A stretch of DNA of 64,000 nt, from the NCBI GenBank assembly GCA_026982655.1, contig JALSGO010000083.1, positions 30-64,029 of the forward strand, given 5' to 3'. Position numbers and translations under genes: made by a program. Source of the DNA: Candidatus Bipolaricaulota bacterium (GTDB taxonomy: Bacteria; Bipolaricaulota; Bipolaricaulia; RBG-16-55-9). Positions within the stretch are counted from its first letter, which is position 1; each line of letters opens with the position of its first letter. Of this stretch, positions 1-64,000 are shown piece after piece. The notes under the pieces were generated by a model. The model was not told the origin of the DNA and made no database searches. It saw only the letters and a program-made list of their open reading frames with translations.

Positions 1-1
1 G

Positions 2-247
2 ACGTGGGACCTGGAGACGGGCCTGCGCTGGCACCTCTCGCCGCAGTTGGCCCTCTCCCTGCAGGCCCTCTTTCTCTTCGACGTCCTCGACGGCTTCGGC
101 CCCCAGCTGGGGGCCGAGGTGCGCTGGAGCTTTCCCCTAACTTCGACAGGGTCGTGGAGGTTCTTCAACGAGGTAGGGCTGTACGTTCCCCTGAAGGAGC
201 GCTTCGTACAGCCCGTCTACGGGGCAGGGATCTCGCTGCGGTTTTGA
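2..247 (+). CDS. 3' fragment of a gene entering from upstream; C-terminus resembles an outer-membrane beta-barrel protein (ends ...YGAGISLRF*)
   Basis: Open frame from the window edge to TGA at 245-247; alternating hydrophobic pattern and C-terminal Phe typical of OMPs. Confidence 0.35.
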   Translation, partial: TWDLETGLRWHLSPQLALSLQALFLFDVLDGFGPQLGAEVRWSFPLTSTGSWRFFNEVGLYVPLKERFVQPVYGAGISLRF

Positions 248-424
248 CGACGGAGGGTGGGATCCACCGGGCGATGATCCGGCTCATGTCCTGGTGAGCA
301 GGTAAGCTTTGCAGGTTTGACATGGGAGGATCTGCGAACTCCACAGACCTTCTCGTCGGAGTCTCGAAAGGAGGGGGACTAAAGCTGGGTACGTGCCAGC
401 CGGATGGGGAGAGAACGCCCCGCC

Positions 425-814
425 CTACTCCCGGCGGTGCCGGGATCGTCGGCGCTCCGGAAAGAAAGCTAAAGCAAGCCCGATGCCCACGGCATCGATG
501 AGCACGTCCCGGGGGCTCCCCTCCCGCCCCGGAACGAAGCTTTGGTGGTACTCGTCGAGCGCGGCGTAGAAGAGGGCCAAGGCCGCTGCCGTGATCCGAA
601 CATGTCGCGGTGCCAGCGAGTGAGCGCGGAGCGCCCGTCCCAGGAGCCAGGTAAGAACCGCATATTCGAACACATGCCCGACCTTCCGAAGGACGAGGTC
701 TCCGGCCCGGGGCAGCCCCGATTCCAGGGAGGGCACCGAGGAGAGGGCGAAGATGAGCCCCGCCCAGGCGAACACGGGGAGCCAGTAGCGAAGAAAAAGC
801 CTCGGGCTGTGCAT
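425..814 (-). CDS. VanZ-like family membrane protein
   Basis: Motifs FAWAGLIFALSS, HVFEYAVLTW, DEYHQSFVPGR and SPRDVLIDAVG typical of the VanZ family; start placed at Met of MHSPRLF (the longer ORF extends upstream). Confidence 0.6.
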   Translation of the reverse strand: MHSPRLFLRYWLPVFAWAGLIFALSSVPSLESGLPRAGDLVLRKVGHVFEYAVLTWLLGRALRAHSLAPRHVRITAAALALFYAALDEYHQSFVPGREGSPRDVLIDAVGIGLALAFFPERRRSRHRRE

Positions 815-897
815 CGTAGTCGGGATGATAGCACAGATGCAGACACAGAGGAAGTTAGGTTGACGGGAGAGAGACGATCCCCTAAGCTCAGAGCGCG

Positions 898-2595
898 ATG
901 AGCTGCGGGGTCGTCGGGGTCCTCCCCCTTGCGAGCGTCGAGGCACGCGAGGCCGTAGGGCTGACCATCGAGCTGCTGGAGAACTGCCGCAACCGCGGCG
1001 AGGACGGCACCGGCTTGCTGTTGTACGGCCAAGGGCTCTTCCCCCGGCTCTTCCACATCGAGAAGTGGTTCGGCTCCGCGTACGAGATCCCGCAACGCCT
1101 CTACGAGCTCAACCTGGAACACCACCCCGAGGCCATCCTGGGGCACACCCGCTACGCCACCCGCGGCGTCATCCAGGAGGAGAACATCCACCCCGTCTGG
1201 GCCGGATTTTCACCTTCCTGCGACGGGAATTCCCGAGACTTTGAGGAAGAAGTCCACCTCTTTCTGGTGATGAACGGCGAGGTCTCGTTCACAGAGCGCT
1301 GGGTTCGCCTCGCAGAGCGAAGGGGCATCAACCTCCACGGGGCCACCACGGACACCGCCGGGTGCGCCGGGTACTTGCTGGCGCTCTACCTCGAGCGTCG
1401 CGATCTGGGGGAGGCGCTCACGGAGTTCTACAAGCAGGCCTTCCCCTTCGGTGGCTTTTCGATTCTGGGCCTGCTCCTCGACGGCCCGCAGGCGTGGTTT
1501 CTCTATCTGAGGGACGGGATGCGCCCGCTCCACCGCGCCCGCTACGAGGGCTACGAGATCTTCGTCTCGGAGACGAAGCCCTTAACGAGCTTAGGGCTCC
1601 TCTATGAGGACATCGCCGCGATCCCGGCGGGGAGCGTGGGCTTTTGCTCCTTAGAGGATCGGGCTTGGGAGCACTTGGACATGACAAAAAGGCTTAAGGG
1701 CCGGGCGTTTCGTGGGGAGTGCTCCTTCGAGTACGCGTATTTTCAAGAGCCCAACTCCGTCATGCACGGGAGGAGCATGGACGAGATCCGGAGGGAGTTC
1801 GGCAAGGCCGCCTGCCGGGAGCATCCGCCCCAAAAACCCGAAACCGACCCGGGGGCTCGGGTGGTGGTGACCCCGGTGCCCAAGTCGGGGATCAGCGCCG
1901 CCTATGGGTACGCGGAGCAGGCGCTGCGCGACGGGTACGACGTCCACCTGGGGGCGGTGGTGCTGCGCCGGGGTGGGAGGGGGAGCGAGACCCGCTCCTT
2001 CCTGGGGGAGGGCCGCCCGGAGATCGTCCGCCGTCTGCGCAAGAAGTTCGAGATCAACGTCCAAGAGGCCAAGGACGCCGTGATCGTCAACGTGGACGAC
2101 TCCATCGTCCGGGGGAACGTCTCGGCCTGGATCACCCAGGGGGAGCGAAGAGCGGGGGCGCGGGAGGTTCGATTTGTCTCGGCCTGGCCGCCCATCCTCG
2201 GCCCCTGCTTTGCGGGGATCGCCATCGACATGGGCGAGCCCTTGGCGCATCTGGTGGCGGAGTTCGAGCCCGAAGAGCTCGCCCAAGACCACACCCCCCT
2301 GGAGGAGGAACTCAAGGAGGGCTTCGAGCACGAGGAGTTCGGCCCCACGCGCTTCGACGAGGTGGGCTACGTGAGCGTCCGGGCCGTCACCGACATCTTG
2401 CGGAAGATCGTCCCCGGGGACTTCTGCACCGGCTGCTTTACGGGGCTGTACAACTACATCAACCCGCTCAACATCCGGGGGAAGCCCTATCGCTACGCGA
2501 GGTGGCTCGACGAGTTCATCGAACAGAACGGCGTGGAGATGCCGAACGCCGAGGCCCCCGAACGAGGAGAACGGGGAGAAGGAGGCGCTTCGTGA
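898..2595 (+). CDS. Class II glutamine amidotransferase fused to a type I phosphoribosyltransferase domain (amidophosphoribosyltransferase/PurF-like)
   Basis: N-terminal M-S-CGVVG Ntn-type nucleophile region; C-terminal PRTase motif VIVNVDDSIVRGN; 565 aa ORF. Confidence 0.6.
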   Translation: MSCGVVGVLPLASVEAREAVGLTIELLENCRNRGEDGTGLLLYGQGLFPRLFHIEKWFGSAYEIPQRLYELNLEHHPEAILGHTRYATRGVIQEENIHPVWAGFSPSCDGNSRDFEEEVHLFLVMNGEVSFTERWVRLAERRGINLHGATTDTAGCAGYLLALYLERRDLGEALTEFYKQAFPFGGFSILGLLLDGPQAWFLYLRDGMRPLHRARYEGYEIFVSETKPLTSLGLLYEDIAAIPAGSVGFCSLEDRAWEHLDMTKRLKGRAFRGECSFEYAYFQEPNSVMHGRSMDEIRREFGKAACREHPPQKPETDPGARVVVTPVPKSGISAAYGYAEQALRDGYDVHLGAVVLRRGGRGSETRSFLGEGRPEIVRRLRKKFEINVQEAKDAVIVNVDDSIVRGNVSAWITQGERRAGAREVRFVSAWPPILGPCFAGIAIDMGEPLAHLVAEFEPEELAQDHTPLEEELKEGFEHEEFGPTRFDEVGYVSVRAVTDILRKIVPGDFCTGCFTGLYNYINPLNIRGKPYRYARWLDEFIEQNGVEMPNAEAPERGERGEGGAS

Positions 2596-2614
2596 TTCGT
2601 TTCGTGAGATCAAG

Positions 2615-3100
2615 ATGAGGAAGCGGCGGACGTGGGCTTTTGTGTTCGTGCTCTTGCTTGCGATAAGCCTTTTGTCGGGGGAGGTCCGGGCGGTCGTCCG
2701 CGTCGGTGGGGGGGTGGGGTTCGTCGGCGGGGAGGCGGCTCCGGTGGGGCGGGTCGTGCTGGACGTGCTGCCCCTGTGGTTCATCGCCCTCTCGCTGGAC
2801 GTGGAGTACTGGCTCCTCCCCGACCGGGGGGAGCTGCTGCCGTTTTTGACCGCAAGCACGACGCTGATCCTCCAAGCTACCTTGGGAGCCGGTCCCCTTC
2901 TCGCTTTCAGGCTCGCGGATGAGGAGAGGAAGATAGCGCTGCAGGGGGTGGGGCTTAAGGCCGGAATCGGGACGGTGCTCGGGCCCTTAGGACTCTTTGC
3001 CGAAGCGATCGTGCTCCCGGGAGCGGATGCTCCCCTGGCCCCGCCCCTCCGGGTGCGGGGGGAGCTGCGCTTCGCCGTCGGAGCCACGCTGGGGTTCTAG
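2615..3100 (+). CDS. Small secreted/outer-membrane beta-barrel-like hypothetical protein
   Basis: Signal peptide MRKRRTWAFVFVLLLAISLLSGEVRA, Gly/Val-rich amphipathic strands, C-terminal Phe. Confidence 0.45.
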   Translation: MRKRRTWAFVFVLLLAISLLSGEVRAVVRVGGGVGFVGGEAAPVGRVVLDVLPLWFIALSLDVEYWLLPDRGELLPFLTASTTLILQATLGAGPLLAFRLADEERKIALQGVGLKAGIGTVLGPLGLFAEAIVLPGADAPLAPPLRVRGELRFAVGATLGF

Positions 3101-3138
3101 GGGCTGGGAAGGAGGAGGAGAAAGGGAGGGGATCCTCG

Positions 3139-4945
3139 GTGAACAAGTGGATTCTGCTCGTGCTGGCGGCGCTCGTCGTAGCGCTGCTGCTCCTGGGCTT
3201 GGGACGCCCCAAGCCGGAGGCGCCGGAGCAGGTGGCTCCTACCCCTACTCCGGCACCGAGGACGGAGAGGAGGGCGGAGCCCGTCGCGGAGGAGGGCGCG
3301 TTTAGGATGCTCTACGCGGGCTCGCCCGTCGGGGAGGAGCGCTACTCCCTGCGGAGCGTCGAAGGGGAGTGGGAGCTCCGCTCCGAGGTGGACCTCTCGA
3401 TCTTCGGGCAGGAGGCTACGCTTCGGACGAACCTGCAGCTCGCAGCGCCGGACCTCCCCCAGACGTACAGCCTCCAGGCGGACACACCCCAGGAGAGACA
3501 AGAGCTGCGGGTCACCCTCGACTGGACCGCCGGAAAGGCCTCCCTCCAAGCGAAGGCGGGAAGGCGGACGGTTCAACGCGAGCTCTCCGTGGAACGCCCG
3601 CTCTTCGTGATCGACAACAACGTGAGCAGCCACTTCGTCGTGCTCTACCGGGCGCTCCGCGTCCATGACTGGGGTGCCCGCCCGGAGCTGAAGGGGATGG
3701 CGCTCGCCCCACAACCCATGCTGACGGTCCCCCTGCGGGCCGAGCCTCCGCAGTCCGCTTCCGTCGTGAACAGAGCCACGGGGGAGACGGTGGACGTACA
3801 GAGCTTCCGCGTGCAGCTGGGAGACCTTGCGATCACGGTCTATGGGCAGGGGGACACCCTGCTGGTCATCGACAACCCGGCCCAACAGGTGCTCGTCTAC
3901 CGCTCCGACCTCCTGCCGGAGGGCGTAGAGCTCTCCGCTCCCTCGTCGGAGGCGGAAGCGTCCGAATCAGCCCTTCCCCGAGGGGTGCGGGAGGTGGAGC
4001 TCTCGTTCCGGAGCGAGGGGCTCACGCTGGCGGGGACGCTCGCGCTCCCCCAAGGGGAGGGGCCGTTCCCCGCCGTGCTGCTGCTCCCCGGCTCCGGGCC
4101 CGTAGATCGCGATGAGAACGCCCCCGGATTGCCGATCGACTTCTTCCGGGAGGCAGCCCATCGCTTGGCCCGAGAGGGGATCGCGAGCTTCCGCTACGAC
4201 AAGCGCGGCGTGGGGGAGAGCGAGGGCGACCTCTCCCGGGCGGGGATGCGCGATTTGGTAAGAGACGCCCGGGCCGCCCTAGAATTTCTCAGATCCCGGG
4301 AGGAAGTCGACCCCCGCAGGGTCTTCGTGCTGGGCCACAGCGAAGGAGGGGTCTTGGCCCCCCTGCTCGCCTCGGAGGGCGGGGTCGCCGGGGTCATCCT
4401 CGTGGCCGCGCCCGCCCAGCCCCTCGATCGGGTGCTCCTAGAGCAAGCCCGGCGAATCGCCGAAGCGATGGGCCTTCCGCCCGAACAGGTGGAAGCCCAA
4501 GTCCGGCAGACCCGACGGTTCATCGAGCTGGTGAAGTCCACCGAGGGCGATTGGGAGGACCTCCCCCCGGAGGAGCTCCAAGAGCGCTTCCCCTTGGCTC
4601 ACCGAGGAGCTGCTCGAGGCGTATCAGGGCCTCTCTCTGAGGTGGTTCCGCGAGCACTTTCGGCACAACCCCCTGCGGGCCGTGCAGTTCGTGCAGGCCC
4701 CCGTGCTGATCCTCCACGGCGAGAAGGATTTGCAGGTCGCGCCCTACCACGCGGAGCGCCTGGCCGAGGCCCTGCGCGAGGCCGGAAACCCGGACGTCAC
4801 GGTGAAGATCCTCCCCGACCTCAACCACCTCCTGCGCCGCCACCCGGAGGAACCCAGCGTCGCCTATCGGCATCTGGACGAGCCCGTGGACGAGCGCGTC
4901 CTGCGCCTCATCGCCGACTGGGTGAAGGAGCGCCTAGGGGGCTAA
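3139..4945 (+). CDS. Secreted two-domain protein ending in an alpha/beta-hydrolase (dienelactone hydrolase/S9-like) domain; reading frame is interrupted near 4595 (frameshift)
   Basis: Signal/TM N-terminus; LLLPGSGPVDRD...GHSEGG (GxSxG) hydrolase core in frame 1; C-terminal hydrolase segment (VLILHGEKDL...) continues in frame 2 from ~4598; frame-1 tail is Pro/Arg/Gly-rich junk. Confidence 0.5.
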
Positions 4946-6844
4946 GTGCTCCGTGAAGAAGCGGACGATCTCGTTATAGCATCGAACTTTGTTGGGGAAC
5001 TTCGTCACGTCGTGCCCCTCGTCCTCGAACACCAAGTATTCGACCTGCTTCCCCTGCCGACGGAGTTCCTCGACCAAGTCGCGCGACTCGGCTTCCACCA
5101 CCCGCGGGTCGTTCTTCCCCTGAATCACCAGTAGGGGGCACGCCAGACGGTGCAAATGCGTCTTGGGCGATCGCTCCACCAAGAAGTCGCGGTCGCGCTC
5201 GGGATCCCCTAGGATCATCCGGAAGTACGTCTGCCACGTCGGGGGGATGCGCTCCAAAAACGTTAAGAGGTTGTACGGCCCGAACATGTCGCAGGCGGCC
5301 TTCCACAATTCGGGGTGGCAGCCTGCGAGCATCAACGTCATATAGCCCCCGTAGGAGCGGCCCATGACGCCCGCACGCTCTAGGTCCAGCCTCTCGTCGT
5401 CCTTGAGGTGCTCGAAGGCGGCTACGTGGTCTAAGCGGTCCTTCCCGCCCCAGTCGCGGTCCACCTGCTTCATGTAGGAGAGCCCATAGCCGGAGCTGCC
5501 CCGGACGTTGGGGACGAAGACCGCAAAGCCCTTCAGCGTGAAGTACTGGATCAAGGGCATGGAGAACCAGGTGAAGTCGGGGCGCTCCTGGCTGTGGGGT
5601 CCCCCGTGGATGTAGAAGATCACGGGCCGTGGGCCTCGATACCCCAGCTGCTCCGAGGGCAGATACAACCGGGCGGAGACCCGCAGCCCGTCGTGGCTCT
5701 CATACGAGGCGTCCTCCCCCGGGGAGAGGAGCTCTTGAGGGATCCCCAGCACCCGCTCGCGGGTGTGCCGCCTCACCTCCCCGTCCTCCACGGTGTAGAT
5801 CTGCGCGGGCGAGGTGGCGGTGGAGAACGTCAGCACGAAGTGCCCGCTCCCCTTGTCGAAGTGCAAAGACTGGAGCACGCCGTCCCGCAGCGGGGCTTGG
5901 AGGCCGCAGATCGGGCGCTCGATGCGCAGTCGAAGGGCCTCTTCGTCGAAGGTCCCCTCGTAGACGTAGGAGCAGCCGTCGATGTTGTAATAAACGAGGT
6001 AGCGGTCGCCGTGGAGGCGCTCCAGGCCGGTAAGCTCCCCGAGGCCTCGGTGGAGGGTCCCCTCCACAGCCACGGGGCGCACGTCCTTGGGGTTCGCCAG
6101 CGGGAAGTACCCCAGGCCGTAGGTATCCTCGAAGAGGGAGGTCACAAAGAGCAGCCCCTCCCGCGTGAAGTGGCAGTCGTGGATCGAGTTTAAGGGGACC
6201 TCCTCGCCCGCTCGTCGTCCCTCTAAAGGCGTGCCGAAGAGGAGCTCCCGCCGTCGGGAGCCCTCCTCCCAGAGGTAGAGCACGTGATCCCCCGCCGTGT
6301 AGGAGTCCCGGAGGATGAGCTTTCGGTGATCCTCGCTTACGCCGTCCACGAGGTTGCCGTAGAGGCTCGTCCCCAGCTCTTCCCGTTTTAGGGTCTCGAG
6401 ATGGCAGCGGAACGTGAGGTGATTCGGGTCGGTGCGCGGGTCGACGGAGAAGTACGCTAGGTTGGCGTCGGGATCGCAGCGGAGGAGCCGGAGCTGTTGG
6501 CCCTCAAATTCTTCCCCGAAGAGCGGCTCGGGGAAGCCCCCCTCCAGGGGGATGACGTACGGCTGATAGTTCTCGTCCCCGTCGCGGTCGATCATCACCA
6601 CGATCTTCCCCAGTCGGGGGAAGACGGAGAAGGGCTTCCCGAACAGGAGGGCCGGGGTGTGCAGCGCCACGTCCCGGGGCAGCAAGGGCTCGGGGACGCT
6701 CCCGCCCTGGTCCATGGCGTACAGACTCAGGCGCCCGGAGAGGTCGCTGACGAAGTAGATGCGCTCCCCCACGAGCTGGGGGCTTACGAAGAGCCGAGTC
6801 GACAATAGGGCTTCTACAGATACAGACGTGCGGAGCGATGTCAT
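4934..6844 (-). CDS. S9 family serine peptidase (prolyl oligopeptidase/acylaminoacyl-peptidase-like) with N-terminal beta-propeller
   Basis: IHGGPHSQ...GRSYGGYMT (GxSxG) and DxxH catalytic region; TolB-like propeller N-terminus; start at Met of MTSLRTSV with GGGGAGAG RBS. Confidence 0.75.
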   Translation of the reverse strand: MTSLRTSVSVEALLSTRLFVSPQLVGERIYFVSDLSGRLSLYAMDQGGSVPEPLLPRDVALHTPALLFGKPFSVFPRLGKIVVMIDRDGDENYQPYVIPLEGGFPEPLFGEEFEGQQLRLLRCDPDANLAYFSVDPRTDPNHLTFRCHLETLKREELGTSLYGNLVDGVSEDHRKLILRDSYTAGDHVLYLWEEGSRRRELLFGTPLEGRRAGEEVPLNSIHDCHFTREGLLFVTSLFEDTYGLGYFPLANPKDVRPVAVEGTLHRGLGELTGLERLHGDRYLVYYNIDGCSYVYEGTFDEEALRLRIERPICGLQAPLRDGVLQSLHFDKGSGHFVLTFSTATSPAQIYTVEDGEVRRHTRERVLGIPQELLSPGEDASYESHDGLRVSARLYLPSEQLGYRGPRPVIFYIHGGPHSQERPDFTWFSMPLIQYFTLKGFAVFVPNVRGSSGYGLSYMKQVDRDWGGKDRLDHVAAFEHLKDDERLDLERAGVMGRSYGGYMTLMLAGCHPELWKAACDMFGPYNLLTFLERIPPTWQTYFRMILGDPERDRDFLVERSPKTHLHRLACPLLVIQGKNDPRVVEAESRDLVEELRRQGKQVEYLVFEDEGHDVTKFPNKVRCYNEIVRFFTEHLAP

Positions 6845-6930
6845 ATGGGTTCTCTCCCCTTGGATCTCGATTGAGGGTAACGGCATCGTACCCCAAACGG
6901 GGAGGGGGCACAAGGTCCGCCTGCTGGTCG

Positions 6931-7224
6931 TCAGGTTGGCATGACTTCGTAGAGTTGAAACTCGTTGGGACGGCTGAACCACTCCTTCGACGCTCCGCGG
7001 CGATGGCCTTTTTGGAACTCCTCCGAGTTCGTCCAGCGTTCGAAGTCCTCTCTCGATTCCCACCAGGTCATCACCAGGTAGTCCTCTCCGGTGGTGGGGC
7101 GGAGGATCTGGATGCGCACGAACCCCGGCATCGTCTCCACCAGCCGCTCCCGCTCGCGGAACCGCTGCTCGAAGGACTCCCGATACTCCGGTTTCACGAA
7201 GATCCGGTTGACGGCAACGATCAT
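6931..7224 (-). CDS. Antibiotic biosynthesis monooxygenase (ABM) domain protein
   Basis: ~97 aa ferredoxin-like ABM fold signature (MIVAVNRIFVKPEY...FVRIQILRP...); GGAGG RBS before the chosen ATG. Confidence 0.6.
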   Translation of the reverse strand: MIVAVNRIFVKPEYRESFEQRFRERERLVETMPGFVRIQILRPTTGEDYLVMTWWESREDFERWTNSEEFQKGHRRGASKEWFSRPNEFQLYEVMPT

Positions 7225-7259
7225 CTCGTCTACCTCCTCGCTACGGGATCGGATGTGCA

Positions 7260-8384
7260 TCACGTTCTCATTATAGTGCGCGGCGTCTCCGCTCGATAGA
7301 GCGTGTGCGCTCCGGTGGCTGCGAGTGTCTCCACCTGTTGGAAGGACTCCCGGAGCCAGCGGAGGAGGGGGAGCCCCGCGGAGCTTACGACGTAGGCCCT
7401 CCCCCGGGGCTGCAACACCCGGGCTGCCCCCTGGATGAACCGCTGGGCCGTCTCCCGATCCCGCGTCCAGTCGCGATGAGCCGGGGGGTAGGTCAGCACG
7501 ACGTCAAAGCGTTCCCCTGCGATGCCGGAGGTGACGTCGCTATATCGTACCGCCGCCTGGGGCTCGGAGAGCCCGTAGAGCGCGAGGGTGCGCCGGGAGG
7601 CCTCCAAGGCGGCGGCGCTTACGTCCACCAGCACCGCTCGCGCCGCAAAGCGCCGGACTGCGAGGAGCCCCACGATTCCGGACCCGCATCCCAGGTCCAG
7701 CACGCGCTCCCCCGGCCTGAGGTCCATAGATTCTAGCAGCATGCGGGTCCCTGGGTCGAGTCCCTCGGCACCGTAGGCGAAGAGGGCCGGGTGGGTGTAG
7801 CTGTGCCACCTTTGCCCGTAGACCTCGACCTCGTGGAGCCGAAACCCCTCTCCGGGGTCCTCCCTCCGGGAGGAGAGAAGGAGCACGGCGCAGGCAGCTC
7901 GGCAGCCTCCGCCGTACGTCTCCTCCTCCAGATCCCCAAACAGCTCCCGTGTGAAGGCCAGGGCACCGGAGATGCCGCCGCGCTTCGGACCCGCCAGGCA
8001 GAACCGCCCGCCGGGTCGAAGGTACCAAGCGGCCAGCCGGATCAGTCGGCGGGTGAACTCCTTCCCCTTGGGGATGGAAAGACAGACGAGATCGAAGCTT
8101 CCCGGCGTAAGAACCGCGTAGCCGTCGCCGTGGAGGAGTCGGATTCGTCGCCCTGGATCGCGATCGCCCATGAGGCTGTCGCGGGCGAGAGCCCGGCGGA
8201 GGGCTTCAATGGCCCCTCCGTGGTCGTCCGCCAGCACCACGTCCCCGAGAGCTCGGCGGACGAGGAAGCGGGCGAGCTCACCCTTCCCTGCGCCACACCG
8301 CAGGTCGAGAACCCGGCGGGTGGGAGGAGAGAGGCTCAACCGGGCGATGAGCAGGCGGGCTGCGGGATCGCCGGGCTCCCTCAT
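7260..8384 (-). CDS. Class I SAM-dependent methyltransferase with duplicated small MTase domains (RsmC/RlmG-like rRNA methyltransferase)
   Basis: Two glycine-rich SAM motifs (VLDLRCGAGKG; VLDLGCGSGIVG) and a TYPP/NPPxH-like motif (VLTYPPAH). Confidence 0.5.
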   Translation of the reverse strand: MREPGDPAARLLIARLSLSPPTRRVLDLRCGAGKGELARFLVRRALGDVVLADDHGGAIEALRRALARDSLMGDRDPGRRIRLLHGDGYAVLTPGSFDLVCLSIPKGKEFTRRLIRLAAWYLRPGGRFCLAGPKRGGISGALAFTRELFGDLEEETYGGGCRAACAVLLLSSRREDPGEGFRLHEVEVYGQRWHSYTHPALFAYGAEGLDPGTRMLLESMDLRPGERVLDLGCGSGIVGLLAVRRFAARAVLVDVSAAALEASRRTLALYGLSEPQAAVRYSDVTSGIAGERFDVVLTYPPAHRDWTRDRETAQRFIQGAARVLQPRGRAYVVSSAGLPLLRWLRESFQQVETLAATGAHTLYRAETPRTIMRT

Positions 8385-9175
8385 TCTAGGGGGGCCGGGG
8401 GACTCCAAAACCCCACGAGCCAAACCTCCGATGCTGCGGCACGGAGTCGGATCGGACGGGCTGCGGAGAGCAGGGTCAACCCGCCGGGCTCCACCGTCAC
8501 CTCGGAGCCGAAGCGGTTCGTGCCCAGCCGCAACCCACCCCGCATCACGTAGAGCGCGACATCGCCTTCCGCCGGCCGCAGAGACCCCGTCCCCCGCAGG
8601 CGCAGGAGCCAAACGCTCCCGGTGGGGGACTCGAAGACGGGGGAGCCCTCTATGCTCTCGCCCTCTCCGGCTTCGGCTTCGACGTCGGTACCGGCCTTGA
8701 GCGACCTCAGAGGTTGGGTAAACCGCACGTCAAGAGCGATCCGAAGCGGAAAGAGCCCTCCAGAGATCGGCGGCTCGTCCCGGGTCACCGAGGGGGGAGG
8801 CGTGGAGAAGACGAGCAGGAGGAGAGTCCGATCGCCCGAAGGGCGGATCTCCGCTTGGGTCCCTTGGAAGAGGATGAGCAGCTCCTCCGCGTCCAGGCGG
8901 AGGTCCCCCTGAGGGAAGGTGGCGTGCCCTTGGCCCCGAAGGGCGAGCACGGCCTCGTGGCTGGCGGGGTTCGAGCGCCAGCTCTCCCCCGGCGGGATGC
9001 GCCAGAGGGTAAGGCGCCCCGACGGGTTCTCCCAGAGGACCCAAGGGGAAGGGGAGAGGGGGTCCCGGATCTCCTCCGGCGCGAGCACCCGAGGCCGAGA
9101 GCCCCCGCCGACGAGGAGATTCAGCGCCCACAGCCCCGTAAGCGCAGCGATCAGGAGGGCGAGAACCCAACGCAT
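8381..9175 (-). CDS. Hypothetical secreted protein
   Basis: ORF with N-terminal signal peptide MRWVLALLIAALTGLWALNL; no recognisable catalytic motif. Confidence 0.4.
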   Translation of the reverse strand: MRWVLALLIAALTGLWALNLLVGGGSRPRVLAPEEIRDPLSPSPWVLWENPSGRLTLWRIPPGESWRSNPASHEAVLALRGQGHATFPQGDLRLDAEELLILFQGTQAEIRPSGDRTLLLLVFSTPPPSVTRDEPPISGGLFPLRIALDVRFTQPLRSLKAGTDVEAEAGEGESIEGSPVFESPTGSVWLLRLRGTGSLRPAEGDVALYVMRGGLRLGTNRFGSEVTVEPGGLTLLSAARPIRLRAAASEVWLVGFWSPPAPLE

Positions 9176-9188
9176 GCGGCCCCGTCCT

Positions 9189-9563
9189 TCAGCCCCTCAT
9201 CGTGGGGGGGGGAGCGGGTTGGTCTCGACGGATCTCGTCCAGGGTTTCCACCGCCCTTCGCAAATGGGGGATGACGATGGACCCGCCTACGATCAAGGCA
9301 ACGCCGAACGCTTCGAAGAGCTCCTCGTCGGTTACGCCCTGCTCGGTGCACCGTAAGAGGTGGTACGTGATGCAGTCGTCACAGCGGAGCACCATCGAGG
9401 CTACCAACCCCATAAGCTCCTTCGTGCGGGCGGGCAGGGCCCCGTCCCGATACATCTGGGTGTCCAAGCTGAAGAGCCGGTTGATCGCAAGGTTCCCCTG
9501 GCGAAAGATCCGCTCGTTCATCCGTTCGCGGTACTCCTGGAATGCCTTGAGGCGATCGCCCAT
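9189..9563 (-). CDS. Carboxymuconolactone decarboxylase (CMD)/AhpD-like family protein
   Basis: AhpD-core motif VLRCDDCITYH; start ATG overlaps the stop of the upstream esterase (ATGA). Confidence 0.65.
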   Translation of the reverse strand: MGDRLKAFQEYRERMNERIFRQGNLAINRLFSLDTQMYRDGALPARTKELMGLVASMVLRCDDCITYHLLRCTEQGVTDEELFEAFGVALIVGGSIVIPHLRRAVETLDEIRRDQPAPPPTMRG

Positions 9564-10510
9564 CAAGGACTTCCCCCTTTCCTCCGCTCCGGTAAAGGAA
9601 GCGTCTTCCTCAAGAACGTCACGACGAGCTGGGTGGCGGGATCCTCCCTCCGGCCCAGGAACGCTACGATCGACCCGTGGTCCCGATCCGGGACCTCGGA
9701 GAGGTCCGCGTCCGCTCCTTGGGCGAGGAGGGCGCGATAGAAGACCTGCGCTTGGTGGCCCAACGTGGGGATATCGTACTGAGCGTACAAGATGAGAAAG
9801 GGAAACGGGGGAGGGTCGCCCTCCCGAGCGTACGTGAGGGGGGAAGCGTCTCGCCGGCGTTCGGGGTCGTTCCCGAAGACCTCGGCAAACCCGGGGACGG
9901 CGTTGAGGTCGTAGACGCCGCTGATGGGGATCACGCCGTCGAGGATCCGGGGGGAGAGCCCCTGCTCGCGGAGGTAGCGGTCGTCGAGGGCCAGCAGCGC
10001 GACGAGATGCCCCCCGGCCGAGTGGCCCATGAGGACGATCCGTTCGGGGTCTCCGCCGTAGTCGGCGATGCGGTTGTAGGTCCAGGCCACGGCGCGGGCG
10101 ACGTCCCGGACGTGCACCGGGTGCTGCACCTCGGGGCTCAGGCGGTAGTTGGGGATCACGGTCACGTACCCCTGGGAGGCGAAGGCATTCCCCAGGTAGC
10201 CATAGGTGCCCTTGTCGCCGCTCGTCCACCCCCCGCCGTGGACGAAGAGGAGCACCGGGGCCGCCTCCGCCCCCCGGAGGCGGTAGAGGTCCAGCGCGTT
10301 GCGCCGGGGATCCGCTCCGAACCCCTCGAAGTAGGGAAGGTCTTGGAGGACCTCTACCGCCGTCTCGGGCGAAAGGGGCTGTGCGTAAGGGATCAGCCCT
10401 CCCAGCAAGAGCAGAACCCAAGCTGCTCCTAGGTCCTGAAGCGTTCGGTGCCCACGCCGATCCCGATCCCGAGAGCGGTGCCGTCTCGGTCGTGCTGGGC
10501 GATCGATCAT
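9563..10510 (-). CDS. Alpha/beta hydrolase fold-3 esterase/lipase (paralog of 20373-21269)
   Basis: HGGGW oxyanion motif, GHSAGG nucleophile elbow, conserved Asp/His; GGAGG RBS before the chosen ATG. Confidence 0.75.
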   Translation of the reverse strand: MIDRPARPRRHRSRDRDRRGHRTLQDLGAAWVLLLLGGLIPYAQPLSPETAVEVLQDLPYFEGFGADPRRNALDLYRLRGAEAAPVLLFVHGGGWTSGDKGTYGYLGNAFASQGYVTVIPNYRLSPEVQHPVHVRDVARAVAWTYNRIADYGGDPERIVLMGHSAGGHLVALLALDDRYLREQGLSPRILDGVIPISGVYDLNAVPGFAEVFGNDPERRRDASPLTYAREGDPPPFPFLILYAQYDIPTLGHQAQVFYRALLAQGADADLSEVPDRDHGSIVAFLGRREDPATQLVVTFLRKTLPLPERRKGGSP

Positions 10511-10529
10511 GAGGGACCTCCTCGGGAGG

Positions 10530-11945
10530 TCAAAACTCCTCCCATACAAGGTCGGTCACCACAGGGAGGCCGTTCTCCAAGCGCTTGACCTCCGCGCGCT
10601 GGATGCGAACGCGAACCTCACCCGTCTGCGAGTCCCAGTCCAGAAGCTTGCGGTAGGCGTACGGGAACCCCCGGAAGAGCCGAACCACGAAGGCGATCTT
10701 CTCGCGCAAGACCGTCTTGCCCGTGAGCGATTCGATGCGCTGCGCTCGGCTCACCATCGCGGGGGTGTCTCGGGTGTACGCTTCGAAGGTCGAGGCGAAA
10801 TCTTCGAAGCGATTGACCATGGCGTAGTGGAGGATCCCTGCCCGGCGGGCTCCGGCATCGGCGTCTTGGATGGGATAGCGATCGGAGTCCTCGCCTGAGC
10901 GCCGATGGAGCTGTATCCAGCGCTGCTGCTCCGAGGGGGTGAAGAGGCGATCCTGGAGGACGTGGCCGATCTCGTGATAGGTGGTCTCGGCAAAGGCCTT
11001 GAGGTGCCGGAGGTTGGCGAAGAGCCGTACGGTGCCCACCCCTGTGTACATGCCGGCGATCTCTTCGCTCTCCGGCATGCGGATGAACTGTGCGATCGGG
11101 TTGCGTAAGGGGTCCGGCAGGCTGCGGAGGACGGCCAGCAGGATCGCGCAGTAGGGCTCCGTCAGCGGCTCGGCCCCCTCCCGCTCGCCGATGAAGAGGA
11201 GGAACTCCTCAAAGATCCGGGTGCAGCTCTCCTCCGGCTGGGGAGGAGGGGCGGCAAAGAGGTCCACCGTGTCCCCTTCTCGGACGGCAAGCACCGCGAT
11301 GTCGTACGCTTGGCCCGCGCTGCGGTTGTCCCAACCGCGGGAAGTCGACCGTTCGTCCACATAGATCCCCCAGGAGCGGATCCTCTGCAGGGAGGTTTCC
11401 CAGTTGTAGAAGGCGGCATTTCCCGCGAGGTCCACGTCTTGGGAGTTAAGGACGAAGAACCCTCCTTCCCGGTTCCTCTCCGCCGTGTTGTCGCGGAGAC
11501 GCACCCGCTGTGAGTCGACGACCTGGAAGCCCCGATCGCTGCCCGTGACCCGGCAGGCCTCCACGGTGACGTTCGCAACCCGCTCCAGCAGGATCCCTAC
11601 CTCCCGGGCGTTGAGCACCTCACAGCGGCGTAGGATCACATACGCATCCGTGTCGGAGAGGTGAACCCCCACGGAGGCTTCGGAGGCGTCGATGCGCCAA
11701 CCTTCGATCACGTAGGGATCCCTTTCGGTGCCCGATCCCCGCAGCACGCCGTTTCTCCCCGTGAACTCTTCGTTCCCTCGGATGACGATGGGCGCGTGGG
11801 ACCGGAGAGGGCGCTCCTCCCGAGCTTGGGCCCAGACCGAGGAGCCCAAGTCCTCGGCCGGGAGGGCCAGGATTCCCACTAGCAAAGCTCCCCACAGGAA
11901 CGCCCGGATCGTGGCCATCCCTCGGGGCTTCTCCTCCTGCAGCAT
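10530..11945 (-). CDS. Secreted right-handed parallel beta-helix repeat protein with C-terminal HExxH (zincin-like) motif
   Basis: Signal peptide; PbH1-like repeats (NAREVGILLERVANVTVEA..., DNTAERNREGGFFVLNS...); TYHEIGHVLQ motif; strong AAGGAGGAGGAG RBS before ATG at 11945. Confidence 0.55.
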   Translation of the reverse strand: MLQEEKPRGMATIRAFLWGALLVGILALPAEDLGSSVWAQAREERPLRSHAPIVIRGNEEFTGRNGVLRGSGTERDPYVIEGWRIDASEASVGVHLSDTDAYVILRRCEVLNAREVGILLERVANVTVEACRVTGSDRGFQVVDSQRVRLRDNTAERNREGGFFVLNSQDVDLAGNAAFYNWETSLQRIRSWGIYVDERSTSRGWDNRSAGQAYDIAVLAVREGDTVDLFAAPPPQPEESCTRIFEEFLLFIGEREGAEPLTEPYCAILLAVLRSLPDPLRNPIAQFIRMPESEEIAGMYTGVGTVRLFANLRHLKAFAETTYHEIGHVLQDRLFTPSEQQRWIQLHRRSGEDSDRYPIQDADAGARRAGILHYAMVNRFEDFASTFEAYTRDTPAMVSRAQRIESLTGKTVLREKIAFVVRLFRGFPYAYRKLLDWDSQTGEVRVRIQRAEVKRLENGLPVVTDLVWEEF

Positions 11946-12153
11946 GCGGTGCTCCTCCTCCTTGCTTGCGTCGCCGGAAGTTGAAACAGGGGCGCTGCGG
12001 TAGATTCTGCCCTCCCAAGGGAGCGCACGCAACCCGTACCCTCCCCCCGGGGGGGCCAGGCTGTCGCGGGCGAGGCAGCCGTCCTTGTCTGCTCGACAAA
12101 GGTCGGGTATACCCAATCATCCGGTGGAACGGGCAAGGAAGGGAGGCGTCTCA

Positions 12154-12585
12154 ATGCTGGCTAAAGTGTTTGGGCAACCCGACGACGTAGCGTTGTTTCT
12201 CGGGCGGGTCATCCTCGGGGTGATCTTCTTTGCCCACGGGTATCAGAAGTTCTTCGACATCGGGGTGGAGAACGTCGCGTCCTTCTTCGCATCGATAGGG
12301 ATTCCGGCCCCCCTGTTCTTTGCCTGGGGGGTCTCGTTGGTGGAGCTCCTGGGCGGAGCGGCGCTGGTGGTGGGGGTCTTTACCCGCTGGGCGGCGTTGG
12401 GCGTTGCGATCATCCTGGTGGTGGCTACCCTCACCGTGAAGTTGCCTGTGGGACTCATCGCGCCCCCGGGGAAGGGAGCCGGCTACGAGCTCGACCTGGC
12501 CCTTTTGGGGCTGGCTTTGATCTTCCTCCTCGTCGGGCCCGGGCGCCTCTCTCTGGAGAAGGGCGTGCTCCGGAGGGAGATGTAG
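12154..12585 (+). CDS. DoxX family membrane protein
   Basis: Four-TM protein with FAHGYQKF motif typical of DoxX; AAGGAAGGGAGG RBS. Confidence 0.7.
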   Translation: MLAKVFGQPDDVALFLGRVILGVIFFAHGYQKFFDIGVENVASFFASIGIPAPLFFAWGVSLVELLGGAALVVGVFTRWAALGVAIILVVATLTVKLPVGLIAPPGKGAGYELDLALLGLALIFLLVGPGRLSLEKGVLRREM

Positions 12586-12795
12586 CCTCCCTCGGGTCCT
12601 TGCCGGACGGAAGGGGCTCCGGTATGCTGAACGGGGTCGGCTCGAGAGGCCCTGCCCGACTCGGCGGTGCGACGGATGCCAGGCTGGGGAGGGGGGAGGA
12701 GGGGAGCCCTTTCAGCAAGACCGACGTCGATACGGGACCGGGGGAGGATCGGATCGAAGGGGTGGGAGAAGGGGTGGGATAGGAGAGGCAGGATC

Positions 12796-13866
12796 ATGCG
12801 GGAACGGAGATCGGAAGAGATCGAGGAGAGCCGGAGCGAGAGGGAAGCGGCAGCAGAAGCCGGAGCAGGCGCGGAGGAGGCTTTTGTCTCCTCGGGGTCT
12901 GACCTCGCCCCCGACCCCGATCCTGCCCTGGAGGGGAGCTGGGGCCCCTTGGGGGAGTGGGAAGAGGGAGAAGGGGAAGGGGATCGAGCCGAGGAGGGGA
13001 GCGCCCCGCCTGCGGAAGGAGGATCGGGAGGCCGGGAGGATCCGATCCAAACCTACCTCCGGGAGATCGGCCGCATCCCGCTGCTGACGGCGGAGGAGGA
13101 GAAGGAGTTGGCCCGTCGCGCCCGTGCCGGGGACGAGGAAGCCAAGGCGAAGCTCGCCGCGGCCAACCTGCGCCTGGTGGTCTCCATCGCCAAGCGCTAC
13201 ACCGGACTGGGGCTCCCCCTGCTCGATTTGATCCAAGAGGGGAACGTGGGCCTGATGCGGGCCGTAGAGAAGTTTGACCCCGAGCGGGGATACAAGTTCA
13301 GCACCTACGCCACGTGGTGGATTCGTCAGGCCATCACGCGGGCCCTAACGCAGACTGCTCGATCCATCCGCCTCCCGGAGTCCCTCCTGCAGCGGTTGCG
13401 CAAGATCCAGGAAGCCGAGTCGGAGTGGCTCCAGGAGTACGGCGAGCTCCCCACGGACGAGGAGCTGGCGGAAGTGCTGGGGATGCCCGTTGAACAGATC
13501 CAAGAGGCCCGTCAGGCCCCGCAGTACACCCCCTCCCTCGATCAGCCCTTGGACGAAGAGGAGGACGGGGACGAGCTGGAGCAGCTCATCGGCAACGGGA
13601 GCCTCCCCTCCCCGCTGCGCACCGCCTTGAAGGAGCTGCGTCGCGAGGAGCTGCTCAAAGCTTTGGAATCGTTGAGTGAACGGGAGCGCAAGGTCCTCTC
13701 GCTGCGGTACGGTCTGGAGGACGACCAGCCCCGCACCCTCGAGGAGACCGGACGCATCCTGGGGATCAGCCGCGAGCGGGTCCGCCAGATCCAGAACGAA
13801 GCGCTGGAGAAGCTGCGCCAGCCCAAGATCCGCAAACGCTTGGAGAAGTTCCTCGACTTCACGTGA
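12796..13866 (+). CDS. RNA polymerase sigma factor, sigma-70 family (RpoD/SigA-like), acidic low-complexity N-terminus
   Basis: Regions 1.2 ([17 protein letters not shown]), 2 ([17 protein letters not shown]), 3 and 4 ([16 protein letters not shown]) clearly present. Confidence 0.85.
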
Positions 13867-14107
13867 GGGGCGACGCTCCGGCCCCAGGCGCGGCGGAAAG
13901 CGAATCCCCTCCCTGGCGCCCTGAGGATGGAGGCCTCGAAATCCCATCCTCTCCTTCCCTGTGTCCGTTGCCCCCGGACAGGTGCTCTGCTATACTCCGT
14001 CTAACCGTGTCGTACCGTGACGTGCGTGCTGCACCGAAGGGCGTCGGGCGGAGACCCGGAGTGCAAGACGAAGGAGAAGGAGTAGTAAAGGGAGAAGGAG
14101 GAAGCGT

Positions 14108-14368
14108 ATGGCCTTTGTCATCGCGGAGCCCTGTGTGAACACCAAGTCGGGCGAGTGCCTCCAAGTCTGTCCGGTGGATTGCATCCACCCGCGTCCGGAT
14201 GAGCCCGGATACGACGAGGCCCCCCAGCTGTACATCGACCCACAGACCTGCATCAACTGCGGCGCGTGCGCGTCCGTCTGCCCGGTGGAGGCGATCTTCC
14301 CCGAGGAGGACCTCCCCGAGGAGTGGCGCAAGTACATCGAGATCAACGCGCAGTACTATCAGAAGTGA
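14108..14368 (+). CDS. Ferredoxin (7Fe/4Fe-4S type)
   Basis: CxxSGEC...CP and CINCGACASVCP cysteine clusters; AGGAGG RBS. Confidence 0.8.
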   Translation: MAFVIAEPCVNTKSGECLQVCPVDCIHPRPDEPGYDEAPQLYIDPQTCINCGACASVCPVEAIFPEEDLPEEWRKYIEINAQYYQK

Positions 14369-14437
14369 CCCGCACGGAACGGAACGGGTCGTCTCCGCCT
14401 CCTCCAGGCCGTTCGGCGGTCCTGAAGGGCTTTCCTT

Positions 14438-15256
14438 TCAAGGGTCGAGGGCCGGATCCTTGGGAGGGCTCTGCCCCGTTCGGGGGACGAAGAGACGGAT
14501 CAACCCCATCCCGGCCAGGAATCCCCCGATATGGGCGATCCAAGCGACCCCGCCGCCGGCTCCGGATCCGGCCAGGGAAGCGTTCAGGAGCTGGAACAGG
14601 AACCAAAAGCCCAGGAAATACAGAGCCGGAAGCCGGAGGAGGCGCACGAAGTAGAAGAACCACAAGAGGGTGAGGACCCTTCCCCGAGGGTAGAGGACTA
14701 GGTAGGCCCCCAGCACGCCGGAGACGGCTCCCGAGGCACCGATCATCGGCACCGTCGAAGTAGGGTCTGCGGCGATCTGCGCTCCGGCGGCCGCCAATCC
14801 GCTTAGGAGATAGAAGAGAACAAAGCGAACCTTCCCCATCGCGTCTTCCACGTTGTCTGCAAAGACCCAAAGGTACCACATGTTCCCCACCAGATGGAGT
14901 ATGCTTCCGTGAAGAAACATAGAGGTGAATAGAGTCATCCAGAGGGGGAACTCGACGGGCGGGAAGGGCGAACAGCTCCCCAGCACCTCGCAGGGGGAGA
15001 GGCCGTAGGTGTAGAGGAAGAGCATCTCTCGGCTGAGATAAGCACCATGCCCTCCTCCGAGCTCAACCCAAACCCTACGATCGCCCAGGAGAAAGGCCTG
15101 ATAGAGGTAGATGAGGACGTCGATCGCGATGATCGTGACGGTCACCCCGGGGAAGGTGCGGCTGGGCCGGTAATCGCGCAGGGGGAAGAACACCGAGCAT
15201 CGCCTCGCTCTCCGGAAAGTCGGGCCCACTCTACCGCTTGGGGGAAAGCGCTGCAA
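14438..15256 (-). CDS. Rhomboid family intramembrane serine protease
   Basis: GASGAVSGVLGAY (GxSG) and downstream His-containing TM helices; multiple TM segments; start codon uncertain. Confidence 0.65.
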   Translation of the reverse strand: MQRFPPSGRVGPTFRRARRCSVFFPLRDYRPSRTFPGVTVTIIAIDVLIYLYQAFLLGDRRVWVELGGGHGAYLSREMLFLYTYGLSPCEVLGSCSPFPPVEFPLWMTLFTSMFLHGSILHLVGNMWYLWVFADNVEDAMGKVRFVLFYLLSGLAAAGAQIAADPTSTVPMIGASGAVSGVLGAYLVLYPRGRVLTLLWFFYFVRLLRLPALYFLGFWFLFQLLNASLAGSGAGGGVAWIAHIGGFLAGMGLIRLFVPRTGQSPPKDPALDP

Positions 15257-15294
15257 CTCCGCTCCGTTTGAGTTCGCGGAGGCGCGGGCCTACA

Positions 15295-15702
15295 ATGATA
15301 ACGATGCGCTCCTCAAAGCTTCTTGCGTTCTTCGCGCGCTGGGTGGCCGGGACCCTGGCCATCTACGCCGTGGCTTGGCTTCTGCCGGGCATCGTGGTGG
15401 AGGACTTCGCCGCGGCGATCTGGGCCGGGCTGGCGTTGGGGCTCCTCAACGCTTTCCTACGCCCGCTGTTGATCTTCTTCACCCTCCCGGCCACGATCGT
15501 GACGTTGGGGCTGTTTATCCTGGTGATCAACGCGTTCATCCTCTATTTGGTGGGGGAGCTGGTGGCGGGCGTGGAGATCCGCGGCTTCGGCTCCGCGTTC
15601 CTGGGGGCGCTCCTCATCAGCCTCCTGAGCAGCGTCCTCTACGCCCTCATCGGACCGGAAGAATATCGTGTGCGGGTGGAACTTCGACGGGGACCCCGAT
15701 GA
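15295..15702 (+). CDS. Phage holin family (PF04020-like) small membrane protein
   Basis: WLLPGIVVEDF...LGLLNAFLRPLL signature; four TM segments; ~135 aa. Confidence 0.55.
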   Translation: MITMRSSKLLAFFARWVAGTLAIYAVAWLLPGIVVEDFAAAIWAGLALGLLNAFLRPLLIFFTLPATIVTLGLFILVINAFILYLVGELVAGVEIRGFGSAFLGALLISLLSSVLYALIGPEEYRVRVELRRGPR

Positions 15703-15977
15703 AGAGGAAGACGAGGGTGAAGGTCTTCTCCCTTCGGCGCTATGTCGAGGAAGCGCTGAAAAGGGCTTGCTACGAGGTCGACGAGAACGGCGTGGTGATC
15801 GCCAAGGTGCCGGATGCGTCCGGGTTCTTCGCCCAAGGGGAGACGTTCGAGGAGGCCCGGGAGAACCTGCGCGACGTCATTGAGGGAAACGTCATACTGG
15901 CCTTGCAGTTGGGGCTGGAGATCCCCCAGGTCTCCGGCGTCAAGATCGAAGAGCGCGAGGTTCCTATCGAGTCGTGA
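15699..15977 (+). CDS. hicB: Type II toxin-antitoxin system antitoxin, HicB family
   Basis: HicB-like RNase H fold signature (GVVIAKVPDASGFFAQGETFEEARENLRDVIE); start overlaps the upstream stop (GATGA); followed by hicA. Confidence 0.7.
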   Translation: MKRKTRVKVFSLRRYVEEALKRACYEVDENGVVIAKVPDASGFFAQGETFEEARENLRDVIEGNVILALQLGLEIPQVSGVKIEEREVPIES

Positions 15978-15984
15978 GGGGCGG

Positions 15985-16209
15985 ATGGCCAAGCTCACCC
16001 CTCTCAAGCCCCGGCAGGTGATTCAAAAGCTGAGGAAGCTCGGCTACGTCGGTCCCTTCCCCGGCGGACGCCATCGCAGAATGGTACACCCGGAGTCGGG
16101 CAAGATCATTCCCATCCCCATGCACAGGGGGAAGGATGTGAGCGTAGGCCTCATCCGCGAGATCCTCCGCGAACTCGGCATCTCGCGTGAGGAGTGGCTG
16201 GACCTATAG
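15985..16209 (+). CDS. hicA: Type II toxin-antitoxin system toxin, HicA family (mRNA interferase)
   Basis: KPRQVIQKLRKLGYV...GGRHRRMVHPESGKIIPIPMH, typical HicA dsRBD-like toxin. Confidence 0.75.
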   Translation: MAKLTPLKPRQVIQKLRKLGYVGPFPGGRHRRMVHPESGKIIPIPMHRGKDVSVGLIREILRELGISREEWLDL

Positions 16210-16273
16210 CTTCTCCTTCCCTGCTTGCAAGGCGGCTGGCGGACCGGAAGGTCGCAGGCAGGAGGAACTGGAC

Positions 16274-17230
16274 CTATAGCTCCAGCTCCTTCCCCACCCC
16301 CTGCTCCCGGGCCTTCCGGAAGAGGTGTGCCCCTACGGCGACGTCCTCCAGCGCGATCCCCTGGGACTCGAAGAGGGTGATCTCCTCGGCCTGAAGCCTT
16401 CCGGGGACGATCCCCGCCACCACGTCCTTGAGCTCACGGACCTGCTCCCAGCGCAGCACCCCCCGTTCGACCGCGGGGAGGAGGTCCCCGCACTCGACCC
16501 GGGCCTGCTCGAGGTCGTCCACCACCACGCGATTCGCCCGGCGGACGGCCTCGGTGTCCAGCTCGCGCCGGAGCCAGTGGTTCGAGCCCGCCGCCAGCAC
16601 GCACGTCCCCGGGGCGAGCCACTCCCCCCGGAGGACGGGCTCACGGGCCGAGGTGATCGTGATCACGATGTCCGCGCCCTCCACGGCCTCCCGCGCGTCG
16701 TCCACGGGTCGGATCTCCACACCCAGATGTTGGCCCATGCGCTCGGCGAAGGCCCGGCGGCGCTCGGGGGTGCGGCTGTAGACCCGGACGCGCTCGACGG
16801 GGCGGACCCGGCAGACGGCCTCCAACTGGGTCTCCGCTTGGTAGCCCGCGCCCAGAAGGCCCACGACCCAGGAGTCCTCTCGGGCCAAGTATTTGGCGGC
16901 CACCCCGGAGGCCGCGCCCGTGCGCACCTGCCCCAGGCGGTCGGCCTCCATCAAGGCCAAGACCTCCCCGGTCTCCGCGCCGAAGAGCACCACGAGGAAG
17001 CGGGCCCGGTGGCCCGCGACGGTGGAGTAGGACTTAAAGCCCATCACGCGCTCGTCGAGGGCCGCCGCGGGCATCAGGTGCAGAAAGCCGTGGGGCACCC
17101 GCACGCGCATCCGGGGACGGTTCACCGCCCTCCCCTCCCCCCAGCTGCGAAACGCCTCCTCCACGGCTCGGAGGGCGTCGTCCAGGGTGAGCAGCCTCTC
17201 CACATCGGATTCTCGAAGGAAAAGGGCCAT
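16274..17230 (-). CDS. Ornithine cyclodeaminase/mu-crystallin family protein
   Basis: Rossmann motif LGAGYQA and overall OCD-family similarity across 318 aa. Confidence 0.75.
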   Translation of the reverse strand: MALFLRESDVERLLTLDDALRAVEEAFRSWGEGRAVNRPRMRVRVPHGFLHLMPAAALDERVMGFKSYSTVAGHRARFLVVLFGAETGEVLALMEADRLGQVRTGAASGVAAKYLAREDSWVVGLLGAGYQAETQLEAVCRVRPVERVRVYSRTPERRRAFAERMGQHLGVEIRPVDDAREAVEGADIVITITSAREPVLRGEWLAPGTCVLAAGSNHWLRRELDTEAVRRANRVVVDDLEQARVECGDLLPAVERGVLRWEQVRELKDVVAGIVPGRLQAEEITLFESQGIALEDVAVGAHLFRKAREQGVGKELEL

Positions 17231-17261
17231 GCGAGTCCTCCTTTCTCATCCCAAGCCTTAC

Positions 17262-18533
17262 TTACGGTTGCTTCCGTAGCGCGGGGAAGACCCACGCGCC
17301 CACGAGGCCCGAGAGCGCCCCGCCCGCGCCCGCCAGCCCGAAGAGCCACGGCGCCTCCAACGCCTCGCCCAAGGCCCCCGTAGCAAACGACGAGAGGGCC
17401 ATAAACCCCACCACGGTAAGGTTCACCAGCGCGAAGACCCGCCCCAGGCGCTCCGGGGGCACAAGTTCTTGAATGAGCGACGTTCGGGTCACGGTGATGA
17501 GCGGGATGAACAGCCCGTGAAACGCGATCAGCGCCAAGCTCAGCCCGTAGGAGCGCACGTCCCCGCTCAGAAACGCCAGAAAGGGCAAATAGGTCGCCCC
17601 GTCCATCGCGATCCCGAGCAGCAGCAACTTCCCCTTGGGGAGGCGCTTGCCGTAGCGGAGCATCCCCAGCGTCCCCAGGAGCCACCCCGCCGCCAGCGCC
17701 GCCTGGAAGAACGCCAGGTGTCGGGCCTCCAGCTCGAGGGTTTGCTTGACGAAGAGGTTGGCCCCCACCACCGCCGGGCCCATGATGAAGAGGTTATCGA
17801 TGGCCGTGAGCAGCAGCAGCCCCCGCAGCACGGGCGAGCCCCACGCATACCGCAGCCCCTCGACGGCCTCCCGCCACGCCGAGGGCACCTCTCGTCGACG
17901 GCTCCCCAGGGGCGGCTCGTCCACCCGGATGAGCCAGACGCACAGGAACGAGACGAAGAAGGTGAGCCCGTCCAGCACCAGAAGCCGGATCATCGGGAGC
18001 ACCTCGTCCTCGCCCGCGCCTCCTCCGCTTCCCGTCTGCACGCTGAGCAGAACCCCGGCCAAGAGCGTCCCCGTGATCATCGCCAGCTGCGTCGAGGTCT
18101 GGACCCAGGCGTTCGCCTGCACCAGGCGCTCCTTCCCTACTAAAGAGGGGATCAGCGCGTCGCGGGCCGGGTTGAAGAGCGTGGAGAACGTCGAGAGCAG
18201 GAACGCGATCGCTCCCAAGGAGACCCAGCTCAGCCACCCCAGCGCCCAGAGCAGGGGCACCGCAAAGAGCAGAAGCCCCCGGGCGGCGTCGGAGAGGAGC
18301 ATCATCGTCCGGCGGCGGTAGCGGTCCACCAACGATCCGGCCAGGAGCCCGAACAACAAGAAGGGCAGCGTCTCCAAGGTGCTGACCGTCCCGGCCTTGA
18401 GCGCGCCCTGGGCGGGCTCGATCGTGAGGATCAAGAAGAGGACCGTGGCCTGAAACAGGAAATCCCCCGTCTGGGAGATGAACTGCCCGGCCCAAAGCAG
18501 CACCAAATTGCGGCTCTCCCGGAGGGCGATCAT
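17262..18533 (-). CDS. MFS transporter
   Basis: 12 predicted TM helices, MFS loop motif (LVDRYRRR). Confidence 0.7.
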   Translation of the reverse strand: MIALRESRNLVLLWAGQFISQTGDFLFQATVLFLILTIEPAQGALKAGTVSTLETLPFLLFGLLAGSLVDRYRRRTMMLLSDAARGLLLFAVPLLWALGWLSWVSLGAIAFLLSTFSTLFNPARDALIPSLVGKERLVQANAWVQTSTQLAMITGTLLAGVLLSVQTGSGGGAGEDEVLPMIRLLVLDGLTFFVSFLCVWLIRVDEPPLGSRRREVPSAWREAVEGLRYAWGSPVLRGLLLLTAIDNLFIMGPAVVGANLFVKQTLELEARHLAFFQAALAAGWLLGTLGMLRYGKRLPKGKLLLLGIAMDGATYLPFLAFLSGDVRSYGLSLALIAFHGLFIPLITVTRTSLIQELVPPERLGRVFALVNLTVVGFMALSSFATGALGEALEAPWLFGLAGAGGALSGLVGAWVFPALRKQP

Positions 18534-18555
18534 CGATCTAGGATCTAGACGTTAT

Positions 18556-19047
18556 CTAGACGTCCACGCGCTCGGCCTCGTGGGTTTCGGTGTCGTAGAG
18601 CGCGAAGGTGGAAGCCCCGAAGCGACCCATCACTTCCCCGGGGTTGATCAACAACGCGTTCCCCTCGCGCGAGAGGTGGAAGCGATGGTCGTGCCCGTAG
18701 CAGACGACGTCGTACTGCCCGGACTTCGCCAGGGCGCGCCCGATCTCGGGGAAGTGGGTCACCGCAAAGCGCTTCCCCCCTAACGAGAGCTCCGCGAACT
18801 CGCCGTGCAGCTTGACGTGCTCATAGCGCAGGGCCTGCTGCGCGATGCGGAAGGGGTCCCCGTCGTTGTTCCCGAAGACGATGTGGATCTCGCCCGAGAA
18901 GCCCTCGGCCAGCTGCGGAACGACGAAGGGCGCGCACAAGTCGCCGCAGCAGATCAGCGCTTCTGCGCCCCGCTTCCCGATCTCCTTCAGAACCTCCGAG
19001 AGCTTCCAGATGTTATCGTGGATGTCGGAGAGAATGACGATCTTCAC
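18556..19047 (-). CDS. Metallophosphoesterase (YfcE/MJ0936-like phosphodiesterase)
   Basis: MKIVILSDIHDN...CCGDL...GHDH motifs of the calcineurin-like fold. Confidence 0.75.
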   Translation of the reverse strand: MKIVILSDIHDNIWKLSEVLKEIGKRGAEALICCGDLCAPFVVPQLAEGFSGEIHIVFGNNDGDPFRIAQQALRYEHVKLHGEFAELSLGGKRFAVTHFPEIGRALAKSGQYDVVCYGHDHRFHLSREGNALLINPGEVMGRFGASTFALYDTETHEAERVDV

Positions 19048-19062
19048 GCCCTCACCTCCCCT

Positions 19063-19620
19063 TCAGTACTTGTACCCCTTCGCTTCCTCCTCGCTGAACT
19101 CGACGCCCAATCCCAAGGCCACGCGGTTTACGAAGTTGAAGTAGCTCACGATCAAGTTGGCTTGCAGGATCTCCTCGTCGGAGAAGCCGGCTTCCCTGAG
19201 GGTCTGAACGTCCTGCTCCGTCACGGACGAGGGCGATCGGGTGAGTTGGGCCGCGTACTCGACGATCGCCCGATCCTTCGGGGAGAGCTCGACTTGGCGG
19301 TAATCTTCAAGGAGCTTCTGCAGGCGCTCCTCGTCCTTCCAGTAGAAGTTGAGGGCTTCGGCGTGGTGGCGGGTGCAGTAGGCGCAGTCGTTGAGCACGG
19401 AGACGACCGTCGCGATCAGCTCCCGCTGCTCGCGGCGCAGCCCGCCGGGGCGGAACATGAGGGCTACGTAGAGCTCGAGGTGCTGCTGCATCGTCTCGGG
19501 CAGGAGGCTCTGCACCTTGAGGATGTTGGCCACCTTGCCCCGGGCTTCTCGAATTGCCTCGTAGATCCGGGCCAGATCCCCTTGGGCCTCGGGTTCGTCG
19601 ACGACGCGGATCCAGGGCAT
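19063..19620 (-). CDS. Carboxymuconolactone decarboxylase/AhpD-like peroxidase-related protein
   Basis: CAYCTRHH motif; start at Met of MPWIRVV (the longer ORF extension is low-complexity). Confidence 0.65.
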   Translation of the reverse strand: MPWIRVVDEPEAQGDLARIYEAIREARGKVANILKVQSLLPETMQQHLELYVALMFRPGGLRREQRELIATVVSVLNDCAYCTRHHAEALNFYWKDEERLQKLLEDYRQVELSPKDRAIVEYAAQLTRSPSSVTEQDVQTLREAGFSDEEILQANLIVSYFNFVNRVALGLGVEFSEEEAKGYKY

Positions 19621-19726
19621 CGTATGCACCCCTTCGATGGTACGCCGAGCGGGCAGCACGGGCAAGCGAGCGGCATGGGGAACGAACTTGTCTTTTCGCG
19701 AGCCAGCCGTTAAAGTTTCGCAGGAG

Positions 19727-20518
19727 GGTGCGATGAGTACGAAGATCTTGTGGATCGTAGCGGCGGCGTTGGCAGTGCTGCTGGGCTTCCTCTGGATCTC
19801 CGGGGGCCGAGGCGGGGTGCAGTCGGCCGAGGAACCCGAGGGGGGGGAGGAGTACCCTCTCGCGGTCGCGGAGCTTGTGAACACGGAAGGGATGTTCGTG
19901 GGGATCGCGATCCTCACCGAGCTTCCCGAGGGCGTGCGGGTTCAGCTCAAGGCCGAGAGGCTCCCGCCGGGGGAGCACGCCCTCCACATCCACGAGACGG
20001 GGCGGTGCGAGCCGCCGGATTTCCGCAGCGCCGGGGGTCACTTCAACCCCTTCGGGAAGCGCCATGGGCTCAACAACCCCGAGGGGCCGCACGCAGGGGA
20101 CCTTCCCAACGTGACCGTGGACGAGGACGGCTCCCTGGATGTAGACCTCGTCGCGGAGGGGGTGACGCTCCGGCCCGGGGCGCAGAACTCGCTCTTCGAC
20201 GGGGACGGCTCGGCCTTGGTGATCCACGCCGGGCCCGACGATCTCAGGAGCGACCCGGCAGGGAACGCGGGGCCGCGGATCGCCTGCGGTGTGATCCAAC
20301 AACCGGAGTCCGGAAGCCACATAGACCTGTCTTCCCGCATGTCCTCCGGTAGAGGACAAGAAAGGAACACCGATGGGTGGAGCAGTAGCAGCAGTGCTCG
20401 GGCGTCGCAGGCACCTGCGGCTGGGGGCGTGGGTGTTCGCCCTCTTGGTCGGGTTGGTTTCTTCCTCGGTCGCGCAGATCTCCCCTCAGTCCCCGTCTTC
20501 GCTCAACATTTCTCTTAA
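19727..20518 (+). CDS. sodC: Cu/Zn superoxide dismutase (SodC) with signal peptide; ORF reads ~85 aa past the expected C-terminus into the next gene
   Basis: HIHETGRC...GGHFNP...HAGDLPN...ALVIHAGPDD...RIACGVI, all canonical Cu/Zn-SOD ligand motifs. Confidence 0.8.
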   Translation, partial: GAMSTKILWIVAAALAVLLGFLWISGGRGGVQSAEEPEGGEEYPLAVAELVNTEGMFVGIAILTELPEGVRVQLKAERLPPGEHALHIHETGRCEPPDFRSAGGHFNPFGKRHGLNNPEGPHAGDLPNVTVDEDGSLDVDLVAEGVTLRPGAQNSLFDGDGSALVIHAGPDDLRSDPAGNAGPRIACGVIQQPESGSHIDLSSRMSSGRGQERNTDGWSSSSSARASQAPAAGGVGVRPLGRVGFFLGRADLPSVPVFAQHFS

Positions 20519-21269
20519 CATCCCCTACTTTGCAGGCAAGGACTCCGATCCTCGAAGAAACGCGTTGGACATCTACGCGCAAGCGGGGGCGGAGGCGGCC
20601 CCGGTGCTCCTCTTCGTCCACGGCGGGGGGTGGACGAGCGGCGACAAGGGCACCTATGGCTACCTGGGGCGCTCCTTCGCCTCCCAGGGGTACGTGACCG
20701 TGATCCCCAACTACCGCCTGAGCCCCGAGGTGCAGCACCCGGTGCACGTCCGGGACGTCGCCCGCGCCGTGGCCTGGACCTACAACCGCATCGCCGACTA
20801 CGGCGGAGACCCCGAACGGATCGTCCTCATGGGCCACTCGGCCGGGGGGCATCTCGTCGCGCTGCTGGCCCTCGACGACCGCTACCTCCGCGAGCAGGGG
20901 CTCTCCCCCCGGATCCTCGACGGCGTGATCCCCATCAGCGGCGTCTACGACTTGACCGTGATCCCTGCCTTCACGGAGGTCTTTGGAAACAGCTTGGATC
21001 GCCGTCGTGACGCCTCCCCCCTCTACCACGCCCGGGAAGGGCGCCTCCCGTCCCTCCCCTGGCGAATCCTCTACGCCGAGGAGGACCTGCCCACCCTAGG
21101 GGAGCAAGCGGAAGACTTCTACCAAGCGCTCCGCTCCCGGGGGGCGAGAGCGGAGCTCTTCCGGATCCCAGGCCGGGACCATGAGACGATTATCTCGTTC
21201 CTCGGGCGCAATGCGGACCCGGCTACGCGGCTCGTCCTGGCGTTCCTGAAGGAGCAGATCGGTCCCTGA
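20373..21269 (+). CDS. Alpha/beta hydrolase fold-3 esterase/lipase (paralog of 9563-10510, ~400 nt identical)
   Basis: Signal peptide; HGGGW, GHSAGG; RBS GAAAGGAACACC before ATG. Confidence 0.75.
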   Translation: MGGAVAAVLGRRRHLRLGAWVFALLVGLVSSSVAQISPQSPSSLNISLNIPYFAGKDSDPRRNALDIYAQAGAEAAPVLLFVHGGGWTSGDKGTYGYLGRSFASQGYVTVIPNYRLSPEVQHPVHVRDVARAVAWTYNRIADYGGDPERIVLMGHSAGGHLVALLALDDRYLREQGLSPRILDGVIPISGVYDLTVIPAFTEVFGNSLDRRRDASPLYHAREGRLPSLPWRILYAEEDLPTLGEQAEDFYQALRSRGARAELFRIPGRDHETIISFLGRNADPATRLVLAFLKEQIGP

Positions 21270-21282
21270 CCTGCGCGGAGGG

Positions 21283-21302
21283 GAACCCCCTACGAGGGGT
21301 TC
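21283..21302 (+). terminator. GC-rich hairpin (GAACCCC-loop-GGGGTTC) just after the esterase stop; possible intrinsic terminator without a U-tract
   Basis: 7-bp perfect stem with 6-nt loop located 14 nt downstream of the stop at 21269. Confidence 0.25.
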
Positions 21303-21390
21303 GCGACGTCTCCGCAGTCCGATCCGGAAGGCGAGATACGGCTTCGCTTGACAACTCCACGCCTCGCCGGTATCCTTGGTGGCGCCCGTA

Positions 21391-21417
21391 TTAGCAGTCC
21401 TCCAAGGAGAGTGCTAA
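21391..21417 (+). promoter_or_regulatory. CIRCE (HrcA operator) inverted repeat: TTAGCAGTC-N9-GAGTGCTAA
   Basis: Near-perfect match to the CIRCE consensus TTAGCACTC-N9-GAGTGCTAA, 3 nt upstream of the hrcA GTG start. Confidence 0.9.
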
Positions 21418-21420
21418 CCC

Positions 21421-22473
21421 GTGGACGACCGGAAGCGCCTAGTGCTCAAAGCCATCGTCGATCACTACATCAAGACCGGACAACCCTTAAGCAGCCAGAC
21501 GCTGCTTAAGGAGTACGGCCTCGACGTCAGTTCCGCCACGATCCGCAACGACATGAAGGCGCTGGAGCGCGAGGGGCTGATCACCAAGGAGTACAGCTCC
21601 GCGGGGCGCGTCCCCACGGAGAAGGGGTTCCGCTTCTTCGTAGATTGGTTGGTAGAGCTCAGCGAGCTGACCCGTCCCGAGGAGCACGCGCTCATGGAGA
21701 GCTATCGCCTCCAGCGCCAGCCCTTGGAAGAACTCCTCAAACAGACGGCGCTCCTTCTGGCGGGTCTCAGCGGCTACGCCGGGTTCGTCCTCTCCCCCCG
21801 GCTGGAGGAGACCCGCCTCGAGTCCATCACGTGGGTGAAGCTCGACGAGGAGAGCGCTCTGGTCGTCATCTTATCGGAGCTGGGGATCGTGGAGCATCGA
21901 ATCCTGCCCACGTCCCTCTCCCAGGAGGAGCTCGAAGAAATTGGAAGATGGCTGAGCGAGCGGCTCCGAGGGCGCACCCTCAGCGAGGTGCGTGAAGAAG
22001 CCCAACGGTACGTGACGGAGGCGGGCGAGGGCTGGCACGACCCCCGCACCCAGAGCGCCTTCCAACTGCTGCGGAGCGCCCTCGAGCGGCGCTTGGAGCG
22101 GAGACTGTACACCGAGGGGCTCTTCAACCTCCTCCAGAAGCTCCTAGAGGAGGAGGTAGGACTCGCGGAAGTGCGGGACATCGTGCGGCTCCTCAGCGAG
22201 TCCGCCCGCTTCGGGGAGTATTTGGAATCCCAGATCGAGGACTCGAAGCTGCAGGTGCGCATCGGCTCCGAGAACTCTTTGCGGGAACTGCGACCGTGCA
22301 GCTTGGTCCTGATGGGCTACGGCTACTCCGGCGTGCTGGGGGTGCTCGGCCCCGTGCGCATGGACTACTCCAAGGCCTGCTCCATCACCCAGTACATCGG
22401 GAACCGCCTGGAGGCGATCCTCACGCTCAGCCGCCGCGCGCCCATGGAGGCCCCGGAGGTGAACCCGTCGTGA
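21421..22473 (+). CDS. hrcA: Heat-inducible transcription repressor HrcA
   Basis: N-terminal winged-helix (RKRLVLKAIVDHYIKTGQPLSSQ), full-length 350 aa, precedes grpE-dnaK-dnaJ. Confidence 0.9.
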   Translation: MDDRKRLVLKAIVDHYIKTGQPLSSQTLLKEYGLDVSSATIRNDMKALEREGLITKEYSSAGRVPTEKGFRFFVDWLVELSELTRPEEHALMESYRLQRQPLEELLKQTALLLAGLSGYAGFVLSPRLEETRLESITWVKLDEESALVVILSELGIVEHRILPTSLSQEELEEIGRWLSERLRGRTLSEVREEAQRYVTEAGEGWHDPRTQSAFQLLRSALERRLERRLYTEGLFNLLQKLLEEEVGLAEVRDIVRLLSESARFGEYLESQIEDSKLQVRIGSENSLRELRPCSLVLMGYGYSGVLGVLGPVRMDYSKACSITQYIGNRLEAILTLSRRAPMEAPEVNPS

Positions 22474-23150
22474 GCGACACCGAGAAGGATCAACGCGAAC
22501 GCGAACGCGAGGCCGAGCAGCAGAGGGAGGCTCAGGTCCAGCAGGCGCAAGGGCAGCCCGACGCGGAAGCGCTCCGGAAGGAGCTTCAAGGGCTAAGACA
22601 GCAGTTGGAGGAGCGCGACCGGCAGCTCCAGGAGCTTACGGAGCGCCTCCGGCGCCTGCAGGCAGACTTCGACAACTACAAGAAGCGCGTCGAGCGCGAG
22701 CGGGAGGAGTTCGCCCGCATCGTCGAGGATCGGTTTCTGCTCAAGATCCTCCCGATCTACGACAACCTGGAGCGGGCCTTTCGCTCGTACGACCACAACA
22801 ACGACAAGGACTCGTTCATCGAGGGCATGGAGCGGATCTTCGCCCAGTTCCGCGAGTTCTTGAAGGGCGAGGGGGTCCAGCCCATCGAGGCGTTAGGGAA
22901 ACCGTTCGACCCCTTGCTCCACGAGGCGCTCCTCAGCGTCGAGACCGAGAACGATCCGCCCAACGTGGTGCTCGAGGAGTTCGAGCGGGGGTATCTCAGA
23001 GCGGAGCGGGTGCTGCGCCCCAGCCGCGTCAAGGTGAGCCGCAGGCCCGCCAAAGCCCCGACGCAGGGGACCGACGAGGAAGGCTCCGGATCGGGCGAGA
23101 GCGAAGGCCGGAGCGGGAACGGGAACGGGCAGGCGAAAGAGGAGGGATAG
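22470..23150 (+). CDS. grpE: Nucleotide exchange factor GrpE
   Basis: Coiled-coil N-terminus, conserved ERLRRLQADFDNYKKR, C-terminal beta domain; GTG overlapping hrcA stop (GTGA). Confidence 0.85.
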   Translation: MSDTEKDQREREREAEQQREAQVQQAQGQPDAEALRKELQGLRQQLEERDRQLQELTERLRRLQADFDNYKKRVEREREEFARIVEDRFLLKILPIYDNLERAFRSYDHNNDKDSFIEGMERIFAQFREFLKGEGVQPIEALGKPFDPLLHEALLSVETENDPPNVVLEEFERGYLRAERVLRPSRVKVSRRPAKAPTQGTDEEGSGSGESEGRSGNGNGQAKEEG

Positions 23151-23153
23151 GAG

Positions 23154-25043
23154 ATGGCCAAGGAGAAAGTGGTGGGCATCGATTTGGGCACGACGATGTC
23201 GGCCATCGCCATCGTCGAGGGAGGCCGACCGGAGATCATCCCCAACGCCGAGGGCGAGCGAATCACGCCCTCCGTGGTGGCGTTCACCGAGGACGGCGAG
23301 CGCCTGGTGGGTCGGCTGGCGCTGCGCCAGGCGATCACGAACCCCGAGCGCACCGTCATGGAGATCAAGCGTAAGATGGGGACCTCCCATCGTGTGAAGA
23401 TCCAGACGAACGCCTGGACCAAGGAGTTCTCCCCGGAGGAGATCTCCGCAATGATCCTCCAGAAGCTCAAGAAGGACGCGGAGGAGCGCTTGGGGCACCC
23501 CGTCAAGAAGGCCGTGATCACCTGTCCGGCCTACTTCGACAACACCCAGCGCCAGGCGACCAAGGACGCCGGGAAGATCGCCGGTCTGGAGGTGCTGAGG
23601 ATCATCAACGAGCCGACCGCCGCCGCGCTCGCCTACGGGCTCGACAAAGAAAAAGACCAGACGATCCTGGTGTACGACCTGGGAGGGGGGACCTTCGACG
23701 TCTCGATCCTCGAGATCGGGGAGGGCGTCTTCGAGGTCGTGGCCACCGGCGGGGACAACCAGCTCGGCGGCAAGGACTTCGACGAGCGGATCATGGACTG
23801 GCTCATCGAGGAGTTCAAGGAGGAGACGGGCATCGACCTGCGGAACGACGCCGCCGCGATGCAGCGCCTCAAGGAAGCCGCCGAGAACGCCAAGAAGGAG
23901 CTCTCCTCCAAGAAGGAGACGGTCATCCACCTCCCCTACATCACCGCGGACGCCAGCGGCCCCAAGCACCTCGAGAAGAAGCTCACCCGCGCCAAGCTCG
24001 AGAGCTTGATCGGCGACCTCCTCGAGCGCACGATCGACCTGCTGCACCAGACGCTCAAGGAAGCGAAGATGACCGAAAAAGACATCGACCAGATCGTGCT
24101 GGTGGGCGGGTCCACCCGGATCCCCAAGGTGCAGCAGCTCATCGAGGAGGCGATCCCGGGCAAGATCAACAAGGAGATCAACCCCGACGAGGTGGTCGCC
24201 CTGGGCGCGGCGCTCCAGGGGGCCGTCCTCTCCGGGGAGATCGACGAGATCGTGCTCTTAGATGTAACCCCCTTGACGCTCTCCGTCGAGACCCTGGGCG
24301 GGATCGCCACCCCCATCATCGAGAAGAACACCACCATCCCCTGCGAGAAGACGCGGGTCTTCACCACCGCCGAGGACGGGCAGACCACGGTGGACATCCA
24401 CATCGTCCAGGGGGAGCGCAAGCTCGCCAAGGACAACAAGAGCCTAGGGAGGTTTCAGCTCACGGGCATCCCGCCCGCGCCGCGGGGCGTGCCCCAGATC
24501 GAGGTGAAGTTCGCCATCGACGCCGACGGCATCCTCAACGTCACGGCCAAGGACCTGGGGACGGGCAAGTCCGCGAGCATCGTCATCAAGGAGACCTCGC
24601 GCCTGAGCGAGGAGGAGATCGAGCGGATGCGCAAGGAGGCGGAGGAGCACGCGGAGGAGGACCGCCGCCGGGTCGAGGAGATCGAGACCCGCAACCAAGC
24701 CGACCAACTCGTGTACATGACCGAGAAGAGCCTGAGAGAGTACGGCGACAAGGTGAGCGCCGCCACCCGCCAGAGCATCGAGGAGAAGCTCAAGGAGCTG
24801 AAGGAGCTGATCGAGAAGGAAGCGCCCGTCGCCGATCTGCGAAGGGCGATGGAGGAGCTGCGCCAGGCCTCGTTCGAGCTGGGCCAGCAGATCTATCAGC
24901 AACAGCAGCAGGCGGCCACCGCCGCGGCGGGGTCGACGGAGGCGAGCCCCGACGGCTCGGATGCCCAAGCCGAGGAGGCTGCCACGAAGACCGGCGGGTA
25001 CGTGGAAGCCGAGTACGAGAAGGACGACGAGGAGAAGAAGTGA
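23154..25043 (+). CDS. dnaK: Molecular chaperone DnaK (Hsp70)
   Basis: [28 protein letters not shown] and all other Hsp70 signatures across 629 aa. Confidence 0.97.
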
Positions 25044-25046
25044 GGG

Positions 25047-26156
25047 ATGGCGAAGAAGGACTACTACGAGATCCTCGGGGTCTCGCGCGACGCATCCCCA
25101 GAGGAGATCAAGCGGGCCTACCGCCGCTTGGCCAAGAAGTACCACCCCGACGTGGCCAAGGACGGCGGGAGCGCCGAGAAGTTCAAGGAGATCGCCGAGG
25201 CCTACGAGGTCTTGTCGGACCCGGAGAAGCGGGCCCAATACGATCGCTTCGGCCACGTGGGGCCGGAGCAGGGCTTCGACTTCGACGTGGGCGATTTCCG
25301 CCGGGCGCGCGAGACCTTCGAGGAGTTCTTCGGGTTCGGGAGCTGGGAGGACCTCTTCGACCTCTTCTTCGGGGAGGGCCCGAGCACCCGGACCCGGACC
25401 CGCAGACGCACCCGCGCCCGCCGCGGCGAGGACCTCGAGTACAAGCTGCGCCTGACCCTAGAGGACGCCGCGCAGGGGACGCGGGTGAAGGTGACGGTGC
25501 CCCGCTACGTGGCCTGCGACCGCTGCGGCGGGACGGGCCGTGAGCCCGGCACGGACGCCCGGATCTGCCCCACGTGCAACGGGGCCGGACAGGTCGAGTA
25601 CCGCCGCCGGACGATGCTGGGGAGCTTCGTCAACATCCAGACCTGCGGGCGCTGCGAGGGGACCGGCGAGATCATCGAGGAGCCCTGCACCCGCTGCGAC
25701 GGCAAGGGGAGGGTGTGGGAGCAGAGCCGCATCTCGATTAAAGTCCCGCCGGGGGTGGACACGGGCTCCCGCTTGAAGCTCACGGGCGAGGGGAACGCGG
25801 GACTCTACGGGGGCCCGCCGGGGGACCTCTACATCGTGGTAGAGCTTGCGCCCCACGACGTCTTCACCCGCCAGGGGGACGACCTCTACTGCGAGGTGCC
25901 CATCACCTTCCCGCAGGCCGCCTTGGGGGCCACCATCAAGGTCCCCACGCTCTTCGGGGAGGAGGAGCTGAAGATCCCGCCGGGGACGCAGTCGGGGGAG
26001 ACGTTCGTGCTCCGCGGCAAGGGGATTCCGCACCTTCGGGGCCGCGGACGCGGCGATCAGTACGTCACCGTCAAGGTCCAGACCCCCAAGCGGGTGACCC
26101 GCCGGGTGCGGAAACTCCTCGAGGAGCTGGATCAGGAGCTGCGGGAGCAGCAGTAG
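25047..26156 (+). CDS. dnaJ: Molecular chaperone DnaJ (Hsp40, type I)
   Basis: J-domain with HPD, G/F region, four CxxCxGxG zinc-finger repeats. Confidence 0.95.
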
Positions 26157-26228
26157 CGCTACAGGGCGTCGTTTGCATCCCATGTTGCAGATGTTGCAGG
26201 ACCTCTTCTGTGACGGCATACTCCGGGT

Positions 26229-26441
26229 ATGGACGTACGAGACCTGGCCGAAAGCGTGCTGCCCAGCGAGGTCTTCGCCATGGTCACCTTCGACCCGGAG
26301 ACCCAGGAGGTGGGCGTGCAGTACGGCTACGTACTGCTGAGCCTGCCCCGCGAGGACTTCGAAAGCTTCGTCGAGCTGCTCGTCCGGGCGGGAGAGCGGC
26401 TCGAGGGGGCGGAACCGGAAGGCCGAAGGAAGAAGGGATGA
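26229..26441 (+). CDS. Small hypothetical protein (70 aa) in the dnaK operon tail
   Basis: ORF with protein-like composition between dnaJ and the Rad52-like gene. Confidence 0.35.
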   Translation: MDVRDLAESVLPSEVFAMVTFDPETQEVGVQYGYVLLSLPREDFESFVELLVRAGERLEGAEPEGRRKKG

Positions 26442-26444
26442 ACG

Positions 26445-27191
26445 ATGGCCACCGCGAAGGAGAAGGGCGATCTGCTCTCCTCGGCTGCGCGGACGAAGGA
26501 ACCCCAAGAGCTAACGAAGGCGCCGAGCAGCCCCCTCACCCTCCGACAGATCGAGGAACTCAAGAAACCCCTCGACCCGAGCCGGGTGCTGCGCCGGGTG
26601 GGCTTCCGCGGCCAGCAGCTCGAGTATCTCCCCGTCCACGACGTCATCGAGACGGCCAACCGCATCTTCGGGTACGGGGGCTGGCAGCGGGAGATCCGGC
26701 GCCTCGAGAAGGTCTACGAGGACGAGACGGACGGCGTCTACAGCGTCGGGTACCTCTGCGAGTATCGAGTGCGGGTGGGGGACGTGGTCCACGAGGACGT
26801 GGGGTTTGGCTCCTCTTCGAATCAACCCGACCCGGCCCAGGCCCACGAGATGGCGGTAAAAGCCGCCGTCTCCGACGCGCTCAAGCGCTGCTTTCGGGCC
26901 TTCGGCGATCAGTTCGGGCTGAGCTTATATCGCAAGCACGAGATTGAGGAGGGCCCCGCAGGCGGGGTGCGCACCGCCACCGACGCCCAAGTGGGCAGGC
27001 TGCGCAAGTCGCTCCGGACCCACGGCCTCCAGGAGGGCGACCTCCTGGAGTACATCAACGCCAAGATGGGGACGGACTACGCCCGCCTCTCGGACCTGCC
27101 CCTCAAGGTCGCCAGCCGCGCGATCGAGCGCTTCACCAAGGAAGGGGAGGCCTTCGCCGCCGAGATCCGCGAGATCGCCCAGGCGAAATAA
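26445..27191 (+). CDS. Rad52/Rad22-family single-strand annealing protein (SSAP)
   Basis: Matches Rad52 N-terminal domain core: VIETANRIFGYGGWQREI, VHEDVGFG, KAAVSDALKRCFRAFGDQFG (cf. eukaryotic EAVTDGLKRALRSFGNALG). Confidence 0.7.
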   Translation: MATAKEKGDLLSSAARTKEPQELTKAPSSPLTLRQIEELKKPLDPSRVLRRVGFRGQQLEYLPVHDVIETANRIFGYGGWQREIRRLEKVYEDETDGVYSVGYLCEYRVRVGDVVHEDVGFGSSSNQPDPAQAHEMAVKAAVSDALKRCFRAFGDQFGLSLYRKHEIEEGPAGGVRTATDAQVGRLRKSLRTHGLQEGDLLEYINAKMGTDYARLSDLPLKVASRAIERFTKEGEAFAAEIREIAQAK

Positions 27192-28762
27192 CGAAGACGC
27201 ACCCCCGGATCGAGTGCAAGGAGCAAGAGAAGCGGCCAAAGCGCCGTAGCTGTCGCCCACGCTTCCCCGTCTACGGGGACATAGGCCCAGGGGAGCCGGG
27301 CGAAGAACTCCACCGCATATGTAAGCCCGGAGAGCCACAACCCTTCGAGCCTCCCCACGAGGGCGGCGACCGGAACCGGGACCGGGAAGAGGGCCAGCAC
27401 CAGGAGGAGCACCCCCAGCCAGAGGGCGACGGCCACCATGGGCACGACCACCCCGTTGGCCACCCAAGCCCCCACGTAGAGTCGCTGGAAGTGATAGGCG
27501 ATCACGGGGGCTACCGCCAGCTGCGCCGCCCCGGAGATCACCACCAGGTAGATGCCCTTCTCCAGGACCCAGAGCAGAAAGCGCTTCGGGAGGGGCAGGG
27601 GGCTTCGTGCCCCGCCTCCGCCCTCGCTCCCGCTCCCGCCCCGGAGCCTGCGGAACCGGCGCTGCAGGCGCGGGTGCGCCCACCCGAGCGCGAGCAGGAT
27701 GCCCGCAGTGGCAGCGAAGCTGAGCTGAAAGCTCACGTCGAAGAGCGCGGCGGGCGTCGTCCCCAAGATCACCAGGGCTGCGAGGCTCAACCCCTGGAGG
27801 GGATCGCTCCAGCGCCGCAGGATGAGGCCGCGCTCGGCCAGCACGGAGCCCAGGGCCACGAAGGCCAGCATCAGCGACGCCCGGACCAAGCTCACCTTGA
27901 AGCCCACCAGCGTCAGGTACAGCAGCGTCAGCGGCAGGAGTACCCCATAGGTGGCCGTAGCGGAGAGCCCCGCAGCCCGAAGGAGCCACCAGCCGAGTCC
28001 CAGCAGGATGCTGAGGTGCAGCCCCGAGACGGCGAGGACGTGCATCACCCCCGCGTCGCGAAAGCTCGCCTCCTGTTCGGGGGAGAGATGGGCCCGCTCC
28101 CCGAAGAGAAGCCCTTTGAGCAGTCCCCCTTCCTGCTCCGGGAGATGACGGTCGATGAGGTCGAAAAGCTCCCTTCGGGCTCGATCGCCCCACCGCAGCA
28201 GGGGGTGACCCCCTTCCCGCTCTAGGACCCGCAGCTGCCGCCCGCTCCAGAAGGTTCCCACGCCCCAGACGCCCCGCGTCTCGAGGTACGCGCGGTAGTC
28301 GAAGTCCTCGAACGTCCAGGGGACCTCGAAGTCGGCCTCCAGCTCGACGACGTCGCCGTACGCGACGGCCTTGGAGGCCCCCCGGGGGTGCCGATAGAAG
28401 ATCTGGAGCTGGCCGGGGAGGCCCTCGGGCCGGAGCCGGAAGCTCGTTCGGTCCGGGCGCTCCGTCGGGTAGCTCACGACCGTCCCGCGGACGCGGGCCA
28501 TCCCCTCCAAGAGGGGGTAGAGCCGCTCCACGGGGAGGCGGGTCTCGACGTACCCGAGCGCTCCTACGGCGGCCACGAGCCCGAGGAGCGCGCCGGACCA
28601 TCCCGGATGCCCCCGCAGGTAGAGGGCGGCCGTAAGCCCCAGGAGCCCGACCGCTGTGGCCCACAGAGCCACCGGCGGGACTACGGGCGAGAGCTCGCGG
28701 CCATAGGCGATCCCCAGCGCTCCGGCCAGCCCAAGGTACAGCAGAGGACACCGACGGGCCAT
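27077..28762 (-). CDS. comEC: DNA internalization competence protein ComEC/Rec2 (DUF4131 + competence domain, no C-terminal MBL domain)
   Basis: Polytopic membrane protein with ComEC signature AGVMHVLAVSGLHLSILLG...; start placed at Met of MARRCPLLYLG (the longer ORF extension is an artefact of reading through the (CAAG)n repeat). Confidence 0.75.
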   Translation of the reverse strand: MARRCPLLYLGLAGALGIAYGRELSPVVPPVALWATAVGLLGLTAALYLRGHPGWSGALLGLVAAVGALGYVETRLPVERLYPLLEGMARVRGTVVSYPTERPDRTSFRLRPEGLPGQLQIFYRHPRGASKAVAYGDVVELEADFEVPWTFEDFDYRAYLETRGVWGVGTFWSGRQLRVLEREGGHPLLRWGDRARRELFDLIDRHLPEQEGGLLKGLLFGERAHLSPEQEASFRDAGVMHVLAVSGLHLSILLGLGWWLLRAAGLSATATYGVLLPLTLLYLTLVGFKVSLVRASLMLAFVALGSVLAERGLILRRWSDPLQGLSLAALVILGTTPAALFDVSFQLSFAATAGILLALGWAHPRLQRRFRRLRGGSGSEGGGGARSPLPLPKRFLLWVLEKGIYLVVISGAAQLAVAPVIAYHFQRLYVGAWVANGVVVPMVAVALWLGVLLLVLALFPVPVPVAALVGRLEGLWLSGLTYAVEFFARLPWAYVPVDGEAWATATALWPLLLLLALDPGVRLRYFAWAISRISAAKASPSLVKRSIARLATLRGRSERRA

Positions 28763-28817
28763 CTCCCTTGGCCTCCCGGGGAGGACAACGTTATACTCGT
28801 TCGTGCCCTGTGCTACC

Positions 28818-28849
28818 TGTACCAGCTGTACTATGTACCATCTGTACCA
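28818..28849. repeat. Array of four TGTAC[C/T]A heptamer direct repeats (spacing 9/7/9) in the comEC-ABC transporter divergent intergenic region
   Basis: TGTACCAGC TGTACTA TGTACCATC TGTACCATCC read directly. Confidence 0.6.
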
Positions 28850-28904
28850 TCCCGGGCCCGGGCGAGCCAACGCCGGTTCGGTGCTTGCGCATACGGTGCA
28901 GGAA

Positions 28905-28940
28905 GCAAGGAGCAAGCAAGCAAGCAAGCAAACAAGCAAG
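28905..28940. repeat. (CAAG)n tetranucleotide microsatellite (~8 units, one imperfect) ending at the RBS of the ABC substrate-binding protein gene
   Basis: gcaagcaagcaagcaagcaaacaagcaagg read directly. Confidence 0.8.
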
Positions 28941-28951
28941 GAGGGAGAACG

Positions 28952-30565
28952 ATGGCTACGACCGCAAGGGATGTCGTCGTCCGGTGGGCACAGCGTGGGG
29001 GCCGTGCCCTGATCGTCGTGGGCCTAGGGGTCCTGGGGTTGCTGGGAGCCCTGGGGTGGGAGAGCGGGACGACGGCCGTTGGACAGGGTGCCTCCGAACT
29101 CGTCATCGGCGTGGCCAAGGACCAATATCGTCTCGAAGGGGACGCGGCCGCCTTGGGGGTTTACCCCTTGAACGCGAACATCACCGAGACGCTGGTGCGT
29201 CTCACCCCGGACTTCCAGATCATCCCCTGGCTAGCCACCTCGTGGGAGTACGTCGGGGAAAACACCTGGCGGTTCTCCCTGCGCCGGGGGGTCAAGTTCC
29301 ACAACGGGGACGAGATGGACGCCGAAGCCGTCAAGTGGTCGCTGGCCAAACAGCAGCGCTTCCAGCCCCTCTTCCCCGCGGGCGAGGAGAACATCCGCGT
29401 GGTGGACAAGTACACGATCGAGATCACGACCCGCTGGGACTTCCGCCGGGTGGTGGAGGCGCTCACCCACCCGAGCTACGCGATCTACTCACCCAAGGGC
29501 GACCCGGGGCGCAACCCCATCGGGACGGGGCCGTTCCGCCTGGTGGAGTACCGCCAGAACGAGGTCCTCGTCGTGGAGCGCTTCGCAGACTACTGGAACG
29601 CGGAGGAGGCCCCGCGGGTGGACCGCCTCGTCTTCCGCTTCGTCCCCGACGGTTCGACGCGTATCCTCGCGCTCCAGGCCGGCCAAGTCGACCTGATCGT
29701 GCCGGTCCCGCGCGAGAACGCCGCCGCGCTGGCTCAGCAGCCGGGCATCACCGTCTATCAAGCCCCTGCGAACGCTTACTACGCGCTCTACTTCGCCACC
29801 AAGGACCAAGTCCCACCCTATGATACCCTCACCGACCCTCGGGTGCGCAAGGCCGTCAACTACGCGATCGACCGGGAGACGATCGTCGAGCAGATCTACT
29901 CGGGCTTCGCCGAGGTGGCCAAGACCCTCACGCCGCCCGCCGTGCTCCCCGAAGTCGACGCCGGGGTAGAGGGCTTCTCGTTCTCCCCGGAGCGCGTGGC
30001 CGAGCTGCTCACGGAGGCGGGCTACACCCGCGGAGCCGACGGCTTCTGGGAGAAGGACGGCGAGCCGCTCGCCCTGACGCTGGTGTCGGGCTTCCCGCCC
30101 GCCAGCATCATCAAGCCCCTGCCGGAGGTCCTCCAGGCGATGCTCGAGGACCAGGGCATCCGGGTGCGCCTCGTCGAGTTCGACGACATCGGGGCCTACT
30201 ACGACTACGTCGACACCGGGGAGCTCCACATGGTCATCGAATCGGGCAGCTGGAACATGCCCGACCCCTCGTTCATCCCCTTCGGGCTCTTCTGCTCCTG
30301 CAACACCGAGGGGGAGGCCATCCTCTACCAGCGCTTCTGGATCAACGAGGCGTTCGAGCAAGAGGTCATGCGCATGGTCTCCGCCGAGGACCGGGCCGAG
30401 GTCGTAGAGGCCGCCGTCCGGGCCGCCCAGATCCTGGTCGACGAGTTCACGGGGGTGGGCCCGATCGCCTACATCCCGAACCTGATCGCCGCCCGCGATG
30501 AGGTCCAGGGGGTGGTCGTCCACCCGGCGGCCGTCCACCAGCGCTGGACGGGGATGGGCAAGTAA
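28952..30565 (+). CDS. ABC transporter substrate-binding protein, family 5 (peptide/nickel/opine; DppA/NikA-like)
   Basis: Signal/TM N-terminus then SBP_bac_5 fold hallmarks across ~535 aa; GGAGGGAG RBS; start ATG 28952 (longer ORF upstream is an extension). Confidence 0.8.
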   Translation: MATTARDVVVRWAQRGGRALIVVGLGVLGLLGALGWESGTTAVGQGASELVIGVAKDQYRLEGDAAALGVYPLNANITETLVRLTPDFQIIPWLATSWEYVGENTWRFSLRRGVKFHNGDEMDAEAVKWSLAKQQRFQPLFPAGEENIRVVDKYTIEITTRWDFRRVVEALTHPSYAIYSPKGDPGRNPIGTGPFRLVEYRQNEVLVVERFADYWNAEEAPRVDRLVFRFVPDGSTRILALQAGQVDLIVPVPRENAAALAQQPGITVYQAPANAYYALYFATKDQVPPYDTLTDPRVRKAVNYAIDRETIVEQIYSGFAEVAKTLTPPAVLPEVDAGVEGFSFSPERVAELLTEAGYTRGADGFWEKDGEPLALTLVSGFPPASIIKPLPEVLQAMLEDQGIRVRLVEFDDIGAYYDYVDTGELHMVIESGSWNMPDPSFIPFGLFCSCNTEGEAILYQRFWINEAFEQEVMRMVSAEDRAEVVEAAVRAAQILVDEFTGVGPIAYIPNLIAARDEVQGVVVHPAAVHQRWTGMGK

Positions 30566-30651
30566 CCCGGGCGGCAAACGCAAAGCGCGCAAGGCTTGCG
30601 TGAGGCTCCGGGGGACGAGGGACAGTCCGGAGGGGCAGGAGGGCGAACGGC

Positions 30652-31584
30652 GTGTTGCGCTATCTCGCCTCGCGTCTGGTGCAGCTGGGGGTCGTCTTGT
30701 TCGCCATCACGGTACTGAGCTTCGCCCTCCTGCACCTGGCCCCCGGCGACCCGGCCCAGATCCTCCTACGCAACCAGGGGGCGCTGCTCACCCAGACGAC
30801 CGTCGAGAAGATGCGGGCGGAGCTGGGGCTGGATCAGCCCCTTCCCGTGCAGTATTGGAGGTGGTTGAGGGGCGCCGTGCGCTTGGATTTCGGGGTCTCT
30901 TTCCGGACGGGGCAACCCGTCGCCGAGCTGCTCCTCGGGCGCTTGGGGGCGACGGTGGAGCTGGCCGCGGCGGCGTTGGTCCTGGCCCTGCTGTGGTCGG
31001 TGCCCTTGGGCATCCTCGCCGCCGTCTATCGGGACACCCTCCTCGACCACGCGAGCCGTCTGCTCGCGCTGGTAGGGGCGTCCATGCCCAGCTTTTGGCT
31101 TGGACTTCTGCTCATCTACGCCTTCGCCGTCCAATTGGGTTGGTTTCCCGTCCTGGGCCGGGGGTCGCTGGCCCACCTGGTGCTCCCTGCGATCACCCTT
31201 GCGTTGAGCTTGGCCCCCGTCTACATGCGCCTGATCCGGGCGAACCTCTGCGATGCGCTGCGGGAAGACTACATCCGGACCGCGCGGGCCAAAGGGGCCT
31301 CCGAGCGGCGGGTGATCCTGCGCCACGGGCTGCGGACGGCCCTCATCCCCGTGGTCACCCTCTTCGGGATGACGCTGGCCCACTTGTTGGGCGGCACCGT
31401 CGTGGTCGAGACGATCTTCGCTTGGCCGGGGATTGGCCAGCTCGCCGTCGAGGCGATCCTGAACCGAGACTTTCCCGTTGTCCAGGCCTTTGTGCTGCTC
31501 CTGTCCCTCGCCTTCGCGCTGGCCAACCTGGCCGTCGACCTCTTCTACGTCTTGCTGGACCCGCGGATCCGAGTGGAGGGATAG
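30652..31584 (+). CDS. ABC transporter permease (DppB/NikB-like)
   Basis: Six TM helices, EAA-like motif (ARAKGASERRVILRHGLRTALIP). Confidence 0.85.
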   Translation: MLRYLASRLVQLGVVLFAITVLSFALLHLAPGDPAQILLRNQGALLTQTTVEKMRAELGLDQPLPVQYWRWLRGAVRLDFGVSFRTGQPVAELLLGRLGATVELAAAALVLALLWSVPLGILAAVYRDTLLDHASRLLALVGASMPSFWLGLLLIYAFAVQLGWFPVLGRGSLAHLVLPAITLALSLAPVYMRLIRANLCDALREDYIRTARAKGASERRVILRHGLRTALIPVVTLFGMTLAHLLGGTVVVETIFAWPGIGQLAVEAILNRDFPVVQAFVLLLSLAFALANLAVDLFYVLLDPRIRVEG

Positions 31585-31587
31585 GGC

Positions 31588-32415
31588 GTGTGGAGACGGC
31601 TTCGGAGGGATCGGCTGGCCTGGGTGGGGCTCCTCCTCCTTGGGGGCATCGGCGCCGCGGCCCTGTTCGCCCCGTGGCTGACGGACCGGGATCCCCTCGA
31701 GACCGACTTCCTCCGGCGCTTCGAGCCGCCGAGCCGGGAGCACCCCTTGGGCACCGACCAGCTGGGGAGGGATCTGCTCGCCCGCTTGCTCTACGGCGCC
31801 CGCTACACCCTGGGGGCGGGCTTGGCGGCCTTGGTCCTCATCCTTACGGTGGGCACGGCGGTCGGCTTGGGGGCCGGACTCGTGGGAGGGCGCGTGGACG
31901 CCTTTCTGATGCGGATTGTGGACGTCCTGCTCGCCTTCCCCGGACTGATCTTGGCGTTGGCGATCGTCGGAATGCTGGGGCCCAGCTTGGGCAACGTGCT
32001 GATCGGAATCGCGGCCGTAAGCTGGGCTTCGTACGCTCGGGTGGTGCGGGGGTTGGTGCTCAGCCTGCGGGAACGGGAGTTCGTCGAAGCCGCCCGCGCC
32101 TTGGGCGCCCCTCGCCTCTGGGTGGCGCGACGGCACATCCTGCCCCATGTGCTCCCGACGGTCGTGGTGCTGGCCAGCCTCGATCTGGGCAACCTGCTGT
32201 TGGCCATCTCGGCGCTCTCCTTCCTCGGCGTCGGCGCGCAGGCTCCCACCCCGGAGTGGGGACGCATGCTCAACGACGCGCGGGCCTTCCTCTGGCAGGC
32301 TCCCCACCTGATGCTCTTTCCCGGGTTGGCCCTCTTCTTGGTGGTGCTCGCCTGTAACTTCTTGGGGGACGGGCTGCGCGATCTGCTCGATCCGCACCTT
32401 CGACAAGGGAGCTGA
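31588..32415 (+). CDS. ABC transporter permease (DppC/NikC-like)
   Basis: N-terminal DppC-type segment, EAA motif (EAARALGAPRLWVARRHILPHV). Confidence 0.85.
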   Translation: MWRRLRRDRLAWVGLLLLGGIGAAALFAPWLTDRDPLETDFLRRFEPPSREHPLGTDQLGRDLLARLLYGARYTLGAGLAALVLILTVGTAVGLGAGLVGGRVDAFLMRIVDVLLAFPGLILALAIVGMLGPSLGNVLIGIAAVSWASYARVVRGLVLSLREREFVEAARALGAPRLWVARRHILPHVLPTVVVLASLDLGNLLLAISALSFLGVGAQAPTPEWGRMLNDARAFLWQAPHLMLFPGLALFLVVLACNFLGDGLRDLLDPHLRQGS

Positions 32416-32478
32416 CGGATGCCGGATCCGTTCCCGCCCTTGACAACCCGGGTCGGTCGTGGTATCGTAGGATCGCCT

Positions 32479-32502
32479 TTCCCACCCCACCGGGGGTGGG
32501 AA
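32479..32502 (+). promoter_or_regulatory. CsoR-type operator, perfect 10-bp-arm inverted repeat TTCCCACCCC-ACCG-GGGGTGGGAA
   Basis: Read directly; same architecture (CCCACCCC-N4-GGGGTGGG) as characterised CsoR operators; 28 nt upstream of the Rieske gene start. Confidence 0.6.
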
Positions 32503-32530
32503 GAGCCCGAGGAAAGGGGAGGGATCTCTC

Positions 32531-33181
32531 GTGAAAGCGCGGAAGAAACGGCCCGAGGAGGAGCGGTGGGAACTCTCGCCGGAGGCGCGTCGACTGAGCC
32601 GGCGGAAGTTCCTGGCTCGCTTGGGCCTGGGCTCGCTGGTCCTCACGGCGGGAGGAGCGGTCAGCAGCATCGGCGCCTACATCCTGCCGAAGGTGAACTT
32701 TGAGCCCTCTCAAGCGTTTACCGCCGGGCGACCGGAGGACTACAACGTCGGGGACGTGCGGCTGATCGAATCCCAGGCCGTGTTCATCTTCCGCACGCCC
32801 TATGGCTTTCAGGCCGTCTCGGACATCTGCACCCACCTGGGGTGCGCCTATCAGCCGTACGGCCCGCCGGACGACGAGTACCCCCAGGTCCATGCCCATT
32901 GCCCCTGTCACGGGTCGGTCTTCGCGCGGGACGGGCGGGTGTTGCGGGCTCCCGCTCCTCGGCCCGTGCCCTTCTACTACATGACGATCAACCCATCGGG
33001 CTTGCTGGTGGTGGACAAGGGGGTCTACGATCCCACGGACGAGCTGAGCCGCCAGAGCGGCGAGGGGGTAGGGCACAACCTCTATCTCGACCCCGAGACG
33101 GGGCAGATGGTAGAGGGTCCGCTGCCCACCGGCGAGGACCTCCGGTTCGGAGCGATCCGAACCGAGCCCTCTCGAGGCTGA
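32531..33181 (+). CDS. Rieske [2Fe-2S] iron-sulfur protein with twin-arginine signal
   Basis: SRRKFLARLG Tat motif; CTHLGC...CPCHGS Rieske boxes; AGGGGAGGG RBS. Confidence 0.8.
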   Translation: MKARKKRPEEERWELSPEARRLSRRKFLARLGLGSLVLTAGGAVSSIGAYILPKVNFEPSQAFTAGRPEDYNVGDVRLIESQAVFIFRTPYGFQAVSDICTHLGCAYQPYGPPDDEYPQVHAHCPCHGSVFARDGRVLRAPAPRPVPFYYMTINPSGLLVVDKGVYDPTDELSRQSGEGVGHNLYLDPETGQMVEGPLPTGEDLRFGAIRTEPSRG

Positions 33182-33268
33182 AGCCCGCGGGTGCGGAACG
33201 GGCGTGGAATAGAGAGAACAAAGAAGGAAGGCAAAGAAAGAATCTCCCAACGATGGAGGTGCTGTTCG

Positions 33269-35848
33269 GTGCAGAGATCGCAGGCACAGGCGAGGACGGC
33301 GACGGAGAAACGGGAGCAAAGCTCCGCGGACACGCGTCTGGAGCTCCCCATCCGCGGGATGACGTGCGCTTCGTGCGTGGCCCGGGTCGAGCGGGCGCTC
33401 CAAGGCGCGCCCGGCGTCCGGGAGGCCCAGGTGAACTTCGCCGCGGAGCGCGCGTCCGTGGTGCTCAACCCGGAGGCGGGCTCCCCGGAAGCGCTGGTGG
33501 AGGCCGTCCGCGAGGCCGGCTATGAGGTCCCCACCGAGGCGCTCACCCTGCGGGTAAAGGGGATGACGTGCGCTTCGTGCGTGGCCCGGGTCGAGCGGGC
33601 GCTTCGCGAGGTCCCGGGAACCTTGAAGGCCGCGGTCAACTTCGCCGCGGAGACGGCCCAGATCGAGTACCTCCCCGGGGTGGCCTCGCCGCAGGACTAC
33701 CTCCAGGCCGTCCGGGACGCGGGCTACGAGGCCCAGCTCGCCGAGGAGGAGCGGGGCGAGGACGCGCTGGAGCGCCAGAGGCGGGAACACGAGGCCCATC
33801 TCAAGAAGCTCCGCCTTAAGATCGCCGTCGGTGCGATCATCAGCGTCCCCGTCTTCTTCGGCAGCTACCCCAAGCTCTTCCCCTGGGTGCCGGAGATCCT
33901 GCAGAACTTCTACGTGCTCTGGGCGCTGACCACCCCGGTGCAGTTCTGGGTCGGCTGGCAGTTCTACAAGGGGACCTGGGCGGCCTTAAAGCACAAGTCC
34001 GCGGACATGAACACGCTGATCGCCGTCGGCACCTCCGCGGCCTACCTCTACAGCGTGCTCCTCATCTTGTTCCCCCGGTTCTTCGAGGCCCAGGGGATCG
34101 CCCGGGAAGTGTACTTTGACACCTCGACGATCATCATCACCCTCATCCTGGTGGGGCGGTATCTCGAGGCCGTGGCCAAGGGACGCACCTCGGAGGCCAT
34201 CCGCAAGCTCATGGGGCTCCAAGCCAAGACGGCCCGCGTGGTCCGCGACGGGCGCGAGATCGAGATCCCCGTCGAGGAGGTCCAGGTCGGCGACATCGTG
34301 GTGGTGCGCCCCGGCGAGAAGGTGCCTGTAGACGGCGTGGTGATCGAGGGCTCCTCCGCGGTGGACGAGTCGATGGTCACGGGCGAGTCGATCCCCGTGG
34401 AGAAGGGCCCCGGCGACGAGGTGATCGGGGCGACGATCAACAAGACGGGGACCTTTACCTTCAAGGCGACCCGAGTGGGCAAGGACACCTTCCTGAGCCA
34501 GATCATCAAGCTGGTCGAGGAGGCCCAGGGCTCGAAGGCCCCCATCCAGCGCCTGGTCGACAAGGTGACGGGCGTCTTCGTCCCGGCGGTGATGCTCATC
34601 GCCTTGGGGACGTTCGTCGTGTGGTACTTCTTCGGGCCGCACCCCGCTTTGACCTATGCGCTGCTCAACGCCGTGTCGGTGCTGATCATTGCCTGCCCCT
34701 GCGCGCTGGGGCTGGCCACTCCGACGTCCATCATGGTGGGGATGGGCAAGGGGGCCGAGCACGGCATCTTGATTCGCAGCAGCGAGGCGCTCGAGCGGGC
34801 GGGCAAGATACAGACCATCGTCTTCGACAAGACGGGGACGCTCACCCGCGGAGAGCCCCAACTGACGGACATCCTCCCCGCGGAGGGCTTCACGGAGGCC
34901 GAGGTGCTCCGACTGGCGGCGGCCGCGGAGCGGCGGAGCGAGCACCCCCTGGGGGAGGCGATCGTCCGAGGCGCCGAGGAGCGGGGGTTGGACTTGGCCG
35001 AGCCGGAGGGCTTCCAGGCGATCCCGGGCCACGGCATCGAGGCCACGGTCGAGGGGCACCGGGTGCTGTTGGGCAACCGGCGGCTCATGGAACGGGAGGG
35101 CGTCGACGTGCGCGCCTTGCAGGCCCAACTGGAGCGACTGGCCGACGAGGGCAAGACCCCCATGATCGTGGCCGTCGACGGCCGGGCAGCCGGGGTGCTG
35201 GCCGTGGCCGACACCCTCAAGGAGGGCTCCCGAGAGGCGATCGAGGCGCTGCACCGGTTGGGCATCGAGGTGGCGATGATCACGGGCGACAACCGGCGCA
35301 CCGCCGAGGCGATCGCCCGCCAGGTGGGGATCGATCGGGTGCTGGCCGAGGTGCTCCCCCAGGACAAGGCCAAGGAGGTCAAGCGCCTCCAGCAGGAGGG
35401 CCGGGTGGTGGCCATGGTGGGCGACGGGATCAACGACGCGCCCGCGCTGGCCCAGGCCGACGTGGGGATCGCCCTGGGGACGGGGACGGACATCGCCATC
35501 GAGACGGCCGAGGTCATCCTGATCTCGGGCGACGTGCGCGGGGTGGTGACCGCCATCGCCCTCTCCCGGGCCACGATCCGCAACATCAAGCAGAACCTCT
35601 TCTGGGCCTTCTTCTACAACACGGCGCTCATCCCTGTGGCCGCCGGGGTGCTCTACCCGTTCACGGGCCTGTTGCTCAACCCCATCCTCGCCGCGGCGGC
35701 GATGGCCACCAGCTCCGTCTCCGTGGTGACGAACGCCCTGAGGCTGCGGCGGTTCCGCCCCCCGGTCGTCCAGGGACCGCCCGGCCCCTCGCGCGGGGAG
35801 CCGCGCCCCGACTCCGTCCCGGTCCCGGCGGCCGGAGCGGGCCGCTAG
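33269..35848 (+). CDS. copA: Copper-translocating P1B-type ATPase with two N-terminal HMA domains
   Basis: Two [12 protein letters not shown] (MxCxxC) domains, TGES, CPC in TM6, [19 protein letters not shown]; GTG start chosen (ORF opens at 33191). Confidence 0.9.
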
Positions 35849-35923
35849 AGGGCAGAGCGGACGACCGTCGATCGCCCTTGCCCTCGCAACCACAACGAAG
35901 AAGAGAAGAGAGGAGAGGAGAGG

Positions 35924-36238
35924 ATGACCGAAGAACTACTGGTGTTGTTACAGCAGGGGAGCCTGGCGGCCCACCCGGAGGCGAAGCGCCACGCCCAGCG
36001 GCTCGTCCGCACCGTCATCGGCCACACCCAGGGCATCGAGCGGATGATCGAGGAAGAGCGATACTGCATCGACATCTTAAAGCAGATCGCCGCGGTGCAG
36101 GGGCTGCTGACCAAGCTGGCCCACACCGTAAGCGAAGCCCACATGAAACACTGCGTGCGACTGGCCATCGAGGAGGGCCACGGCGAGGAGGCCGTTGAAG
36201 AACTGATGGAGACGCTGAAATACCTGCGGAGCGTATAG
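35924..36238 (+). CDS. csoR: CsoR family Cu(I)-sensing transcriptional repressor
   Basis: ~104 aa; Cys (RYC) and H-x3-C (AHMKHC) with C-to-H spacing of 25 as in M. tuberculosis CsoR C36/H61/C65; no N-terminal His cluster (not RcnR). Confidence 0.8.
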   Translation: MTEELLVLLQQGSLAAHPEAKRHAQRLVRTVIGHTQGIERMIEEERYCIDILKQIAAVQGLLTKLAHTVSEAHMKHCVRLAIEEGHGEEAVEELMETLKYLRSV

Positions 36239-36245
36239 TTCCCCC

Positions 36246-38663
36246 ATGGGGTGGCTGGACGGCCTGCTGCGCCATCGTGGGCTCGTGCTGGGGGCGGCTT
36301 TGCTGCTCACCGTTCCGGCGCTCCTGTCTCTCAGTCGATTGGAGTCCCAGGACACCTACGATGCTTGGTTCCCCCCGGACGACCCGGCGTATCGCTTCTA
36401 TCGGGAGTTCCAGCGGCGGTTTGAGAACGACATGTTCATCGTGGTGGCCTATCGAGACGAGACCCTCTTCACCCGGGAGGGGCTGGCGTTCCTCGCGGAG
36501 CTCACCGCCCGTCTTGCGGAGCTCCCCTACGTGCGGGAGGTGACCAGCCTCACGAACGTCGAGCACGTCCGGGGGGAAGAGCAGGCGCTCATCGTCGAAC
36601 CCCTCGTCCCCGATCCGGAGCGCCTCGATCCCGACGTCGTCCGGCAACGGGCCCTCTCGCGCCCCCTCTACCGCGGGCTGCTGATCTCCGAGGACGGGAC
36701 GACGACCGCGGTCGTCGCCGAACTCGACCGGATCGCCTCCATGGACGAGGAGGCCGCTCTGGTGGGGGCCCTCAAGGACCTCCTGCGCACGCTGGAGGTC
36801 CGAACGGGCAAGTCCTTCTACATCGGGGGCTATCCCGTCCTCGACGTCGAGATCATGCAGGCTTCCGAGCGGGATATCCGGACGTTCATCCCCTTGACCG
36901 TCGGGGCCATCTTCCTCGTATTGTGGGGGGTCTTCCGCCGACCGTCGCTGGCCGCCCTGGCGTTCGTGTCCGTCTCGCTGGCGCTGGCTTGGACCTTCGG
37001 GCTGTACGCCGGCCTGGGTCTTAAGTACAGCATGATGCTGAGCATCCTGCCCACGATCATCCTCGCCATCGGGATTGCGGATGCGGTACACATCTTGGTC
37101 CACTACTACGAGGAGCTCGCCCGGGGGCGGCCGCAGCGGGAGGCCCTCCGTCAGACCCTACGAAAGATGCTCCGCCCCTGTCTGTTCACGACGCTGACGA
37201 CCGGAGCCGGGTTCATCTCGTTCTTGAGCAGCGATATCCCCGTGGTGCGGCTGACGGGGCTCTTTGCCGCGGTGGGCATCGGGCTTGCGTTCGTGCTCAC
37301 GGTGCTCGTGCTGCCCGCAGCCGTCTCGTTTTTCCGCCCGCCGCACGGGACGGCCCGGCGACGGTCTCAGGGCACGTTCGCTCGGGCCTTGGAGGGGCTG
37401 ACCCGAACGACCCTGGCCCACCCGCGCGCCGTGCTCCTGGGGGCCGGGATCGTGCTCGTCTTCGGCCTGTACGGGATCTCCCGCTTGGAAGCCGAGACGC
37501 TGGGCCTGGAGTGGCTGCGCGACGACCACCCCCTCCAGCAGAGCTATCGCTTCATCGAGGAGAACCTCACCGGGCTGTACAACCTCGAGCTCATCGTCGA
37601 GGGCGAACGGGACGCGCTCCGCTCCCCCGAGATGCTCCGCCGGATCGAGGAACTCAGTGCGTTTGCGCTCCAACAGCCGGGCGTGCGCAAGGCGATCTCC
37701 GTGGTCGACTACGTCAAAGAGATCCACCGGGCGCTCCGCGGGGGAGATCCCCGGTACTACACGATCCCGGACACGGCCCGCGACGTCGCGCAGGCGTTGT
37801 TGCTCTACGAGTTCTCCGGGGGACGCGAGCTGCGCGAGATCGTAAGCGGCGACTACAGCGCCGGACGACTCACCCTGCTGCTGGATGCCCTCTCCAGCCG
37901 GGAGTACACCGAGCTCAACCGACGCATCCTCGAGCGCGCCGAGACGTTGGACTTCCCTCGGCCCGTGCAGGCAACCGGTGCAGTGGTCCTGGTCGAGGCG
38001 ATGCTCAAGAAGCTCACCCTCAGCCAGGTCCGGAGCTTGGGGTTGGCTTTGGCCCTGATCACCTTGCTTATGATCGCCCTGTTGCGCTCCTGGAAGTTGG
38101 GGCTGCTCAGCTTGATCCCCAACGGGCTGCCGATCCTGCTGATGTTTGCGACCATGGGCCTGCTCTCCATCCCCCTGGACGCGGCGACGTCCACGGTCGC
38201 GGGGATGGCTTTAGGGATCGCCGTGGACGACACGATCCACTTCTTGACCCGCTTCCGACGCGAACTGAACGTGACGGGCGACTATCGCCGGGCGCTCACG
38301 CAGACGGCCCGGACGGTCGGCCAGGCGATCGTGTTCACGTCCGTGATCCTGCTGGCCGGCTTCAGCGTGCTGTTGCTGGGCAGCTTCAAGGGAACGGTGT
38401 ATATGGGGTTGCTCGTCGGGCTCACGATGCTCTTCGCGCTCGTAGGGGATTTGGTGCTCCTACCCGCGCTGCTCTGGGTCCTCAAGCCCCTCCCTGTGTC
38501 CGCAGCTGCTTCGACCCCGGCTCCGGCTCCGATGGCGGACGATGGCCGATCAGCTTCCGACCAGAGGAGGTTGAGGGAGGTCATGGACGACGCCCCCCGG
38601 GTGCAGGGTACGCTTATGCGTGGCCGGGACGAGGAAACAGGAGCCCGCGAAGCCGGCAGGTGA
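36246..38663 (+). CDS. RND superfamily transporter, MMPL/HpnN-like (12 TM, two periplasmic loops)
   Basis: 805 aa with duplicated 6-TM bundles and MMPL-type motifs (GIGIADAVHIL..., GIAVDDTIHFLTRF). Confidence 0.8.
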   Translation: MGWLDGLLRHRGLVLGAALLLTVPALLSLSRLESQDTYDAWFPPDDPAYRFYREFQRRFENDMFIVVAYRDETLFTREGLAFLAELTARLAELPYVREVTSLTNVEHVRGEEQALIVEPLVPDPERLDPDVVRQRALSRPLYRGLLISEDGTTTAVVAELDRIASMDEEAALVGALKDLLRTLEVRTGKSFYIGGYPVLDVEIMQASERDIRTFIPLTVGAIFLVLWGVFRRPSLAALAFVSVSLALAWTFGLYAGLGLKYSMMLSILPTIILAIGIADAVHILVHYYEELARGRPQREALRQTLRKMLRPCLFTTLTTGAGFISFLSSDIPVVRLTGLFAAVGIGLAFVLTVLVLPAAVSFFRPPHGTARRRSQGTFARALEGLTRTTLAHPRAVLLGAGIVLVFGLYGISRLEAETLGLEWLRDDHPLQQSYRFIEENLTGLYNLELIVEGERDALRSPEMLRRIEELSAFALQQPGVRKAISVVDYVKEIHRALRGGDPRYYTIPDTARDVAQALLLYEFSGGRELREIVSGDYSAGRLTLLLDALSSREYTELNRRILERAETLDFPRPVQATGAVVLVEAMLKKLTLSQVRSLGLALALITLLMIALLRSWKLGLLSLIPNGLPILLMFATMGLLSIPLDAATSTVAGMALGIAVDDTIHFLTRFRRELNVTGDYRRALTQTARTVGQAIVFTSVILLAGFSVLLLGSFKGTVYMGLLVGLTMLFALVGDLVLLPALLWVLKPLPVSAAASTPAPAPMADDGRSASDQRRLREVMDDAPRVQGTLMRGRDEETGAREAGR

Positions 38664-38722
38664 GCGGCCTGCTCTGCCGGACGAAGCCATTCGGAAGCGA
38701 GAGGAAGGGAGGAAAGGAACTC

Positions 38723-39373
38723 ATGAACCCGCAGGAACGATGGAACGATGCTCTGACGCCGGAGAAGGAACCGACCGAGGGAGCTCTCTCGACGCCGCCC
38801 CCGGACGGCGCGTCCGAGGGGACCGGAGAGGGGCGGTCCCCTAAGGGGCGAACCGTGGGGATCGCCCTGATCCTCGCCGTGGTCGTGGGGATCGGCATCG
38901 GGTACTCGCTGTATTCCTTGCGGGCCGAGAGGGTGTCCGGGCTGGCGTCCACGGGGAGGGAGGTAGACCGGGGCCTCGGCGGCGGCATGCCGGCGATCGT
39001 GGTGGCCCCGCTGCTTAGGGATCTCGGGGAGGTGAGCGTCCAAGGGGGGACGGTGACCACCTTCTTCACCGTGCGCAATCCCGGGGACGGGGTGCTGGTC
39101 ATCACCGACATGGAGACTTCCTGTATGTGCACGGAGGTCGCTTTGATCGTGGACGGCGTGGAAGGCCCTCGACTCGGGATGCGCGGCCACGGTCCGCGGC
39201 CCGAGTGGTCGGCCCGGCTGAACCCGGGCGAGGAGGCGACCCTTAAGGTCTACTACGACCCCACGGTACACGAGGAGCTACGCGGACCGGTCACCCGCGT
39301 GGTGCGGGTTCACACGAACGTCCCCACCCGTCCCTACGTGGACATCTTGATCGATCTGGTGCAAACGGACTGA
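38723..39373 (+). CDS. DUF1573 domain protein (SCxCT motif variant SCMCT), membrane-anchored
   Basis: TM anchor, then FTVRNPGDGVLVITDMETSCMCT matching the DUF1573 signature N-G-PL-I-SCGCT; GGAGGAAAGGAA RBS. Confidence 0.65.
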   Translation: MNPQERWNDALTPEKEPTEGALSTPPPDGASEGTGEGRSPKGRTVGIALILAVVVGIGIGYSLYSLRAERVSGLASTGREVDRGLGGGMPAIVVAPLLRDLGEVSVQGGTVTTFFTVRNPGDGVLVITDMETSCMCTEVALIVDGVEGPRLGMRGHGPRPEWSARLNPGEEATLKVYYDPTVHEELRGPVTRVVRVHTNVPTRPYVDILIDLVQTD

Positions 39374-39424
39374 CTCCCGTGGGCAGACCGAAGGCTACAC
39401 GACAATCGGGGAGGGAATGCCAAG

Positions 39425-40000
39425 GTGATGAACGGGGAATCGAGGGACAAGGACCAAGGTCAGAATACGGAGATGCACGCGATCCGCCGCCGGGCGGCCT
39501 TCTTGAGCCGAGGCGGAGTGAGCCTGCCCCTCCTGATCATCGGGGTCCTCCTGGCCCTGGGGACGACTGCGGGCCTGGGGTATTTGCGTCTGGCGGGCCC
39601 ACCGGCGGCAGGCCCTCCGCGCATCGAGGTCACGCCGGAGCTCATCGAGTTCGGAGAGATCTCCCCCACCGAGAAGGCGGTCGTGGAGTACCGTGTGCGA
39701 AACGCCGGGGGAAGCCCGTTGGAGATCACCCGCGTGAGCACCTCGTGTGGGTGCACCACCGCCGAGGTCGGCAAGACGACGCTCCTCCCCGGCGAGACGA
39801 CTCCGTTGCGCGTCACCTTCGACCCCCAAGCGATGCGGGCCGAAGGGCTCAACGAGGAGGACATCTACCGGATCATCTTCCTAAGGAGCAACGACCCCGA
39901 GCGGCCGGAGGTTACCGTCGAGCTTCGCGGTCGCGTCCTGCCGTCGGACTCGGACTCGAACTCGAACTCGGAGCCGGAGTCTGCCGTCGAGGGGAGGTAA
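39425..40000 (+). CDS. DUF1573 domain protein (canonical SCGCT motif), membrane-anchored, (DS/NS)n-rich C-terminus
   Basis: YRVRNAGGSPLEITRVSTSCGCTT signature; paralog of the preceding gene. Confidence 0.7.
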   Translation: MMNGESRDKDQGQNTEMHAIRRRAAFLSRGGVSLPLLIIGVLLALGTTAGLGYLRLAGPPAAGPPRIEVTPELIEFGEISPTEKAVVEYRVRNAGGSPLEITRVSTSCGCTTAEVGKTTLLPGETTPLRVTFDPQAMRAEGLNEEDIYRIIFLRSNDPERPEVTVELRGRVLPSDSDSNSNSEPESAVEGR

Positions 40001-40098
40001 CCGAAGCGCTCGGTTGGGGCCGGGCACGGGGGACGGCCCCCTAATCCCACCCCAGGAGGGAAGGGAAAGGGGAAGCTTCCTGAAGGAAGAAGAAGCCC

Positions 40099-42771
40099 AT
40101 GGCCAAGGTCAAAGACCCCGTCTGCGGGATGGAGATCGACGAGGAAGAGGCCGTCGCCTCCCACGTCTACGAGGGGCAGACGTACTCCTTCTGCTCCAAG
40201 GACTGCGAGAAGGAGTTCGTCGAGAAGCCCGAGTTTTATGTCAAGCCGGAGCCCGCCCGCTCGGCGACCACGGGCGTGGACGTCGAGAGCACGGAGCCGG
40301 TGCACGCCGAGCTCCCCCTGGCGGGCTTGGACTGCACCAGCTGCGTGGTGACCGTCGAGCGCACCCTGCGGGAGGTCCCCGGCGTGGAGAGGGCCCACGT
40401 CAACTTCTCGCTGGGGATCGCGCACGTCACCTACGATCCCAAGGAGGCGAGCGTCGAGGACGCCGTCCAGGCGCTCAAGAAGGCGGGCTACGACGTGGGG
40501 GCCGCCGAGATGCGGGTGCGCATCGAGGGGCTTCGCTGCGCCTCCTGTGTGGGCTTCATCGAGGAGGCCCTGCGGAAGGTCCCCGGCGTCTTGGAGGCCA
40601 CGGTGAGCCCCGGAACGGAGACGGCGGTCATCCGCTACGTCCCCGGGATGGTGAGTTTTCCGGCGATCAAGGAAGCGATCGAATCTACGGGCTACAAAAC
40701 GGTCCACCGCCTGGAGGAGGAGGAGCCGCCCGATCAGGAGGCCGCCGCCCGCGAGCGGGAGTACCGCCTGCTCATGCGCCGCTTCCTCTTCGCCGCCGTC
40801 GTCTCCGTCCCGGTGCTCCTTACGGCCTATCCCGAGTTCGTGCCCTTCTTGAGGGATCTTCCCCGGAGCACGATCCGGCTCATCTGGGCCTTCGACGCGC
40901 TGCTGACGCTGCCCGTGTTGTTGTGGTCGGGTCAGCGCTTCTTCACGGGCGCTTGGGCGGCGTTCAAGCACCACAGCGCGGACATGAACACGCTGATCGC
41001 GCTGGGCACCGGCGCGGCGTGGGCCTATTCGACGGTCGCGATCGCCTTCCCTCAAGTGTTCCCCGAGGGGACGGCGGAGCCCTTCTTCGACGTGGCCGCC
41101 GTGGTCATCGCCTTGGTCGTGTTGGGCCAAGCGCTCGAGGTCCGGGCCAAGGGGCGCACCAGCGCGGCGATCAAAAAGCTTCTCGACTTACAAGCCAAGA
41201 CGGCCCGCGTGGTGCGCGACGGGCAGGAGATGGACATCCCCGTGGAAGAGGTGCTCGTGGGCGACGTGGTGGTGGTCCGCCCCGGCGAGAAGGTGCCTGT
41301 AGACGGCGTGGTGATCGAGGGCTCCTCCGCGGTGGACGAGTCGATGATCACCGGGGAGCCGATCCCCGTGGAAAAAAATCCCGGGGATGAGGTGATCGGC
41401 GGGACGATCAACAAGACGGGGTCCTTCAAGTTCCGGGCGACCAAGGTGGGCAAGGAGACGGCGCTGGCGCAGATCGTCCAGCTCGTACAACAAGCCCAAA
41501 GCACCAAGCCCCCGATCGCCCGGCTGGTGGATGTGGTGAGCGGCTACTTCGTGCCCGCGGTGATGATCATCGCGGTGCTGGCGTTCTTGGTATGGTTTAA
41601 TTTCGGGCCGGAGCCGCGGCTGACCTTCGCCCTGGTGACCGCGGTGACCACGCTGATCATCGCCTGCCCCTGCGCGCTGGGGCTGGCCACCCCCATGAGC
41701 ATCATGGTCGGGGTGGGCAAGGCCGCCGAACACGGGATTCTCATTCGCAACGGCGAGGCCCTCCAAAAGGCCTCGAAGCTGGACACGATCGTGCTCGACA
41801 AGACGGGCACGGTCACCAAGGGGAAGCCCGAGCTGACCGACGTGATCGCCGCTGAGGGCTTTACAGAAGACGAGGTGCTCCGCCTGGCGGCCAGCGCGGA
41901 GCGGGCCAGCGAACACCCCTTGGCCGAGGCGATCGTCCAGGGCGCCCAGGCGCGCGGACTGGAGCTTGCGGACCCCGAGACGTTCAACGCCGTCCCCGGC
42001 CACGGGATCGAAGCCACGCTCGACGGCAAGAGAGTGCTCCTGGGCAACGTAAAACTCATGAAGCGCGAGGGCATCGACGTCGGCGGCCTCCGCGAGGCGG
42101 CGGAGCGCCTCTCCGACGAGGGCAAGACCCCGATGTACATGGCCGTCGACGGCCAAGCCGCGGGGCTGATCGCCGTGGCCGACACGATCAAGGAAGACTC
42201 CGTCGCGGCCATTCGGACGCTCCAGGAGCTGGGGCTGGAGGTCGTCATGCTCACCGGGGACAACCGCCGCACCGCCGAGGCGATCGCCCGCCAGGTCCAC
42301 ATCGACCGGGTCCTGGCCGAAGTGCTCCCGGAGCAGAAGGCGGCAGAGGTGAAGAAGCTGCAGCTCGAGGGCCGCAGGGTCGGCATGGTCGGCGACGGGA
42401 TCAACGACGCGCCCGCCCTGGCCCAGGCCGACGTGGGCTTCGCCATCGGGACGGGGACGGACGTGGCCATTGAAGCTGCGGACATCACGCTCGTGGGCGG
42501 AAGCCTCCGCGGGGTGGTCACCGCCATCGAGATCTCCAAGGCCACCATGCGCAACATCAAGCAAAATCTCGTGGGAGCCTTCATCTACAACACGCTGGGC
42601 ATCCCGGTGGCCGCGGGGGTCTTCTATCCCCTCACGGGGATGCTGCTGAGCCCCCTCATCGCGGGGGCGGCGATGGCGTTTAGCAGCGTGACCGTGGTGA
42701 CGAACGCCAACCGCCTGCGGCGGTTCCGGCCCCGGATCGTCTCCGACTTCGAGGAAGGAGGTACGACATGA
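40099..42771 (+). CDS. copA: Copper-translocating P1B-type ATPase with N-terminal YHS/TRASH domain plus two HMA domains
   Basis: [11 protein letters not shown]...[12 protein letters not shown] (YHS/TRASH); two CxxC HMA domains; [16 protein letters not shown]. Confidence 0.9.
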
Positions 42772-43142
42772 TCGCGCAAATCGTGGTGAACGTCTTGGGG
42801 CTGCTCGCGATCGTCTGGATCGTCTGGTACTTCTGGATCTACGAGAAGAAGGGCGTCGTGGCCGCGGAGGCGGGCGGCGCTCAAGAAGTTCGCATTCGGG
42901 TCAAGGGGGGCTACGACCCCGACGTCATCGTCGTCCAGGCCGGAAAGCCCGTGAAACTCCACTTCTACCGCGAGGAGGAGGCGTCGTGCAGCGAGACGGT
43001 CGTCTTCCCGGACTTCGCCCAGTCGCTGAAGCTTCCGCCCTTTGAGACCGTCACCCTGGAGCTTCTGCCGGAGAAGCCGGGGGAGTACGAGTTCCACTGC
43101 CAGATGAACATGCTGCGGGGCAAGCTCATCGTGGAGGAGTGA
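42768..43142 (+). CDS. Cupredoxin-like domain small membrane protein fused downstream of copA ([10 protein letters not shown] motif)
   Basis: N-terminal TM helix, ~90 aa beta-sandwich region with Cys/His/Met cluster; paralog of 48785-49270; start overlaps copA stop (ATGA). Confidence 0.6.
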
Positions 43143-43190
43143 GCCCTACGTGCGATCCACCTCCACAGAGAACGAAAGGATCGAAAGGGC

Positions 43191-44582
43191 ATGGGCGTAG
43201 ACTTGACGTTCCTCGGCGCCGCCGGGACGGTCACGGGCTCCAAGTATTGGCTCTCGGCGGGCGGCAAAAACTATCTCATCGACTGCGGGCTCTTCCAGGG
43301 ACCGGACGAGCTGGAGCAGCTCAACTGGGAACAGCTTCCCATCGCCCCCGCGGAGCTGGACGCCGTGGTGCTGACCCACGGGCACCTCGACCACTCGGGG
43401 TACCTCCCGCGGCTTGCGAAGAGGGGCTACTCCGGGCCGGTCTACGCCTCGGAGGCCACCTGCGCGCTGCTCGAGCTGCTTTTGCCCGACTCGGGATACC
43501 TGCAGGAGGAGCACGCGGGCTACGCCAACCGCAAGGGCTACTCCCGCCACAAGCCCGCGCTTCCGCTGTACACCTACGACCAAGCGCTCGAGTCCCTAAA
43601 GCTCTTACGGCCCGTGAAGCTCGCGGAGCCCTTCGCCGTAGACAAACACCTCACGGTCACGATGCGCCCGGCGGGCCACATCCTGGGCTCCGCGATCGTA
43701 GAGTGCGAGCTTGATAATAAAAAGATCGTCTTCTCCGGGGACCTGGGCCGCTACGATCAGGAAGTGATGAAATCCCCAGCGACGGTGACGCGGGCCGACT
43801 ATCTGCTGGTCGAGTCGACGTACGGCGATCGGGAGCACGGCGAGGACCCCATCGAAGATCAGCTGGCCCCCGTGGTGAACGCCGCTGTCGAGCGCGGCGG
43901 GGCGCTTCTCATCCCGAGCTTCGCCGTGGGCCGCACCCAGCACGTCCTCTACTACCTGCGAAAGCTCCAAGACCAAAAGCGCATCCCCGAGGTGCCCATC
44001 TACGTGGACAGCCCGATGGCCATCGACGCGACGGCGATCTACTGCCGCTTCGGAGATGAGCTCAACCTCAACGTCAACCTGCTGATGGACGACGAAGCCT
44101 GCCCGCTGCGCTGCCGCGACACGCGCTTTACGCGGACGGTCCCCGAGTCGAAGCGGCTCAACGACGCGCCGGGGCCTCTTGTGATCCTCTCCGCGAGCGG
44201 GATGTGCACCGGCGGTCGGATCCTCCACCACCTGAAGCACCGCCTGCCCGACCCCAAGAACACCGTGCTCTTCGTGGGCTACCAGGCCCAAGGCACCCGG
44301 GGCCGCAGGCTCCTCGAGGGAGCCGACGAGATCAGAATTCACGGGATGACCGTCCCGGTGCGGGCGGAGATCGCCCAGATCGACGGCCTCTCCGCCCACG
44401 GAGACGCCCGGGAGCTGATGCGCTGGCTCTCCGGGTTCGAGCGGCCTCCCGAACAGACGTTCCTCGTCCACGGGGAGCCGCACGCCTCCCAAGCGCTGGA
44501 GGAGCGCATTCGGAAGGAGCTGGGCTGGGCGACCCACCGGCCCCGCTACGGCGAGACCGTCTCCTTGGAGGGCAGGGGATGA
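43191..44582 (+). CDS. MBL-fold beta-CASP family RNA-metabolising hydrolase
   Basis: THGHLDHSG metallo-beta-lactamase motif, beta-CASP motifs (D..H..H) and C-terminal RNA-specificity region. Confidence 0.75.
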   Translation: MGVDLTFLGAAGTVTGSKYWLSAGGKNYLIDCGLFQGPDELEQLNWEQLPIAPAELDAVVLTHGHLDHSGYLPRLAKRGYSGPVYASEATCALLELLLPDSGYLQEEHAGYANRKGYSRHKPALPLYTYDQALESLKLLRPVKLAEPFAVDKHLTVTMRPAGHILGSAIVECELDNKKIVFSGDLGRYDQEVMKSPATVTRADYLLVESTYGDREHGEDPIEDQLAPVVNAAVERGGALLIPSFAVGRTQHVLYYLRKLQDQKRIPEVPIYVDSPMAIDATAIYCRFGDELNLNVNLLMDDEACPLRCRDTRFTRTVPESKRLNDAPGPLVILSASGMCTGGRILHHLKHRLPDPKNTVLFVGYQAQGTRGRRLLEGADEIRIHGMTVPVRAEIAQIDGLSAHGDARELMRWLSGFERPPEQTFLVHGEPHASQALEERIRKELGWATHRPRYGETVSLEGRG

Positions 44583-45304
44583 TCCGCTACGCGCTCTTCG
44601 ACTTGGACGACACGCTCTATCCCCCGGCGGCGGGGCTCATGGAGGCCCTCAGCCGCCGCTTTACGCAGTGCATCGCCGAGGAGCTGGGCATCTCCCTCGA
44701 ACAAGCCGAGGCCCTGCGGCGCGAGTACGGCAAGCGCTACGGCTCGACCACGCGGGGGCTCGCCCTGCATCACCACGTGGACATCGGGGGATTTTTGGCC
44801 AAGGTCCACGACCTGCCCATCGAGGAGTATCTGCAGCCCGACCCCGAGCTGGGGTGTTTGTTGGACTGCATCGACGCGCAGAGGTGCATCTTCACCAACG
44901 CGCCGGAGGCCTACGCCCGGCGGGTGTTAGACGTCCTGGGCGTCGCGGATCGCTTCTGTCGGGTCTTCGCGGTCGAGTTCTCGGGTTATAGGGGCAAGCC
45001 CGACCCCCTCGTCTACGAGCGGGTGGTCGCCGAGCTGGGCGCTTCCGACCCGGAGATCGTGATGCTCGACGACGTGCGGGCCAACCTCCTCCCCGCCGCG
45101 CAGAGGGGCTGGACGACCGTCTGGGTCAACGGGCGGGGGAAGCCCGCCGACCCTCAAGACCTCGACGGGATCTCCTATGCGGTGGGCGACCTCTGGGAGG
45201 TGGCCCGCGTCTTCCGCGAGATCGGGCTCCTCGACGAGGCCCACCACGAGGAGTGGAACCGCTGCCTCCTCCGGTGCCCGCTGGGCCGGAGACGGGCTGG
45301 GTGA
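44579..45304 (+). CDS. HAD superfamily hydrolase (pyrimidine 5'-nucleotidase/SDT1-like)
   Basis: FDLDDTLY motif I, FTNAP motif II, later K and DD motifs. Confidence 0.7.
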   Translation: MIRYALFDLDDTLYPPAAGLMEALSRRFTQCIAEELGISLEQAEALRREYGKRYGSTTRGLALHHHVDIGGFLAKVHDLPIEEYLQPDPELGCLLDCIDAQRCIFTNAPEAYARRVLDVLGVADRFCRVFAVEFSGYRGKPDPLVYERVVAELGASDPEIVMLDDVRANLLPAAQRGWTTVWVNGRGKPADPQDLDGISYAVGDLWEVARVFREIGLLDEAHHEEWNRCLLRCPLGRRRAG

Positions 45305-45347
45305 CCTTGCTGGACGTCTTCCGGGGGGAACATGACGCAGATCATTG

Positions 45348-45371
45348 ATCCCACCCCACGGGGGGTGGGAT
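45348..45371 (+). promoter_or_regulatory. CsoR-type operator, perfect inverted repeat ATCCCACCCC-ACGG-GGGGTGGGAT lying between -35 TTGATC and -10 GATAAT
   Basis: Read directly; 18-bp spacer promoter fully occupied by the palindrome; downstream gene is cytochrome b. Confidence 0.65.
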
Positions 45372-45405
45372 AATGGCGGGCGAAAGGCGGGCGAAGGAGG
45401 GACGC

Positions 45406-46491
45406 ATGGAAGCACAGAAGACGGTCATGCAAAGCCGACGGCGACGCCTCTGGGAGGCGCTCGACGAGCGCCTGGGGTTGAGCGCCCTGAGGTACCCCGT
45501 CCCCGCCCACGCCAACACGCTGGGATATATGTTAGGCGGGATCACCCTCTTTGGCTTCCTCATCTTGATCGCCACAGGCATTTATCTTACGCAGTTCTAC
45601 AACCCCGACCCCAGCCAAGCCCACGACAGCGTCGTCTACCTCGTCGAGCAGACGACGTTCGGGGACCTCGTCCGCAGCATCCACTACTGGACGGCCAACT
45701 TGGTGGTCGTCACCGTTCTCCTCCACCTTCTACGGATCTTCTTTGCGGGGGCGTACAAGCGGCCCCGGGAGGCCAACTGGCTGGTCGGCTTGGCGCTTTT
45801 GGCGATCACCATCGGCTTCGTCTTCACCGGCACGGTCCTCAAGTGGGACCAAGAGGCCTACGAGGCGATGCTCCACAACATGGCCTTCTCGGAGCTTCTG
45901 GGCGGGATCGGGAGCTGGTTCTCCCCAAGTTTTACCCTGAGCGTGCCGATGCTCACCCGCCTCTACGCCGTCCACATCGCGGTGCTCCCGGCGCTCTTCC
46001 TCATCTTGATCGCGATTCATCTGATGCTGGTCAAGTACCACGGGATCTCGCCGCTGCCCACCCTGAACGCTCGGGCGGGCACCTGGGGCAAGGAAGGGAC
46101 GGGCCGCTTCTCCGCGCACCTGCGGCGCATGGTGGGCTACGGGCTATGGCTGCTGGCCTTAGCGGGGGTGCTGGCGCTCCTCTGGCCCGCGCCGCTGGGC
46201 TATCCCCCGGTTCCGGGCGCCGAGGTGACGAAGCCCCCGTGGTTGTTCCTGTGGCTCTACGCCTTCGAGAACTGGGTGGGGACCGCCGGGCTGCTCTGGC
46301 CACCGCTTGTGCTCTTCCTGCTGCTGGCGTTGGTGCCCTTCCTCGACCGCAGCCCCTATCTGGCACCCCGAAAGCGACCCGTAACCGTCACGCTCGGCGT
46401 GGTGCTGTTGCTCTTTTTGGTCGGGTTGAGCGTGTACGTGGCCCTCACCCCGCCGGTGAGCCACATCCAAGGGCAAGGGATGGGAGGTTGA
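45406..46491 (+). CDS. Cytochrome b (bc/b6f-complex type; N- and C-terminal domains fused)
   Basis: Helix B/D bis-His pairs (HYWTANLVVVTVLLH; LHNMAF...VHIAVLP), 8 TM helices; GAAGGAGG RBS before ATG 45406 (ORF opens at 45373 inside the promoter). Confidence 0.75.
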   Translation: MEAQKTVMQSRRRRLWEALDERLGLSALRYPVPAHANTLGYMLGGITLFGFLILIATGIYLTQFYNPDPSQAHDSVVYLVEQTTFGDLVRSIHYWTANLVVVTVLLHLLRIFFAGAYKRPREANWLVGLALLAITIGFVFTGTVLKWDQEAYEAMLHNMAFSELLGGIGSWFSPSFTLSVPMLTRLYAVHIAVLPALFLILIAIHLMLVKYHGISPLPTLNARAGTWGKEGTGRFSAHLRRMVGYGLWLLALAGVLALLWPAPLGYPPVPGAEVTKPPWLFLWLYAFENWVGTAGLLWPPLVLFLLLALVPFLDRSPYLAPRKRPVTVTLGVVLLLFLVGLSVYVALTPPVSHIQGQGMGG

Positions 46492-46495
46492 GACC

Positions 46496-47077
46496 ATGCG
46501 ACCACAGAGCAGTTGGGTTCACGTCGGTTGGATCACAGCGTTGCTGACGGTGGCGGTGGGGATCGGGCTTGCGGTGGGGCTTCCGGGACGGGCCCACGAG
46601 GGCGCGGAGGTGAGCGCCTATCCTACCACCGTGGCCCCGGGGGAGACGCTCTTCGTGGAGGGCGCGGACATCAACCCTAACGGCCCGATCGCCCTCTTCT
46701 TGGAGGGCGTAAAGGGCAAGTTCCGCCTGGGTCAGGTCCGGGGGGACGAGGACGGCGGGTTCAAGACGAGCGTGGCCCTCCCGCCGGATCTCCCGCCGGG
46801 GACCTATTTGTTGGTGGCCGTCGGGGCCAACGGGGAGAAGGCCACCTTCTCGGTGACGGTGGCCGCCGCGGTAAGCTCCCTCACCCAAGAGCCCAGGGAG
46901 CCCACGGACGCGCTCATGGAGCTGGACCGGTCAAGGTCCTCCGAGGAGTGGGCGTTCCTCGCCGTCGTGATCGGGCTGAGCCTGCTCCTGGGGGCGTGGC
47001 TGGCCCGCCCGGAACGGATGGTTGCACCTGCCTCTCCTTCTGCCTCCGCCGCCGAGCCCGACGGGAGCGGGCCTTGA
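46496..47077 (+). CDS. Hypothetical periplasmic Ig-like protein with predicted mature N-terminal His and C-terminal TM anchor (possible CopC-like Cu-binding protein)
   Basis: Signal peptide ...GLPGRA|HEGAEV; beta-rich core; C-terminal helix WAFLAVVIGLSLLLGAWLA. Confidence 0.4.
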   Translation: MRPQSSWVHVGWITALLTVAVGIGLAVGLPGRAHEGAEVSAYPTTVAPGETLFVEGADINPNGPIALFLEGVKGKFRLGQVRGDEDGGFKTSVALPPDLPPGTYLLVAVGANGEKATFSVTVAAAVSSLTQEPREPTDALMELDRSRSSEEWAFLAVVIGLSLLLGAWLARPERMVAPASPSASAAEPDGSGP

Positions 47078-47103
47078 GCGCAAAGGGGGCCGAGAGGAAG
47101 GAG

Positions 47104-48309
47104 ATGAGCCGACGGGGGTACGAAGGAGTTTCGGTCGTGGGGGCCGGACCGGCGGGGCTTGTGGCGGCCCTCACGCTGGCCCGCGCAGGCGTCCCCGTCA
47201 CCGTCTACGAGAAGGGGCCGACGGTGGGCACCCGCTTCCACGGCGACTTTCAAGGCTTAGAGAACTGGTCCCGCGAGCTCGACGTCTTGGAGGATCTCCG
47301 GACGATGGGGCTTGCGATCAACTTCGCCGTGCAACCGCGCGACTCAGCGGACTTCTACGACGCCTGGGACCGGAAGTACGACATCAGGACCCGAGAGCCC
47401 CTCTTCTATCTGGTGCGCCGCGGGGGTGGGGAGGGGAGCCTCGACCGCGGGCTCTACGCCCAGGCCCGGGAGGCCGGGGTGCGGTTCCGTTTCCACACCA
47501 AGCTCGATCGGGTGGAGGGCCCGGCGATCGTGGCCACCGGCCCGCGCTACGCCGACGGCATCTGCGTGGGCTACCTCTTCGAGACGGACCTAGAAGACCT
47601 TACGGCCTGCATCCTCTCCCAGCGCCTGGCCCCCCGCGGCTACAGCTACCTCCTGGTGGCCGACGGTCGGGCGACGCTGGTGAGCTGCCACTTCGCCGAC
47701 CTCCCCCGCTGGCGGGATCATCTGGAGGCCACCGTCGAGGCCTTCCGAAAGCTTTACCGCTTTGAGATGCGGAACCCCCGCTTCTTCTCCGGCTACGGGA
47801 ACCTCTTCGCCCGGGGGCGCTTCCGCGACGGCCAAAAACTCTACGTGGGCGAGGCCGCCGGGCTCCAGGACGGCCTGTGGGGCTTCGGGATGCGCTTTGC
47901 CCTGCGCTCGGGATATCTGGCGGCCCAGAGCCTGCTCTCCGGCCAAGACTACGACGAGCTGGTCCGAAGGGAGCTTCTGCCGCACCACCGGGCGGGGCTG
48001 GTCAACCGCTTTTTCTGGAACCTCTTGAGCGATCGCATGTTGGCGTTCTTCCTGCGGCGGGCGGCGCGCTGGACCGACCTTCGGGGGCGGCTGCGCGAGC
48101 TCGCCGGGCCCCGTCCCTGGAAGGATCGGCTCTATCCCTTCATCCGGGGAGCCTGCGGCTGGCGGGCCCGCTACCGCGACGAGCGCTGCCTCCGGGAGGG
48201 GTGTCCCTGCATCGGGTGCGCGTGTCGGAGTCCTTCGCGTACGATCTCGAGCCCCTGCGTCTCTTGGGGAGCGGCTCGGTTCCGACTCGACATGACGCAA
48301 GTCATTTGA
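47104..48309 (+). CDS. FAD-dependent oxidoreductase (geranylgeranyl reductase-like) with Cys-rich C-terminal tail
   Basis: VSVVGAGPAGLVAALTLARAG dinucleotide-binding motif; tail ERCLREGCPCIGCACRS. Confidence 0.65.
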   Translation: MSRRGYEGVSVVGAGPAGLVAALTLARAGVPVTVYEKGPTVGTRFHGDFQGLENWSRELDVLEDLRTMGLAINFAVQPRDSADFYDAWDRKYDIRTREPLFYLVRRGGGEGSLDRGLYAQAREAGVRFRFHTKLDRVEGPAIVATGPRYADGICVGYLFETDLEDLTACILSQRLAPRGYSYLLVADGRATLVSCHFADLPRWRDHLEATVEAFRKLYRFEMRNPRFFSGYGNLFARGRFRDGQKLYVGEAAGLQDGLWGFGMRFALRSGYLAAQSLLSGQDYDELVRRELLPHHRAGLVNRFFWNLLSDRMLAFFLRRAARWTDLRGRLRELAGPRPWKDRLYPFIRGACGWRARYRDERCLREGCPCIGCACRSPSRTISSPCVSWGAARFRLDMTQVI

Positions 48310-48331
48310 CCCACCCCCTCTGGGGTGGAAT
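48309..48331 (+). promoter_or_regulatory. CsoR-type operator (imperfect): ACCCACCCC-CTCT-GGGGTGGAAT between -35 TTGACC and -10 AATAAT (17-bp spacing)
   Basis: Read directly; paralogous to the 45331-45375 module (CATGACGCA..TCATT..CCCACCCC..GGGGTGG.ATAAT). Confidence 0.55.
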
Positions 48332-48342
48332 AATAGAGTGAA

Positions 48343-48669
48343 ATGTCTGCAGAAGCGCGGCGCGGGATCGACAGCAGGTTCCGGGATCTCCTGTCCCTGT
48401 TGCTCATCGGGGTGTTGATCCTGCCGATGGCCGGCCCCTCCGGCCCCTTCACGGAGTCAGGGGCGTGTTCGGGGAACCCGCTTGAGGCGGGATGCGCTGC
48501 GATTCTGCATGTCGCCCGAGGCACGGCCGGTCATTGCCTGCCTTGTGGTGCCGTTGTCCTCCTGAGCTCTCCTCTGCCCTTTGCCTGGGCACTCGTAGGG
48601 GATTGGACTTCCGCCGGACTTGGCAGCCCGTTGGATCCGTCCTTTGTGCCCTGGCGTCCCCCTGCCTGA
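48343..48669 (+). CDS. Small Cys/His-rich membrane protein, probably leaderless (ATG 8 nt after the -10)
   Basis: TM helix LLSLLLIGVLILPMAG then GACSGN...GCAA...HCLPCG cysteine cluster; no SD. Confidence 0.4.
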   Translation: MSAEARRGIDSRFRDLLSLLLIGVLILPMAGPSGPFTESGACSGNPLEAGCAAILHVARGTAGHCLPCGAVVLLSSPLPFAWALVGDWTSAGLGSPLDPSFVPWRPPA

Positions 48670-48784
48670 CCTCCGCTTCGTTCTTTTGCCCGTGCCCGCG
48701 GTCCTTTGAACGGGCCTTCGTCGGCCTAAGGGATCGTACGTATCTCAACTCCATCTGCAATCTGCACAAGGAGCAGGAGGTCGA

Positions 48785-49270
48785 GTGCCAATGCCTAAGA
48801 AGACGAACAAGGATCGGAAGGTCAAGCAGCAGCGTCTACTCCGGCAGGGGGCGGCCGGGGGCTGGCGGCCCTGGGCCTTTGGGGCCGTCACCCTCGGGGT
48901 GCTAACAGCCGCGTTTGGGCTGCTCTTGCCGAAGTTCTTCGCCGACGGTCCCGCAGCGGACGGGGAGGCCAACGTCATCCTGGTCGAAGCGGACATGGCC
49001 GGGCTCTATCCCAAGGAGATCCGGGTCAAGGCCGGGGAGCCCGTGACCATCCGCCTGCGCAGCTTGGACAACCGGTTCCACCTGGACGGGGGAGGCAAGC
49101 ACCAGTTCGCCATCGACGAGCTGGGGGTCAACATCATCGCTCCGCCGCTCGGCACGGCCGAGGCCACCTTCATCCCTACGGAACCGGGTGAATACGAGTT
49201 CTACTGCGACATCTGCTGCGGCGGGCGGGCCAACCCGACCATGGTAGGGAGGCTGATCGTCGAGCTATGA
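48785..49270 (+). CDS. Cupredoxin-like domain protein (EYEFYCDICCGG motif), membrane-anchored
   Basis: Paralog of 42768-43142 (shared PGEYEF-xC motif and beta-sandwich core); GGAGCAGGAGG RBS. Confidence 0.6.
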   Translation: MPMPKKTNKDRKVKQQRLLRQGAAGGWRPWAFGAVTLGVLTAAFGLLLPKFFADGPAADGEANVILVEADMAGLYPKEIRVKAGEPVTIRLRSLDNRFHLDGGGKHQFAIDELGVNIIAPPLGTAEATFIPTEPGEYEFYCDICCGGRANPTMVGRLIVEL

Positions 49271-50109
49271 GCGCTCTGACCCAGATCTCCGCGCGCAAGG
49301 TGGTGCTGGCCTCGGCGATCGCCCTGGGGGTGATCGCCGCCGCGGTCTTCTTGGGGCTGCGGCACCCCTCCGCCCAGGCCGTCCCGATGAGCCCGCTCCT
49401 CCCGGCGGTGACGCTGGGGACCATCGTGGTGGCCGGGATCGTCGACGGGATCAACCCCTGTGCCTTCACGGTGCTCCTACTGTTCGTTACTGCCCTGCTC
49501 GCGAGCCTGCAAACCCGCAGCGACGTCGGGATCGCCGAGAACGTGGGGGCCACGCGCGCCCGGATCGTGGGGCTCGGCTCCATCTACATCGCAGCCATCT
49601 TCCTCACCTACCTGGCGCTGGGGGCGGGGCTCTTGGTGACGGCAGATCTCTTCGTGCGGGAGCACCTGCCCGCCCGGATCGGGGCGCTGCTCGCCATCTT
49701 CCTCGGGCTGTGGATGCTCAAGGACTACTTCCTGCCCGGGTGGGGCTGGCGGCTGGGGGCCCCCAAGGTCGTGGGGGAGTGGGCCCGGCGCGCGGCCCGG
49801 AAGATGACCGTCCCGGCGCTGGCGCTCGGGGGCTTTCTCATCGGGCTCTGCACCGTGCCCTGCAGCGGGGCGGTCTACCTGGCGGTGCTGGCGCTCCTCT
49901 CGACCCAGCCGACCGCGACGGCCTTCGGGTACCTGGTGCTCTACAACCTGATGTTCATCCTCCCGTTGGTCGGGGTGCTGGCCGTGGCCGCGTCGCGCCC
50001 GGCGCTGAACCGCTTGGCCCGCTGGAACCTCCACCACCGGGAGGGGGTCCGGCTGGCCTTGGGGTCGGGTGTCGTGCTCATGGGGCTGTTCATCCTGTAC
50101 ACCGTCTAG
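49267..50109 (+). CDS. Cytochrome c biogenesis CcdA/DsbD-family thiol-disulfide transmembrane protein
   Basis: Two TM-embedded Cys (DGINPCAF; CTVPCSGAV) in 6-8 TM helices. Confidence 0.7.
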   Translation: MSALTQISARKVVLASAIALGVIAAAVFLGLRHPSAQAVPMSPLLPAVTLGTIVVAGIVDGINPCAFTVLLLFVTALLASLQTRSDVGIAENVGATRARIVGLGSIYIAAIFLTYLALGAGLLVTADLFVREHLPARIGALLAIFLGLWMLKDYFLPGWGWRLGAPKVVGEWARRAARKMTVPALALGGFLIGLCTVPCSGAVYLAVLALLSTQPTATAFGYLVLYNLMFILPLVGVLAVAASRPALNRLARWNLHHREGVRLALGSGVVLMGLFILYTV

Positions 50110-50159
50110 CTGGGAAACGGAGAACGGATCGAGAACCCAGGAGAAAGGAGGAAGCGGCG

Positions 50160-50480
50160 GTGAACAACCATCATGCGGGAGGCGGCAAGCCCTGCCACGT
50201 CGAGCGGCTGGAGAAAGAGGTGGACATGGAGGCGCTGCGCTCCACCCGGGTCAGCATCCTGGCGGTGACGGGGATGGGGTGTCCCAACTGTGCCCTGCGG
50301 GTGCACAACGCGCTCCTCGCCCTCCCCGGCGTCCATCGGGTGGACGTGGAGCTGGAGGCCGAGCGGGCGATCGTCTACTGGGACCCGACCGCCCTGCAGC
50401 CGGAGAGGCTGATCGAGGCGGTCTCCCAGGCTGCGGCGGGGACCCCTCACGACTACCGGGCGTACTTCGTGAAGCCGTAG
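50160..50480 (+). CDS. Heavy-metal-associated (HMA) domain protein, CopZ-like (GMGCPNC)
   Basis: MxCxxC motif in beta-alpha-beta-beta-alpha-beta context; AGGAGAAAGGAGG RBS before GTG 50160. Confidence 0.65.
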   Translation: MNNHHAGGGKPCHVERLEKEVDMEALRSTRVSILAVTGMGCPNCALRVHNALLALPGVHRVDVELEAERAIVYWDPTALQPERLIEAVSQAAAGTPHDYRAYFVKP

Positions 50481-50642
50481 CGGAGCCACAGACGCAGAGC
50501 GGGGCTGCCCGGGGCCCGAGTCACCGTCGTCGCATCGGCTTCCACCTCCGCCCCGGGCAGCTCCCCGCCCTGCCCGCCGACGGCAGGGAGCTCCCACACA
50601 CGGGGAGAGAAGGAGAAAGGGAAGACACAAGGAGGGATTTCC

Positions 50643-51173
50643 ATGGACCTTAGGCTCATCGCCGTTGCGATCGTCTCCTTGGCGCTGGGGTTCCTCTTGG
50701 CCTCCGGCCTGCGCCCGGAGGTCGGGGTGGGGCCTTCGGAGGCGGAGCGGATCTTGGAGCGGCTGCGGCGCGAGATCATCCCGGAGGAGGGCAGCCCCAC
50801 GGGCTACGGGATCGCCTTCAGCGAGGCGGGCTACCAGACCCTGGTGGCCAAGAACCGCACACTCAGCGTCCCGCCCGAGCGGGCGGACGACTTCGAGGGC
50901 CTGGACATGAGCCTGCCCTGCTGTCCCTTCCAGAGCCCGAGCGTCGACGAGGCGAAGAACTGCCCGTGCGAGCACCATCAGGCGCTCTACGGGCTGGCCA
51001 AGTGGCTCCTCCAAGAAGACTATCCCGCAGACCGGGTCCAGGAGGAGGTGGCGCGCTGGAGCCGCTACCTCTTCCCCAAGGAGGCGCTGCGGGCGGAGAT
51101 GGAGCGGCGGGCGAAGCTCGATCCCGCCGTCGAAGCCGCCCTGGAGGAGCTCAAGGCCAAGGGGAAGTGCTAG
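50643..51173 (+). CDS. Membrane-anchored Cys-rich hypothetical protein (LPCCPF...NCPCEHH motifs)
   Basis: N-terminal TM helix; two CC/CxC clusters plus HH; AAGGAGGGA RBS. Confidence 0.5.
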   Translation: MDLRLIAVAIVSLALGFLLASGLRPEVGVGPSEAERILERLRREIIPEEGSPTGYGIAFSEAGYQTLVAKNRTLSVPPERADDFEGLDMSLPCCPFQSPSVDEAKNCPCEHHQALYGLAKWLLQEDYPADRVQEEVARWSRYLFPKEALRAEMERRAKLDPAVEAALEELKAKGKC

Positions 51174-51227
51174 GCCGATTGGAACAGGGACGACCCGACG
51201 AGATCGAGGACGAGGAGGCGAGCGACG

Positions 51228-52541
51228 ATGATGGCATCCACAGCCGAACCGGCGGAAACGGAACCCCGACGGGGCGGGGGCCTGGGGAAGAGCCTTCGGG
51301 AGCGCTGGGCGCTCTGGACCCTGGGGCTGTTCGCCCTGCTGATCGTAGGGCTCTTCTTCTTCTACCGCCCGCCCATGGAGGAGAGCATCACGGGGGACAC
51401 CTTCCACCCCATCCGCGGGCTGATCGGCTTCCCCCACGGCCCGGGGGCCGCCGCGGAACCCTACGACGAGGAGGCCCTCGACCGCTTCGTGGAGGAGACG
51501 ATCGCGGAGACCTACGCCAAGGCGCGCATCGATCAGATCAAGCTCCTCCTCATGGGGCTCCTCATCGGCTTGATCCCGCTGGGCTATTACCGCGGTCGGT
51601 CGGACCGCCTAAAGCGCCTGGGACAGCGGGTCAACAAGATCTGGGACCCCTACACCTTCGGCACCGTCTCGGGGCTCCTTTTGGTGGGGGTGATCATCCC
51701 TACGGGGACGGTCCTCGGCCTCTTCTACAGCGCCGACGCGGAGAAGCTCTACGAGAGCATGGCGGGCATCGTGGGGAACCCCATCCTGAGTTTCCTGCGC
51801 AACCTCCACCTCTGGGCCTCGGAGGCGTTCTTGCTCTTCCTGTTCCTGCACACGGCCCGGATCGTCTCCACGCGGGCCTACTTTGCGGGACGCAAGCTCG
51901 TCTGGGTTCTGGGTGTCGTGCTGCTTGTGATCAGCTGGGCGACCTTCCTGATCGGCACCTTCATCCGGGGGGACCAGGAAGCGTTTGAGGCCTGGGTCCA
52001 CATGATGGCCCTCATCCGCTTCATCCCCCTCGTCGGGGACCCGATCGCCGACTTCTTCTCCGGCCCCTTCGCCGTCATGCGGCTGTACGTCTTCCACATC
52101 GTGATCACCACCATCGCCTTGCTGCTGATTCTGGCACCCCACGTGCTGATGCAGAAGGTGTACGTCCACGTGCAGCGGCGCTGGAGGGCGGCCCTTCGCT
52201 ACACCCTGGGGCTTACGGCCCTGATCGCGGTCCTCAGCCTGCTGGTGCCCGCCCCCTTCCTGGCGGAGCCCTACCACGACCTGGAGATCACCAAGCCACC
52301 GTGGCCCTATTACTTCCTGTACGCCTGGGAGAACATCGGCGGCGCGGTGAGCATGATCTGGTCGCCGCTGCTCATCCTGGTGCCGCTGCTTCTGCTGCCG
52401 TACGCGCTGGAGCAGCTGCCACTCGCCCGCCGGACCGCCCAACGGGTGGGCGACTGGGTCTTCTACGGCGGGGTCCTGATCACCTTAGGGCTGAGCTACT
52501 GGGTGGCCGCCTCGGGAATTGTGGCCCACGTCTTCGAATGA
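51228..52541 (+). CDS. Cytochrome b (bc-complex type), second paralog
   Basis: Bis-His helix motifs (NLHLWASEAFLLFLFLH; WVHMMALIRF...FHIVITT), 8-10 TM helices. Confidence 0.7.
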   Translation: MMASTAEPAETEPRRGGGLGKSLRERWALWTLGLFALLIVGLFFFYRPPMEESITGDTFHPIRGLIGFPHGPGAAAEPYDEEALDRFVEETIAETYAKARIDQIKLLLMGLLIGLIPLGYYRGRSDRLKRLGQRVNKIWDPYTFGTVSGLLLVGVIIPTGTVLGLFYSADAEKLYESMAGIVGNPILSFLRNLHLWASEAFLLFLFLHTARIVSTRAYFAGRKLVWVLGVVLLVISWATFLIGTFIRGDQEAFEAWVHMMALIRFIPLVGDPIADFFSGPFAVMRLYVFHIVITTIALLLILAPHVLMQKVYVHVQRRWRAALRYTLGLTALIAVLSLLVPAPFLAEPYHDLEITKPPWPYYFLYAWENIGGAVSMIWSPLLILVPLLLLPYALEQLPLARRTAQRVGDWVFYGGVLITLGLSYWVAASGIVAHVFE

Positions 52542-52590
52542 GGAGGGCCGGACTTGACAACCCTCCCCGGATGGGGTACAGTGAGACCAT

Positions 52591-52613
52591 ATCCCACCCC
52601 AGGTGGGGTGGAT
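52591..52613 (+). promoter_or_regulatory. CsoR-type operator (imperfect): ATCCCACCCC-AGGT-GGGGTGGAT immediately before GATAAG and the MMPL gene start
   Basis: Read directly; TTGACA at 52554-52559 upstream. Confidence 0.5.
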
Positions 52614-52618
52614 AAGGG

Positions 52619-55573
52619 GTGAAGCGAATGGCCCGAGGGCCGGACTTCCTGATACGTTGGCGCGTGCCGCTGCTGGTCGCCGTCCTGGTGGCCACCGCGC
52701 TCTTGGGCGCGGCGGTCATGGGAGCCAAGCTCAACGCCGACTTCTCCACGTATCTTTCCCAAGACAGCCCGCTCGTCCGGGAGTTCAACCGCGTCGGCGA
52801 GGTCTTCAAGGCCAACTACGTCGGCATGGTCCTCGTCCGGACCGAGGATCTGTTCACCCCCGAGAACCTCAGGCTGCTGGATCGCCTGACCCGAGCGTAT
52901 AAGTCCATCGAGGGCGTCGACTCGGTGACCAGCCTCACCAACGCCGTCGACTTCCGGCGGGCCGACGGCGGCCTGGTTGTGGGAAAACTCCTCGAGGGCA
53001 AGCCCCTCCCGACGGCGCCCGAGGAGCTGGAGAGGTTCAAGCGCTACGTGCTCTCCAAGGAGATGTACGTCGGCGCGTTGGTCAACGCCAAGGGCACCAC
53101 CGCCGTGATCCTGGTGCGCCTGCTTCCCAAGGTGAATCACTTCAAGGTCGCCGGGCAGATCGACCAAGTCACCCAGGAGATCGCGCCCAATGCAGAAAAC
53201 ATCTACTACGGCGGGATGCCCTTCCTCATCTACTCCATGACCGGGCTCATCCTCGACAACCTCTTCTTCCTGGTGCCGCTGATCATCCTGTTGCTCGTGG
53301 GGGTGCTGGAGCTGGGTTTCCGCCGCCTGGGCGGGGTGCTCGCCCCCCTGACCGTGGTGCTGCTCGCCGTGGTCTGGACGATGGGGATCCTGGCGCTCCT
53401 GGGCCGCCCGATCGACCTTCTGACCGGGATCGTCCCCATCATCCTCATCGCGATGGGCTCGGCGGACGGGATCCACTTCATGCGGCGCTTCTACGAGGCG
53501 CGGGCCGCCGGAGCCGAGCGCCGCGAGGCCGTGAAAATCACAATGAGGGAGATGGGCACGCCGATCGTCTTTACGTCCATCACGACCATGATCGGGTTCG
53601 CCTCGCTGGCCATCTCGAACTTCGACATCATCCGGACGTTCGGCTGGGCCACCGCGCTGGGGATCTTCCTGGCGCTGGTCGTCACCCTGATCGTGCTCCC
53701 CGCCGGACTGTCCTTTGGCCGGGAGCGGGCCTCCGTGCCTGCCGAGACGGACAACAGCGGGAGGCCGCGCAGCGTCCGGGGAGGGAGCCGGGCGATGGCC
53801 GCCCTGGGCGGGGGGATCCACCGGCGTCCGGGCGCGATCGCGCTCCTGACGGTGGGGGTGATCGCGCTGGCCGCGGTGGGGATCCCCCGCATCGTGGTGA
53901 ACGTGGACTGGTCGCTCTGTCTGGCACGGGGCAGCAAGCCGTACTTGGCGGAGATGCTGCTGCGCCGGGAGTTCGGCGGCTCCCTGCCCCTGCTCGTGTC
54001 CGTGAAGGGCGACGTCAAGGACCCGGCGACGCTGGAGACGATGCGGGCCGTGGAGCGCCACCTCGACGCGCTGCCCGAGGTGAGCGAGGCCGAGTCGATA
54101 GCGTCGGTGCTGGCGGAGATGAACTGGACGCTCAACGGGCGCTTCGCCGTGCCCACCGAGCGGGCTCAAGTCAACAACTTGTGGTTCCTGCTCCAGGGAC
54201 AAGACGTGCTCGATCAGATGGTCCGCTCGGACAACCAAGAGGCGCTGGTGCAGGCGAAGGTGGCCTCGCTGGGCACGGCGGTGATCAGCCGGGTGGTCGA
54301 GGACGTGAACGCCTTCTTGAGCCGCCTGCCCCAGAAGTTGGTCGTCGTGGACGCCGCCCAAGCGCCCCCGGATGCTCAACAGGCGCTGAGGGAACTCCAA
54401 GCTCAGCAAGTGAAAGAGGCTCTGGCTCAAGACCTGCGGGCCAAAGGCCTTTCGGTTGAACCCGCGGCGCTCGAAGCTGTTGTTGAGGCAGCGCAGAGCT
54501 GGACCCCCGGCGAACCCGACTACGCGGCGCTCGGCGAAGCCATTGAGAAATATTTGCTGAGCCCCGAGTCCGAGGTGCCGTTCGACGACCCTGCACAGGC
54601 CGCGACGATAGCCGAGTCGATCACCACAGCGCTCAGCGAGCGAGGCGGACGGCCATTGAGTGTCTCTGAGTTAGAAGCGTTGCTGCGCCCCCAGGTCGAG
54701 ACGTCCTACCCCGAGGACGTGGCCTGGCTGGCAGAGGCGTTAGTTTATCGCGTCGATGAGTTTTTAGATGCCCGTCGCGTGGAGGCGGCTTACGCGCAGC
54801 TGGCCGCCCAGCTGCCCCCGGAGGCGCGCTCCAACACGGATCTTGCGAAGAAGCTGCGCGGCGACCTTTGGGGGCTGACGACTGCGACGCTGGCGCTCGG
54901 TCCCCAGCAGTACGAGTCCCTGCAGGCCCAATATGGTCTGGACCTCGCGCGGACGGTGACCCTGGCCGCCGAGCCCTCGGGCCTAGCCCCGGTGCTGGAT
55001 CAGATGGAGAAGGAGCTGCTCCCCACCCAGATCGAGAGCACGGCGCTGGCCTTGTTGGCCGTGACGCTCTTGCTGATTTTGGTGTTCCGCTCGCTGCGGG
55101 CGGGGCTTTTGGGGATCGTCCCCGTGGGCCTGACCATTCTGGTCAATTTCGCAGTGTTAGGCTACTTCGGCATCGGCCTGGACTCGTTCACCGCGATGAT
55201 CGCCAGCATCACCATCGGCCTGGGGATCGACTACGCGATCCACTTCACCCACCGCTTCCGGAAGGAGTTCGAGCGCTCCGGCGACGAGCGGACGGCCCTC
55301 ATCACCACGTTGCAGACGACGGGCGTGGCGATCCTCATCAATTCGTTTTCGGTGGGCGCGGGGTTCGCCGTGCTGCTCTTGGCCGGCGGCCAGCACATCC
55401 GGCTCTTGGGAGGCCTTACGGCAATAGCGCTCCTGGTGAGCGCGCTCTTCACCCTGGTCGTGCTCCCGGCGCTCACGCTCTTGTGGAAGCCGCGCTACTT
55501 TCAGACCCCCGTCGTCGTGGAGCCGAAGCTGCGCCCTGAGCCCGAAGCCGAGAGGGGAGTTCAAAGCGCGTGA
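52619..55573 (+). CDS. RND superfamily transporter, MMPL family (984 aa, large periplasmic domains)
   Basis: Duplicated 6-TM bundles, MMPL motifs (GSADGIHFMRRF; GLGIDYAIHFTHRF); real start may be ATG 52628 (leaderless). Confidence 0.8.
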   Translation: MKRMARGPDFLIRWRVPLLVAVLVATALLGAAVMGAKLNADFSTYLSQDSPLVREFNRVGEVFKANYVGMVLVRTEDLFTPENLRLLDRLTRAYKSIEGVDSVTSLTNAVDFRRADGGLVVGKLLEGKPLPTAPEELERFKRYVLSKEMYVGALVNAKGTTAVILVRLLPKVNHFKVAGQIDQVTQEIAPNAENIYYGGMPFLIYSMTGLILDNLFFLVPLIILLLVGVLELGFRRLGGVLAPLTVVLLAVVWTMGILALLGRPIDLLTGIVPIILIAMGSADGIHFMRRFYEARAAGAERREAVKITMREMGTPIVFTSITTMIGFASLAISNFDIIRTFGWATALGIFLALVVTLIVLPAGLSFGRERASVPAETDNSGRPRSVRGGSRAMAALGGGIHRRPGAIALLTVGVIALAAVGIPRIVVNVDWSLCLARGSKPYLAEMLLRREFGGSLPLLVSVKGDVKDPATLETMRAVERHLDALPEVSEAESIASVLAEMNWTLNGRFAVPTERAQVNNLWFLLQGQDVLDQMVRSDNQEALVQAKVASLGTAVISRVVEDVNAFLSRLPQKLVVVDAAQAPPDAQQALRELQAQQVKEALAQDLRAKGLSVEPAALEAVVEAAQSWTPGEPDYAALGEAIEKYLLSPESEVPFDDPAQAATIAESITTALSERGGRPLSVSELEALLRPQVETSYPEDVAWLAEALVYRVDEFLDARRVEAAYAQLAAQLPPEARSNTDLAKKLRGDLWGLTTATLALGPQQYESLQAQYGLDLARTVTLAAEPSGLAPVLDQMEKELLPTQIESTALALLAVTLLLILVFRSLRAGLLGIVPVGLTILVNFAVLGYFGIGLDSFTAMIASITIGLGIDYAIHFTHRFRKEFERSGDERTALITTLQTTGVAILINSFSVGAGFAVLLLAGGQHIRLLGGLTAIALLVSALFTLVVLPALTLLWKPRYFQTPVVVEPKLRPEPEAERGVQSA

Positions 55574-55624
55574 GGAATTTCGTCGGGGAGAGAATATCCC
55601 GTACAATAACAGGAGGTTGTTCCC

Positions 55625-56407
55625 ATGAAGCGTAGTGGAAGTAGAACGAGAACGGTGATCCTCGGACTGACGGTGACGTTGCTCCTGGCGGTCGGCGCTT
55701 GGGCGATCACGGGCGACGAGGTGCTGCAGAGGTCTCAAGAGGCGATGCGGCCCGGCCAGGACGCGACGATCACGGAACGGATGACGATCGCCAAGCCCGA
55801 CGGCCAGACGGACGTGCTGGAGCTCAAGATGTACATGAAGGGGGAGAAGACGCTGATCCGCGTCCTCGCCCCGGAGGACTTCGCGGGCATTGGGCTGTTG
55901 ATCCTGCCCCAGGAGGACGGCGGCGAGGAGATCTGGCTCTATCTTCCGGCCTTCCGGGACGTGAAGCAGATCGTGGCCGAATCCTTGAGCGAGGGCTTCG
56001 TCGGCTCGGACTTCGCCTACGAAGATCTCACGGTGCGCTACACCTCCAAGTGGGACGTGACCTCCATGAGCGAGGAGGAAGGGCAATACGTCCTGACGCT
56101 GGCTCCCAAGCCCGAGGCCCAGCTCAGTTACAGCGGGGCGCGCATGTGGGTGGACCAGGAGACGTTCCTGCCCACGCGGGCGGAGTTCGACCGGGAGGGA
56201 GAGCTGCTCAAGGTGCTGACCCTCTCGGAAGTGCAGGACTTCCCCAGCGTCGCGGACCCCGAGACGAGCTACCCCACCCCGACGCGGATCGAGATGGCCA
56301 ACGTGAAGACGGGGAGCCGGACCCTCATCGAGCTTTTGGAGGTCGAGTACGACACCGGGCTCTCGGACGACTTCTTCACCGTACGCAACCTCAAGCGGGG
56401 CGAATAA
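55625..56407 (+). CDS. LolA-like outer-membrane lipoprotein-sorting family protein (MMPL-associated)
   Basis: Signal peptide, LolA-like half-barrel signature (IWLYLPAFRDVKQI...GSDFAYEDL); paralog of 60626-61486. Confidence 0.65.
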   Translation: MKRSGSRTRTVILGLTVTLLLAVGAWAITGDEVLQRSQEAMRPGQDATITERMTIAKPDGQTDVLELKMYMKGEKTLIRVLAPEDFAGIGLLILPQEDGGEEIWLYLPAFRDVKQIVAESLSEGFVGSDFAYEDLTVRYTSKWDVTSMSEEEGQYVLTLAPKPEAQLSYSGARMWVDQETFLPTRAEFDREGELLKVLTLSEVQDFPSVADPETSYPTPTRIEMANVKTGSRTLIELLEVEYDTGLSDDFFTVRNLKRGE

Positions 56408-56460
56408 GACTGGACTGAGCTAAGATAGCCGTACACAAGCCGTAAAGGGAGAGGAGGGGG

Positions 56461-57798
56461 ATGGGAATGGCGCAAGCGACGGCGACGGCAGATCGCACGG
56501 AAGCCCAAGTGCGAGCGGTTTTAGACCGCCTGCTCGAGGCCATCCGCCCGAGGGAGTTCGCCGTGCGACTCTGGAACGGGGAGGTCATCGAGCCCGACCC
56601 CGGCCATCCGGCCCGCTTTACGCTCGTACTTAACCACCCGGGCGCGCTGGGGCGGATGCTCTGGCCGCCCTCGGACCTCACGATAGGAGAAGCCTACATC
56701 CGGGGGGACTTCGACGTCGAAGGAGATCTCATCGCCGCCTTCTCGCTGCGGGAGCACTTCACCCGCCCGCCGTTCCGCCTTACGGAGATGCTGCGCATGG
56801 TCCGCGTCCTGCGCCGAGCGGCCCGGACGGCCCCTCCCCTCCAGCCCGATCGAGGGCCCGCGCGCCTGCGCGGGGCGCGCCACTCCAAGGAGCGGGATCG
56901 GGCCGCCGTCCGCTACCACTACGACGTGGGCAACGACTTCTACGCCCTGTGGCTCGACCGCAACATGGTCTACTCCTGCGCGTATTTTGAGACGGGCACC
57001 GAAGATATTGACACAGCCCAGGAAGCCAAACTGGACTACATCTGCCGCAAGCTGCGCCTTCAGCCGGGAGAACGGCTGTTGGACATCGGCTGCGGCTGGG
57101 GCGGACTCCTGATGCACGCGGCCCAGCACTACGGCGTCGAGGCCGTCGGCATCACGCTAAGCCCCCCGCAAGCCGAATGGGCCCGGGAGCGCATCCGCGA
57201 GCGGGGGCTCGCCGACCGCTGCCGGGTGGAGGTCGCCGACTATCGCGACTTCGACGAGGGCCCCTTTGACAAGCTGGTGAGCGTCGGGATGTTCGAGCAC
57301 GTGGGCGCGAAGATGCTCCCCGTCTACTTCCAAAAGGCCTGGTCGCTGCTTAAGCCCGGCGGGGTTTTTCTCAATCATGGGATTACGCTGGGCCCGGGCC
57401 CGCGCGACGAGCCGAGCTGGTGGGGACGCACGCTCTTTAAGCAGGGGCTGTTCATCCAGCGATACGTCTTCCCCGACGGCGAGCTGGAGCCGATCCACGA
57501 GTCGCTCCAGGCCGCCGGTGAGGTGGGCTTTGAACTTAGGGATGTGGAGTCGCTGCGCGAGCACTACGCGCTCACCCTGCGCCGCTGGGTCCAGCGCCTG
57601 GAGGCCCGCCACGACGAGGCCGTCCGCGCCGCGGGCGAGGCCGTTTATCGCATCTGGCGACTGTTCATGGCCGGATCGGCGTATCACTTCGAGATCGGGA
57701 GGCTCAACGTCTACCAGGCGCTCTTCGTCAAGCCCGATCGCGGGCGGAGCGGTTTGCCTCTGACCCGAGCCGACTGGTATGCTCGCCCTAGTTCCTAG
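56461..57798 (+). CDS. cfa: Cyclopropane-fatty-acyl-phospholipid synthase family SAM-dependent methyltransferase
   Basis: YDVGNDFYALWLD, LLDIGCGWGGL, VSVGMFEHVG and the other CFA synthase motifs. Confidence 0.8.
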   Translation: MGMAQATATADRTEAQVRAVLDRLLEAIRPREFAVRLWNGEVIEPDPGHPARFTLVLNHPGALGRMLWPPSDLTIGEAYIRGDFDVEGDLIAAFSLREHFTRPPFRLTEMLRMVRVLRRAARTAPPLQPDRGPARLRGARHSKERDRAAVRYHYDVGNDFYALWLDRNMVYSCAYFETGTEDIDTAQEAKLDYICRKLRLQPGERLLDIGCGWGGLLMHAAQHYGVEAVGITLSPPQAEWARERIRERGLADRCRVEVADYRDFDEGPFDKLVSVGMFEHVGAKMLPVYFQKAWSLLKPGGVFLNHGITLGPGPRDEPSWWGRTLFKQGLFIQRYVFPDGELEPIHESLQAAGEVGFELRDVESLREHYALTLRRWVQRLEARHDEAVRAAGEAVYRIWRLFMAGSAYHFEIGRLNVYQALFVKPDRGRSGLPLTRADWYARPSS

Positions 57799-57815
57799 GG
57801 AAAGGGGGTGATACG

Positions 57816-58022
57816 ATGAACGAGTCGTTCACCGATCCCGTCTGCGGGATGACGATCGATAAGAGCCAAGTCGCCGCGACCCTCGAGTACGGAGGGAAAA
57901 CGTACTACTTCTGCTCCCCCGGCTGCAAGGTCGCCTTCGAGCGCGAGCCCGAGAGGTATGCCGAGTCGGAGTCCAAGCCGGAGTCCTCGGAGGGGAGCGC
58001 TCCCGGGTCGTCCTCTCCTTGA
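57816..58022 (+). CDS. YHS/TRASH domain small protein
   Basis: DPVCGMTID...YYFCSPGCKVAF, same motif as the copA2 N-terminus. Confidence 0.7.
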   Translation: MNESFTDPVCGMTIDKSQVAATLEYGGKTYYFCSPGCKVAFEREPERYAESESKPESSEGSAPGSSSP

Positions 58023-58060
58023 AGTTCACCCCTTGGATAAACGAGGGAGCGCGAAAGCCT

Positions 58061-58106
58061 CCCGGACCGGCGGGGACCGAGGGACATCCCTCCCCGCCGG
58101 TCCGGG
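58061..58106 (+). terminator. Strong GC hairpin: 15-bp perfect stem CCCGGACCGGCGGGG / CCCCGCCGGTCCGGG with 16-nt loop, 39 nt after the YHS gene stop
   Basis: Inverted repeat read directly; no U-tract. Confidence 0.3.
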
Positions 58107-58188
58107 GCCGAGGACGGACCCCGCCCTCTCCACAAGATCTCCACAGCTCTTTCACCGGGACTTCACACCCCCTCCCTAAGGTGTCCTC

Positions 58189-60585
58189 ATGTCGACGCGA
58201 TCGCTCAAGGAGGAGAATCCCTCGATCATGTACAAGAAATACGTGGAATGGGTGCTGAACCGCCCCAAACTCGTGCTCGCGCTGATCGCGCTGGTGACCC
58301 TGGGGTTCGCCGCGGGGCTCCCGCGCATCCAGACGGACACCGACCCCGAGAACATGCTCCGTCCCGACGCCCCCATCCGCGTCTACAACGACCAGGTCAA
58401 AGCTTGGTTCGACCTCCAAGACGTGCTCGTCTTAGGGATCGTCAACGACCAAGACCCCAACGGGGTCTTGAACGCCCAAACGCTGGGGAAGATCTACCGC
58501 ATCACCCAAGAGATCCTCAAGATCGAGGGCGTCGTCCGCCGCAACGTCTGGAGTTTTCCGACGACCAACCACATCCGGGTGCGGGGAGGCACCCTCGTCC
58601 AAGAGCGTTTGCTCAAGACCGATCGGCCCACGGATGCCGACATCGCCGCGCTCGCCCAGGCCCTCGACGGAAACCCCCTCTTCGAGCGCATTCTCATCTC
58701 GGACGACCGCACGTTGGCCGCCCTCTACATCCCCGTGGAGGACGACGTGGACGCGAAACCCATCACGGATCGCATTCAGGAGATCGTCCAAGCCGAGGGC
58801 GGGCCGGAGGAGTATTACCTCGGCGGACAGCGCGTCGCCGAGGACGTCTTCGGGGTGCTGATGTTCCAACAGATGCTGCTGCTCTCGCCCTTGGTGGCCC
58901 TCGTCATCTGGGTGGGCTTGTGGCTCATGTTTCGAAGGCTGCGCTTTGCGTTTGTCTTCTCCCCCTTGTTGATCGCCTTGGTCTCGGTGATCTGGACGAT
59001 GGGGCTCATGATCTGGCTCGGGATCCCCGTCCACATCATGAGCTCCATGGCCCCCGTGTTTCTGATGAGCATCGGCGTGGTCGACGGGATCCACATCCTC
59101 AGTGAGTTCGTCGATCAGTACCCTAAGAGCCGCAACCGCCGCCGAGCGATCCTCGACACCCTGGTGGCCCTCAAGCGGCCCCTGCTCTACACCTCGCTGA
59201 CCACCGCCGTCGGCTTTGCGTCTTTGTACTTCACGGACATCCCGCCCGTTAGGGTCTTCGGGGTGTTCGTGGCCTTCGGGATCCTGGCCGCCTGGGTGCT
59301 TACGATCACCATGGTCCCGGCGATCGTGATGGTCCTGCGCGAGCAGGATGCCAAGGAGCTCGCTGCCAAGGAGAACCGCCTGGCCCGCGGGCTCCAAGCC
59401 CTGGGACGCTTCAGCATCCGGCGCCGCCGGGCCGTGCTCGTCGGGGGCCTCCTCGCTTTGGCCGTCGCGGGCTTCGGGCTGACTCAAATTCACATCGACG
59501 ACAGCCCCGTCTGGTGGTTCAAGAAGGGCCAGCCCATCCGCGAGGCCACCGCTTTATTGAACGAGAAGCTGGGAGGGACTTCGCTCCTGTATGTCGTGCT
59601 CGAGGGGGAGAAGGGCACGATGAAAGAACCCGAGGTGCTGCGGTACCTCGAGGAACTCCAGCGGTATCTGGAAGAATCCCCGTTGGTGGGCAAGACGACC
59701 TCGCTGGCCGACGTCGTCAAACGCATCAACGAGGCCTGGAACGACGACGATCCTCGGTATCGCGTGATCCCCGACTCCCGCAGGGCCGTAGCTCAGTTCC
59801 TGCTGCTGTACCTCTCCTCGGGGGACCCCAGCGATCTACAAGACTTCGTGACCCATGGCACGGGCTACGACAAGGCCAACGTCATCGTACAGGTGAAGAG
59901 CCCCGGTTCGGCGGCCATGGAGCGGGTCGTAGCACGGGCGCAAGCCTTCGTAGAGGGGAATCCGCCGCCCCGGGGGGTGCGGGTGAGCTTCGCCGGGCCG
60001 GGGTACTTCAATGCGAAGTGGAACGAGGAGATGTTCCGCGGGATGATGCGCGCCGTGGCCGGGGCCACCCTCGTCGTGTGGTTGCTGCTGTCGCTCAACT
60101 TCCGCTCGATGCGTTGGGGGATCGTGGGGCTGCTCCCCTTAGGGTTTACGATCGTGTTCACCTACGGGATGCTGGCTTTGCTGGGGGTGCCCTTCACCAT
60201 GCCCATCGAGGTGATCTCGGCCCTCTCGCTGGGGATGGCCGTGGACTTCGCCATCCACTTCGTCCAACGCTTCCGCGAGCGCTACGCCGAGACTCAAGAC
60301 GTAGAGGGCTCCTTGAGGTGGACCATGGGCGGGCCCGGCGTGGCCATTTTGCGCAACGCCGTCATCCTGTTTGTGGGCTTTACGGTGCTGATCTTCGCGC
60401 CGCTTACGCCGTATATCACCGTGGGGGTCTTTATCGCGATCATCATGGCCCTAAGCTCGCTGACCACGCTCTTCTTCTTGCCCGCGCTCATACGGCAGTT
60501 TGCCCCCTGGCTGGTGGACCGGCCCGCGCGGGCGGCCGTCCCCGCGGCCGCTGAAGTGGAAGCGGAAGTGGAACCGAAAGCCTAA
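58189..60585 (+). CDS. RND superfamily transporter, MMPL family (third copy)
   Basis: 798 aa; motifs GVVDGIHILSEF and GMAVDFAIHFVQRF; 12 TM helices. Confidence 0.8.
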   Translation: MSTRSLKEENPSIMYKKYVEWVLNRPKLVLALIALVTLGFAAGLPRIQTDTDPENMLRPDAPIRVYNDQVKAWFDLQDVLVLGIVNDQDPNGVLNAQTLGKIYRITQEILKIEGVVRRNVWSFPTTNHIRVRGGTLVQERLLKTDRPTDADIAALAQALDGNPLFERILISDDRTLAALYIPVEDDVDAKPITDRIQEIVQAEGGPEEYYLGGQRVAEDVFGVLMFQQMLLLSPLVALVIWVGLWLMFRRLRFAFVFSPLLIALVSVIWTMGLMIWLGIPVHIMSSMAPVFLMSIGVVDGIHILSEFVDQYPKSRNRRRAILDTLVALKRPLLYTSLTTAVGFASLYFTDIPPVRVFGVFVAFGILAAWVLTITMVPAIVMVLREQDAKELAAKENRLARGLQALGRFSIRRRRAVLVGGLLALAVAGFGLTQIHIDDSPVWWFKKGQPIREATALLNEKLGGTSLLYVVLEGEKGTMKEPEVLRYLEELQRYLEESPLVGKTTSLADVVKRINEAWNDDDPRYRVIPDSRRAVAQFLLLYLSSGDPSDLQDFVTHGTGYDKANVIVQVKSPGSAAMERVVARAQAFVEGNPPPRGVRVSFAGPGYFNAKWNEEMFRGMMRAVAGATLVVWLLLSLNFRSMRWGIVGLLPLGFTIVFTYGMLALLGVPFTMPIEVISALSLGMAVDFAIHFVQRFRERYAETQDVEGSLRWTMGGPGVAILRNAVILFVGFTVLIFAPLTPYITVGVFIAIIMALSSLTTLFFLPALIRQFAPWLVDRPARAAVPAAAEVEAEVEPKA

Positions 60586-60625
60586 TGGAGAGATTTTACA
60601 GAACCCCATAGGAGGTTGACCGACC

Positions 60626-61486
60626 ATGAGGCAGAGCACAAGCAACAGACTCCTCACGACCGGACGGACGTTGGGGCTCCTGGCCCTGGGGCTGCTCCTC
60701 ACGCTGGGGGCCTTCCCCGTGGTCCTCACGCAGGCCCAAGCGCAAGGTCCCTCGGCGGAGGAGATCATGCAACAGGCGAAGGACCGCTGGCAGGGCGAGG
60801 ATTTCACGTCGGCCGTGCGGCTTACGACCGCGGAGCCCGGCGGCGGGGAGACCGTCCTCGACGTCGACTTCAAGGCCAAGCTCATCGAGGAGAGCCGGGA
60901 CTCGGGTGCGTTCCGCTACAAGGTGTTGGCCCGCGTCACGGCCCCGGAGGACGTAGCGGGCTGGGCGGTCCTCATCTGGGAGCAGGAGTTCCCCACCCCG
61001 GACGACATCTGGCTCTACCTGCCGGCGCTCGAGTCCACGAAGAAGATCTCGCTGGAGAACTTCCGTAACCCGCTCTTTGGAAGCGAGTTCGTGTTCGAGG
61101 ACGTCATCGGGCGCGAGCCGGGGCTCGACACCCACGAACTCCTGCGGGAGGAGACCCTCAACGTCGGCGGCGAGGACCGCCCCGTCTGGGTGATTAAGAG
61201 CACGCCTCAGGACCCCGATCTGGCGGGCTTCGCCTACCGCATCACCTACGTGGACCGGGAGACGCTCTTGGAGCTCCGCATGGAGCTCTACAACGACACC
61301 GACGCGTTGATCAAGCTCTACCAAGCCGAGGAGGTGCGAGAGCTGCAGGGCATCCCCACGTGGGTTACGGCGACGGCGGAGAACCTCGAGACGGGTCGAG
61401 TCACCACCTTCGAGTTCCTCGAGCCGGTCTACAACACGGGCGTTCCGGACGAGATCTTCGACCCGGAGCGGTTGGGGCAGCCGTAA
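60626..61486 (+). CDS. LolA-like outer-membrane lipoprotein-sorting family protein (MMPL-associated)
   Basis: Signal peptide; IWLYLPALESTKKI...GSEFVFEDV, paralogous to 55625-56407. Confidence 0.65.
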   Translation: MRQSTSNRLLTTGRTLGLLALGLLLTLGAFPVVLTQAQAQGPSAEEIMQQAKDRWQGEDFTSAVRLTTAEPGGGETVLDVDFKAKLIEESRDSGAFRYKVLARVTAPEDVAGWAVLIWEQEFPTPDDIWLYLPALESTKKISLENFRNPLFGSEFVFEDVIGREPGLDTHELLREETLNVGGEDRPVWVIKSTPQDPDLAGFAYRITYVDRETLLELRMELYNDTDALIKLYQAEEVRELQGIPTWVTATAENLETGRVTTFEFLEPVYNTGVPDEIFDPERLGQP

Positions 61487-61502
61487 CGGCTGCAGGGGCT
61501 TG

Positions 61503-61543
<41 letters not shown>

Positions 61544-61681
61544 GATCCCCCTTGCGTTGGGATCTCCCCCTTGCTATCGTGAACCTATGTCGTTACGGAG
61601 GGAAACGTTCATCGCGCTGCGTCCGCAACCGGGGCGCACCGAGACCCTGAGGCACAACTCTGAGGAGGAGGGGATGAGCCC

Positions 61682-63124
61682 ATGAATGAGAAGACGTGGA
61701 TGATCGTGATGGTCGTGCTCGCGCTGGCCCTGGGACTGTGGTGGCTCTCCACACCGAAAGGCCCCCGGATGGAGATGGGGCAGAGAGCGGCCCCTGCGGC
61801 CGAGGAGGCCGTAGCCGGGGCTCAAGGGGGGCTGAACCGCCTGGCGTTCGTCGACCCGAGGACGGGCAGTCGGTTCACGGTCGAGGTCGGCCCGGCCACC
61901 CACGGCGTAGGCGTCCTGCCGGACGGCTCGAAGGCGTACGCCACCAGCTTCGGCGCCGACGAGATCTCCGTAGTCGATTTGGCCCAGAAGAAGACGGTCA
62001 AGACGATCTCCATCGGGGCCAAGTCCCACCATGTCGAGATCAGTCCCGACGGGCGTTGGGCCTACATCACCGCCGCGGACGACACCGTGGCCGTGATCGA
62101 CACCCGCACCGACACCCTGGCCGCGAAGATCGCCGTCCCGCCCGGCCCGATGTACGCCGTCTTCTCGCCCGACGGGCGCTTCGCGTACGTCACCAGCATG
62201 AAGGGCGGCGTGGTGAGCGTCCTCGACGTCGAAGCCCAGCAAGTCGTCCGGGAGATCCCCGTCGGGAAGGGGCCGGATCACGCGGCGCTCACCCCCGACG
62301 GGCGCTTCCTCTACGTCGCAAACCGCAACGACGGGACCGTGAGCGTCATTGACACCCAGCAGGGGAGCGTTATAGCGACGATCCCCGTGGGGAAGGGACC
62401 TCATGGGGTGGCCGTCGTCGAACGCGGTGGGAAACTGCTCGTCTTTGTGGGCAACCGCGGCGAGACGACGATCTCCATCATCGATCCCACGACGAACGCA
62501 GTCCTCGAGACGTTCGATCTGGGGGTAAGCCCCGAGCACCTCACGCCCTCCTTCGACCGCAAGACGCTCTACATCGGGAGCATCCCCGCGAAGCAGCTCT
62601 TCGTCTACGACGTCGAGCGCGGGGAGATCGTGCAGCGCTTCGACGTCGAAGGGGAGATCCACCAGATCGTCGTCGTGCCCCCACGCCAACAGGCCCGCAT
62701 GCCCATGCCGAGGATGCCCATGGAGCCTGAGCAAGAGAAGGGGAAAGAGATGGGCATGCCTATGGAAGTCGAGTACGAGCTCGTCGAGGTCGAGGGCGGC
62801 AGCTACCGAAATATCGACGCCCCCACCCTCTGGGCGATGCTCCAACAGAAGGACTTTCTGCTGATCAACGTCCACATCCCCTACGCGGGCGAGCTGCCCG
62901 AGACGGACTTGTTCATCCCCTTCAACGCCATTGAAGAAAACCTCGACAAGCTCCCGGAAGACAAGGACACGAAGATCGTGGTCTACTGCCGCAGCGGGCC
63001 GATGAGCGCGAAGGCCGCCGCGACGCTGGTGAAGCTGGGCTACACGAACGTCTGGAACTTAGAGCAGGGGATGCGCGAGTGGCAGGCGGCGGGGTTCCCA
63101 CTCTTGACGAACAAGGCGGAGTAG
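61682..63124 (+). CDS. Membrane-anchored YVTN-family beta-propeller protein with Met-rich linker and C-terminal rhodanese domain
   Basis: Repeated ...SPDGR.AYV...G.VSVID... blades; MPMPRMPME...MGMPME Met-rich segment; rhodanese active-site loop VVYCRSGPMS; GAGGAGGGGA RBS. Confidence 0.7.
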   Translation: MNEKTWMIVMVVLALALGLWWLSTPKGPRMEMGQRAAPAAEEAVAGAQGGLNRLAFVDPRTGSRFTVEVGPATHGVGVLPDGSKAYATSFGADEISVVDLAQKKTVKTISIGAKSHHVEISPDGRWAYITAADDTVAVIDTRTDTLAAKIAVPPGPMYAVFSPDGRFAYVTSMKGGVVSVLDVEAQQVVREIPVGKGPDHAALTPDGRFLYVANRNDGTVSVIDTQQGSVIATIPVGKGPHGVAVVERGGKLLVFVGNRGETTISIIDPTTNAVLETFDLGVSPEHLTPSFDRKTLYIGSIPAKQLFVYDVERGEIVQRFDVEGEIHQIVVVPPRQQARMPMPRMPMEPEQEKGKEMGMPMEVEYELVEVEGGSYRNIDAPTLWAMLQQKDFLLINVHIPYAGELPETDLFIPFNAIEENLDKLPEDKDTKIVVYCRSGPMSAKAAATLVKLGYTNVWNLEQGMREWQAAGFPLLTNKAE

Positions 63125-63131
63125 GTGCCCC

Positions 63132-63886
63132 ATGGTCTTAGACCCATCCGAGCCCAACCCGGCGCAAAAGGCGATGCCCTCGAAGGCCTTCCCCATAGAT
63201 CCGGAAGCGACGGGGGTCACGCGGGCGCGCTACGACCGCGTGGCCCCCGTCTATGACCTCTACGAAGGCCTGATGGAAGGGCTCTTCTTCCGCTCGTGGC
63301 GGCGGCTCGTCTGGGGCGCCGTCCAAGAGCACCTGGAGCACCTGCAGCAAATCGCAGCCGCCACGAGCGCAGCGAAGCCCCGCTTGCTGGAGGTCGGCGT
63401 GGGCACGGGCAAGAACCTGCCCTACTACCCCGGAGGCGTCGAAGCCCTAGCCATCGACCTCAGCGAGAAGATGCTGGAGCGCGCCCGGAAGCGGGCTCTC
63501 AAGCTGGGAAAGCCCGTAGATTTGCTCCCGATGGACGCCCAGGCCCTCGCCTTCCCCGACGAGTCCTTCGACGTCGTGGTGGCCACGTTCGTGTTCTGCT
63601 CTGTGCCCGATCCCGTCCTAGGGCTCCGCGAAGTCAACCGGGTATTGAAGCCCCACGGACAGGTGGTTTTGCTGGAGCACATGCGTCCGCGCTCCGAGCG
63701 CTTGGGGAAACTCTTCGATCTCTTCAATCCCCTCGCCGTGAGGCTGACCGGGGCGAACATCAACCGCCGTACGGTCGAAAACGTCCGCAAGGCGGGCCTC
63801 GAACTTGAGAGCGTAAGGGAGCTCTCGGCCCAAGGAATCGTAAAGCTTATCGTAGCCCGAAGGGGCTCACCCGAAGGAGGTCAGCC

Positions 63887-63890
<4 letters not shown>
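63132..63890 (+). CDS. Class I SAM-dependent methyltransferase (UbiE/COQ5-like)
   Basis: LLEVGVGTGKNL motif I, acidic post-I and DVVVATF motif. Confidence 0.7.

Positions 63891-64000
<110 letters not shown>

Follow-up and report, generated by a model that had tools for sequence, protein, structure and literature searches.

Does one copper repressor control, besides copper pumps, a Rieske protein, cytochromes b and membrane transporters? The question was raised by an inverted repeat that recurs in the window, i.e. the whole stretch of 64 kb of an uncultured MAG analysed here. An earlier note had taken it for a CsoR operator present as two perfect sites, two imperfect sites and a degenerate half-site.

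Operator boxes

The window was searched for the core pattern CCCACCCC-N4-GGGGTGGG. It was found without mismatch at 32481 and 45350, with one mismatch at 48310 and 52593, and with two mismatches at 40046. When at most one mismatch was allowed, four matches were observed versus 0.00 expected from 100 dinucleotide-preserving shuffles, so the recurrent repeat with 10-bp arms and a 4-bp spacer is real. The sites announced as perfect (32479 and 45348) do read with perfect arms. The imperfect box at 52591 was recovered where claimed and the other one, placed at 48309, starts at 48308 (Table 1).

A weight matrix for the 24-bp box was trained only on 14 boxes of other contigs (related Bipolaricaulota/Fraserbacteria). 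With this foreign training, exactly the five window boxes were recovered, at 24–34 bits. The next-best window position reached 6.6 bits, leaving an 18-bit gap between boxes and noise, and the maximum in 20 shuffled sequences was 14.2 bits. The 40044 site has a perfect left arm and two core mismatches in the right arm. It had been called a half-site; at 24.9 bits, it scores like a full site and is probably a working operator. All five boxes fall between genes and none within one; intergenic sequence makes up 4.6% of region 30652–56407. The island that carries them on its promoters is about 24 kb long.

Table 1. Predicted features of the island (window coordinates; bits are weight matrix scores)
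Feature	Position	Strand	Details
Promoter P1, type A	32440..32468	+	TTGACA-17-TATCGT, 10/12 matches (promoter scan)
CsoR box 1	32479..32502	.	perfect 10-bp arms, TTCCCACCCC-ACCG-GGGGTGGGAA; 30.5 bits
Tat-anchored bc-type Rieske	32531..33181	+	Pfam PF00355; SRRKFL; CTHLGC...CPCHGS
CopA1, P1B-type Cu ATPase, two HMA domains	33191..35848	+	Pfam; between Rieske and csoR
CsoR repressor	35924..36238	+	PF02583, E=6e-24; third gene of box 1 operon
MMPL/RND-type transporter 1	36246..38663	+	Pfam PF03176; directly after csoR, same operon
DUF1573 Ig-like proteins, two	38723-39373, 39425-40000	+	Pfam, frame analysis
CsoR box 2	40044..40067	.	ATCCCACCCC-AGGA-GGGAAGGGAA, upstream of CopA2; 24.9 bits
CopA2, YHS + two HMA domains + P-type ATPase	40099..42771	+	Pfam
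CupA-type membrane-anchored Cu(I) chaperone	42768..43142	+	phmmer match to S. pneumoniae CupA (2MRY/4F2E), E=3.6e-22
Beta-CASP metallo-beta-lactamase	43191-44582	+	Pfam, translation
HAD hydrolase	44579-45304	+	Pfam, translation
Upstream palindrome	45332..45345	.	ATGACGCAGATCAT, TGA-N6-TCA core; abuts -35 of P3
Promoter P3, type B	45345..45374	+	TTGATC-18-GATAAT (promoter scan)
CsoR box 3	45348..45371	.	perfect 10-bp arms, ATCCCACCCC-ACGG-GGGGTGGGAT; 34.4 bits
Cytochrome b1, 361 aa	45406..46491	+	Pfam; two His pairs spaced 14 and 15; PPW Qo-like motif
Conserved membrane-anchored Ig-like protein	46496..47077	+	invariant His past predicted signal cleavage site
FAD-dependent oxidoreductase	47074..48309	+	Pfam, NCBIfam; start uncertain, ORF opens 46948
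Promoter P4, type B	48292..48334	+	palindrome ATGACGCAAGTCAT plus TTGACC-17-AATAAT
CsoR box 4	48308..48331	.	GACCCACCCC-CTCT-GGGGTGGAAT, 1 core mismatch; 24.1 bits
Small membrane protein	48343..48669	+	CLPCGA motif; C-terminal 59 aa 42% identical to L167 110-aa ORF
Cupredoxin 2, CuA-like variant	48791..49270	+	Pfam PF13473; H...CxxCC...M
CcdA/DsbD-like thiol-disulfide membrane transporter	49267..50109	+	NPC ... TVPCSG motifs; weak SfLAP/DsbD_TM matches
HMA/CopZ-like protein	50226..50480	+	GMGCPNC; 84-aa HMA ortholog in L167
Membrane-anchored Cys-rich protein	50643..51173	+	CCPF...CPCEHH; 70% identity to L167 ortholog
Cytochrome b2, 437 aa, N-terminal extension	51228..52541	+	Pfam; 81% identity to L167 ortholog
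Promoter P5, type A	52554..52582	+	TTGACA-17-TACAGT (promoter scan)
CsoR box 5	52591..52614	.	ATCCCACCCC-AGGT-GGGGTGGATA, 1 core mismatch; 30.6 bits
MMPL transporter 2	52619-55573	+	Pfam, start codons; likely start ATG 52628
LolA-like protein	55625-56407	+	Pfam

CsoR and characterized operators

The gene at 35924 is a bona fide csoR, as had been proposed. The closest solved structures to its product are three copper CsoRs, 3AAI (E=3e-18), 4M1P and 2HH7, and in the alignment to these, Cys, His and Cys are kept at the positions of M. tuberculosis C36, H61 and C65. It belongs to the operon headed by the 32479 site (gene order Rieske-CopA1-CsoR-MMPL1). A second CsoR paralog was not found in the window by tblastn. 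The M. tuberculosis cso operator is GTAGCCCACCCCCAGTGGGGTGGGATAC (PMC10601412; also PMC10141476) and the T. thermophilus CsoR site is CCCCACCCCACCTGGGGTGGGG (PMC10318464). Both were experimentally defined or footprinted, and the core of the window boxes is identical in the two, in agreement with the claim that arms and spacing match characterized CsoR operators. The five palindromes are thus read, with good confidence, as operators of the 35924 product, the window's only CsoR, which would act on the island promoters in a copper-stress regulon.

Promoter layout

The only four sigma-70-like matches returned by the promoter scan in 32000–64000 coincide with boxes 1, 3, 4 and 5; a clear sigma-70 promoter was not found for box 2 (40044). 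Two layouts occur. In type A (P1, P5), the box starts 8–10 nt past the -10 element and spans the transcription start: box 5 begins 8 nt past the -10 of P5, and box 1 begins 10 nt past that of P1 and therefore spans about +1 to +24. In type B (P3, P4), the spacer between the -35 (TTGAyC) and -10 (GATAAT) elements is filled by the box. Box 3 fills the spacer of P3, box 4 lies in that of P4, and the two promoters are similar across about 45 bp. A TTGACA-17-TATAGT-like layout was also found ahead of boxes in contigs L005, L163, L164, L167 and L168 of relatives. The upstream palindrome is kept at all type B promoters, and L166, L167 and L168 have a second copy 22 bp upstream (spacing from a visual count). 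Conservation of this additional palindrome at type B promoters points to a further regulator acting there as well.

Conservation in relatives

Perfect boxes were found ahead of the orthologous Rieske genes (L163:9968, L164:9878, L005:2021) and at the CopA-YHS position corresponding to box 2 (L166:3814, L167:4324), with more boxes at L005:9770 and L003:615. Counterparts of box 3 precede (DOMON-)cytochrome b genes (L166:9213, L167:9677, L168:9140). Box 5 has an MMPL counterpart at L167:19457 and a weaker one at L164:19772. Boxes are also present ahead of CcdA-TlpA (L005) and CopA-Rieske2 (L168). A counterpart of box 4 is absent from the same position in L167, the closest syntenic relative, and box 4 is therefore specific to the window lineage. 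No box was found in the housekeeping Rieske-cytochrome b-Rnf loci L165, L171, L172 and L173, nor in L004. The comparison that the earlier note had called for thus supports its view that the targets go beyond copA/copZ, since independent relatives keep boxes ahead of their Rieske, CopA-YHS, cytochrome b and MMPL orthologs.

It is very improbable that the palindromes are dispersed GC-rich hairpins (REP-like elements, terminators or mRNA 5′ stabilizers) or sites of another regulator, rather than CsoR operators. The boxes can form stable 10-bp hairpins, located at the mRNA 5′ end in type A promoters. However, a T-run follows none of the five, their fold z-scores are unremarkable and no Rfam match was obtained within the window. 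Type B boxes lie in the spacer and are untranscribed, so a function common to all sites must act on DNA, and box phasing relative to the -10 element is constant across genomes. A dispersed repeat occurring also inside genes is ruled out: 19/19 sites in nine contigs are intergenic and no site of at least 14 bits was found in 1.8 Mb of unrelated loci. The core is shared with two footprinted CsoR operators, and csoR belongs to the first operon.

Copper efflux genes

Among the gene assignments of the earlier note, Rieske, CsoR, CopA2, both cytochromes b and the MMPL gene at 52619 were retained, and the gene after csoR was reassigned to an MMPL transporter. CopA1 is 75% identical to its L164 ortholog, and the Rieske-CopA-CsoR order is identical there. 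Orthologs of the DUF1573 proteins occur in L166 and L167. CopA2 is 83–93% identical to its orthologs in relatives.

The cupredoxin behind CopA2 calls for a correction. Its gene is translationally coupled to that of CopA2, and its product matches S. pneumoniae CupA (Table 1) and keeps both Cys and the C-x-M-x-M motif (Cys74, Cys111-x-Met113-x-Met115; residues counted by hand). It is a Cu(I) chaperone of the CupA type and thus counts as ordinary efflux equipment. The S. pneumoniae copY-cupA-copA system likewise pairs a membrane-anchored cupredoxin-fold chaperone of this type with CopA. It differs in its regulator, CopY instead of CsoR, and in gene order, the window cupA being behind copA and coupled to it. 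The beta-CASP and HAD genes come after CupA in L166, L167 and L168 as well.

Rieske, cytochrome b and thiol genes

The window Rieske is 52–66% identical to the Rieske from those Rieske-cyt b-Rnf clusters of its clade that have no box, with the same length and motifs; by sequence, it is a paralog of the clade's housekeeping Rieske. In cytochrome b1, the four heme His residues are all present, as is the Qo-like motif; the protein is only about 34% identical to housekeeping cytochrome b. Its Chloroflexota homologs (57–60% identity) adjoin genes for P-type ATPase, HMA, YHS/TRASH, cupredoxin and CcdA-like proteins, which places it in a separate, copper-linked cytochrome b family. The CsoR box is absent from these Chloroflexota clusters and the regulatory link is therefore clade-specific. 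Since the Rieske and cytochrome b1 genes are 13 kb apart in separate operons, a physical complex of their products is an assumption.

Replacement of a protein by a paralog under metal control is well known. Under the same CsoR regulation, the Rieske and cytochrome b could be copper-tolerant or plain replacement respiratory copies, taking over once exported copper harms the exposed 2Fe-2S cluster of the housekeeping complex. This is possible, if doubtful. The close relationship of the window Rieske to the housekeeping one and the intact heme and Qo-like residues of cytochrome b1 fit it. However, it presupposes both Rieske types within one genome, and cytochrome b1 belongs to a separate family, copper-linked even in Chloroflexota, so a dedicated function is favoured over a spare part.

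For the Ig-like protein behind cytochrome b1, the fold search returned only generic beta-sandwich matches. The L164 ortholog of the FAD-dependent oxidoreductase comes after csoR. The small Cys-containing ORF pointed out at 48343 is conserved, with a counterpart in L167, and the CcdA/DsbD-like transporter is also kept in the Chloroflexota cluster L174. Envelope thiol-disulfide systems of copper tolerance exist (Scs proteins, CcdA/TlpA). The window transporter is like these, as is the TlpA-like thioredoxin of L005 behind a predicted copper-responsive promoter. Unlike these, the window transporter sits within a cytochrome b/cupredoxin cluster, and the regulator differs.

An unlikely reading of the same regulation is a copper-sufficiency switch, modelled on that between plastocyanin and cytochrome c6, in which synthesis of copper-dependent electron carriers and of the complex they work with would be restricted to times of ample copper. 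The CuA-like cupredoxin within the cytochrome b2 operon, the heme-copper oxidase subunit I gene close to the MMPL box in L164 and, as far as cited in PMC10141476, the copper-controlled carrier switching of cyanobacteria (PetR/PetP) count in its favour. However, two efflux ATPases are under the same operator, so that an excess of copper, and not mere sufficiency, would be needed for induction. Moreover, the CupA chaperone is no electron carrier, and when aligned to the CuA domain of NosZ, cupredoxin 2 is short of one CuA His and carries an additional Cys.

Comparison with known CsoR systems

The predicted regulon resembles the cso operon of M. tuberculosis (csoR-Rv0968-ctpV) in its operator core (PMC10601412), in the C-H-C Cu(I) site and in a repressor gene located inside the operon it controls, beside a Cu ATPase gene. 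The cso operator overlaps the -35/-10 region (PMC10318464), as type B boxes do. One operon is controlled there versus five promoters in the window, csoR is first there and third here, and the window targets include Rieske, two cytochromes b, a CcdA-like protein, CupA and MMPL transporters. T. thermophilus CsoR (TTHA1719, copZ-csoR-copA) provides the best structure match (3AAI) and a site with the same core (PMC10318464), but it controls a single operon and is reported to have C-H-H ligands (PMC10141476) instead of C-H-C. In the M. tuberculosis RicR regulon, a CsoR-family repressor acts at several dispersed promoters (five loci; PMC10141476), as proposed here, but on MymT metallothionein, LpqS, a permease, SocAB and a multicopper oxidase, without respiratory-type proteins. 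The link had been described as new; no paper that connects Rieske or cytochrome b genes with CsoR was found in the literature search.

Proposed copper regulon

From sequence, we infer binding by the window CsoR, copper induction and the physiology of the redox module. Copper-free CsoR would occupy the five promoters and block RNA polymerase, and Cu(I) at the Cys-His-Cys site would free it from DNA, as with characterized CsoRs. Five units would then be derepressed together: (1) Rieske-CopA1-CsoR-MMPL1 and both DUF1573 proteins, autoregulated; (2) CopA2-CupA-betaCASP-HAD; (3) cytochrome b1, the Ig-like protein and the FAD oxidoreductase; (4) the small Cys protein, the CuA-like cupredoxin, the CcdA-like transporter, the HMA protein, the Cys-rich protein and cytochrome b2; and (5) MMPL2 and the LolA-like protein.

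Since CsoR-type boxes lie on these promoters and recur at the same genes in relatives, copper probably induces the island, i.e. probably a spare Rieske, a special cytochrome b family and membrane transporters besides copper pumps. In the physiological reading preferred here, efflux of cytoplasmic Cu(I) by two CopA pumps and CupA would be coupled to envelope transporters and to an extracytoplasmic redox/thiol-maintenance module. This would be made of the Rieske paralog, the dedicated cytochrome b family, Cys/Met-rich proteins that bind copper and the CcdA-like exporter of reductant. The role of the module is a matter of conjecture: it may sustain both quinol-linked electron flow and the function of copper-binding thiols where exported copper builds up.

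Operator boxes

A copper regulon controlled by a CsoR-type repressor, comprising Rieske, cytochrome b and MMPL genes, had been proposed for 32479-52613. The sequences of the 24-bp boxes reported in that earlier note were confirmed by reading the DNA. A pattern search of the window for CCCACCCC-N4-GGGGTGGG returned two perfect copies, two with one mismatch and one with two mismatches (see table). With up to one mismatch allowed, four matches were observed against 0.00 expected from 100 dinucleotide-preserving shuffles. The shorter core ACCCC-N4-GGGGT was not enriched in the window beyond the box sites, so the signal is the complete 8+4+8 unit. A weight matrix was then trained on 14 boxes, all from outside the window. 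It picked out the five window sites and nothing else, at 24-34 bits. The runner-up position in the window reached 6.6 bits, and the maximum in shuffled sequence was 14.2 bits. Intergenic DNA makes up 4.6% of 30652-56407, and all five boxes fall within it.

With its 24.9 bits, and with perfect boxes at orthologous positions, box 2 is not merely the half-site that had been described, and it was treated as a predicted working but weakened operator. A C4-N4-G4 palindrome (TCCCCGGATGGGGT, 6.6 bits) lies at 52559-52582, within the -35/-10 spacer of P5 (the promoter at box 5) and 27 nt upstream of the box. Either chance or a weak auxiliary site may account for it.

Features of the window and of the comparison loci (L numbers) used in this analysis
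Feature	Position	Strand	Remark
OppB, OppC	before box 1	+	
Box 1	32479		type A; perfect core, 32481
Tat-Rieske protein	32531	+	box 1 unit
CopA1	33191-35848	+	box 1 unit
CsoR	35924-36238	+	box 1 unit
MMPL1	36246	+	box 1 unit
Two DUF1573 proteins		+	box 1 unit
Box 2	40044		two mismatches in core, 40046
CopA2 with YHS domain	40099-42771	+	box 2 unit
Cupredoxin-fold protein (CupA)	42768-43142	+	box 2 unit
Beta-CASP and HAD hydrolases	43191-45304	+	box 2 unit
Box 3	45348		type B; perfect core, 45350
Cytochrome b1	45406-46491	+	box 3 unit
193-aa anchored Ig-like protein	46496-47077	+	box 3 unit
FAD oxidoreductase		+	box 3 unit
Box 4	48308		type B; one mismatch in core, 48310
CLPCGA protein (small ORF)	48343	+	box 4 unit
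CuA-like cupredoxin	48791	+	box 4 unit
CcdA-like membrane protein	49267	+	box 4 unit
HMA protein	50226	+	box 4 unit
CCPF...CPCEHH protein	50643	+	box 4 unit
Cytochrome b2	51228-52541	+	box 4 unit
Box 5	52591		type A; one mismatch in core, 52593
MMPL2	52619/52628	+	box 5 unit
LolA-like protein		+	box 5 unit
Cyclopropane-fatty-acid synthase	56461-57798	+	after box 5 unit
Second MMPL/LolA-like pair		+	after box 5 unit
ATGAC-N4-GTCAT palindromes	45332-45345, 48292-48305; L166:9165-9210; L167:9629-9675; L168:9092-9138		
Beta-CASP/HAD pair, relatives	L166:7025-9140; L167:7516-9662; L168:4348-6476		
Box upstream of Rieske	L163:9968; L164:9878; L005:2021		all perfect
Box upstream of CopA-YHS	L166:3814; L167:4324; L003:615; L005:9770		first two perfect
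Box upstream of (DOMON-)cytochrome b	L166:9213; L167:9677; L168:9140		first two perfect
Box upstream of MMPL	L167:19457; L164:19772		weaker in L164
Box upstream of CcdA-like/TlpA-like pair	L005:356		
Box upstream of sigma-factor-led operon	L168:2969		perfect
Box upstream of CopA-Rieske2-YHS operon	L168:13116		
Rieske/cytochrome b-Rnf cluster	L165:2754-8540; L171:10001-17622; L172:10001-16175; L173:4179-10015		
Chloroflexota cytochrome b homolog	L170:2426-11097		beside HMA and YHS genes
Chloroflexota cytochrome b homolog	L174:4893-13701		beside two cupredoxins, 287-aa CcdA-like protein, LGT, TRASH protein

Promoter geometry

Genes were mapped by third-position GC frame analysis, Pfam, NCBIfam and translations. 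All genes from 30.6 to 61.5 kb lie on the + strand. A consensus scanner applied to 32000-51999 and to 52000-64000 found three sigma-70-like promoters in the first segment and one in the second, and all four coincide with boxes 1, 3, 4 and 5. In type A promoters (boxes 1 and 5), TTGACA is separated by 17 nt from TATCGT or TACAGT, respectively, and the box begins 10 or 8 nt past the -10 element, so that it covers the start site. In type B promoters (boxes 3 and 4), TTGATC or TTGACC is followed after 18 or 17 nt by GATAAT or AATAAT; the spacer is filled by the box, whose right arm reaches into the -10 element. Both geometries are kept in relatives, and the cytochrome b promoters are all of type B and can be aligned as one block.

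The earlier note had named a dispersed repeat, occurring equally inside genes, as a reading that would speak against the regulon. This reading was rejected together with that of a terminator: the boxes are intergenic with no intragenic copies, no T-run follows any of them and their phase relative to the promoter is fixed. Type B boxes are moreover untranscribed, so a function common to all boxes must act on DNA and not on RNA. Box hairpin energies were not unusual for composition, and an Rfam gathering scan of the whole window gave no match to a known RNA element.

Every type B promoter has a second conserved palindrome, ATGAC-N4-GTCAT, directly adjoining its -35 element. The window has one copy per promoter, and the relatives have two, spaced exactly 22 bp from each other. 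With up to one mismatch, four matches were found in the window versus 0.61 expected. The TGA-N6-TCA core of this palindrome resembles CRP/FNR-family sites. The palindrome suggests a second regulator working alongside CsoR at type B promoters. No CRP/FNR gene was found in the window.

The promoter at box 4 (P4, 48260-48340) resembles a copy of the promoter at box 3 (P3, 45300-45380), palindrome, box and -10 element all being alignable. It has no counterpart in syntenic L167, where the genes from cytochrome b1 to cytochrome b2 continue unbroken. The FAD oxidoreductase gene is directly upstream of P4 in the window and follows csoR in L164. Taken together, these observations point to a local rearrangement, by which the P4 unit would have arisen as a new regulated unit.

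The regulator and published operators

The 104-aa CsoR product matched PF02583 (four-helix-bundle repressor domain, about 100 aa) with E=6.1e-24, above the cut-off. Its best solved relatives were 3AAI (T. thermophilus), 4M1P (G. thermodenitrificans) and 2HH7 (M. tuberculosis), all copper sensors. As matches, copper CsoRs outranked InrS, which senses nickel, and FrmR, which senses formaldehyde. Alignment to 2HH7 revealed the x-C-H-C fingerprint, as YC...H-x3-C at M. tuberculosis Cys36, His61 and Cys65. The gene is linked to that of a Cu(I) P1B-ATPase in the order box 1-Rieske-CopA1-CsoR, which is the same in L164. No second member of the CsoR family was found in the window. In relatives, a 96-aa ORF after the box at L168:13116 was considered as a CsoR and rejected.

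The boxes are GC-rich pseudo-palindromes with C/G tracts of at least 4, and four of the five are on promoters, as expected of operators of the CsoR family. For M. tuberculosis the published operator is GTAGCCCACCCCCAGTGGGGTGGGATAC (PMC10601412; PMC10141476), and for T. thermophilus CsoR the site reads CCCCACCCCACCTGGGGTGGGG (PMC10318464). The core of the window boxes is contained unchanged in both, and the M. tuberculosis site is described as overlapping -10 and -35, as type B boxes do.

The predicted target proteins

The Rieske protein carries a twin-arginine signal (SRRKFL), and among 41 homologs its bc-type cluster boxes, CTHLGC and CPCHGS, do not vary. Cytochromes b1 and b2 have the canonical His pairs of two bis-His heme sites, with spacings of 14 (helix B) and 15 (helix D); their PPW motifs, KPPWLF and KPPWPY, are presumably Qo variants in place of PEWY. 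The called start of cytochrome b1 was confirmed by P0121. In the window, the Rieske and cytochrome b1 genes belong to separate operons at a distance of 13 kb; in L168 the Rieske and cytochrome b operons are adjacent. Rieske and cytochrome b genes are side by side only for housekeeping paralogs.

The protein encoded after CopA2 matched the CupA structures 2MRY/4F2E (E=3.6e-22). It has an N-terminal membrane helix, a cupredoxin fold and the motif Cys...Cys-x-Met-x-Met, with both Cys and both Met aligned, and is a CupA-type Cu(I) chaperone, that is, ordinary efflux equipment. In alignment with the nitrous-oxide reductase CuA domain, the second cupredoxin has one His replaced and an extra Cys. The 280-aa membrane protein of the box 4 unit has the NPC and TVPCSG motifs of CcdA/DsbD-type transporters, which are kept in L174; Pfam matches were below cut-off (SfLAP, 5.6e-5, for the window protein; DsbD_TM, 1.9e-5, for the L005 protein). 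The small ORF heading this unit had no tblastn match. The reading of it as a spurious ORF was nevertheless rejected, as its C-terminal half is conserved in L167 by pairwise comparison.

The 193-aa protein belongs to a conserved family of 170-190 aa, whose members have a signal peptide, an Ig-like domain and, at the C terminus, a membrane helix. A His is invariant right past the predicted cleavage site (xA/HEGAEV), and the topology is that of N-terminal-His copper binders. A YcnI/CopC-like histidine-brace protein, prompted by the invariant His, found no support in the fold search: the AlphaFold model (pLDDT 76) matched only generic Ig/macroglobulin and beta-sandwich folds.

Genes for a HAD hydrolase and for a beta-CASP metallo-beta-lactamase, which has RNase J-like domains, were always found together, and come after CopA2-CupA in the window, L166 and L167. 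Two MMPL/LolA-like pairs flank the cyclopropane-fatty-acid synthase gene (52619-61486), with a CsoR box at the first pair only. This hints at a possible copper-responsive envelope lipid transport.

Boxes in relatives

The window covers 64 kb of an uncultured organism's genome, on a contig assembled from a metagenome. The named relatives of the window Rieske and cytochrome b proteins were Candidatus Fraserbacteria and Bipolaricaulota/Bipolaricaulia. Comparison contigs were chosen with homologs at 43-86% protein identity, and their boxes, which stand at orthologous promoters, are listed in the table. In L168, a Bipolaricaulia MAG, a perfect box precedes the gene of a truncated sigma-70-type factor with regions 3 and 4 only (2969-3612). 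The next genes encode an ICMT/PEMT methyltransferase, beta-CASP, HAD and MMPL proteins. A sigma factor under CsoR control would widen the regulon indirectly.

CopA2, CupA and beta-CASP (40099-44582) are 88-95% identical to their L163, L166 and L167 orthologs, and Rieske and CopA1 (32531-35848) only 70-75% to their L163 and L164 counterparts. This uneven divergence could reflect a recent transfer of the CopA2 cassette or a stronger constraint on it.

Box-free paralogs and Chloroflexota homologs

A second arrangement was found in the same clade (L165, L171, L172 and L173), in which Rieske is accompanied by a short cytochrome b of 255 aa, by RnfC and RnfD, and by further genes, among them those of (RnfG/E/A) and Fer2 proteins. 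It is uncommon for a Rieske/cytochrome b pair to be joined to Rnf-type genes. This arrangement is apparently the housekeeping version, and its Rieske proteins are 52-66% identical to that of the window. No CsoR box was found in these four loci, nor in L004. A metagenome scan with the Rieske alignment, in which relatives among the matches listed were at most 43% identical, was used as negative-control sequence. No box match of at least 14 bits occurred in 1.8 Mb of unrelated loci. Since housekeeping and unrelated loci are box-free, the box specifically marks the copper-linked paralogs. The Rieske/cytochrome b set had earlier been called alternative, and the box-free Rieske-Rnf paralogs justify this term at clade level. 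Replacement of a copper-sensitive Rieske/cytochrome b complex by an isoform is a serious alternative to the copper-stress function favoured below.

Cytochrome b1, for which roughly 1,800 homologs were found, shares only about 34% identity with the housekeeping cytochrome b but 57-60% with Chloroflexota proteins. The Chloroflexota sample comprised three contigs representing two gene contexts. In both, the homolog is followed by the same two genes, an ORF of roughly 70 aa and that of a 172-175-aa protein, and adjoins a P-type ATPase and other copper genes. A two-component system is encoded near the L174 cluster. The CsoR box was not found in the homolog clusters of L170 and L174. The association of cytochrome b with copper genes thus predates the regulatory link and extends more widely.

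Mechanism and physiology

By established CsoR behaviour, apo-CsoR bound to the boxes would block initiation, by occluding the spacer and the -10 element at type B promoters and by sitting on the start site at type A promoters. Cu(I) would release it. As csoR lies within the box 1 operon, it would be autoregulated. The five natural operators in two geometries form a test set for RNA polymerase blockage by CsoR octamers.

The favoured conjecture is a copper-stress regulon, made of efflux, an extracytoplasmic redox/thiol-maintenance module and envelope transporters. It is based on the sharing of one operator by two efflux pumps, on the richness of the module in Cys/Met copper-binding proteins together with a reductant exporter, and on the copper linkage of the cytochrome b family in another phylum. 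A copper-sufficiency switch is less likely. Going beyond the copper-stress reading, the Rieske paralog, the copper-linked cytochrome b, the CcdA-like protein and the Cys/Met-rich cupredoxin-fold proteins might form a hitherto unrecognised machine, a quinone-pool-linked extracytoplasmic copper redox system, induced through CsoR with efflux in this clade; this is rather improbable. Such a machine may act, for instance, as a Cu(I):quinone oxidoreductase or in the recycling of cuprous thiolates, and would do the work done elsewhere by multicopper oxidases such as CueO.

The textbook role of a CsoR repressor is to switch a single copper-pump operon. Known regulons of the family consist of one cop operon each, apart from that of RicR in M. 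tuberculosis, which has five loci (PMC10141476) with genes quite different from the window targets. In the paper library searched, no description of such targets was found for CsoR combined with Rieske, cupredoxin and cytochrome b, regulon or comparative genomics, for copper stress combined with Rieske/bc, or for Fraserbacteria and copper. What is new is the target set, the pair of conserved promoter geometries and the clade; regulator, operator and repression logic were known before. One operator is present at five promoters, and phylogenetic footprinting across several uncultured genomes shows that this is no peculiarity of a single contig. A Rieske protein and two cytochromes b belong to the predicted regulon, as do lipid-type RND transporters and a CcdA-like exporter of reductant. 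A cytochrome b family without an assigned role travels with copper genes in two phyla and, if copper induction is true, membrane electron-transfer proteins would join the bacterial copper response.

Follow-up and report, generated by a model that had tools for sequence, protein, structure and literature searches.

A Rieske iron-sulfur protein gene at the head of a predicted CsoR-controlled copper-efflux operon in a Bipolaricaulota contig

In the window, i.e., the whole stretch of 64,000 nucleotides analysed here, one promoter with a CsoR-type operator probably drives a Rieske gene, copA1, csoR and an HAE3/MMPL-type transporter gene, possibly with a pair of DUF1573-type genes, and the Rieske protein is probably a Tat-anchored subunit of the Rieske/cytochrome b type within the CsoR regulon. 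All genes and promoters of the window described below are on the plus strand. When copper is absent, CsoR bound at about +4 to +28 would block transcription. Binding of Cu(I) by Cys48, His73 and Cys77 would release CsoR from the operator, and pump and repressor would then rise together, which would represent negative autoregulation from a distal operon position. Judged from its sequence context, the Rieske gene appears to be a conserved member of a larger CsoR regulon despite gene shuffling between loci.

The promoter is a sigma-70-like site at 32440-32468 (TTGACA, 17-nt spacer and TATCGT), and a TG located one base 5' of the -10 box gives it an extended -10. It was the sole promoter-like match in a promoter and terminator scan of 32300-38900, which covers sigma-70 consensus sites alone, and internal promoters of other types in the 87- and 75-nt gaps described below would escape it. 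The operator at 32479-32502 begins 11 nt 3' of the -10 box and thus abuts the promoter; it is a perfect inverted repeat of 10+10 bp, TTCCCACCCC-ACCG-GGGGTGGGAA, with no strand assigned. It has the G-tract pseudopalindromic form of operators in cso/cop operons, and CsoR operators of this form overlap promoters (PMC3902906). It shares its core with the M. tuberculosis cso operator GTAGCCCACCCCCAGTGGGGTGGGATAC, an experimentally used CsoR operator (PMC10601412). With at most one mismatch allowed, the core CCCACCCC-N4-GGGGTGGG was found at four sites in the window and at none in 100 shuffles, and no match was present in 32531-40045. This result bears out the original prediction that the only operator of the copA1/csoR unit stands in front of the Rieske gene. 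When the upstream region was aligned with those of six other loci, the -35 box, the extended -10 and the operator were the only conserved blocks; TTGAC and TG-n-TA...T were invariant in all seven regions, and the operator was kept 5' of the Rieske gene in L001, L002, L164, L165, L175 and L006.

The genes 5' of this promoter encode a NikA/Opp-type substrate-binding protein (28952-30565) and two ABC permeases (30652-32415), with a promoter-like site of their own at 28768-28797. As had been noticed originally, this peptide/nickel importer has no ATPase genes, and the LSGGQ signature was found in no frame of the 64 kb. The ATPase-less trio is also found beside the copper genes of L002, L164, L167 and L175, the last of which has it twice. 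The palindrome at 32479-32502 is located 64 nt 3' of the permease stop codon and is predicted to form a strong hairpin if folded, but as a terminator of the ABC operon it was rejected, since no T-run follows it and other copies of the motif are found within promoter spacers. The hairpin and its location behind the permease gene, together with a further CsoR-family regulator that the genome may possess outside the window, would fit a reading in which the palindromes are RNA hairpins or sites of another regulator and the Rieske gene stands beside a copper operon by chance. We regard this as extremely improbable, because a position within a promoter spacer, seen in two cases, is senseless for a terminator, because the core is identical to the M. 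tuberculosis one, and because the motif accompanies Rieske, CopA and cytochrome b genes across differing gene orders in at least eight loci. Chance linkage is also opposed by 140 distant Rieske loci, usable as background only since they came from a metagenome scan with a Rieske alignment that had overly general patterns and homologs of no more than 41% identity: a cytochrome b gene was present within 3 kb in 93 of them, CopA within 6 kb in only one and CsoR in none. Operators in this set were found only in two Fraserbacteria/Bipolaricaulia loci.

The Rieske gene (32531-33181) encodes a [2Fe-2S] protein of the bc/b6f type with 216 amino acids and a twin-arginine signal (PF00355, E 1.7e-10). It contains the motifs SRRKFLARLG, CTHLGC and CPCHGS, and thus the CxH...CxxH ligands, the disulfide cysteines and the Tat signal-anchor of a Rieske subunit. 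Among 41 Rieske homologs, RR, CTHLGC and CPCHG vary little or not at all, and a C-terminal extension of about 50 residues is also conserved in their alignment. The nearest solved relatives are Kuenenia kuste4569 and cytochrome b6f PetC, and the protein stays below all NCBIfam equivalog cut-offs (58.6 versus 250 bits for NF045928, i.e., PetC; 39.3 versus 97.4 for TIGR01416; 35.6 versus 275 for NF050121). No second Rieske copy was detected in the window by tblastn. The protein had been described as Tat-secreted; the Tat signal is indeed present, but the AF2 model (pLDDT 89.9) has a transmembrane helix at residues 24-56, and the signal probably serves as a membrane anchor rather than leading to release of the protein.

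The controlled unit includes a P1B-type Cu(I)-exporting ATPase encoded by copA1 (33269-35848), with E1-E2_ATPase, Hydrolase and two N-terminal HMA domains, a TIGR01511 score of 667 bits that is over the cut-off, and the CPC, YN and MxxSS motifs of the P1B-1 type read from its translation. Because a GGAGG ribosome-binding site is present and the resulting length of 859 amino acids is that of the L175 ortholog, the GTG at 33269 is most likely the start of copA1, and the gap after the Rieske gene is therefore 87 nt. The gene for the Cu(I)-sensing repressor, csoR (35924-36238; PF02583, E 6e-24), follows copA1 after 75 nt, and the two gap lengths given originally were thus verified. C48, H73 and C77 of this CsoR align opposite C36, H61 and C65 of M. 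tuberculosis CsoR (2hh7) and provide the x-Cys-His-Cys set of Cu(I) ligands. Its R26-L-V-R29, read from the sequence, has the form of the RLxR DNA-binding motif defined on helix alpha-1 of CsoR (PMC3902906). It is a single-copy gene, with no paralog found in the window by tblastn.

No operator-, promoter- or terminator-like site is present in the Rieske-copA1 and copA1-csoR gaps, consistent with the earlier remark that csoR has no palindrome 5' of it, and in the scan of 32300-38900 no plus-strand terminator-like site precedes 38024. The predicted folds of both gaps, of the copA2 leader and of the Rieske leader are no more stable than those of shuffles (z from +0.58 to -1.6), and an Rfam scan of the whole window gave zero matches, so that known riboswitches are absent from the ABC and cop leaders. 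A hairpin after copA1 (35848-35887) was considered as a terminator or attenuator and dropped, since it has no T-run. csoR probably does not end the operon: the gene for an HAE3/MMPL-type RND transporter (36246-38663; PF03176, TIGR00921) begins 8 nt after the csoR stop codon and is probably co-transcribed with it. Two DUF1573-type genes with a CxC motif (38723-39373 and 39425-40000), collinear in L175, L171 and L172, are possibly the tail of the unit; a promoter of their own is also possible, and in L175 a gap of 566 nt precedes the pair.

The arrangement has been retained in relatives, where promoter, operator and Rieske gene are found together in six other loci with Rieske identities of 42-88%. 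CopA directly follows in four of the six (L002, L164, L165 and L175), and CsoR is next after CopA in L002, L165 and L175, where 24-87 nt separate the genes; the contig of L164 ends within copA. The gene order that led originally to placing a redox Fe-S protein first in a copper-efflux operon is therefore recurrent. L175, the closest relative, continues with CsoR, MMPL (after 20 nt) and two DUF1573 genes in an order identical to that of the window. Other loci are arranged differently: L001 has operator, Rieske, three genes, CopA2 and cupredoxin; L167 has an operator-like site (two mismatches), DUF5676, YHS, CsoR, Rieske, a further operator-like site (one mismatch) and MMPL; L174 has HMA, YHS and Rieske; and in L006 the operator is followed by Rieske alone, with unrelated sulfur genes downstream. 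Given L006 and L001, co-transcription of the Rieske gene with the pump would not be obligatory.

The solitary Rieske gene of L006 would also suit a reading in which the Rieske gene of the window forms a short CsoR-controlled transcript of its own, while copA1, csoR and perhaps the MMPL gene are expressed from unrecognised internal promoters. Both gaps are long enough to hold a promoter, the Rieske-CopA gap reaches 132 nt in L164, and the scan sees sigma-70 consensus sites only. We consider this decidedly unlikely, because neither gap has a promoter- or operator-like site and no terminator follows the Rieske gene; moreover, the other promoter-like sites of the island all carry an operator, and a copper pump without one would be an exception. 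In L002 and L165 the gaps are also narrower (24-39 and 39-55 nt, respectively), and the ribosome-binding site is the only conserved block that they share across the loci. A single CsoR-controlled promoter for Rieske, copA1 and csoR is thus the reading supported at the level of sequence. The originally proposed autoregulation of csoR by read-through from the Rieske promoter is likewise supported in silico by the sole promoter and operator, the lack of a terminator and the conserved gene order.

The Rieske gene appears to be part of a regulon of four or five CsoR-operator units at 32.4-56.4 kb. Three further operators with at most one mismatch were identified, two in front of cytochrome b operons 12-19 kb downstream and one in front of a second MMPL operon; the connection of the former two with the Rieske operator had not been made originally. 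In 32300-56500 there are four promoter-like hits, each of which overlaps or adjoins one of the four perfect or near-perfect operators, and two of these operators, those of cytochromes b1 and b2, lie inside promoter spacers. A degenerate operator at 40046-40065 (plus strand, two mismatches) has no promoter-like site; copA2 (40099-42771), with YHS and two HMA domains, and a cupredoxin gene (42768-43142) are located 3' of it. Orthologs of copA2 follow operators that are perfect in L171 and L172 and have two mismatches in L006.

In the first cytochrome b operon, the promoter begins at 45345 and has the perfect operator (45350-45369) between TTGATC and GATAAT. Dihaem cytochrome b1 is encoded at 45406-46491, an Ig-like anchored protein at 46496-47077 and an FAD oxidoreductase at about 47104-48309; the ortholog of the oxidoreductase gene is located directly after csoR in L002. 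Operator and module are kept in L171, L172 and L174. The module consists of (DOMON), cytochrome b, a transmembrane peptide of about 70 amino acids and the anchored Ig-like protein, which has an invariant His right after the signal peptide, and it lies amid copper genes in four lineages, Chloroflexi included. The 193-aa protein after cytochrome b1 was considered as a YcnI/CopC-like histidine-brace copper protein, but this idea gained no support, since its AF2 model (pLDDT 76) matches only generic Ig-like/macroglobulin-type structures. The second operon, syntenic in L171, has its promoter from 48306, with an operator of one mismatch (48310-48329) between TTGACC and AATAAT, and extends to 52541; it opens with a 108-aa ORF, which is followed by genes for a cupredoxin, a CcdA/SfLAP-like protein, a small HMA protein (about 50208-50474) and a 176-aa Cys/His-rich protein, and cytochrome b2 (51228-52541) comes last. 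The second MMPL operon starts with a promoter from 52554 (TTGACA, 17-nt spacer, TACAGT) and an operator of one mismatch (52593-52612), followed by MMPL2 (52619-55573) and a LolA-like protein gene (55625-56407); the MMPL2 ortholog in L171 is preceded by an operator match with two mismatches.

Both cytochromes match PF00033 and PF13631, and reading of their sequences gave b6-type His spacings of 14 and 15 and a KPPW motif at the quinol-oxidation site. They thus have the four His and the PEWY-type motif of a dihaem cytochrome b, the motif being PPW, not PEW. The likeliest role of the Rieske protein, although our confidence in it stays short of even, is that of an iron-sulfur subunit working with these copper-induced cytochromes. 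Such a complex would be inducible by copper, oxidise quinol and feed electrons to copper proteins, not to c-type cytochromes. The presence of a Rieske gene in a copper operon becomes intelligible once its operator is connected with those of the cytochrome b operons. No CxxCH motif of a c-type cytochrome partner was found in any predicted protein of the window, in which only cupredoxins are present. Rieske and cytochrome b genes are neither adjacent nor in a shared operon in the window, where they belong to separate units and lie 12 and 18 kb apart; Rieske and cytochrome b1 are on the same contig both in the window and in Ga0434945_000156, and in L174 less than 1 kb separates them. L173 (Chloroflexi) has cytochrome b1 homologs among copper genes and no Rieske within 6 kb, and given this locus, cytochrome b1 may not need a copper-linked Rieske. 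The latter could instead serve an Rnf-linked cytochrome b complex.

A somewhat unlikely alternative keeps the operon as described and regards the Rieske protein as a copper-stress isoform that would enter the ordinary Rieske/cytochrome b complex, not one with the island's cytochromes b, and replace there a housekeeping Rieske with an exposed [2Fe-2S] cluster and disulfide vulnerable to copper. Paralogs with 63-66% identity are indeed present in operator-less Rieske-cytochrome b-RnfC/D operons of related contigs, one of which shares its sample with L002. CcdA-like and thioredoxin-like proteins encoded directly 5' of the copper-linked Rieske in L002, L164, L175 and L006 suggest periplasmic thiol/disulfide care. 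Cyanobacteria are known to possess alternative, stress-linked forms of Rieske (PetC2 and PetC3), and PetC3 (5cxm) is among the Rieske fold matches. Replacement of an isoform leaves unexplained, however, the same operator on two full cytochrome b genes and the Rieske-cytochrome b1 neighbourhood in L174, and the housekeeping complex is not visible in the window.

In another alternative, which we regard as unlikely, Rieske, cytochrome b and cupredoxin or His-first periplasmic proteins constitute a copper redox-detoxification chain between the quinone pool and periplasmic copper, replacing a CueO-type multicopper oxidase. The embedding of the cytochrome b1 module in copper genes in four lineages, two cupredoxin genes within the regulon and the lack of c-type cytochrome motifs among the window's predicted proteins are in its favour. 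However, the copper site in the partners is only putative, the Ig-like protein matches only a generic beta-sandwich, uphill oxidation of Cu(I) into quinone via Rieske/cytochrome b needs energy, and the cupredoxins could merely be copper chaperones for the pumps. Going beyond the partnership of the Rieske protein with the copper-induced cytochromes b, we propose tentatively that uncultured Fraserbacteria-/Bipolaricaulota-like bacteria might possess a copper-inducible module, linked with the copper pumps by CsoR operators, in which Rieske is joined by one dihaem cytochrome b or two and c-type cytochromes are lacking. It might sustain quinol oxidation when copper attacks the normal chain, or exchange electrons of the quinone pool with copper in the periplasm or with copper proteins (cupredoxins, His-first anchored proteins).

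Besides the repressor itself, the CsoR regulons described so far comprise pumps and chaperones; here, the same operator also fronts a bc-type Rieske and two cytochromes b and is kept across several uncultured lineages. If the Rieske protein and cytochromes b assemble, this would be the first such module switched on by a copper sensor. Copper detoxification would then be directly coupled to a Rieske/cytochrome b complex, and this unrecognised link between copper stress and quinol oxidation would protect or replace a copper-sensitive Fe-S subunit or handle periplasmic copper redox. The analysis has yielded five defined operator sites, one repressor and a few membrane proteins as testable objects.

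Among known systems, the M. tuberculosis cso operon (csoR-Rv0968-ctpV-Rv0970) has the same operator core, the same Cys-His-Cys ligand spacing of CsoR and a repressor located in one operon with the P1B copper ATPase it controls; its csoR is therefore autoregulated. Differences are that here csoR is third and not first, Rieske leads, HAE3/MMPL comes after csoR, and the same operator is also in front of cytochrome b operons. The best solved sequence relative of the window's CsoR is the T. thermophilus regulator 3aai, and the operon order in that species, copZ-csoR-copA, has csoR in an internal position, as here. The CsoR-regulated cop operons of Thermus, Bacillus, Listeria and Streptomyces include a CopZ chaperone, and no Rieske or cytochrome b gene has been reported for them in searchable literature. 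The window's Rieske has in common with cytochrome b6f PetC and Kuenenia stuttgartiensis kuste4569 the fold, CTHLGC...CPCHGS, the disulfide motif and the Tat signal-anchor helix, whereas its gene is detached from cytochrome b and placed under a copper repressor. Synechocystis PetC2/PetC3 resemble it in the concept of a second, condition-specific Rieske; they have not been reported with a copper repressor or pump, and their sequence similarity to it is low. No description of the arrangement was found in the searchable literature on CsoR and Rieske, CsoR regulon and cytochrome b, Rieske and copper resistance or stress, or Fraserbacteria and copper. Autoregulation of a distal csoR without its own operator is an ordinary, minor permutation of known autoregulated cso/cop operons, and it is the Rieske/cytochrome b pair under a copper repressor that appears to be new.

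Three ORFs lie on one strand at 32531-36238, with the high third-position GC that real genes have in this contig of 66.6% GC. They are a Rieske [2Fe-2S] gene (32531-33181, plus strand, 216 aa, PF00355), copA1 (plus strand) for a copper ATPase of P1B type that has two HMA domains, and csoR (35924-36238, plus strand, 104 aa) for a CsoR-family repressor; no second csoR or Rieske gene was found in the window. The GTG at 33269 is most likely the start of copA1: a GGAGG ribosome-binding site belongs to it, and the protein then has 859 aa, the length of the ortholog in the related locus L175. In the alignment Cys48, His73 and Cys77 of the repressor stand opposite Cys36, His61 and Cys65, which bind Cu(I) in M. 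tuberculosis CsoR, and the RLxR motif, through which CsoR binds DNA (PMC3902906), is present. The original prediction ended the unit at csoR; its genes and its gaps of 87 nt (Rieske-copA1) and 75 nt (copA1-csoR) agree with the ORF coordinates, but its end does not, as an HAE3/MMPL-type RND transporter gene (36246-38663, plus strand) begins 8 nt beyond the csoR stop codon, a junction that is the same in L175. Two DUF1573 genes follow on the plus strand (38723-39373 after a gap of 59 nt, 39425-40000 after one of 51 nt), and these may have a promoter of their own, since a 566-nt gap stands in front of the pair in L175.

Upstream of the Rieske gene we found a perfect 10+10 inverted repeat, TTCCCACCCC-ACCG-GGGGTGGGAA, at 32479-32502, and its core, CCCACCCC-N4-GGGGTGGG, is common to the cso operator of M. 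tuberculosis, GTAGCCCACCCCCAGTGGGGTGGGATAC (PMC10601412). This core, with one mismatch allowed, occurs four times in the window and was not found in 100 shuffles. There is no match to it between the Rieske start and 40045, which upholds the prediction that the only operator of the copA1/csoR unit precedes the Rieske gene and that csoR has no palindrome upstream. A consensus scan of 32300-38900 gave a single promoter-like site at 32440-32468 (TTGACA and TATCGT spaced by 17 nt, with TG upstream of the latter), which places the operator at roughly +4 to +28, and gave no terminator-like site on the plus strand before 38024; both intergenic gaps fold no better than shuffled sequence. In seven aligned upstream regions the invariant positions gather at the -35 box (TTGAC), the extended -10 box (TG-n-TA...T) and the operator; these three blocks are, at the level of sequence, the phylogenetic footprint of a repressor-controlled promoter. 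Sequence and comparison thus show one conserved promoter-operator pair before the Rieske gene, with other control elements absent to at least 38.6 kb, and downstream of it genes for a Cu(I) ATPase and for a genuine CsoR of the Cu(I) type. CsoR would bind the operators of the window and be released by Cu(I), and Rieske, copA1, csoR and the MMPL gene would form one transcript, so that csoR would be autoregulated from a distal position.

A degenerate operator with two mismatches (CCCACCCCAGGAGGGAAGGG), half decayed and without a promoter-like site, is located at 40046, and copA2 (YHS and two HMA domains) and a cupredoxin gene lie downstream. The operators before copA2 orthologs are perfect in L171 and L172 and have two mismatches in L006, and copA2 may depend on read-through in this genome. 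The stretch 40017-40065, which separates copA2 from the second DUF1573 gene, also has a 7-bp GC hairpin without a T-run.

On the other side of the Rieske gene, a NikA/Opp-type substrate-binding protein gene (ATG at 28952) and two permease genes (28952-32415) have a promoter-like site of their own at 28768-28797. A Rieske gene directly after an importer without ATPase genes had been called unusual; the ABC ATPase signature LSGGQ is indeed missing from all frames of the 64 kb, and the feature is conserved, since the ATPase-less trio stands beside the copper island in four relatives (L002, L164, L167 and L175, twice in the last). The leader at 28768-28951 has about five copies of CTGTACCA (28809-28849) just downstream of the promoter-like site, and a (GCAA)n run (28903-28943) before the ribosome-binding site, similar to GCAA-rich leaders in L175; another regulator may act at these repeats.

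Nearly all homologs of the Rieske protein are from metagenome-assembled genomes, the nearest named ones being from Candidatus Fraserbacteria and Bipolaricaulota. Homologs with 45% identity or more make up about 75 clusters, and 11 distinct gene contexts were compared. L175 (Rieske identity about 85%) is collinear with window 28952-40000 and reads SBP-permease-permease-operator-Rieske-CopA-CsoR-MMPL-DUF1573-DUF1573, with one operator in 18 kb. The order operator-Rieske-CopA-CsoR also occurs in L002 (about 70%; followed by a FAD oxidoreductase; gaps 31, 24 and 10 nt) and L165 (72%; one operator mismatch; gaps 39 and 55 nt), and L164 (88%) reads operator-Rieske-CopA up to a contig end inside copA. 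Other arrangements are operator-Rieske-three genes-CopA2-cupredoxin (L001, 70%), HMA-YHS-Rieske (L174, 57%), an operator-like site with two mismatches-DUF5676-YHS-CsoR-Rieske-64-aa ORF-an operator-like site with one mismatch-MMPL-LolA-like (L167/L168, 64%), and operator-CcdA-thioredoxin followed by operator-Rieske alone (L006, 42%). A rough neighbour-joining tree has copper-linked members across the Rieske clade, including the earliest-branching ones. At 140 distant Rieske loci, cytochrome b is within 3 kb in 93, whereas CopA is within 6 kb in one and CsoR is present in none, and operators occur only in those of Fraserbacteria and Bipolaricaulia. The linkage of the Rieske clade to copper genes under predicted CsoR control is therefore real and clade-specific.

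Directly upstream of the copper-linked Rieske gene, four relatives have genes for a CcdA/DsbD-like membrane protein and a thioredoxin-like protein (L002 6418-7811, L164 4963-6412, L175 4384-5876 and L006 433-1850, the last behind an operator of its own), reminiscent of thiol-disulfide systems that suppress copper sensitivity. The counterpart in the window, a CcdA/SfLAP-like gene, lies elsewhere (49267-50109).

Three further near-perfect operators each coincide with one promoter-like site, and these are the only three such sites in 38900-56500. The first (TTGATC-operator-GATAAT, 45345-45374) precedes a dihaem cytochrome b (cyt b1, 45406-46491), an anchored Ig-like protein and a FAD oxidoreductase. 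The second (TTGACC-operator-AATAAT, 48306-48334) precedes an operon for a cupredoxin, a CcdA-like protein, a small HMA protein and a Cys/His-rich protein, its last gene being a second cytochrome b (cyt b2, 51228-52541), and the third (promoter 52554-52582, operator 52593-52612) precedes the second MMPL gene and a LolA-like protein gene. The same operator thus stands before two cytochrome b operons. In sequence, both cytochromes show His spacings of the b6 type and, at the site of quinol oxidation, a KPPW motif; the CxxCH haem-c motif is absent from all predicted proteins of the window. Synteny covers the whole copper island on a 148-kb contig, the one on which the L002 Rieske operon is also found. 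In L174 less than 1 kb separates the Rieske gene from a cyt b1 ortholog, and the cytochrome b operon has upstream, arranged as in the window, TTGATC-operator-like site (two mismatches)-GATAAT.

The cyt b1 genes belong to a conserved module, (DOMON)-dihaem cytochrome b-TM peptide of about 70 aa-anchored Ig-like protein (window 45406-47077; also L171, L172, L173 and L174), which lies amid copper genes even in a Chloroflexi contig without a Rieske gene. The mature Ig-like protein opens with an invariant His (AHEGAEV..YP), and its AF2 model matches generic beta-sandwiches only. The FAD-dependent oxidoreductase (47104-48309; 75% identical to L002 11522-12664) is distantly like geranylgeranyl reductase and carries the Cys-rich tail CLREGCPCIGCAC. 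Its gene comes after cyt b1 in the window but directly after csoR in L002, which makes it a mobile member of this regulon. Two small conserved ORFs without family assignment have orthologs in L171: one of 108 aa (48343-48669, CLPC motif), whose mRNA may be nearly leaderless because it starts 9 nt after the -10 box, and one of 176 aa (50643-51173, LPCCPF...NCPCEHH).

HAE3/MMPL (HpnN-like) transporters occur in three regions (36246-38663, 52619-56407 and 58189-61486), two of them together with LolA-like (PF17131) proteins, and 56461-57798 holds a cyclopropane-fatty-acid-synthase-like gene. CsoR operators precede two of the three MMPL genes, which suggests copper-induced remodelling of envelope lipids.

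In the Rieske protein a hydrophobic helix comes after the twin-arginine motif SRRKFLARLG; there are cluster boxes of bc/b6f type (CTHLGC and CPCHGS), and about 50 residues at the C-terminus form a conserved extension. The protein is an equivalog of no curated Rieske family. A terminal CxxC tail (DCxPC) is found in many family members and is missing from the window protein. Both a profile search of solved structures and a fold search of the AF2 model (pLDDT 89.9) led to Rieske subunits of Rieske/cytochrome b complexes, with Kuenenia kuste4569 as the top match and b6f PetC next, including its N-terminal transmembrane helix. The protein had been called Tat-secreted; the Tat signal is present, but the PetC-like helix suggests anchoring rather than release, and the protein is probably Tat-inserted and membrane-anchored. 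Paralogs with 63-66% identity are found in unusual, operator-less operons (L003 2754-8540 and L169 8001-13834) in the order Rieske, short cytochrome b (258-271 aa), RnfC-like, RnfD-like and two Fer2 proteins.

The Rieske protein could be the partner of the copper-induced cytochromes b. This partnership is the weakest step of the proposal: the Rieske and cytochrome b genes are not adjacent in the window, and a Chloroflexi cyt b1 homolog is surrounded by copper genes without a Rieske gene nearby. Its chief rivals in function are that the protein replaces a subunit of the ordinary complex under copper stress, or that it serves in a dedicated chain for copper redox chemistry. In the literature that was searched, neither Rieske nor cytochrome b genes were described as controlled by CsoR or as part of a cop operon. 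An autoregulated CsoR operon with an internal repressor gene is standard and is the ordinary part of the finding, and its interest rests on the conserved, unexpected redox genes.

Follow-up and report, generated by a model that had tools for sequence, protein, structure and literature searches.

The closest described counterparts of the proteins reported here are the Scs and DsbD proteins. Scs proteins are induced by copper, bind Cu+ and act as thiol oxidoreductases, and the DsbD-alpha and ScsB-alpha domains are Ig folds (PMC10907172). DsbD and ScsB belong to Proteobacteria and are built in the order alpha-beta-gamma, with Cx3-5C as the cysteine pair of the Ig domain. In the copper chaperone for SOD1 (CCS), the Cys-x-Cys of domain 3 binds Cu(I) and also takes part in disulfide chemistry; CCS shares neither fold nor compartment nor host organisms with DUF1573, and the analogy is a chemical one only. 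PMC3192855 mentions the CXC motif of Ccs1.

We analysed a window of 64,000 nucleotides from a Candidatus Bipolaricaulota bacterium (contig JALSGO010000083.1), that is, the whole stretch, to whose positions all coordinates refer. Two DUF1573 proteins, A and B, are encoded there in a copper island. In many of their relatives, DUF1573 is adjacent or fused to a membrane partner protein, and this assembly would resemble DsbD/ScsB in having three modules, two of them outside (an Ig-fold domain with a Cys pair and a CxxC domain of thioredoxin fold) and one in the membrane (a domain of CcdA/DsbD-beta type with conserved cysteines); the two tandem Ig folds of ScsB-alpha likewise have a parallel in the two DUF1573 paralogues that recur per locus. 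The differences are that (i) the Ig domain is a PapD/HYDIN-like DUF1573 with CxC; (ii) no DsbD-alpha homology of A or B was detected in a Pfam scan and no DsbD-alpha or ScsB-alpha structure among the best 50 of 112 fold matches; (iii) fusions follow the order alpha-gamma-beta; (iv) the thioredoxin-like domain of the partner looks CopG/DUF411-like and its membrane domain is of the short CcdA type; and (v) most hosts belong to Chloroflexota, CPR, Bipolaricaulota, Deinococcota, Thermotogae or the archaea. At the window locus itself each module has a gene of its own, and no gamma-beta partner stands beside the pair.

The DUF1573 pair and its copper island

Paralogue A (38723-39373, +; 216 aa, its ATG preceded by GGAGG) and paralogue B (39428-40000, +; 190 aa from the ATG, with a GTG further upstream at 39425) have exactly the open reading frames that the earlier note had assigned to two DUF1573 proteins at 38723-40000. 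Both exceed the PF07610 (DUF1573) gathering score of 26.1 bits in the Pfam scan, with 44.1 bits for A and 66.0 bits for B. They share 29% identity by BLASTP (E 1e-9) and align with a probability of 99.8% in profile-profile comparison (E 2e-30), and on these sequence grounds they are true paralogues. The alignment places an insertion of ~21 residues in A, C-terminal to the Cys motif. Each protein contains two cysteines only: C134 and C136 of A lie in SCMCT (S133-T137, codons 39119-39133, +), and C107 and C109 of B lie in STSCGCT (S106-T110 being SCGCT, codons 39743-39757, +). The inserted loop of A holds M153 and H156, and its H183 is invariant; by residue count, the ectodomain of B contains a single Met besides its two Cys and lacks His altogether, and M136 (codon 39833-39835, +) marks a position occupied almost always by His or Met in relatives.

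One hydrophobic N-terminal helix is found in each protein (residues 45-63 of A and 35-53 of B; 33-55 in the AF2 model of B), and because K and R are richer before this helix than after it, both would be N-in/C-out signal anchors with an outward-facing ectodomain. The AF2 model of B, with a pLDDT of 94-98 across residues 61-170, was matched best by 2qsv in Foldseek (E 2e-10) and then by HYDIN/PapD-like domains, so that B is an Ig-like (PapD/ASH/HYDIN-type) beta-sandwich by AF2 and Foldseek, and A probably so through its profile-profile alignment to B (99.8%). The structure 2qsv, itself a DUF1573 protein and the best solved-structure match of the window proteins, was also the sole match of a PDB sequence search, and it lacks the Cys motif. 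Among the best 50 of the 112 significant fold matches of B there were only Ig folds of the generic PapD/HYDIN-like kind, and none of them was a known copper protein; the assignment of B to a known copper-protein fold was therefore dropped. Pfam and NCBIfam scans returned DUF1573/Ig-like families only, with no membership of A or B in HMA/CopZ, CusF, CopC, PCuAC or Cupredoxin_1/CupA, and neither protein belongs to OS_HP2 (NF041425; 49.3 bits for B and 28.7 bits for A at a curated cut-off of 100). From the strand topology of the model it can be argued that M136, or the His in its place, may lie near CxC, since the two share one end of the sandwich.

Conservation is concentrated on these residues. 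CxC is invariant in 25/25 A-type and 124/124 B-type sequences. Its middle residue in the A-type (n=25) is M in 11, G in 11, A in 2 and H in 1, more distant members having CGC instead of CMC; the loop Met is kept in 23/25, and the loop His in 19/23, with Met instead in some. The M136 column of the B-type (n=119) contains His in 103, Met in 13 and other residues in 3, so that 116/119 sequences have His or Met. The earlier note had set SCMCT apart as a variant of the canonical SCGCT; both motifs are present, and SCMCT is no oddity of this gene. By sequence comparison it prevails among the close relatives within the A-type subfamily, which is distinct and conserved and has a Met/His loop not shared with the B-type. 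Selenocysteine-containing DUF1573 forms with a UGC motif have been published (PMC9312934, PMC13188914), and the window CxC aligns with this UGC, the window proteins holding Cys, not Sec. One locus of our comparison (L007) probably encodes a GC-U Sec form with a His/Met-rich loop; a SECIS check gave a hairpin that begins ~14 nt past the UGA, with a folding energy no better than that of shuffles (z -0.31). Sec variants of this kind mark the CxC motif as presumably chemically active.

The acidic (DS/NS)n tail of B, to which the earlier note had also drawn attention, exists (...PSDSDSNSNSEPESAVEGR). It is encoded by a tandem hexanucleotide repeat, TCGGAC x4.8 (39944-39972, +; SDSDSNSNS), and was not found in homologues; it is therefore not a conserved feature of B, and we dropped it as a functional element.

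The surrounding genes bear out the earlier placement of the pair between an MMPL pump and copA2 in a copper operon. The putative operon opens with a gene for a Rieske [2Fe-2S] protein (32531-33181, +; PF00355), followed by copA1 (33269-35848, +), a Cu-type P1B-ATPase with two HMA domains by Pfam in an 859-aa gene call, and by csoR (35924-36238, +), recognised by Pfam and by the Cu(I)-type ligands C48, H73 and C77 (HxxxC). An MMPL/HAE3-family RND transporter (36246-38663, +; Pfam/NCBIfam) precedes the DUF1573 pair, which it adjoins in its own lineage only. Downstream are copA2 (40099-42771, +), a Cu-type P1B-ATPase with an N-terminal YHS and two HMA domains by Pfam, and a membrane-anchored Cupredoxin_1 protein of 124 aa (42768-43142, +; Pfam and residues), whose start overlaps the copA2 stop and whose ligand pattern (C74, C111, M113, M115) we take to be like that of S. 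pneumoniae CupA. The order csoR-MMPL-DUF1573A-DUF1573B was found again on independent assemblies and in related organisms, and a Rieske gene also stands ahead of copA in L089 and L093. An Rfam scan of the window gave zero matches.

CsoR operators are G-tract pseudopalindromes (PMC3902906), and such a feature, as a CsoR regulon would be expected to have, is present ahead of the first gene and directly after a promoter-like site. The promoter-like site (32440-32468, +; TTGACA-17-TATCGT, sigma-70-like and TG-extended, by consensus match only) is the only one within 32400-43300, and it is followed by the perfect G-tract palindrome CCCACCCC-N4-GGGGTGGG (32481-32500). A palindrome search that allowed up to 3 mismatches gave 7 matches in the window against 2.1 expected; we took the two 3-mismatch matches at 3040 and 6887 as chance and kept five with 0-2 mismatches, all intergenic. 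The four further island copies lie upstream of + strand genes, among them a degenerate copy with 2 mismatches ahead of copA2 (40046-40065). The identical palindrome stands ahead of copA or the Rieske gene in the relatives L003, L089 and L091 and in a Thermotogae MAG (L015), in the last of which it is followed by copA-csoR-DUF1573-partner-CcdA-Trx on a single strand. On the + strand, no terminator-like sites were found in the intergenic gaps (8-87 nt) up to DUF1573B. The palindrome at 32481-32500 is thus a putative CsoR operator, and the island would putatively be under CsoR control.

Neighbourhoods and the CxxC/CcdA-like partner

The comparison covered 79 loci, 1.01 Mb in all, that surround DUF1573 genes of the TSCGCTTA type; they come from many lineages, including Chloroflexota, Bipolaricaulota, Thermotogae, CPR groups, archaea and Desulfobacterota. 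The best match among species representatives was to a Candidatus Fraserbacteria MAG (48%). Full-length P1B-ATPases are encoded by 25 genes in 21/79 loci, and in 16 of the 35 loci having at least 5 kb on both flanks; ~15 of them carry CPC/YNx4P/MxxSS and 7 are of the CPH (CopB) type. CsoR occurs in 9/79 loci, a small HMA protein in 19/79 and any copper marker in 34/79. As an internal control, 18 unrelated window proteins, among them ABC permeases, an MFS protein and sigma-70, match 0-3 of the 79 loci each, so that Cu-type P1B-ATPases, CsoR, HMA proteins and cupredoxins accompany DUF1573 far more often than these control proteins do, which answers the question of copA/csoR co-occurrence raised by the earlier note. 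Unbiased Pfam-annotated gene contexts repeat the copper association. Neither the partner nor a copper marker was found in 20/79 loci, many of which are short contigs. In the searchable literature DUF1573 figures in four papers only, and copper is the subject of none of them.

The most constant partner of DUF1573 is a CxxC/CcdA-like membrane protein, not copA. This protein of ~410 aa, in which a CxxC thioredoxin/CopG-like domain precedes a CcdA-like membrane domain, is encoded in 48/79 loci and lies <1 kb from DUF1573 in 45/79, and single-polypeptide fusions in the order DUF1573-CxxC domain-CcdA-like TM make up ~25 of the top 120 homologues. The MMPL adjacency described in the earlier note is lineage-specific: within 10 kb of DUF1573, MMPL was found in 0/79 distant loci, and MMPL as a general partner was dropped.

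Among the residues of the partner that do not vary are its CxxC, a Met and two His, and, in the membrane domain, the NPC of TM1 and the CxxxC of TM4 (C-x-x-P-C). PF02683 (CcdA/DsbD_TM) gives a sub-threshold 14.2 bits against the L003 partner (threshold 27.1), with precomputed PF02683 assignments for several cluster representatives, and PF04214 (CopG/DUF411) reaches a sub-threshold 19.9 bits against the soluble domain (threshold 27). It is this partner, and not DUF1573, that resembles the periplasmic copper-cluster protein CopG (DUF411, 6wis/6wje), in an LG(I/V)P...EGHVP segment, an N-terminal Cys motif, a thioredoxin-like fold and a copper-resistance context; the partner differs in having CxxC, not CxCC, and all matches are sub-threshold (partner profile against 6wis, E 2.3, with the EGHVP segment common to both). 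A fold search with the partner model gave thioredoxin-fold matches at weak E-values of 0.5-1.4, and a clear match to a CcdA structure was not found with the whole model, a search that was probably diluted by the two domains.

The window has no such partner beside its DUF1573 pair, where close relatives carry it. The only homologue of the partner membrane half in the window is a stand-alone CcdA-like membrane protein of 280 aa with NPC and CTVPC motifs (49267-50109, +), 9 kb downstream of the pair. Its start is overlapped by the stop of a gene for a second cupredoxin-like protein (48785-49270, +; 161 aa, CDICCGG motif), and this cupredoxin/CcdA-like gene pair was found also in L093.

Proposed copper binding and thiol chemistry, and competing readings

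Our main reading, for which we consider the case evenly balanced, is that A and B bind Cu(I) outside the membrane, with their thiols held reduced by a CcdA-type conduit. A and B would be membrane-tethered, outward-facing Ig-fold proteins whose working part is Cys-x-Cys with nearby Met/His; the candidate ligands are C107, C109 and M136 of B and C134, (M135), C136, M153, H156 and H183 of A. Copper expelled by the CopA pumps, which are encoded in the same island under putative CsoR control, would be bound as Cu(I) on the outer side of the membrane, where A and B may take it up, buffer it or hand it on. The DUF1573 thiols would need to stay reduced. In most organisms the reductant would come from the neighbour or fusion partner, with its CxxC thioredoxin/CopG-like domain and CcdA-like TM thiol conduit, in a three-module chain whose layout follows that of DsbD/ScsB (Ig-fold alpha, thioredoxin-fold gamma, membrane beta). 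This coupling is seen in the relatives and not at the window locus; the dedicated partner is absent there, which leaves the supply of reduced thiols unexplained at this locus and counts against the reading. The window pair might rely on the stand-alone CcdA-like protein (49267-50109), on a partner whose gene lies elsewhere than on this contig, or on none. The reading is based on domain identity, topology-compatible features, residue conservation, neighbourhoods and fusions, and operator-like sites. Of the periplasmic metal- or thiol-handling role suggested in the earlier note, the domain assignment and the co-occurrence with copper genes stood up, whereas metal binding, like the direction of electron and copper flow and CsoR control, is what we infer.

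The arrangement of DUF1573 next to, or fused with, a CxxC thioredoxin-fold and CcdA-like TM partner follows the logic of DsbD/ScsB with an Ig-fold alpha, and would also suit a pure thiol-disulfide relay, in which CxC is the output (alpha-like) module of a CcdA/DsbD-type pathway that reduces or isomerises copper-damaged disulfides, or keeps further copper proteins with Cys ligands, cupredoxins for example, reduced, with no stable copper binding. Additional CcdA and TlpA/ResA-like genes in several loci, DUF1573 fusions to CcmH-like, rhodanese and cytochrome c domains among homologues, and the Sec-containing forms, which are typical of redox sites, point in the same direction. A position that is His or Met in 116/119 sequences, together with the Met or His residues of the A-type loop and of the CxC centre, would be expected of a soft-metal ligand and not of a disulfide relay, and neither the Pfam scan of A and B nor the best 50 of the 112 fold matches of B showed a relation to DsbD-alpha. 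A pure relay is possible but rather unlikely; the two readings are compatible, Scs proteins doing both (PMC10907172).

With copper-export markers ~7x commoner around DUF1573 than cytochrome c maturation genes (34 vs 5 loci), and with ATPases of exporter type that are paired with CsoR, a derepressor, it is improbable that A and B are instead respiratory metalloprotein assembly factors (TlpA/Sco/PCuAC-like), which would serve not detoxification but cytochrome c maturation or the assembly of CuA/oxidase, by providing copper or reductant. The observations in favour of such a role are the ccm or ResB/ResC genes that adjoin 5/79 loci (L010, L012, L014, L047 and L070), the Rieske, cytochrome b and COX1 genes present in the island of the window and in relatives, and the name 'cytochrome c biogenesis protein CcdA' given to the partner by JGI and NCBI, although these database names are automatic family labels.

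The membrane cysteines conserved in the partner are three and not two (C in TM1, CxxxC in TM4), which could mean that the Cys-lined CcdA-like domain carries Cu(I) itself through the membrane (MerP/MerT logic), with DUF1573 and the CopG-like domain as donors or acceptors at the outer face. The DsbD_TM family lies within the LysE superfamily, which includes several metal transporters; the resemblance of the soluble domain to the copper-cluster protein CopG, its invariant His and Met, and weak ArsG and SfLAP matches would agree with such a conducting chain. We regard it as quite improbable, because two-Cys electron transfer of the CcdA type accounts for the core conservation and the CopG match is sub-threshold.

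Finally, that A and B are accessory subunits of the upstream MMPL/HAE3 transporter, as suggested by the MMPL-DUF1573A-DUF1573B adjacency in the window, L003, L089 and L091 and by the extracytoplasmic LolA_like protein that follows each of MMPL2 and MMPL3, the other two MMPLs of the window, is very improbable given the absence of MMPL within 10 kb in all 79 distant loci and a 118-aa gene between MMPL and the pair in L003 and L091, and it would account neither for the CcdA-like partner nor for the Cys/His/Met pattern that is invariant.

Extending the reading of A and B as Cu(I)-binding proteins with thiols kept reduced, we tentatively propose, as a view that may well be right but that we hold with less than even confidence, that TSCGCT-clade DUF1573, CopG-like CxxC and CcdA-like domains form an undescribed, widespread copper-defence system, a convergent counterpart of proteobacterial ScsB/DsbD in which DUF1573 would be the Cu(I)-binding, redox-active output. 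The window would represent a reduced version, with two free-standing paralogues wired into a CsoR/CopA/MMPL operon.

The proposed system would be present in Chloroflexota, CPR bacteria, Bipolaricaulota, Deinococcota, Thermotogae and some archaea. No function has been assigned to the large DUF1573 family, for which there is now a concrete hypothesis that names residues (CxC and His/Met), a CxxC/CcdA-like partner and a regulator site. How extracytoplasmic thiol chemistry is coupled to copper export has been answered so far only for the enterobacterial Dsb/Scs systems; if true, our hypothesis would show how this coupling is achieved in non-Proteobacteria, the CPR included.

Gene setting and putative regulation of the paralogues

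The DUF1573 paralogues A (216 aa, 38723-39373) and B (190 aa, 39428-40000) are located in a tightly packed + strand gene row between 32.4 and 43.2 kb of the window. They are preceded by genes for a Rieske protein (32531-33181), copA1 (33269-35848), csoR (35924-36238) and an MMPL/HAE3 transporter (36246-38663), and followed by copA2 with a YHS domain (40099-42771) and a membrane-anchored cupredoxin (Cupredoxin_1, 124 aa, 42768-43142), all on the same strand. The descriptive points of the earlier note (family assignment, motifs, gene setting and tail) were all borne out. Both proteins exceed the Pfam gathering score for DUF1573 (44.1 bits for A and 66.0 bits for B against 26.1) and carry the motifs claimed for them, SCMCT in A and SCGCT in B, with no cysteines elsewhere in either protein. 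With 29% identity (E 1e-9) and a profile-profile probability of 99.8%, A and B are, judged by sequence comparison, real paralogues. Each runs from a basic N-terminal stretch through a single hydrophobic helix into the DUF1573 domain, for which the AlphaFold model of B predicts a confident seven-strand Ig-like sandwich (pLDDT 94-98 for residues 61-170); its best solved structural neighbour is 2qsv, with HYDIN/PapD-like domains next. A TCGGAC repeat (x4.8) gives rise to B's acidic tail, which homologues lack; the tail was therefore ruled out as a meaningful feature and given no weight.

The window CsoR contains the Cu(I) ligand set C48/H73/C77. The Cupredoxin_1 protein has Cys74, Cys111, Met113 and Met115, a set that we take to match CupA, the Cu(I) chaperone of S. 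pneumoniae, in ligand pattern and numbering. A perfect palindrome, CCCACCCC-N4-GGGGTGGG, lies upstream of the Rieske/copA1 operon at 32481-32500, between the Rieske start codon and the only promoter-like site (32440-32468), which is 5′ of it. The window holds five copies, 5/5 intergenic and directly 5′ of + strand genes, the others being found upstream of copA2 (40046-40065, 2 mismatches), upstream of a cytochrome b gene (45350-45369, 0 mismatches), before a cupredoxin/CcdA-like pair (48310-48329, 1 mismatch) and upstream of the second MMPL gene (MMPL2, 52619-55573; copy at 52593-52612, 1 mismatch). These five copies suggest a putative CsoR regulon that extends far beyond the usual copZA operon and includes respiratory and MMPL genes. 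The same palindrome is found 5′ of copA or the Rieske gene in three related organisms (L003, L089 and L091), and in a Thermotogae MAG (L015) it precedes copA, which is followed on one strand by csoR, DUF1573, a CxxC/CcdA-like partner gene, CcdA and thioredoxin. CsoR operators take the form of G-tract pseudopalindromes (PMC3902906). The genes up to DUF1573B are separated by gaps of 8-87 nt that contain no terminator-like site on the + strand. Together, the palindromes, the CsoR ligand set and the short gaps without a terminator make it likely that the operon is co-transcribed in response to copper.

Conserved residues in the two subfamilies

The CxC is invariant in 124 non-identical B-type domains, and T-S-C-G-C-T-T-A is nearly invariant among B homologues (n = 78). 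One other position is restricted in B-type domains (n = 119): in the DPxx[H/M] turn that follows strand E, it is His in 103 cases, Met in 13 and another residue in 3; B of the window has Met136 here, and its ectodomain contains two Cys, one Met and zero His. In the strand order of the B model, strands 98-105 and 110-114 flank the CxC turn and strand 124-131 precedes the H/M turn; both turns are predicted at one end of the sandwich. Two thiolates beside a fixed site where His and Met interchange have the look of a Cu(I) ligand set. A homologues (n = 25) have an inserted loop of ~21 residues after the CxC (consensus EGPxFGMRGHG) with Met in 23/25 sequences and His alternating with Met in some members, and His183 is invariant in A-type proteins. 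Among A-type members, the close relatives have CMC and the more distant ones CGC, CAC or CHC.

Selenocysteine forms of the DUF1573 motif have been recorded as UGC (PMC9312934, PMC13188914). At L007:5758-6228 (+), and likewise in the loci L008 and L009, a 96-aa "weak DUF1573" gene and the next 35-aa ORF constitute one frame, joined by an in-frame TGA right after the second motif Cys (...VKTVAGC-[TGA]-PPQP...SNDP...; ...AGC-U-PP...), with a His/Met-rich loop (HIKVHLHMHPGMGGPHH) downstream of the TGA. This gene probably encodes a selenoprotein variant in which Cys and Sec are vicinal, unlike the UGC form of the literature; a hairpin starting ~14 nt past the L007 TGA has an energy no better than shuffles. 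The published and candidate Sec forms mark the CxC site as chemically active.

Copper genes around DUF1573 in other organisms

One scan of a species-representative genome collection with the B-type alignment yielded 298 relatives. We used the best 79 loci (1.01 Mb in total), mostly from Chloroflexota and also from Bipolaricaulota, Thermotogae, several CPR groups, archaea, Desulfobacterota, Gemmatimonadota and a cyanobacterial plasmid, and screened them by tblastn with seed proteins from the window and four context loci. Full-length P1B-ATPases (25 genes) were found in 21/79 loci, and in 16 of the 35 loci having at least 5 kb on both sides; ~15 of the 25 show the Cu(I)-exporter signatures CPC, YNx4P and MxxSS, and 7 belong to the CPH (CopB-type) class. 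CsoR was present in 9/79 loci and small HMA proteins in 19/79. At least one copper marker occurred in 34/79 loci. Each of 18 unrelated window proteins serving as internal control hit 0-3 of the 79 loci; the set includes members of very abundant families (ABC permeases, MFS, sigma-70, alpha/beta hydrolases). Precomputed, unbiased Pfam contexts concur: the window's island recurs in L003 and L091, and three fusion loci are ringed by HMA, CsoR, cupredoxin, P-type ATPases and DUF305. The association with copper genes anticipated in the earlier note is clearly above background.

Of the 79 loci, 11 have rhodanese genes and 13 have thioredoxin/ResA-like genes. At the window's end (61682-63124) lies a fusion of a YNCE-like beta-propeller with a rhodanese domain, and a similar propeller protein (L092:2070-3084) adjoins CsoR in a Trueperaceae copper locus. 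On a Fraserbacteria-like contig, the gene directly upstream of a DUF1573 pair (L004:6622-7446; also L005:1306-2130) encodes a protein of 274 aa that has no Pfam match and one segment extremely rich in Met (MGMMGQGMMGSGMMGGMGMMGQ...); this could be a Met-rich protein that binds Cu(I).

The CxxC/CcdA-like partner and the proposed role of A and B

Rather than a copper gene, the most constant neighbour of DUF1573 is a gene for a protein of ~410 aa. This protein is encoded in 48/79 loci, in 45 of them within 1 kb of the DUF1573 gene, and comprises a signal peptide, a soluble domain with invariant CxxC, His, His and Met, and a six-helix membrane domain with NPC in helix 1 and C-x-x-P-C in helix 4. 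By sequence, the membrane half is CcdA/DsbD_TM-like; the PF02683 match falls below threshold in our own scan, but several cluster representatives have it precomputed, and the family goes by the name CcdA at JGI and NCBI. The soluble half is modelled as thioredoxin-like with weak fold matches (E 0.5-1.4), and it has an LG(I/V)P...EGHVP segment in common with the copper-cluster protein CopG/DUF411, in a match below threshold. About 25 of the top 120 homologues combine, in this order, anchor, DUF1573 (STSCGCT), CxxC domain and CcdA-like membrane domain in one chain, and these chains come from Trueperaceae, Bipolaricaulota and Thermoflexales. Adjacency across phyla and gene fusion are strong evidence that DUF1573 and the partner share a function. 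A second, free-standing DUF1573 paralogue precedes the fused gene in 3/3 fusion loci examined in detail, and at least two DUF1573 genes stand side by side in 52/79 loci of other organisms; the tandem pair is therefore the rule for the system, not a local duplication. Among the homologues P0100-P0103, P0037 and P0045, a Cys-rich segment, CPCCGxxLDxxxxCCxMAxE (Pfam label CcmH-like), is present at the N-terminus or internally in some DUF1573 proteins, and others are fused to a rhodanese or c-type cytochrome domain.

The partner gene lies immediately 3′ of DUF1573B in L003 and L091; none directly follows it in the window or L089. The window's sole relative is a CcdA-like gene of 280 codons that stands alone (49267-50109; NPC and CTVPC motifs). 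A Cys-rich cupredoxin-like gene (48785-49270) with an unusual C-D-I-C-C-G-G...M motif is coupled to it in translation through an ATGA overlap. The same pairing is found in L093 (cupredoxin-like 14354-14824 and a 280-aa CcdA-like gene), and the pair resembles a sister form of the partner with a cupredoxin in place of the CxxC domain. A small HMA gene (CopZ-like, GMGCPNC; 50226-50480) is followed by a gene for a protein of 176 aa that bears CC and CPC motifs (LPCCPF...NCPCEHH; 50643-51173) and has no NCBIfam match; the CcdA-like gene lies on one side of these two and a cytochrome b-like gene on the other.

In the best-supported reading, which we consider about evenly balanced between right and wrong, A and B would be thiol modules that bind Cu(I), tethered to the membrane and facing outwards, in a copper-export island under CsoR control; the dedicated CxxC/CcdA-like protein of most organisms would keep the A/B-type cysteines reduced, or trade electrons or copper with them. 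The periplasmic metal- or thiol-handling role proposed in the earlier note agrees with the copper genes and the CcdA-like neighbour; the MMPL neighbour did not prove general. A pure redox relay, in which A and B would serve disulfide exchange only, is rather improbable: such a relay would not need the conserved His/Met position. We give smaller weight to a role in respiratory-metalloprotein assembly, with cytochrome c maturation genes adjoining the module in 5/79 loci, and to direct copper conduction by the partner's membrane domain. Likewise of smaller weight is an MMPL accessory function: the tblastn screen placed MMPL near DUF1573 in 0/79 distant loci, and MMPL adjacency is therefore a feature of the window's lineage only. 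The window's two further MMPL/HAE3 genes are each followed by a LolA_like (DUF1329-related) protein (52619-55573 and 55625-56407; 58189-60585 and 60626-61486); of the three, only the MMPL beside the DUF1573 pair has no LolA-like neighbour.

In layout, DUF1573 and its partner resemble DsbD and, above all, ScsB, a copper-sensitivity suppressor whose alpha region consists of tandem Ig folds; Scs proteins bind Cu+ and also act as oxidoreductases (PMC10907172). The likeness is functional, not genealogical, because A and B show no DsbD-alpha homology in the Pfam scan, nor does B among the best 50 fold matches listed, and because the DUF1573 system differs from DsbD in its CxC motif, the module order of its fusions and a thioredoxin-like domain that looks CopG-like. 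The four mentions of DUF1573 in the searchable literature connect it with neither copper nor CcdA. Envelope systems that link thiol chemistry to copper stress are a known kind; the combination of DUF1573, CxxC and CcdA-like domains and its phylogenetic range appear to be new.
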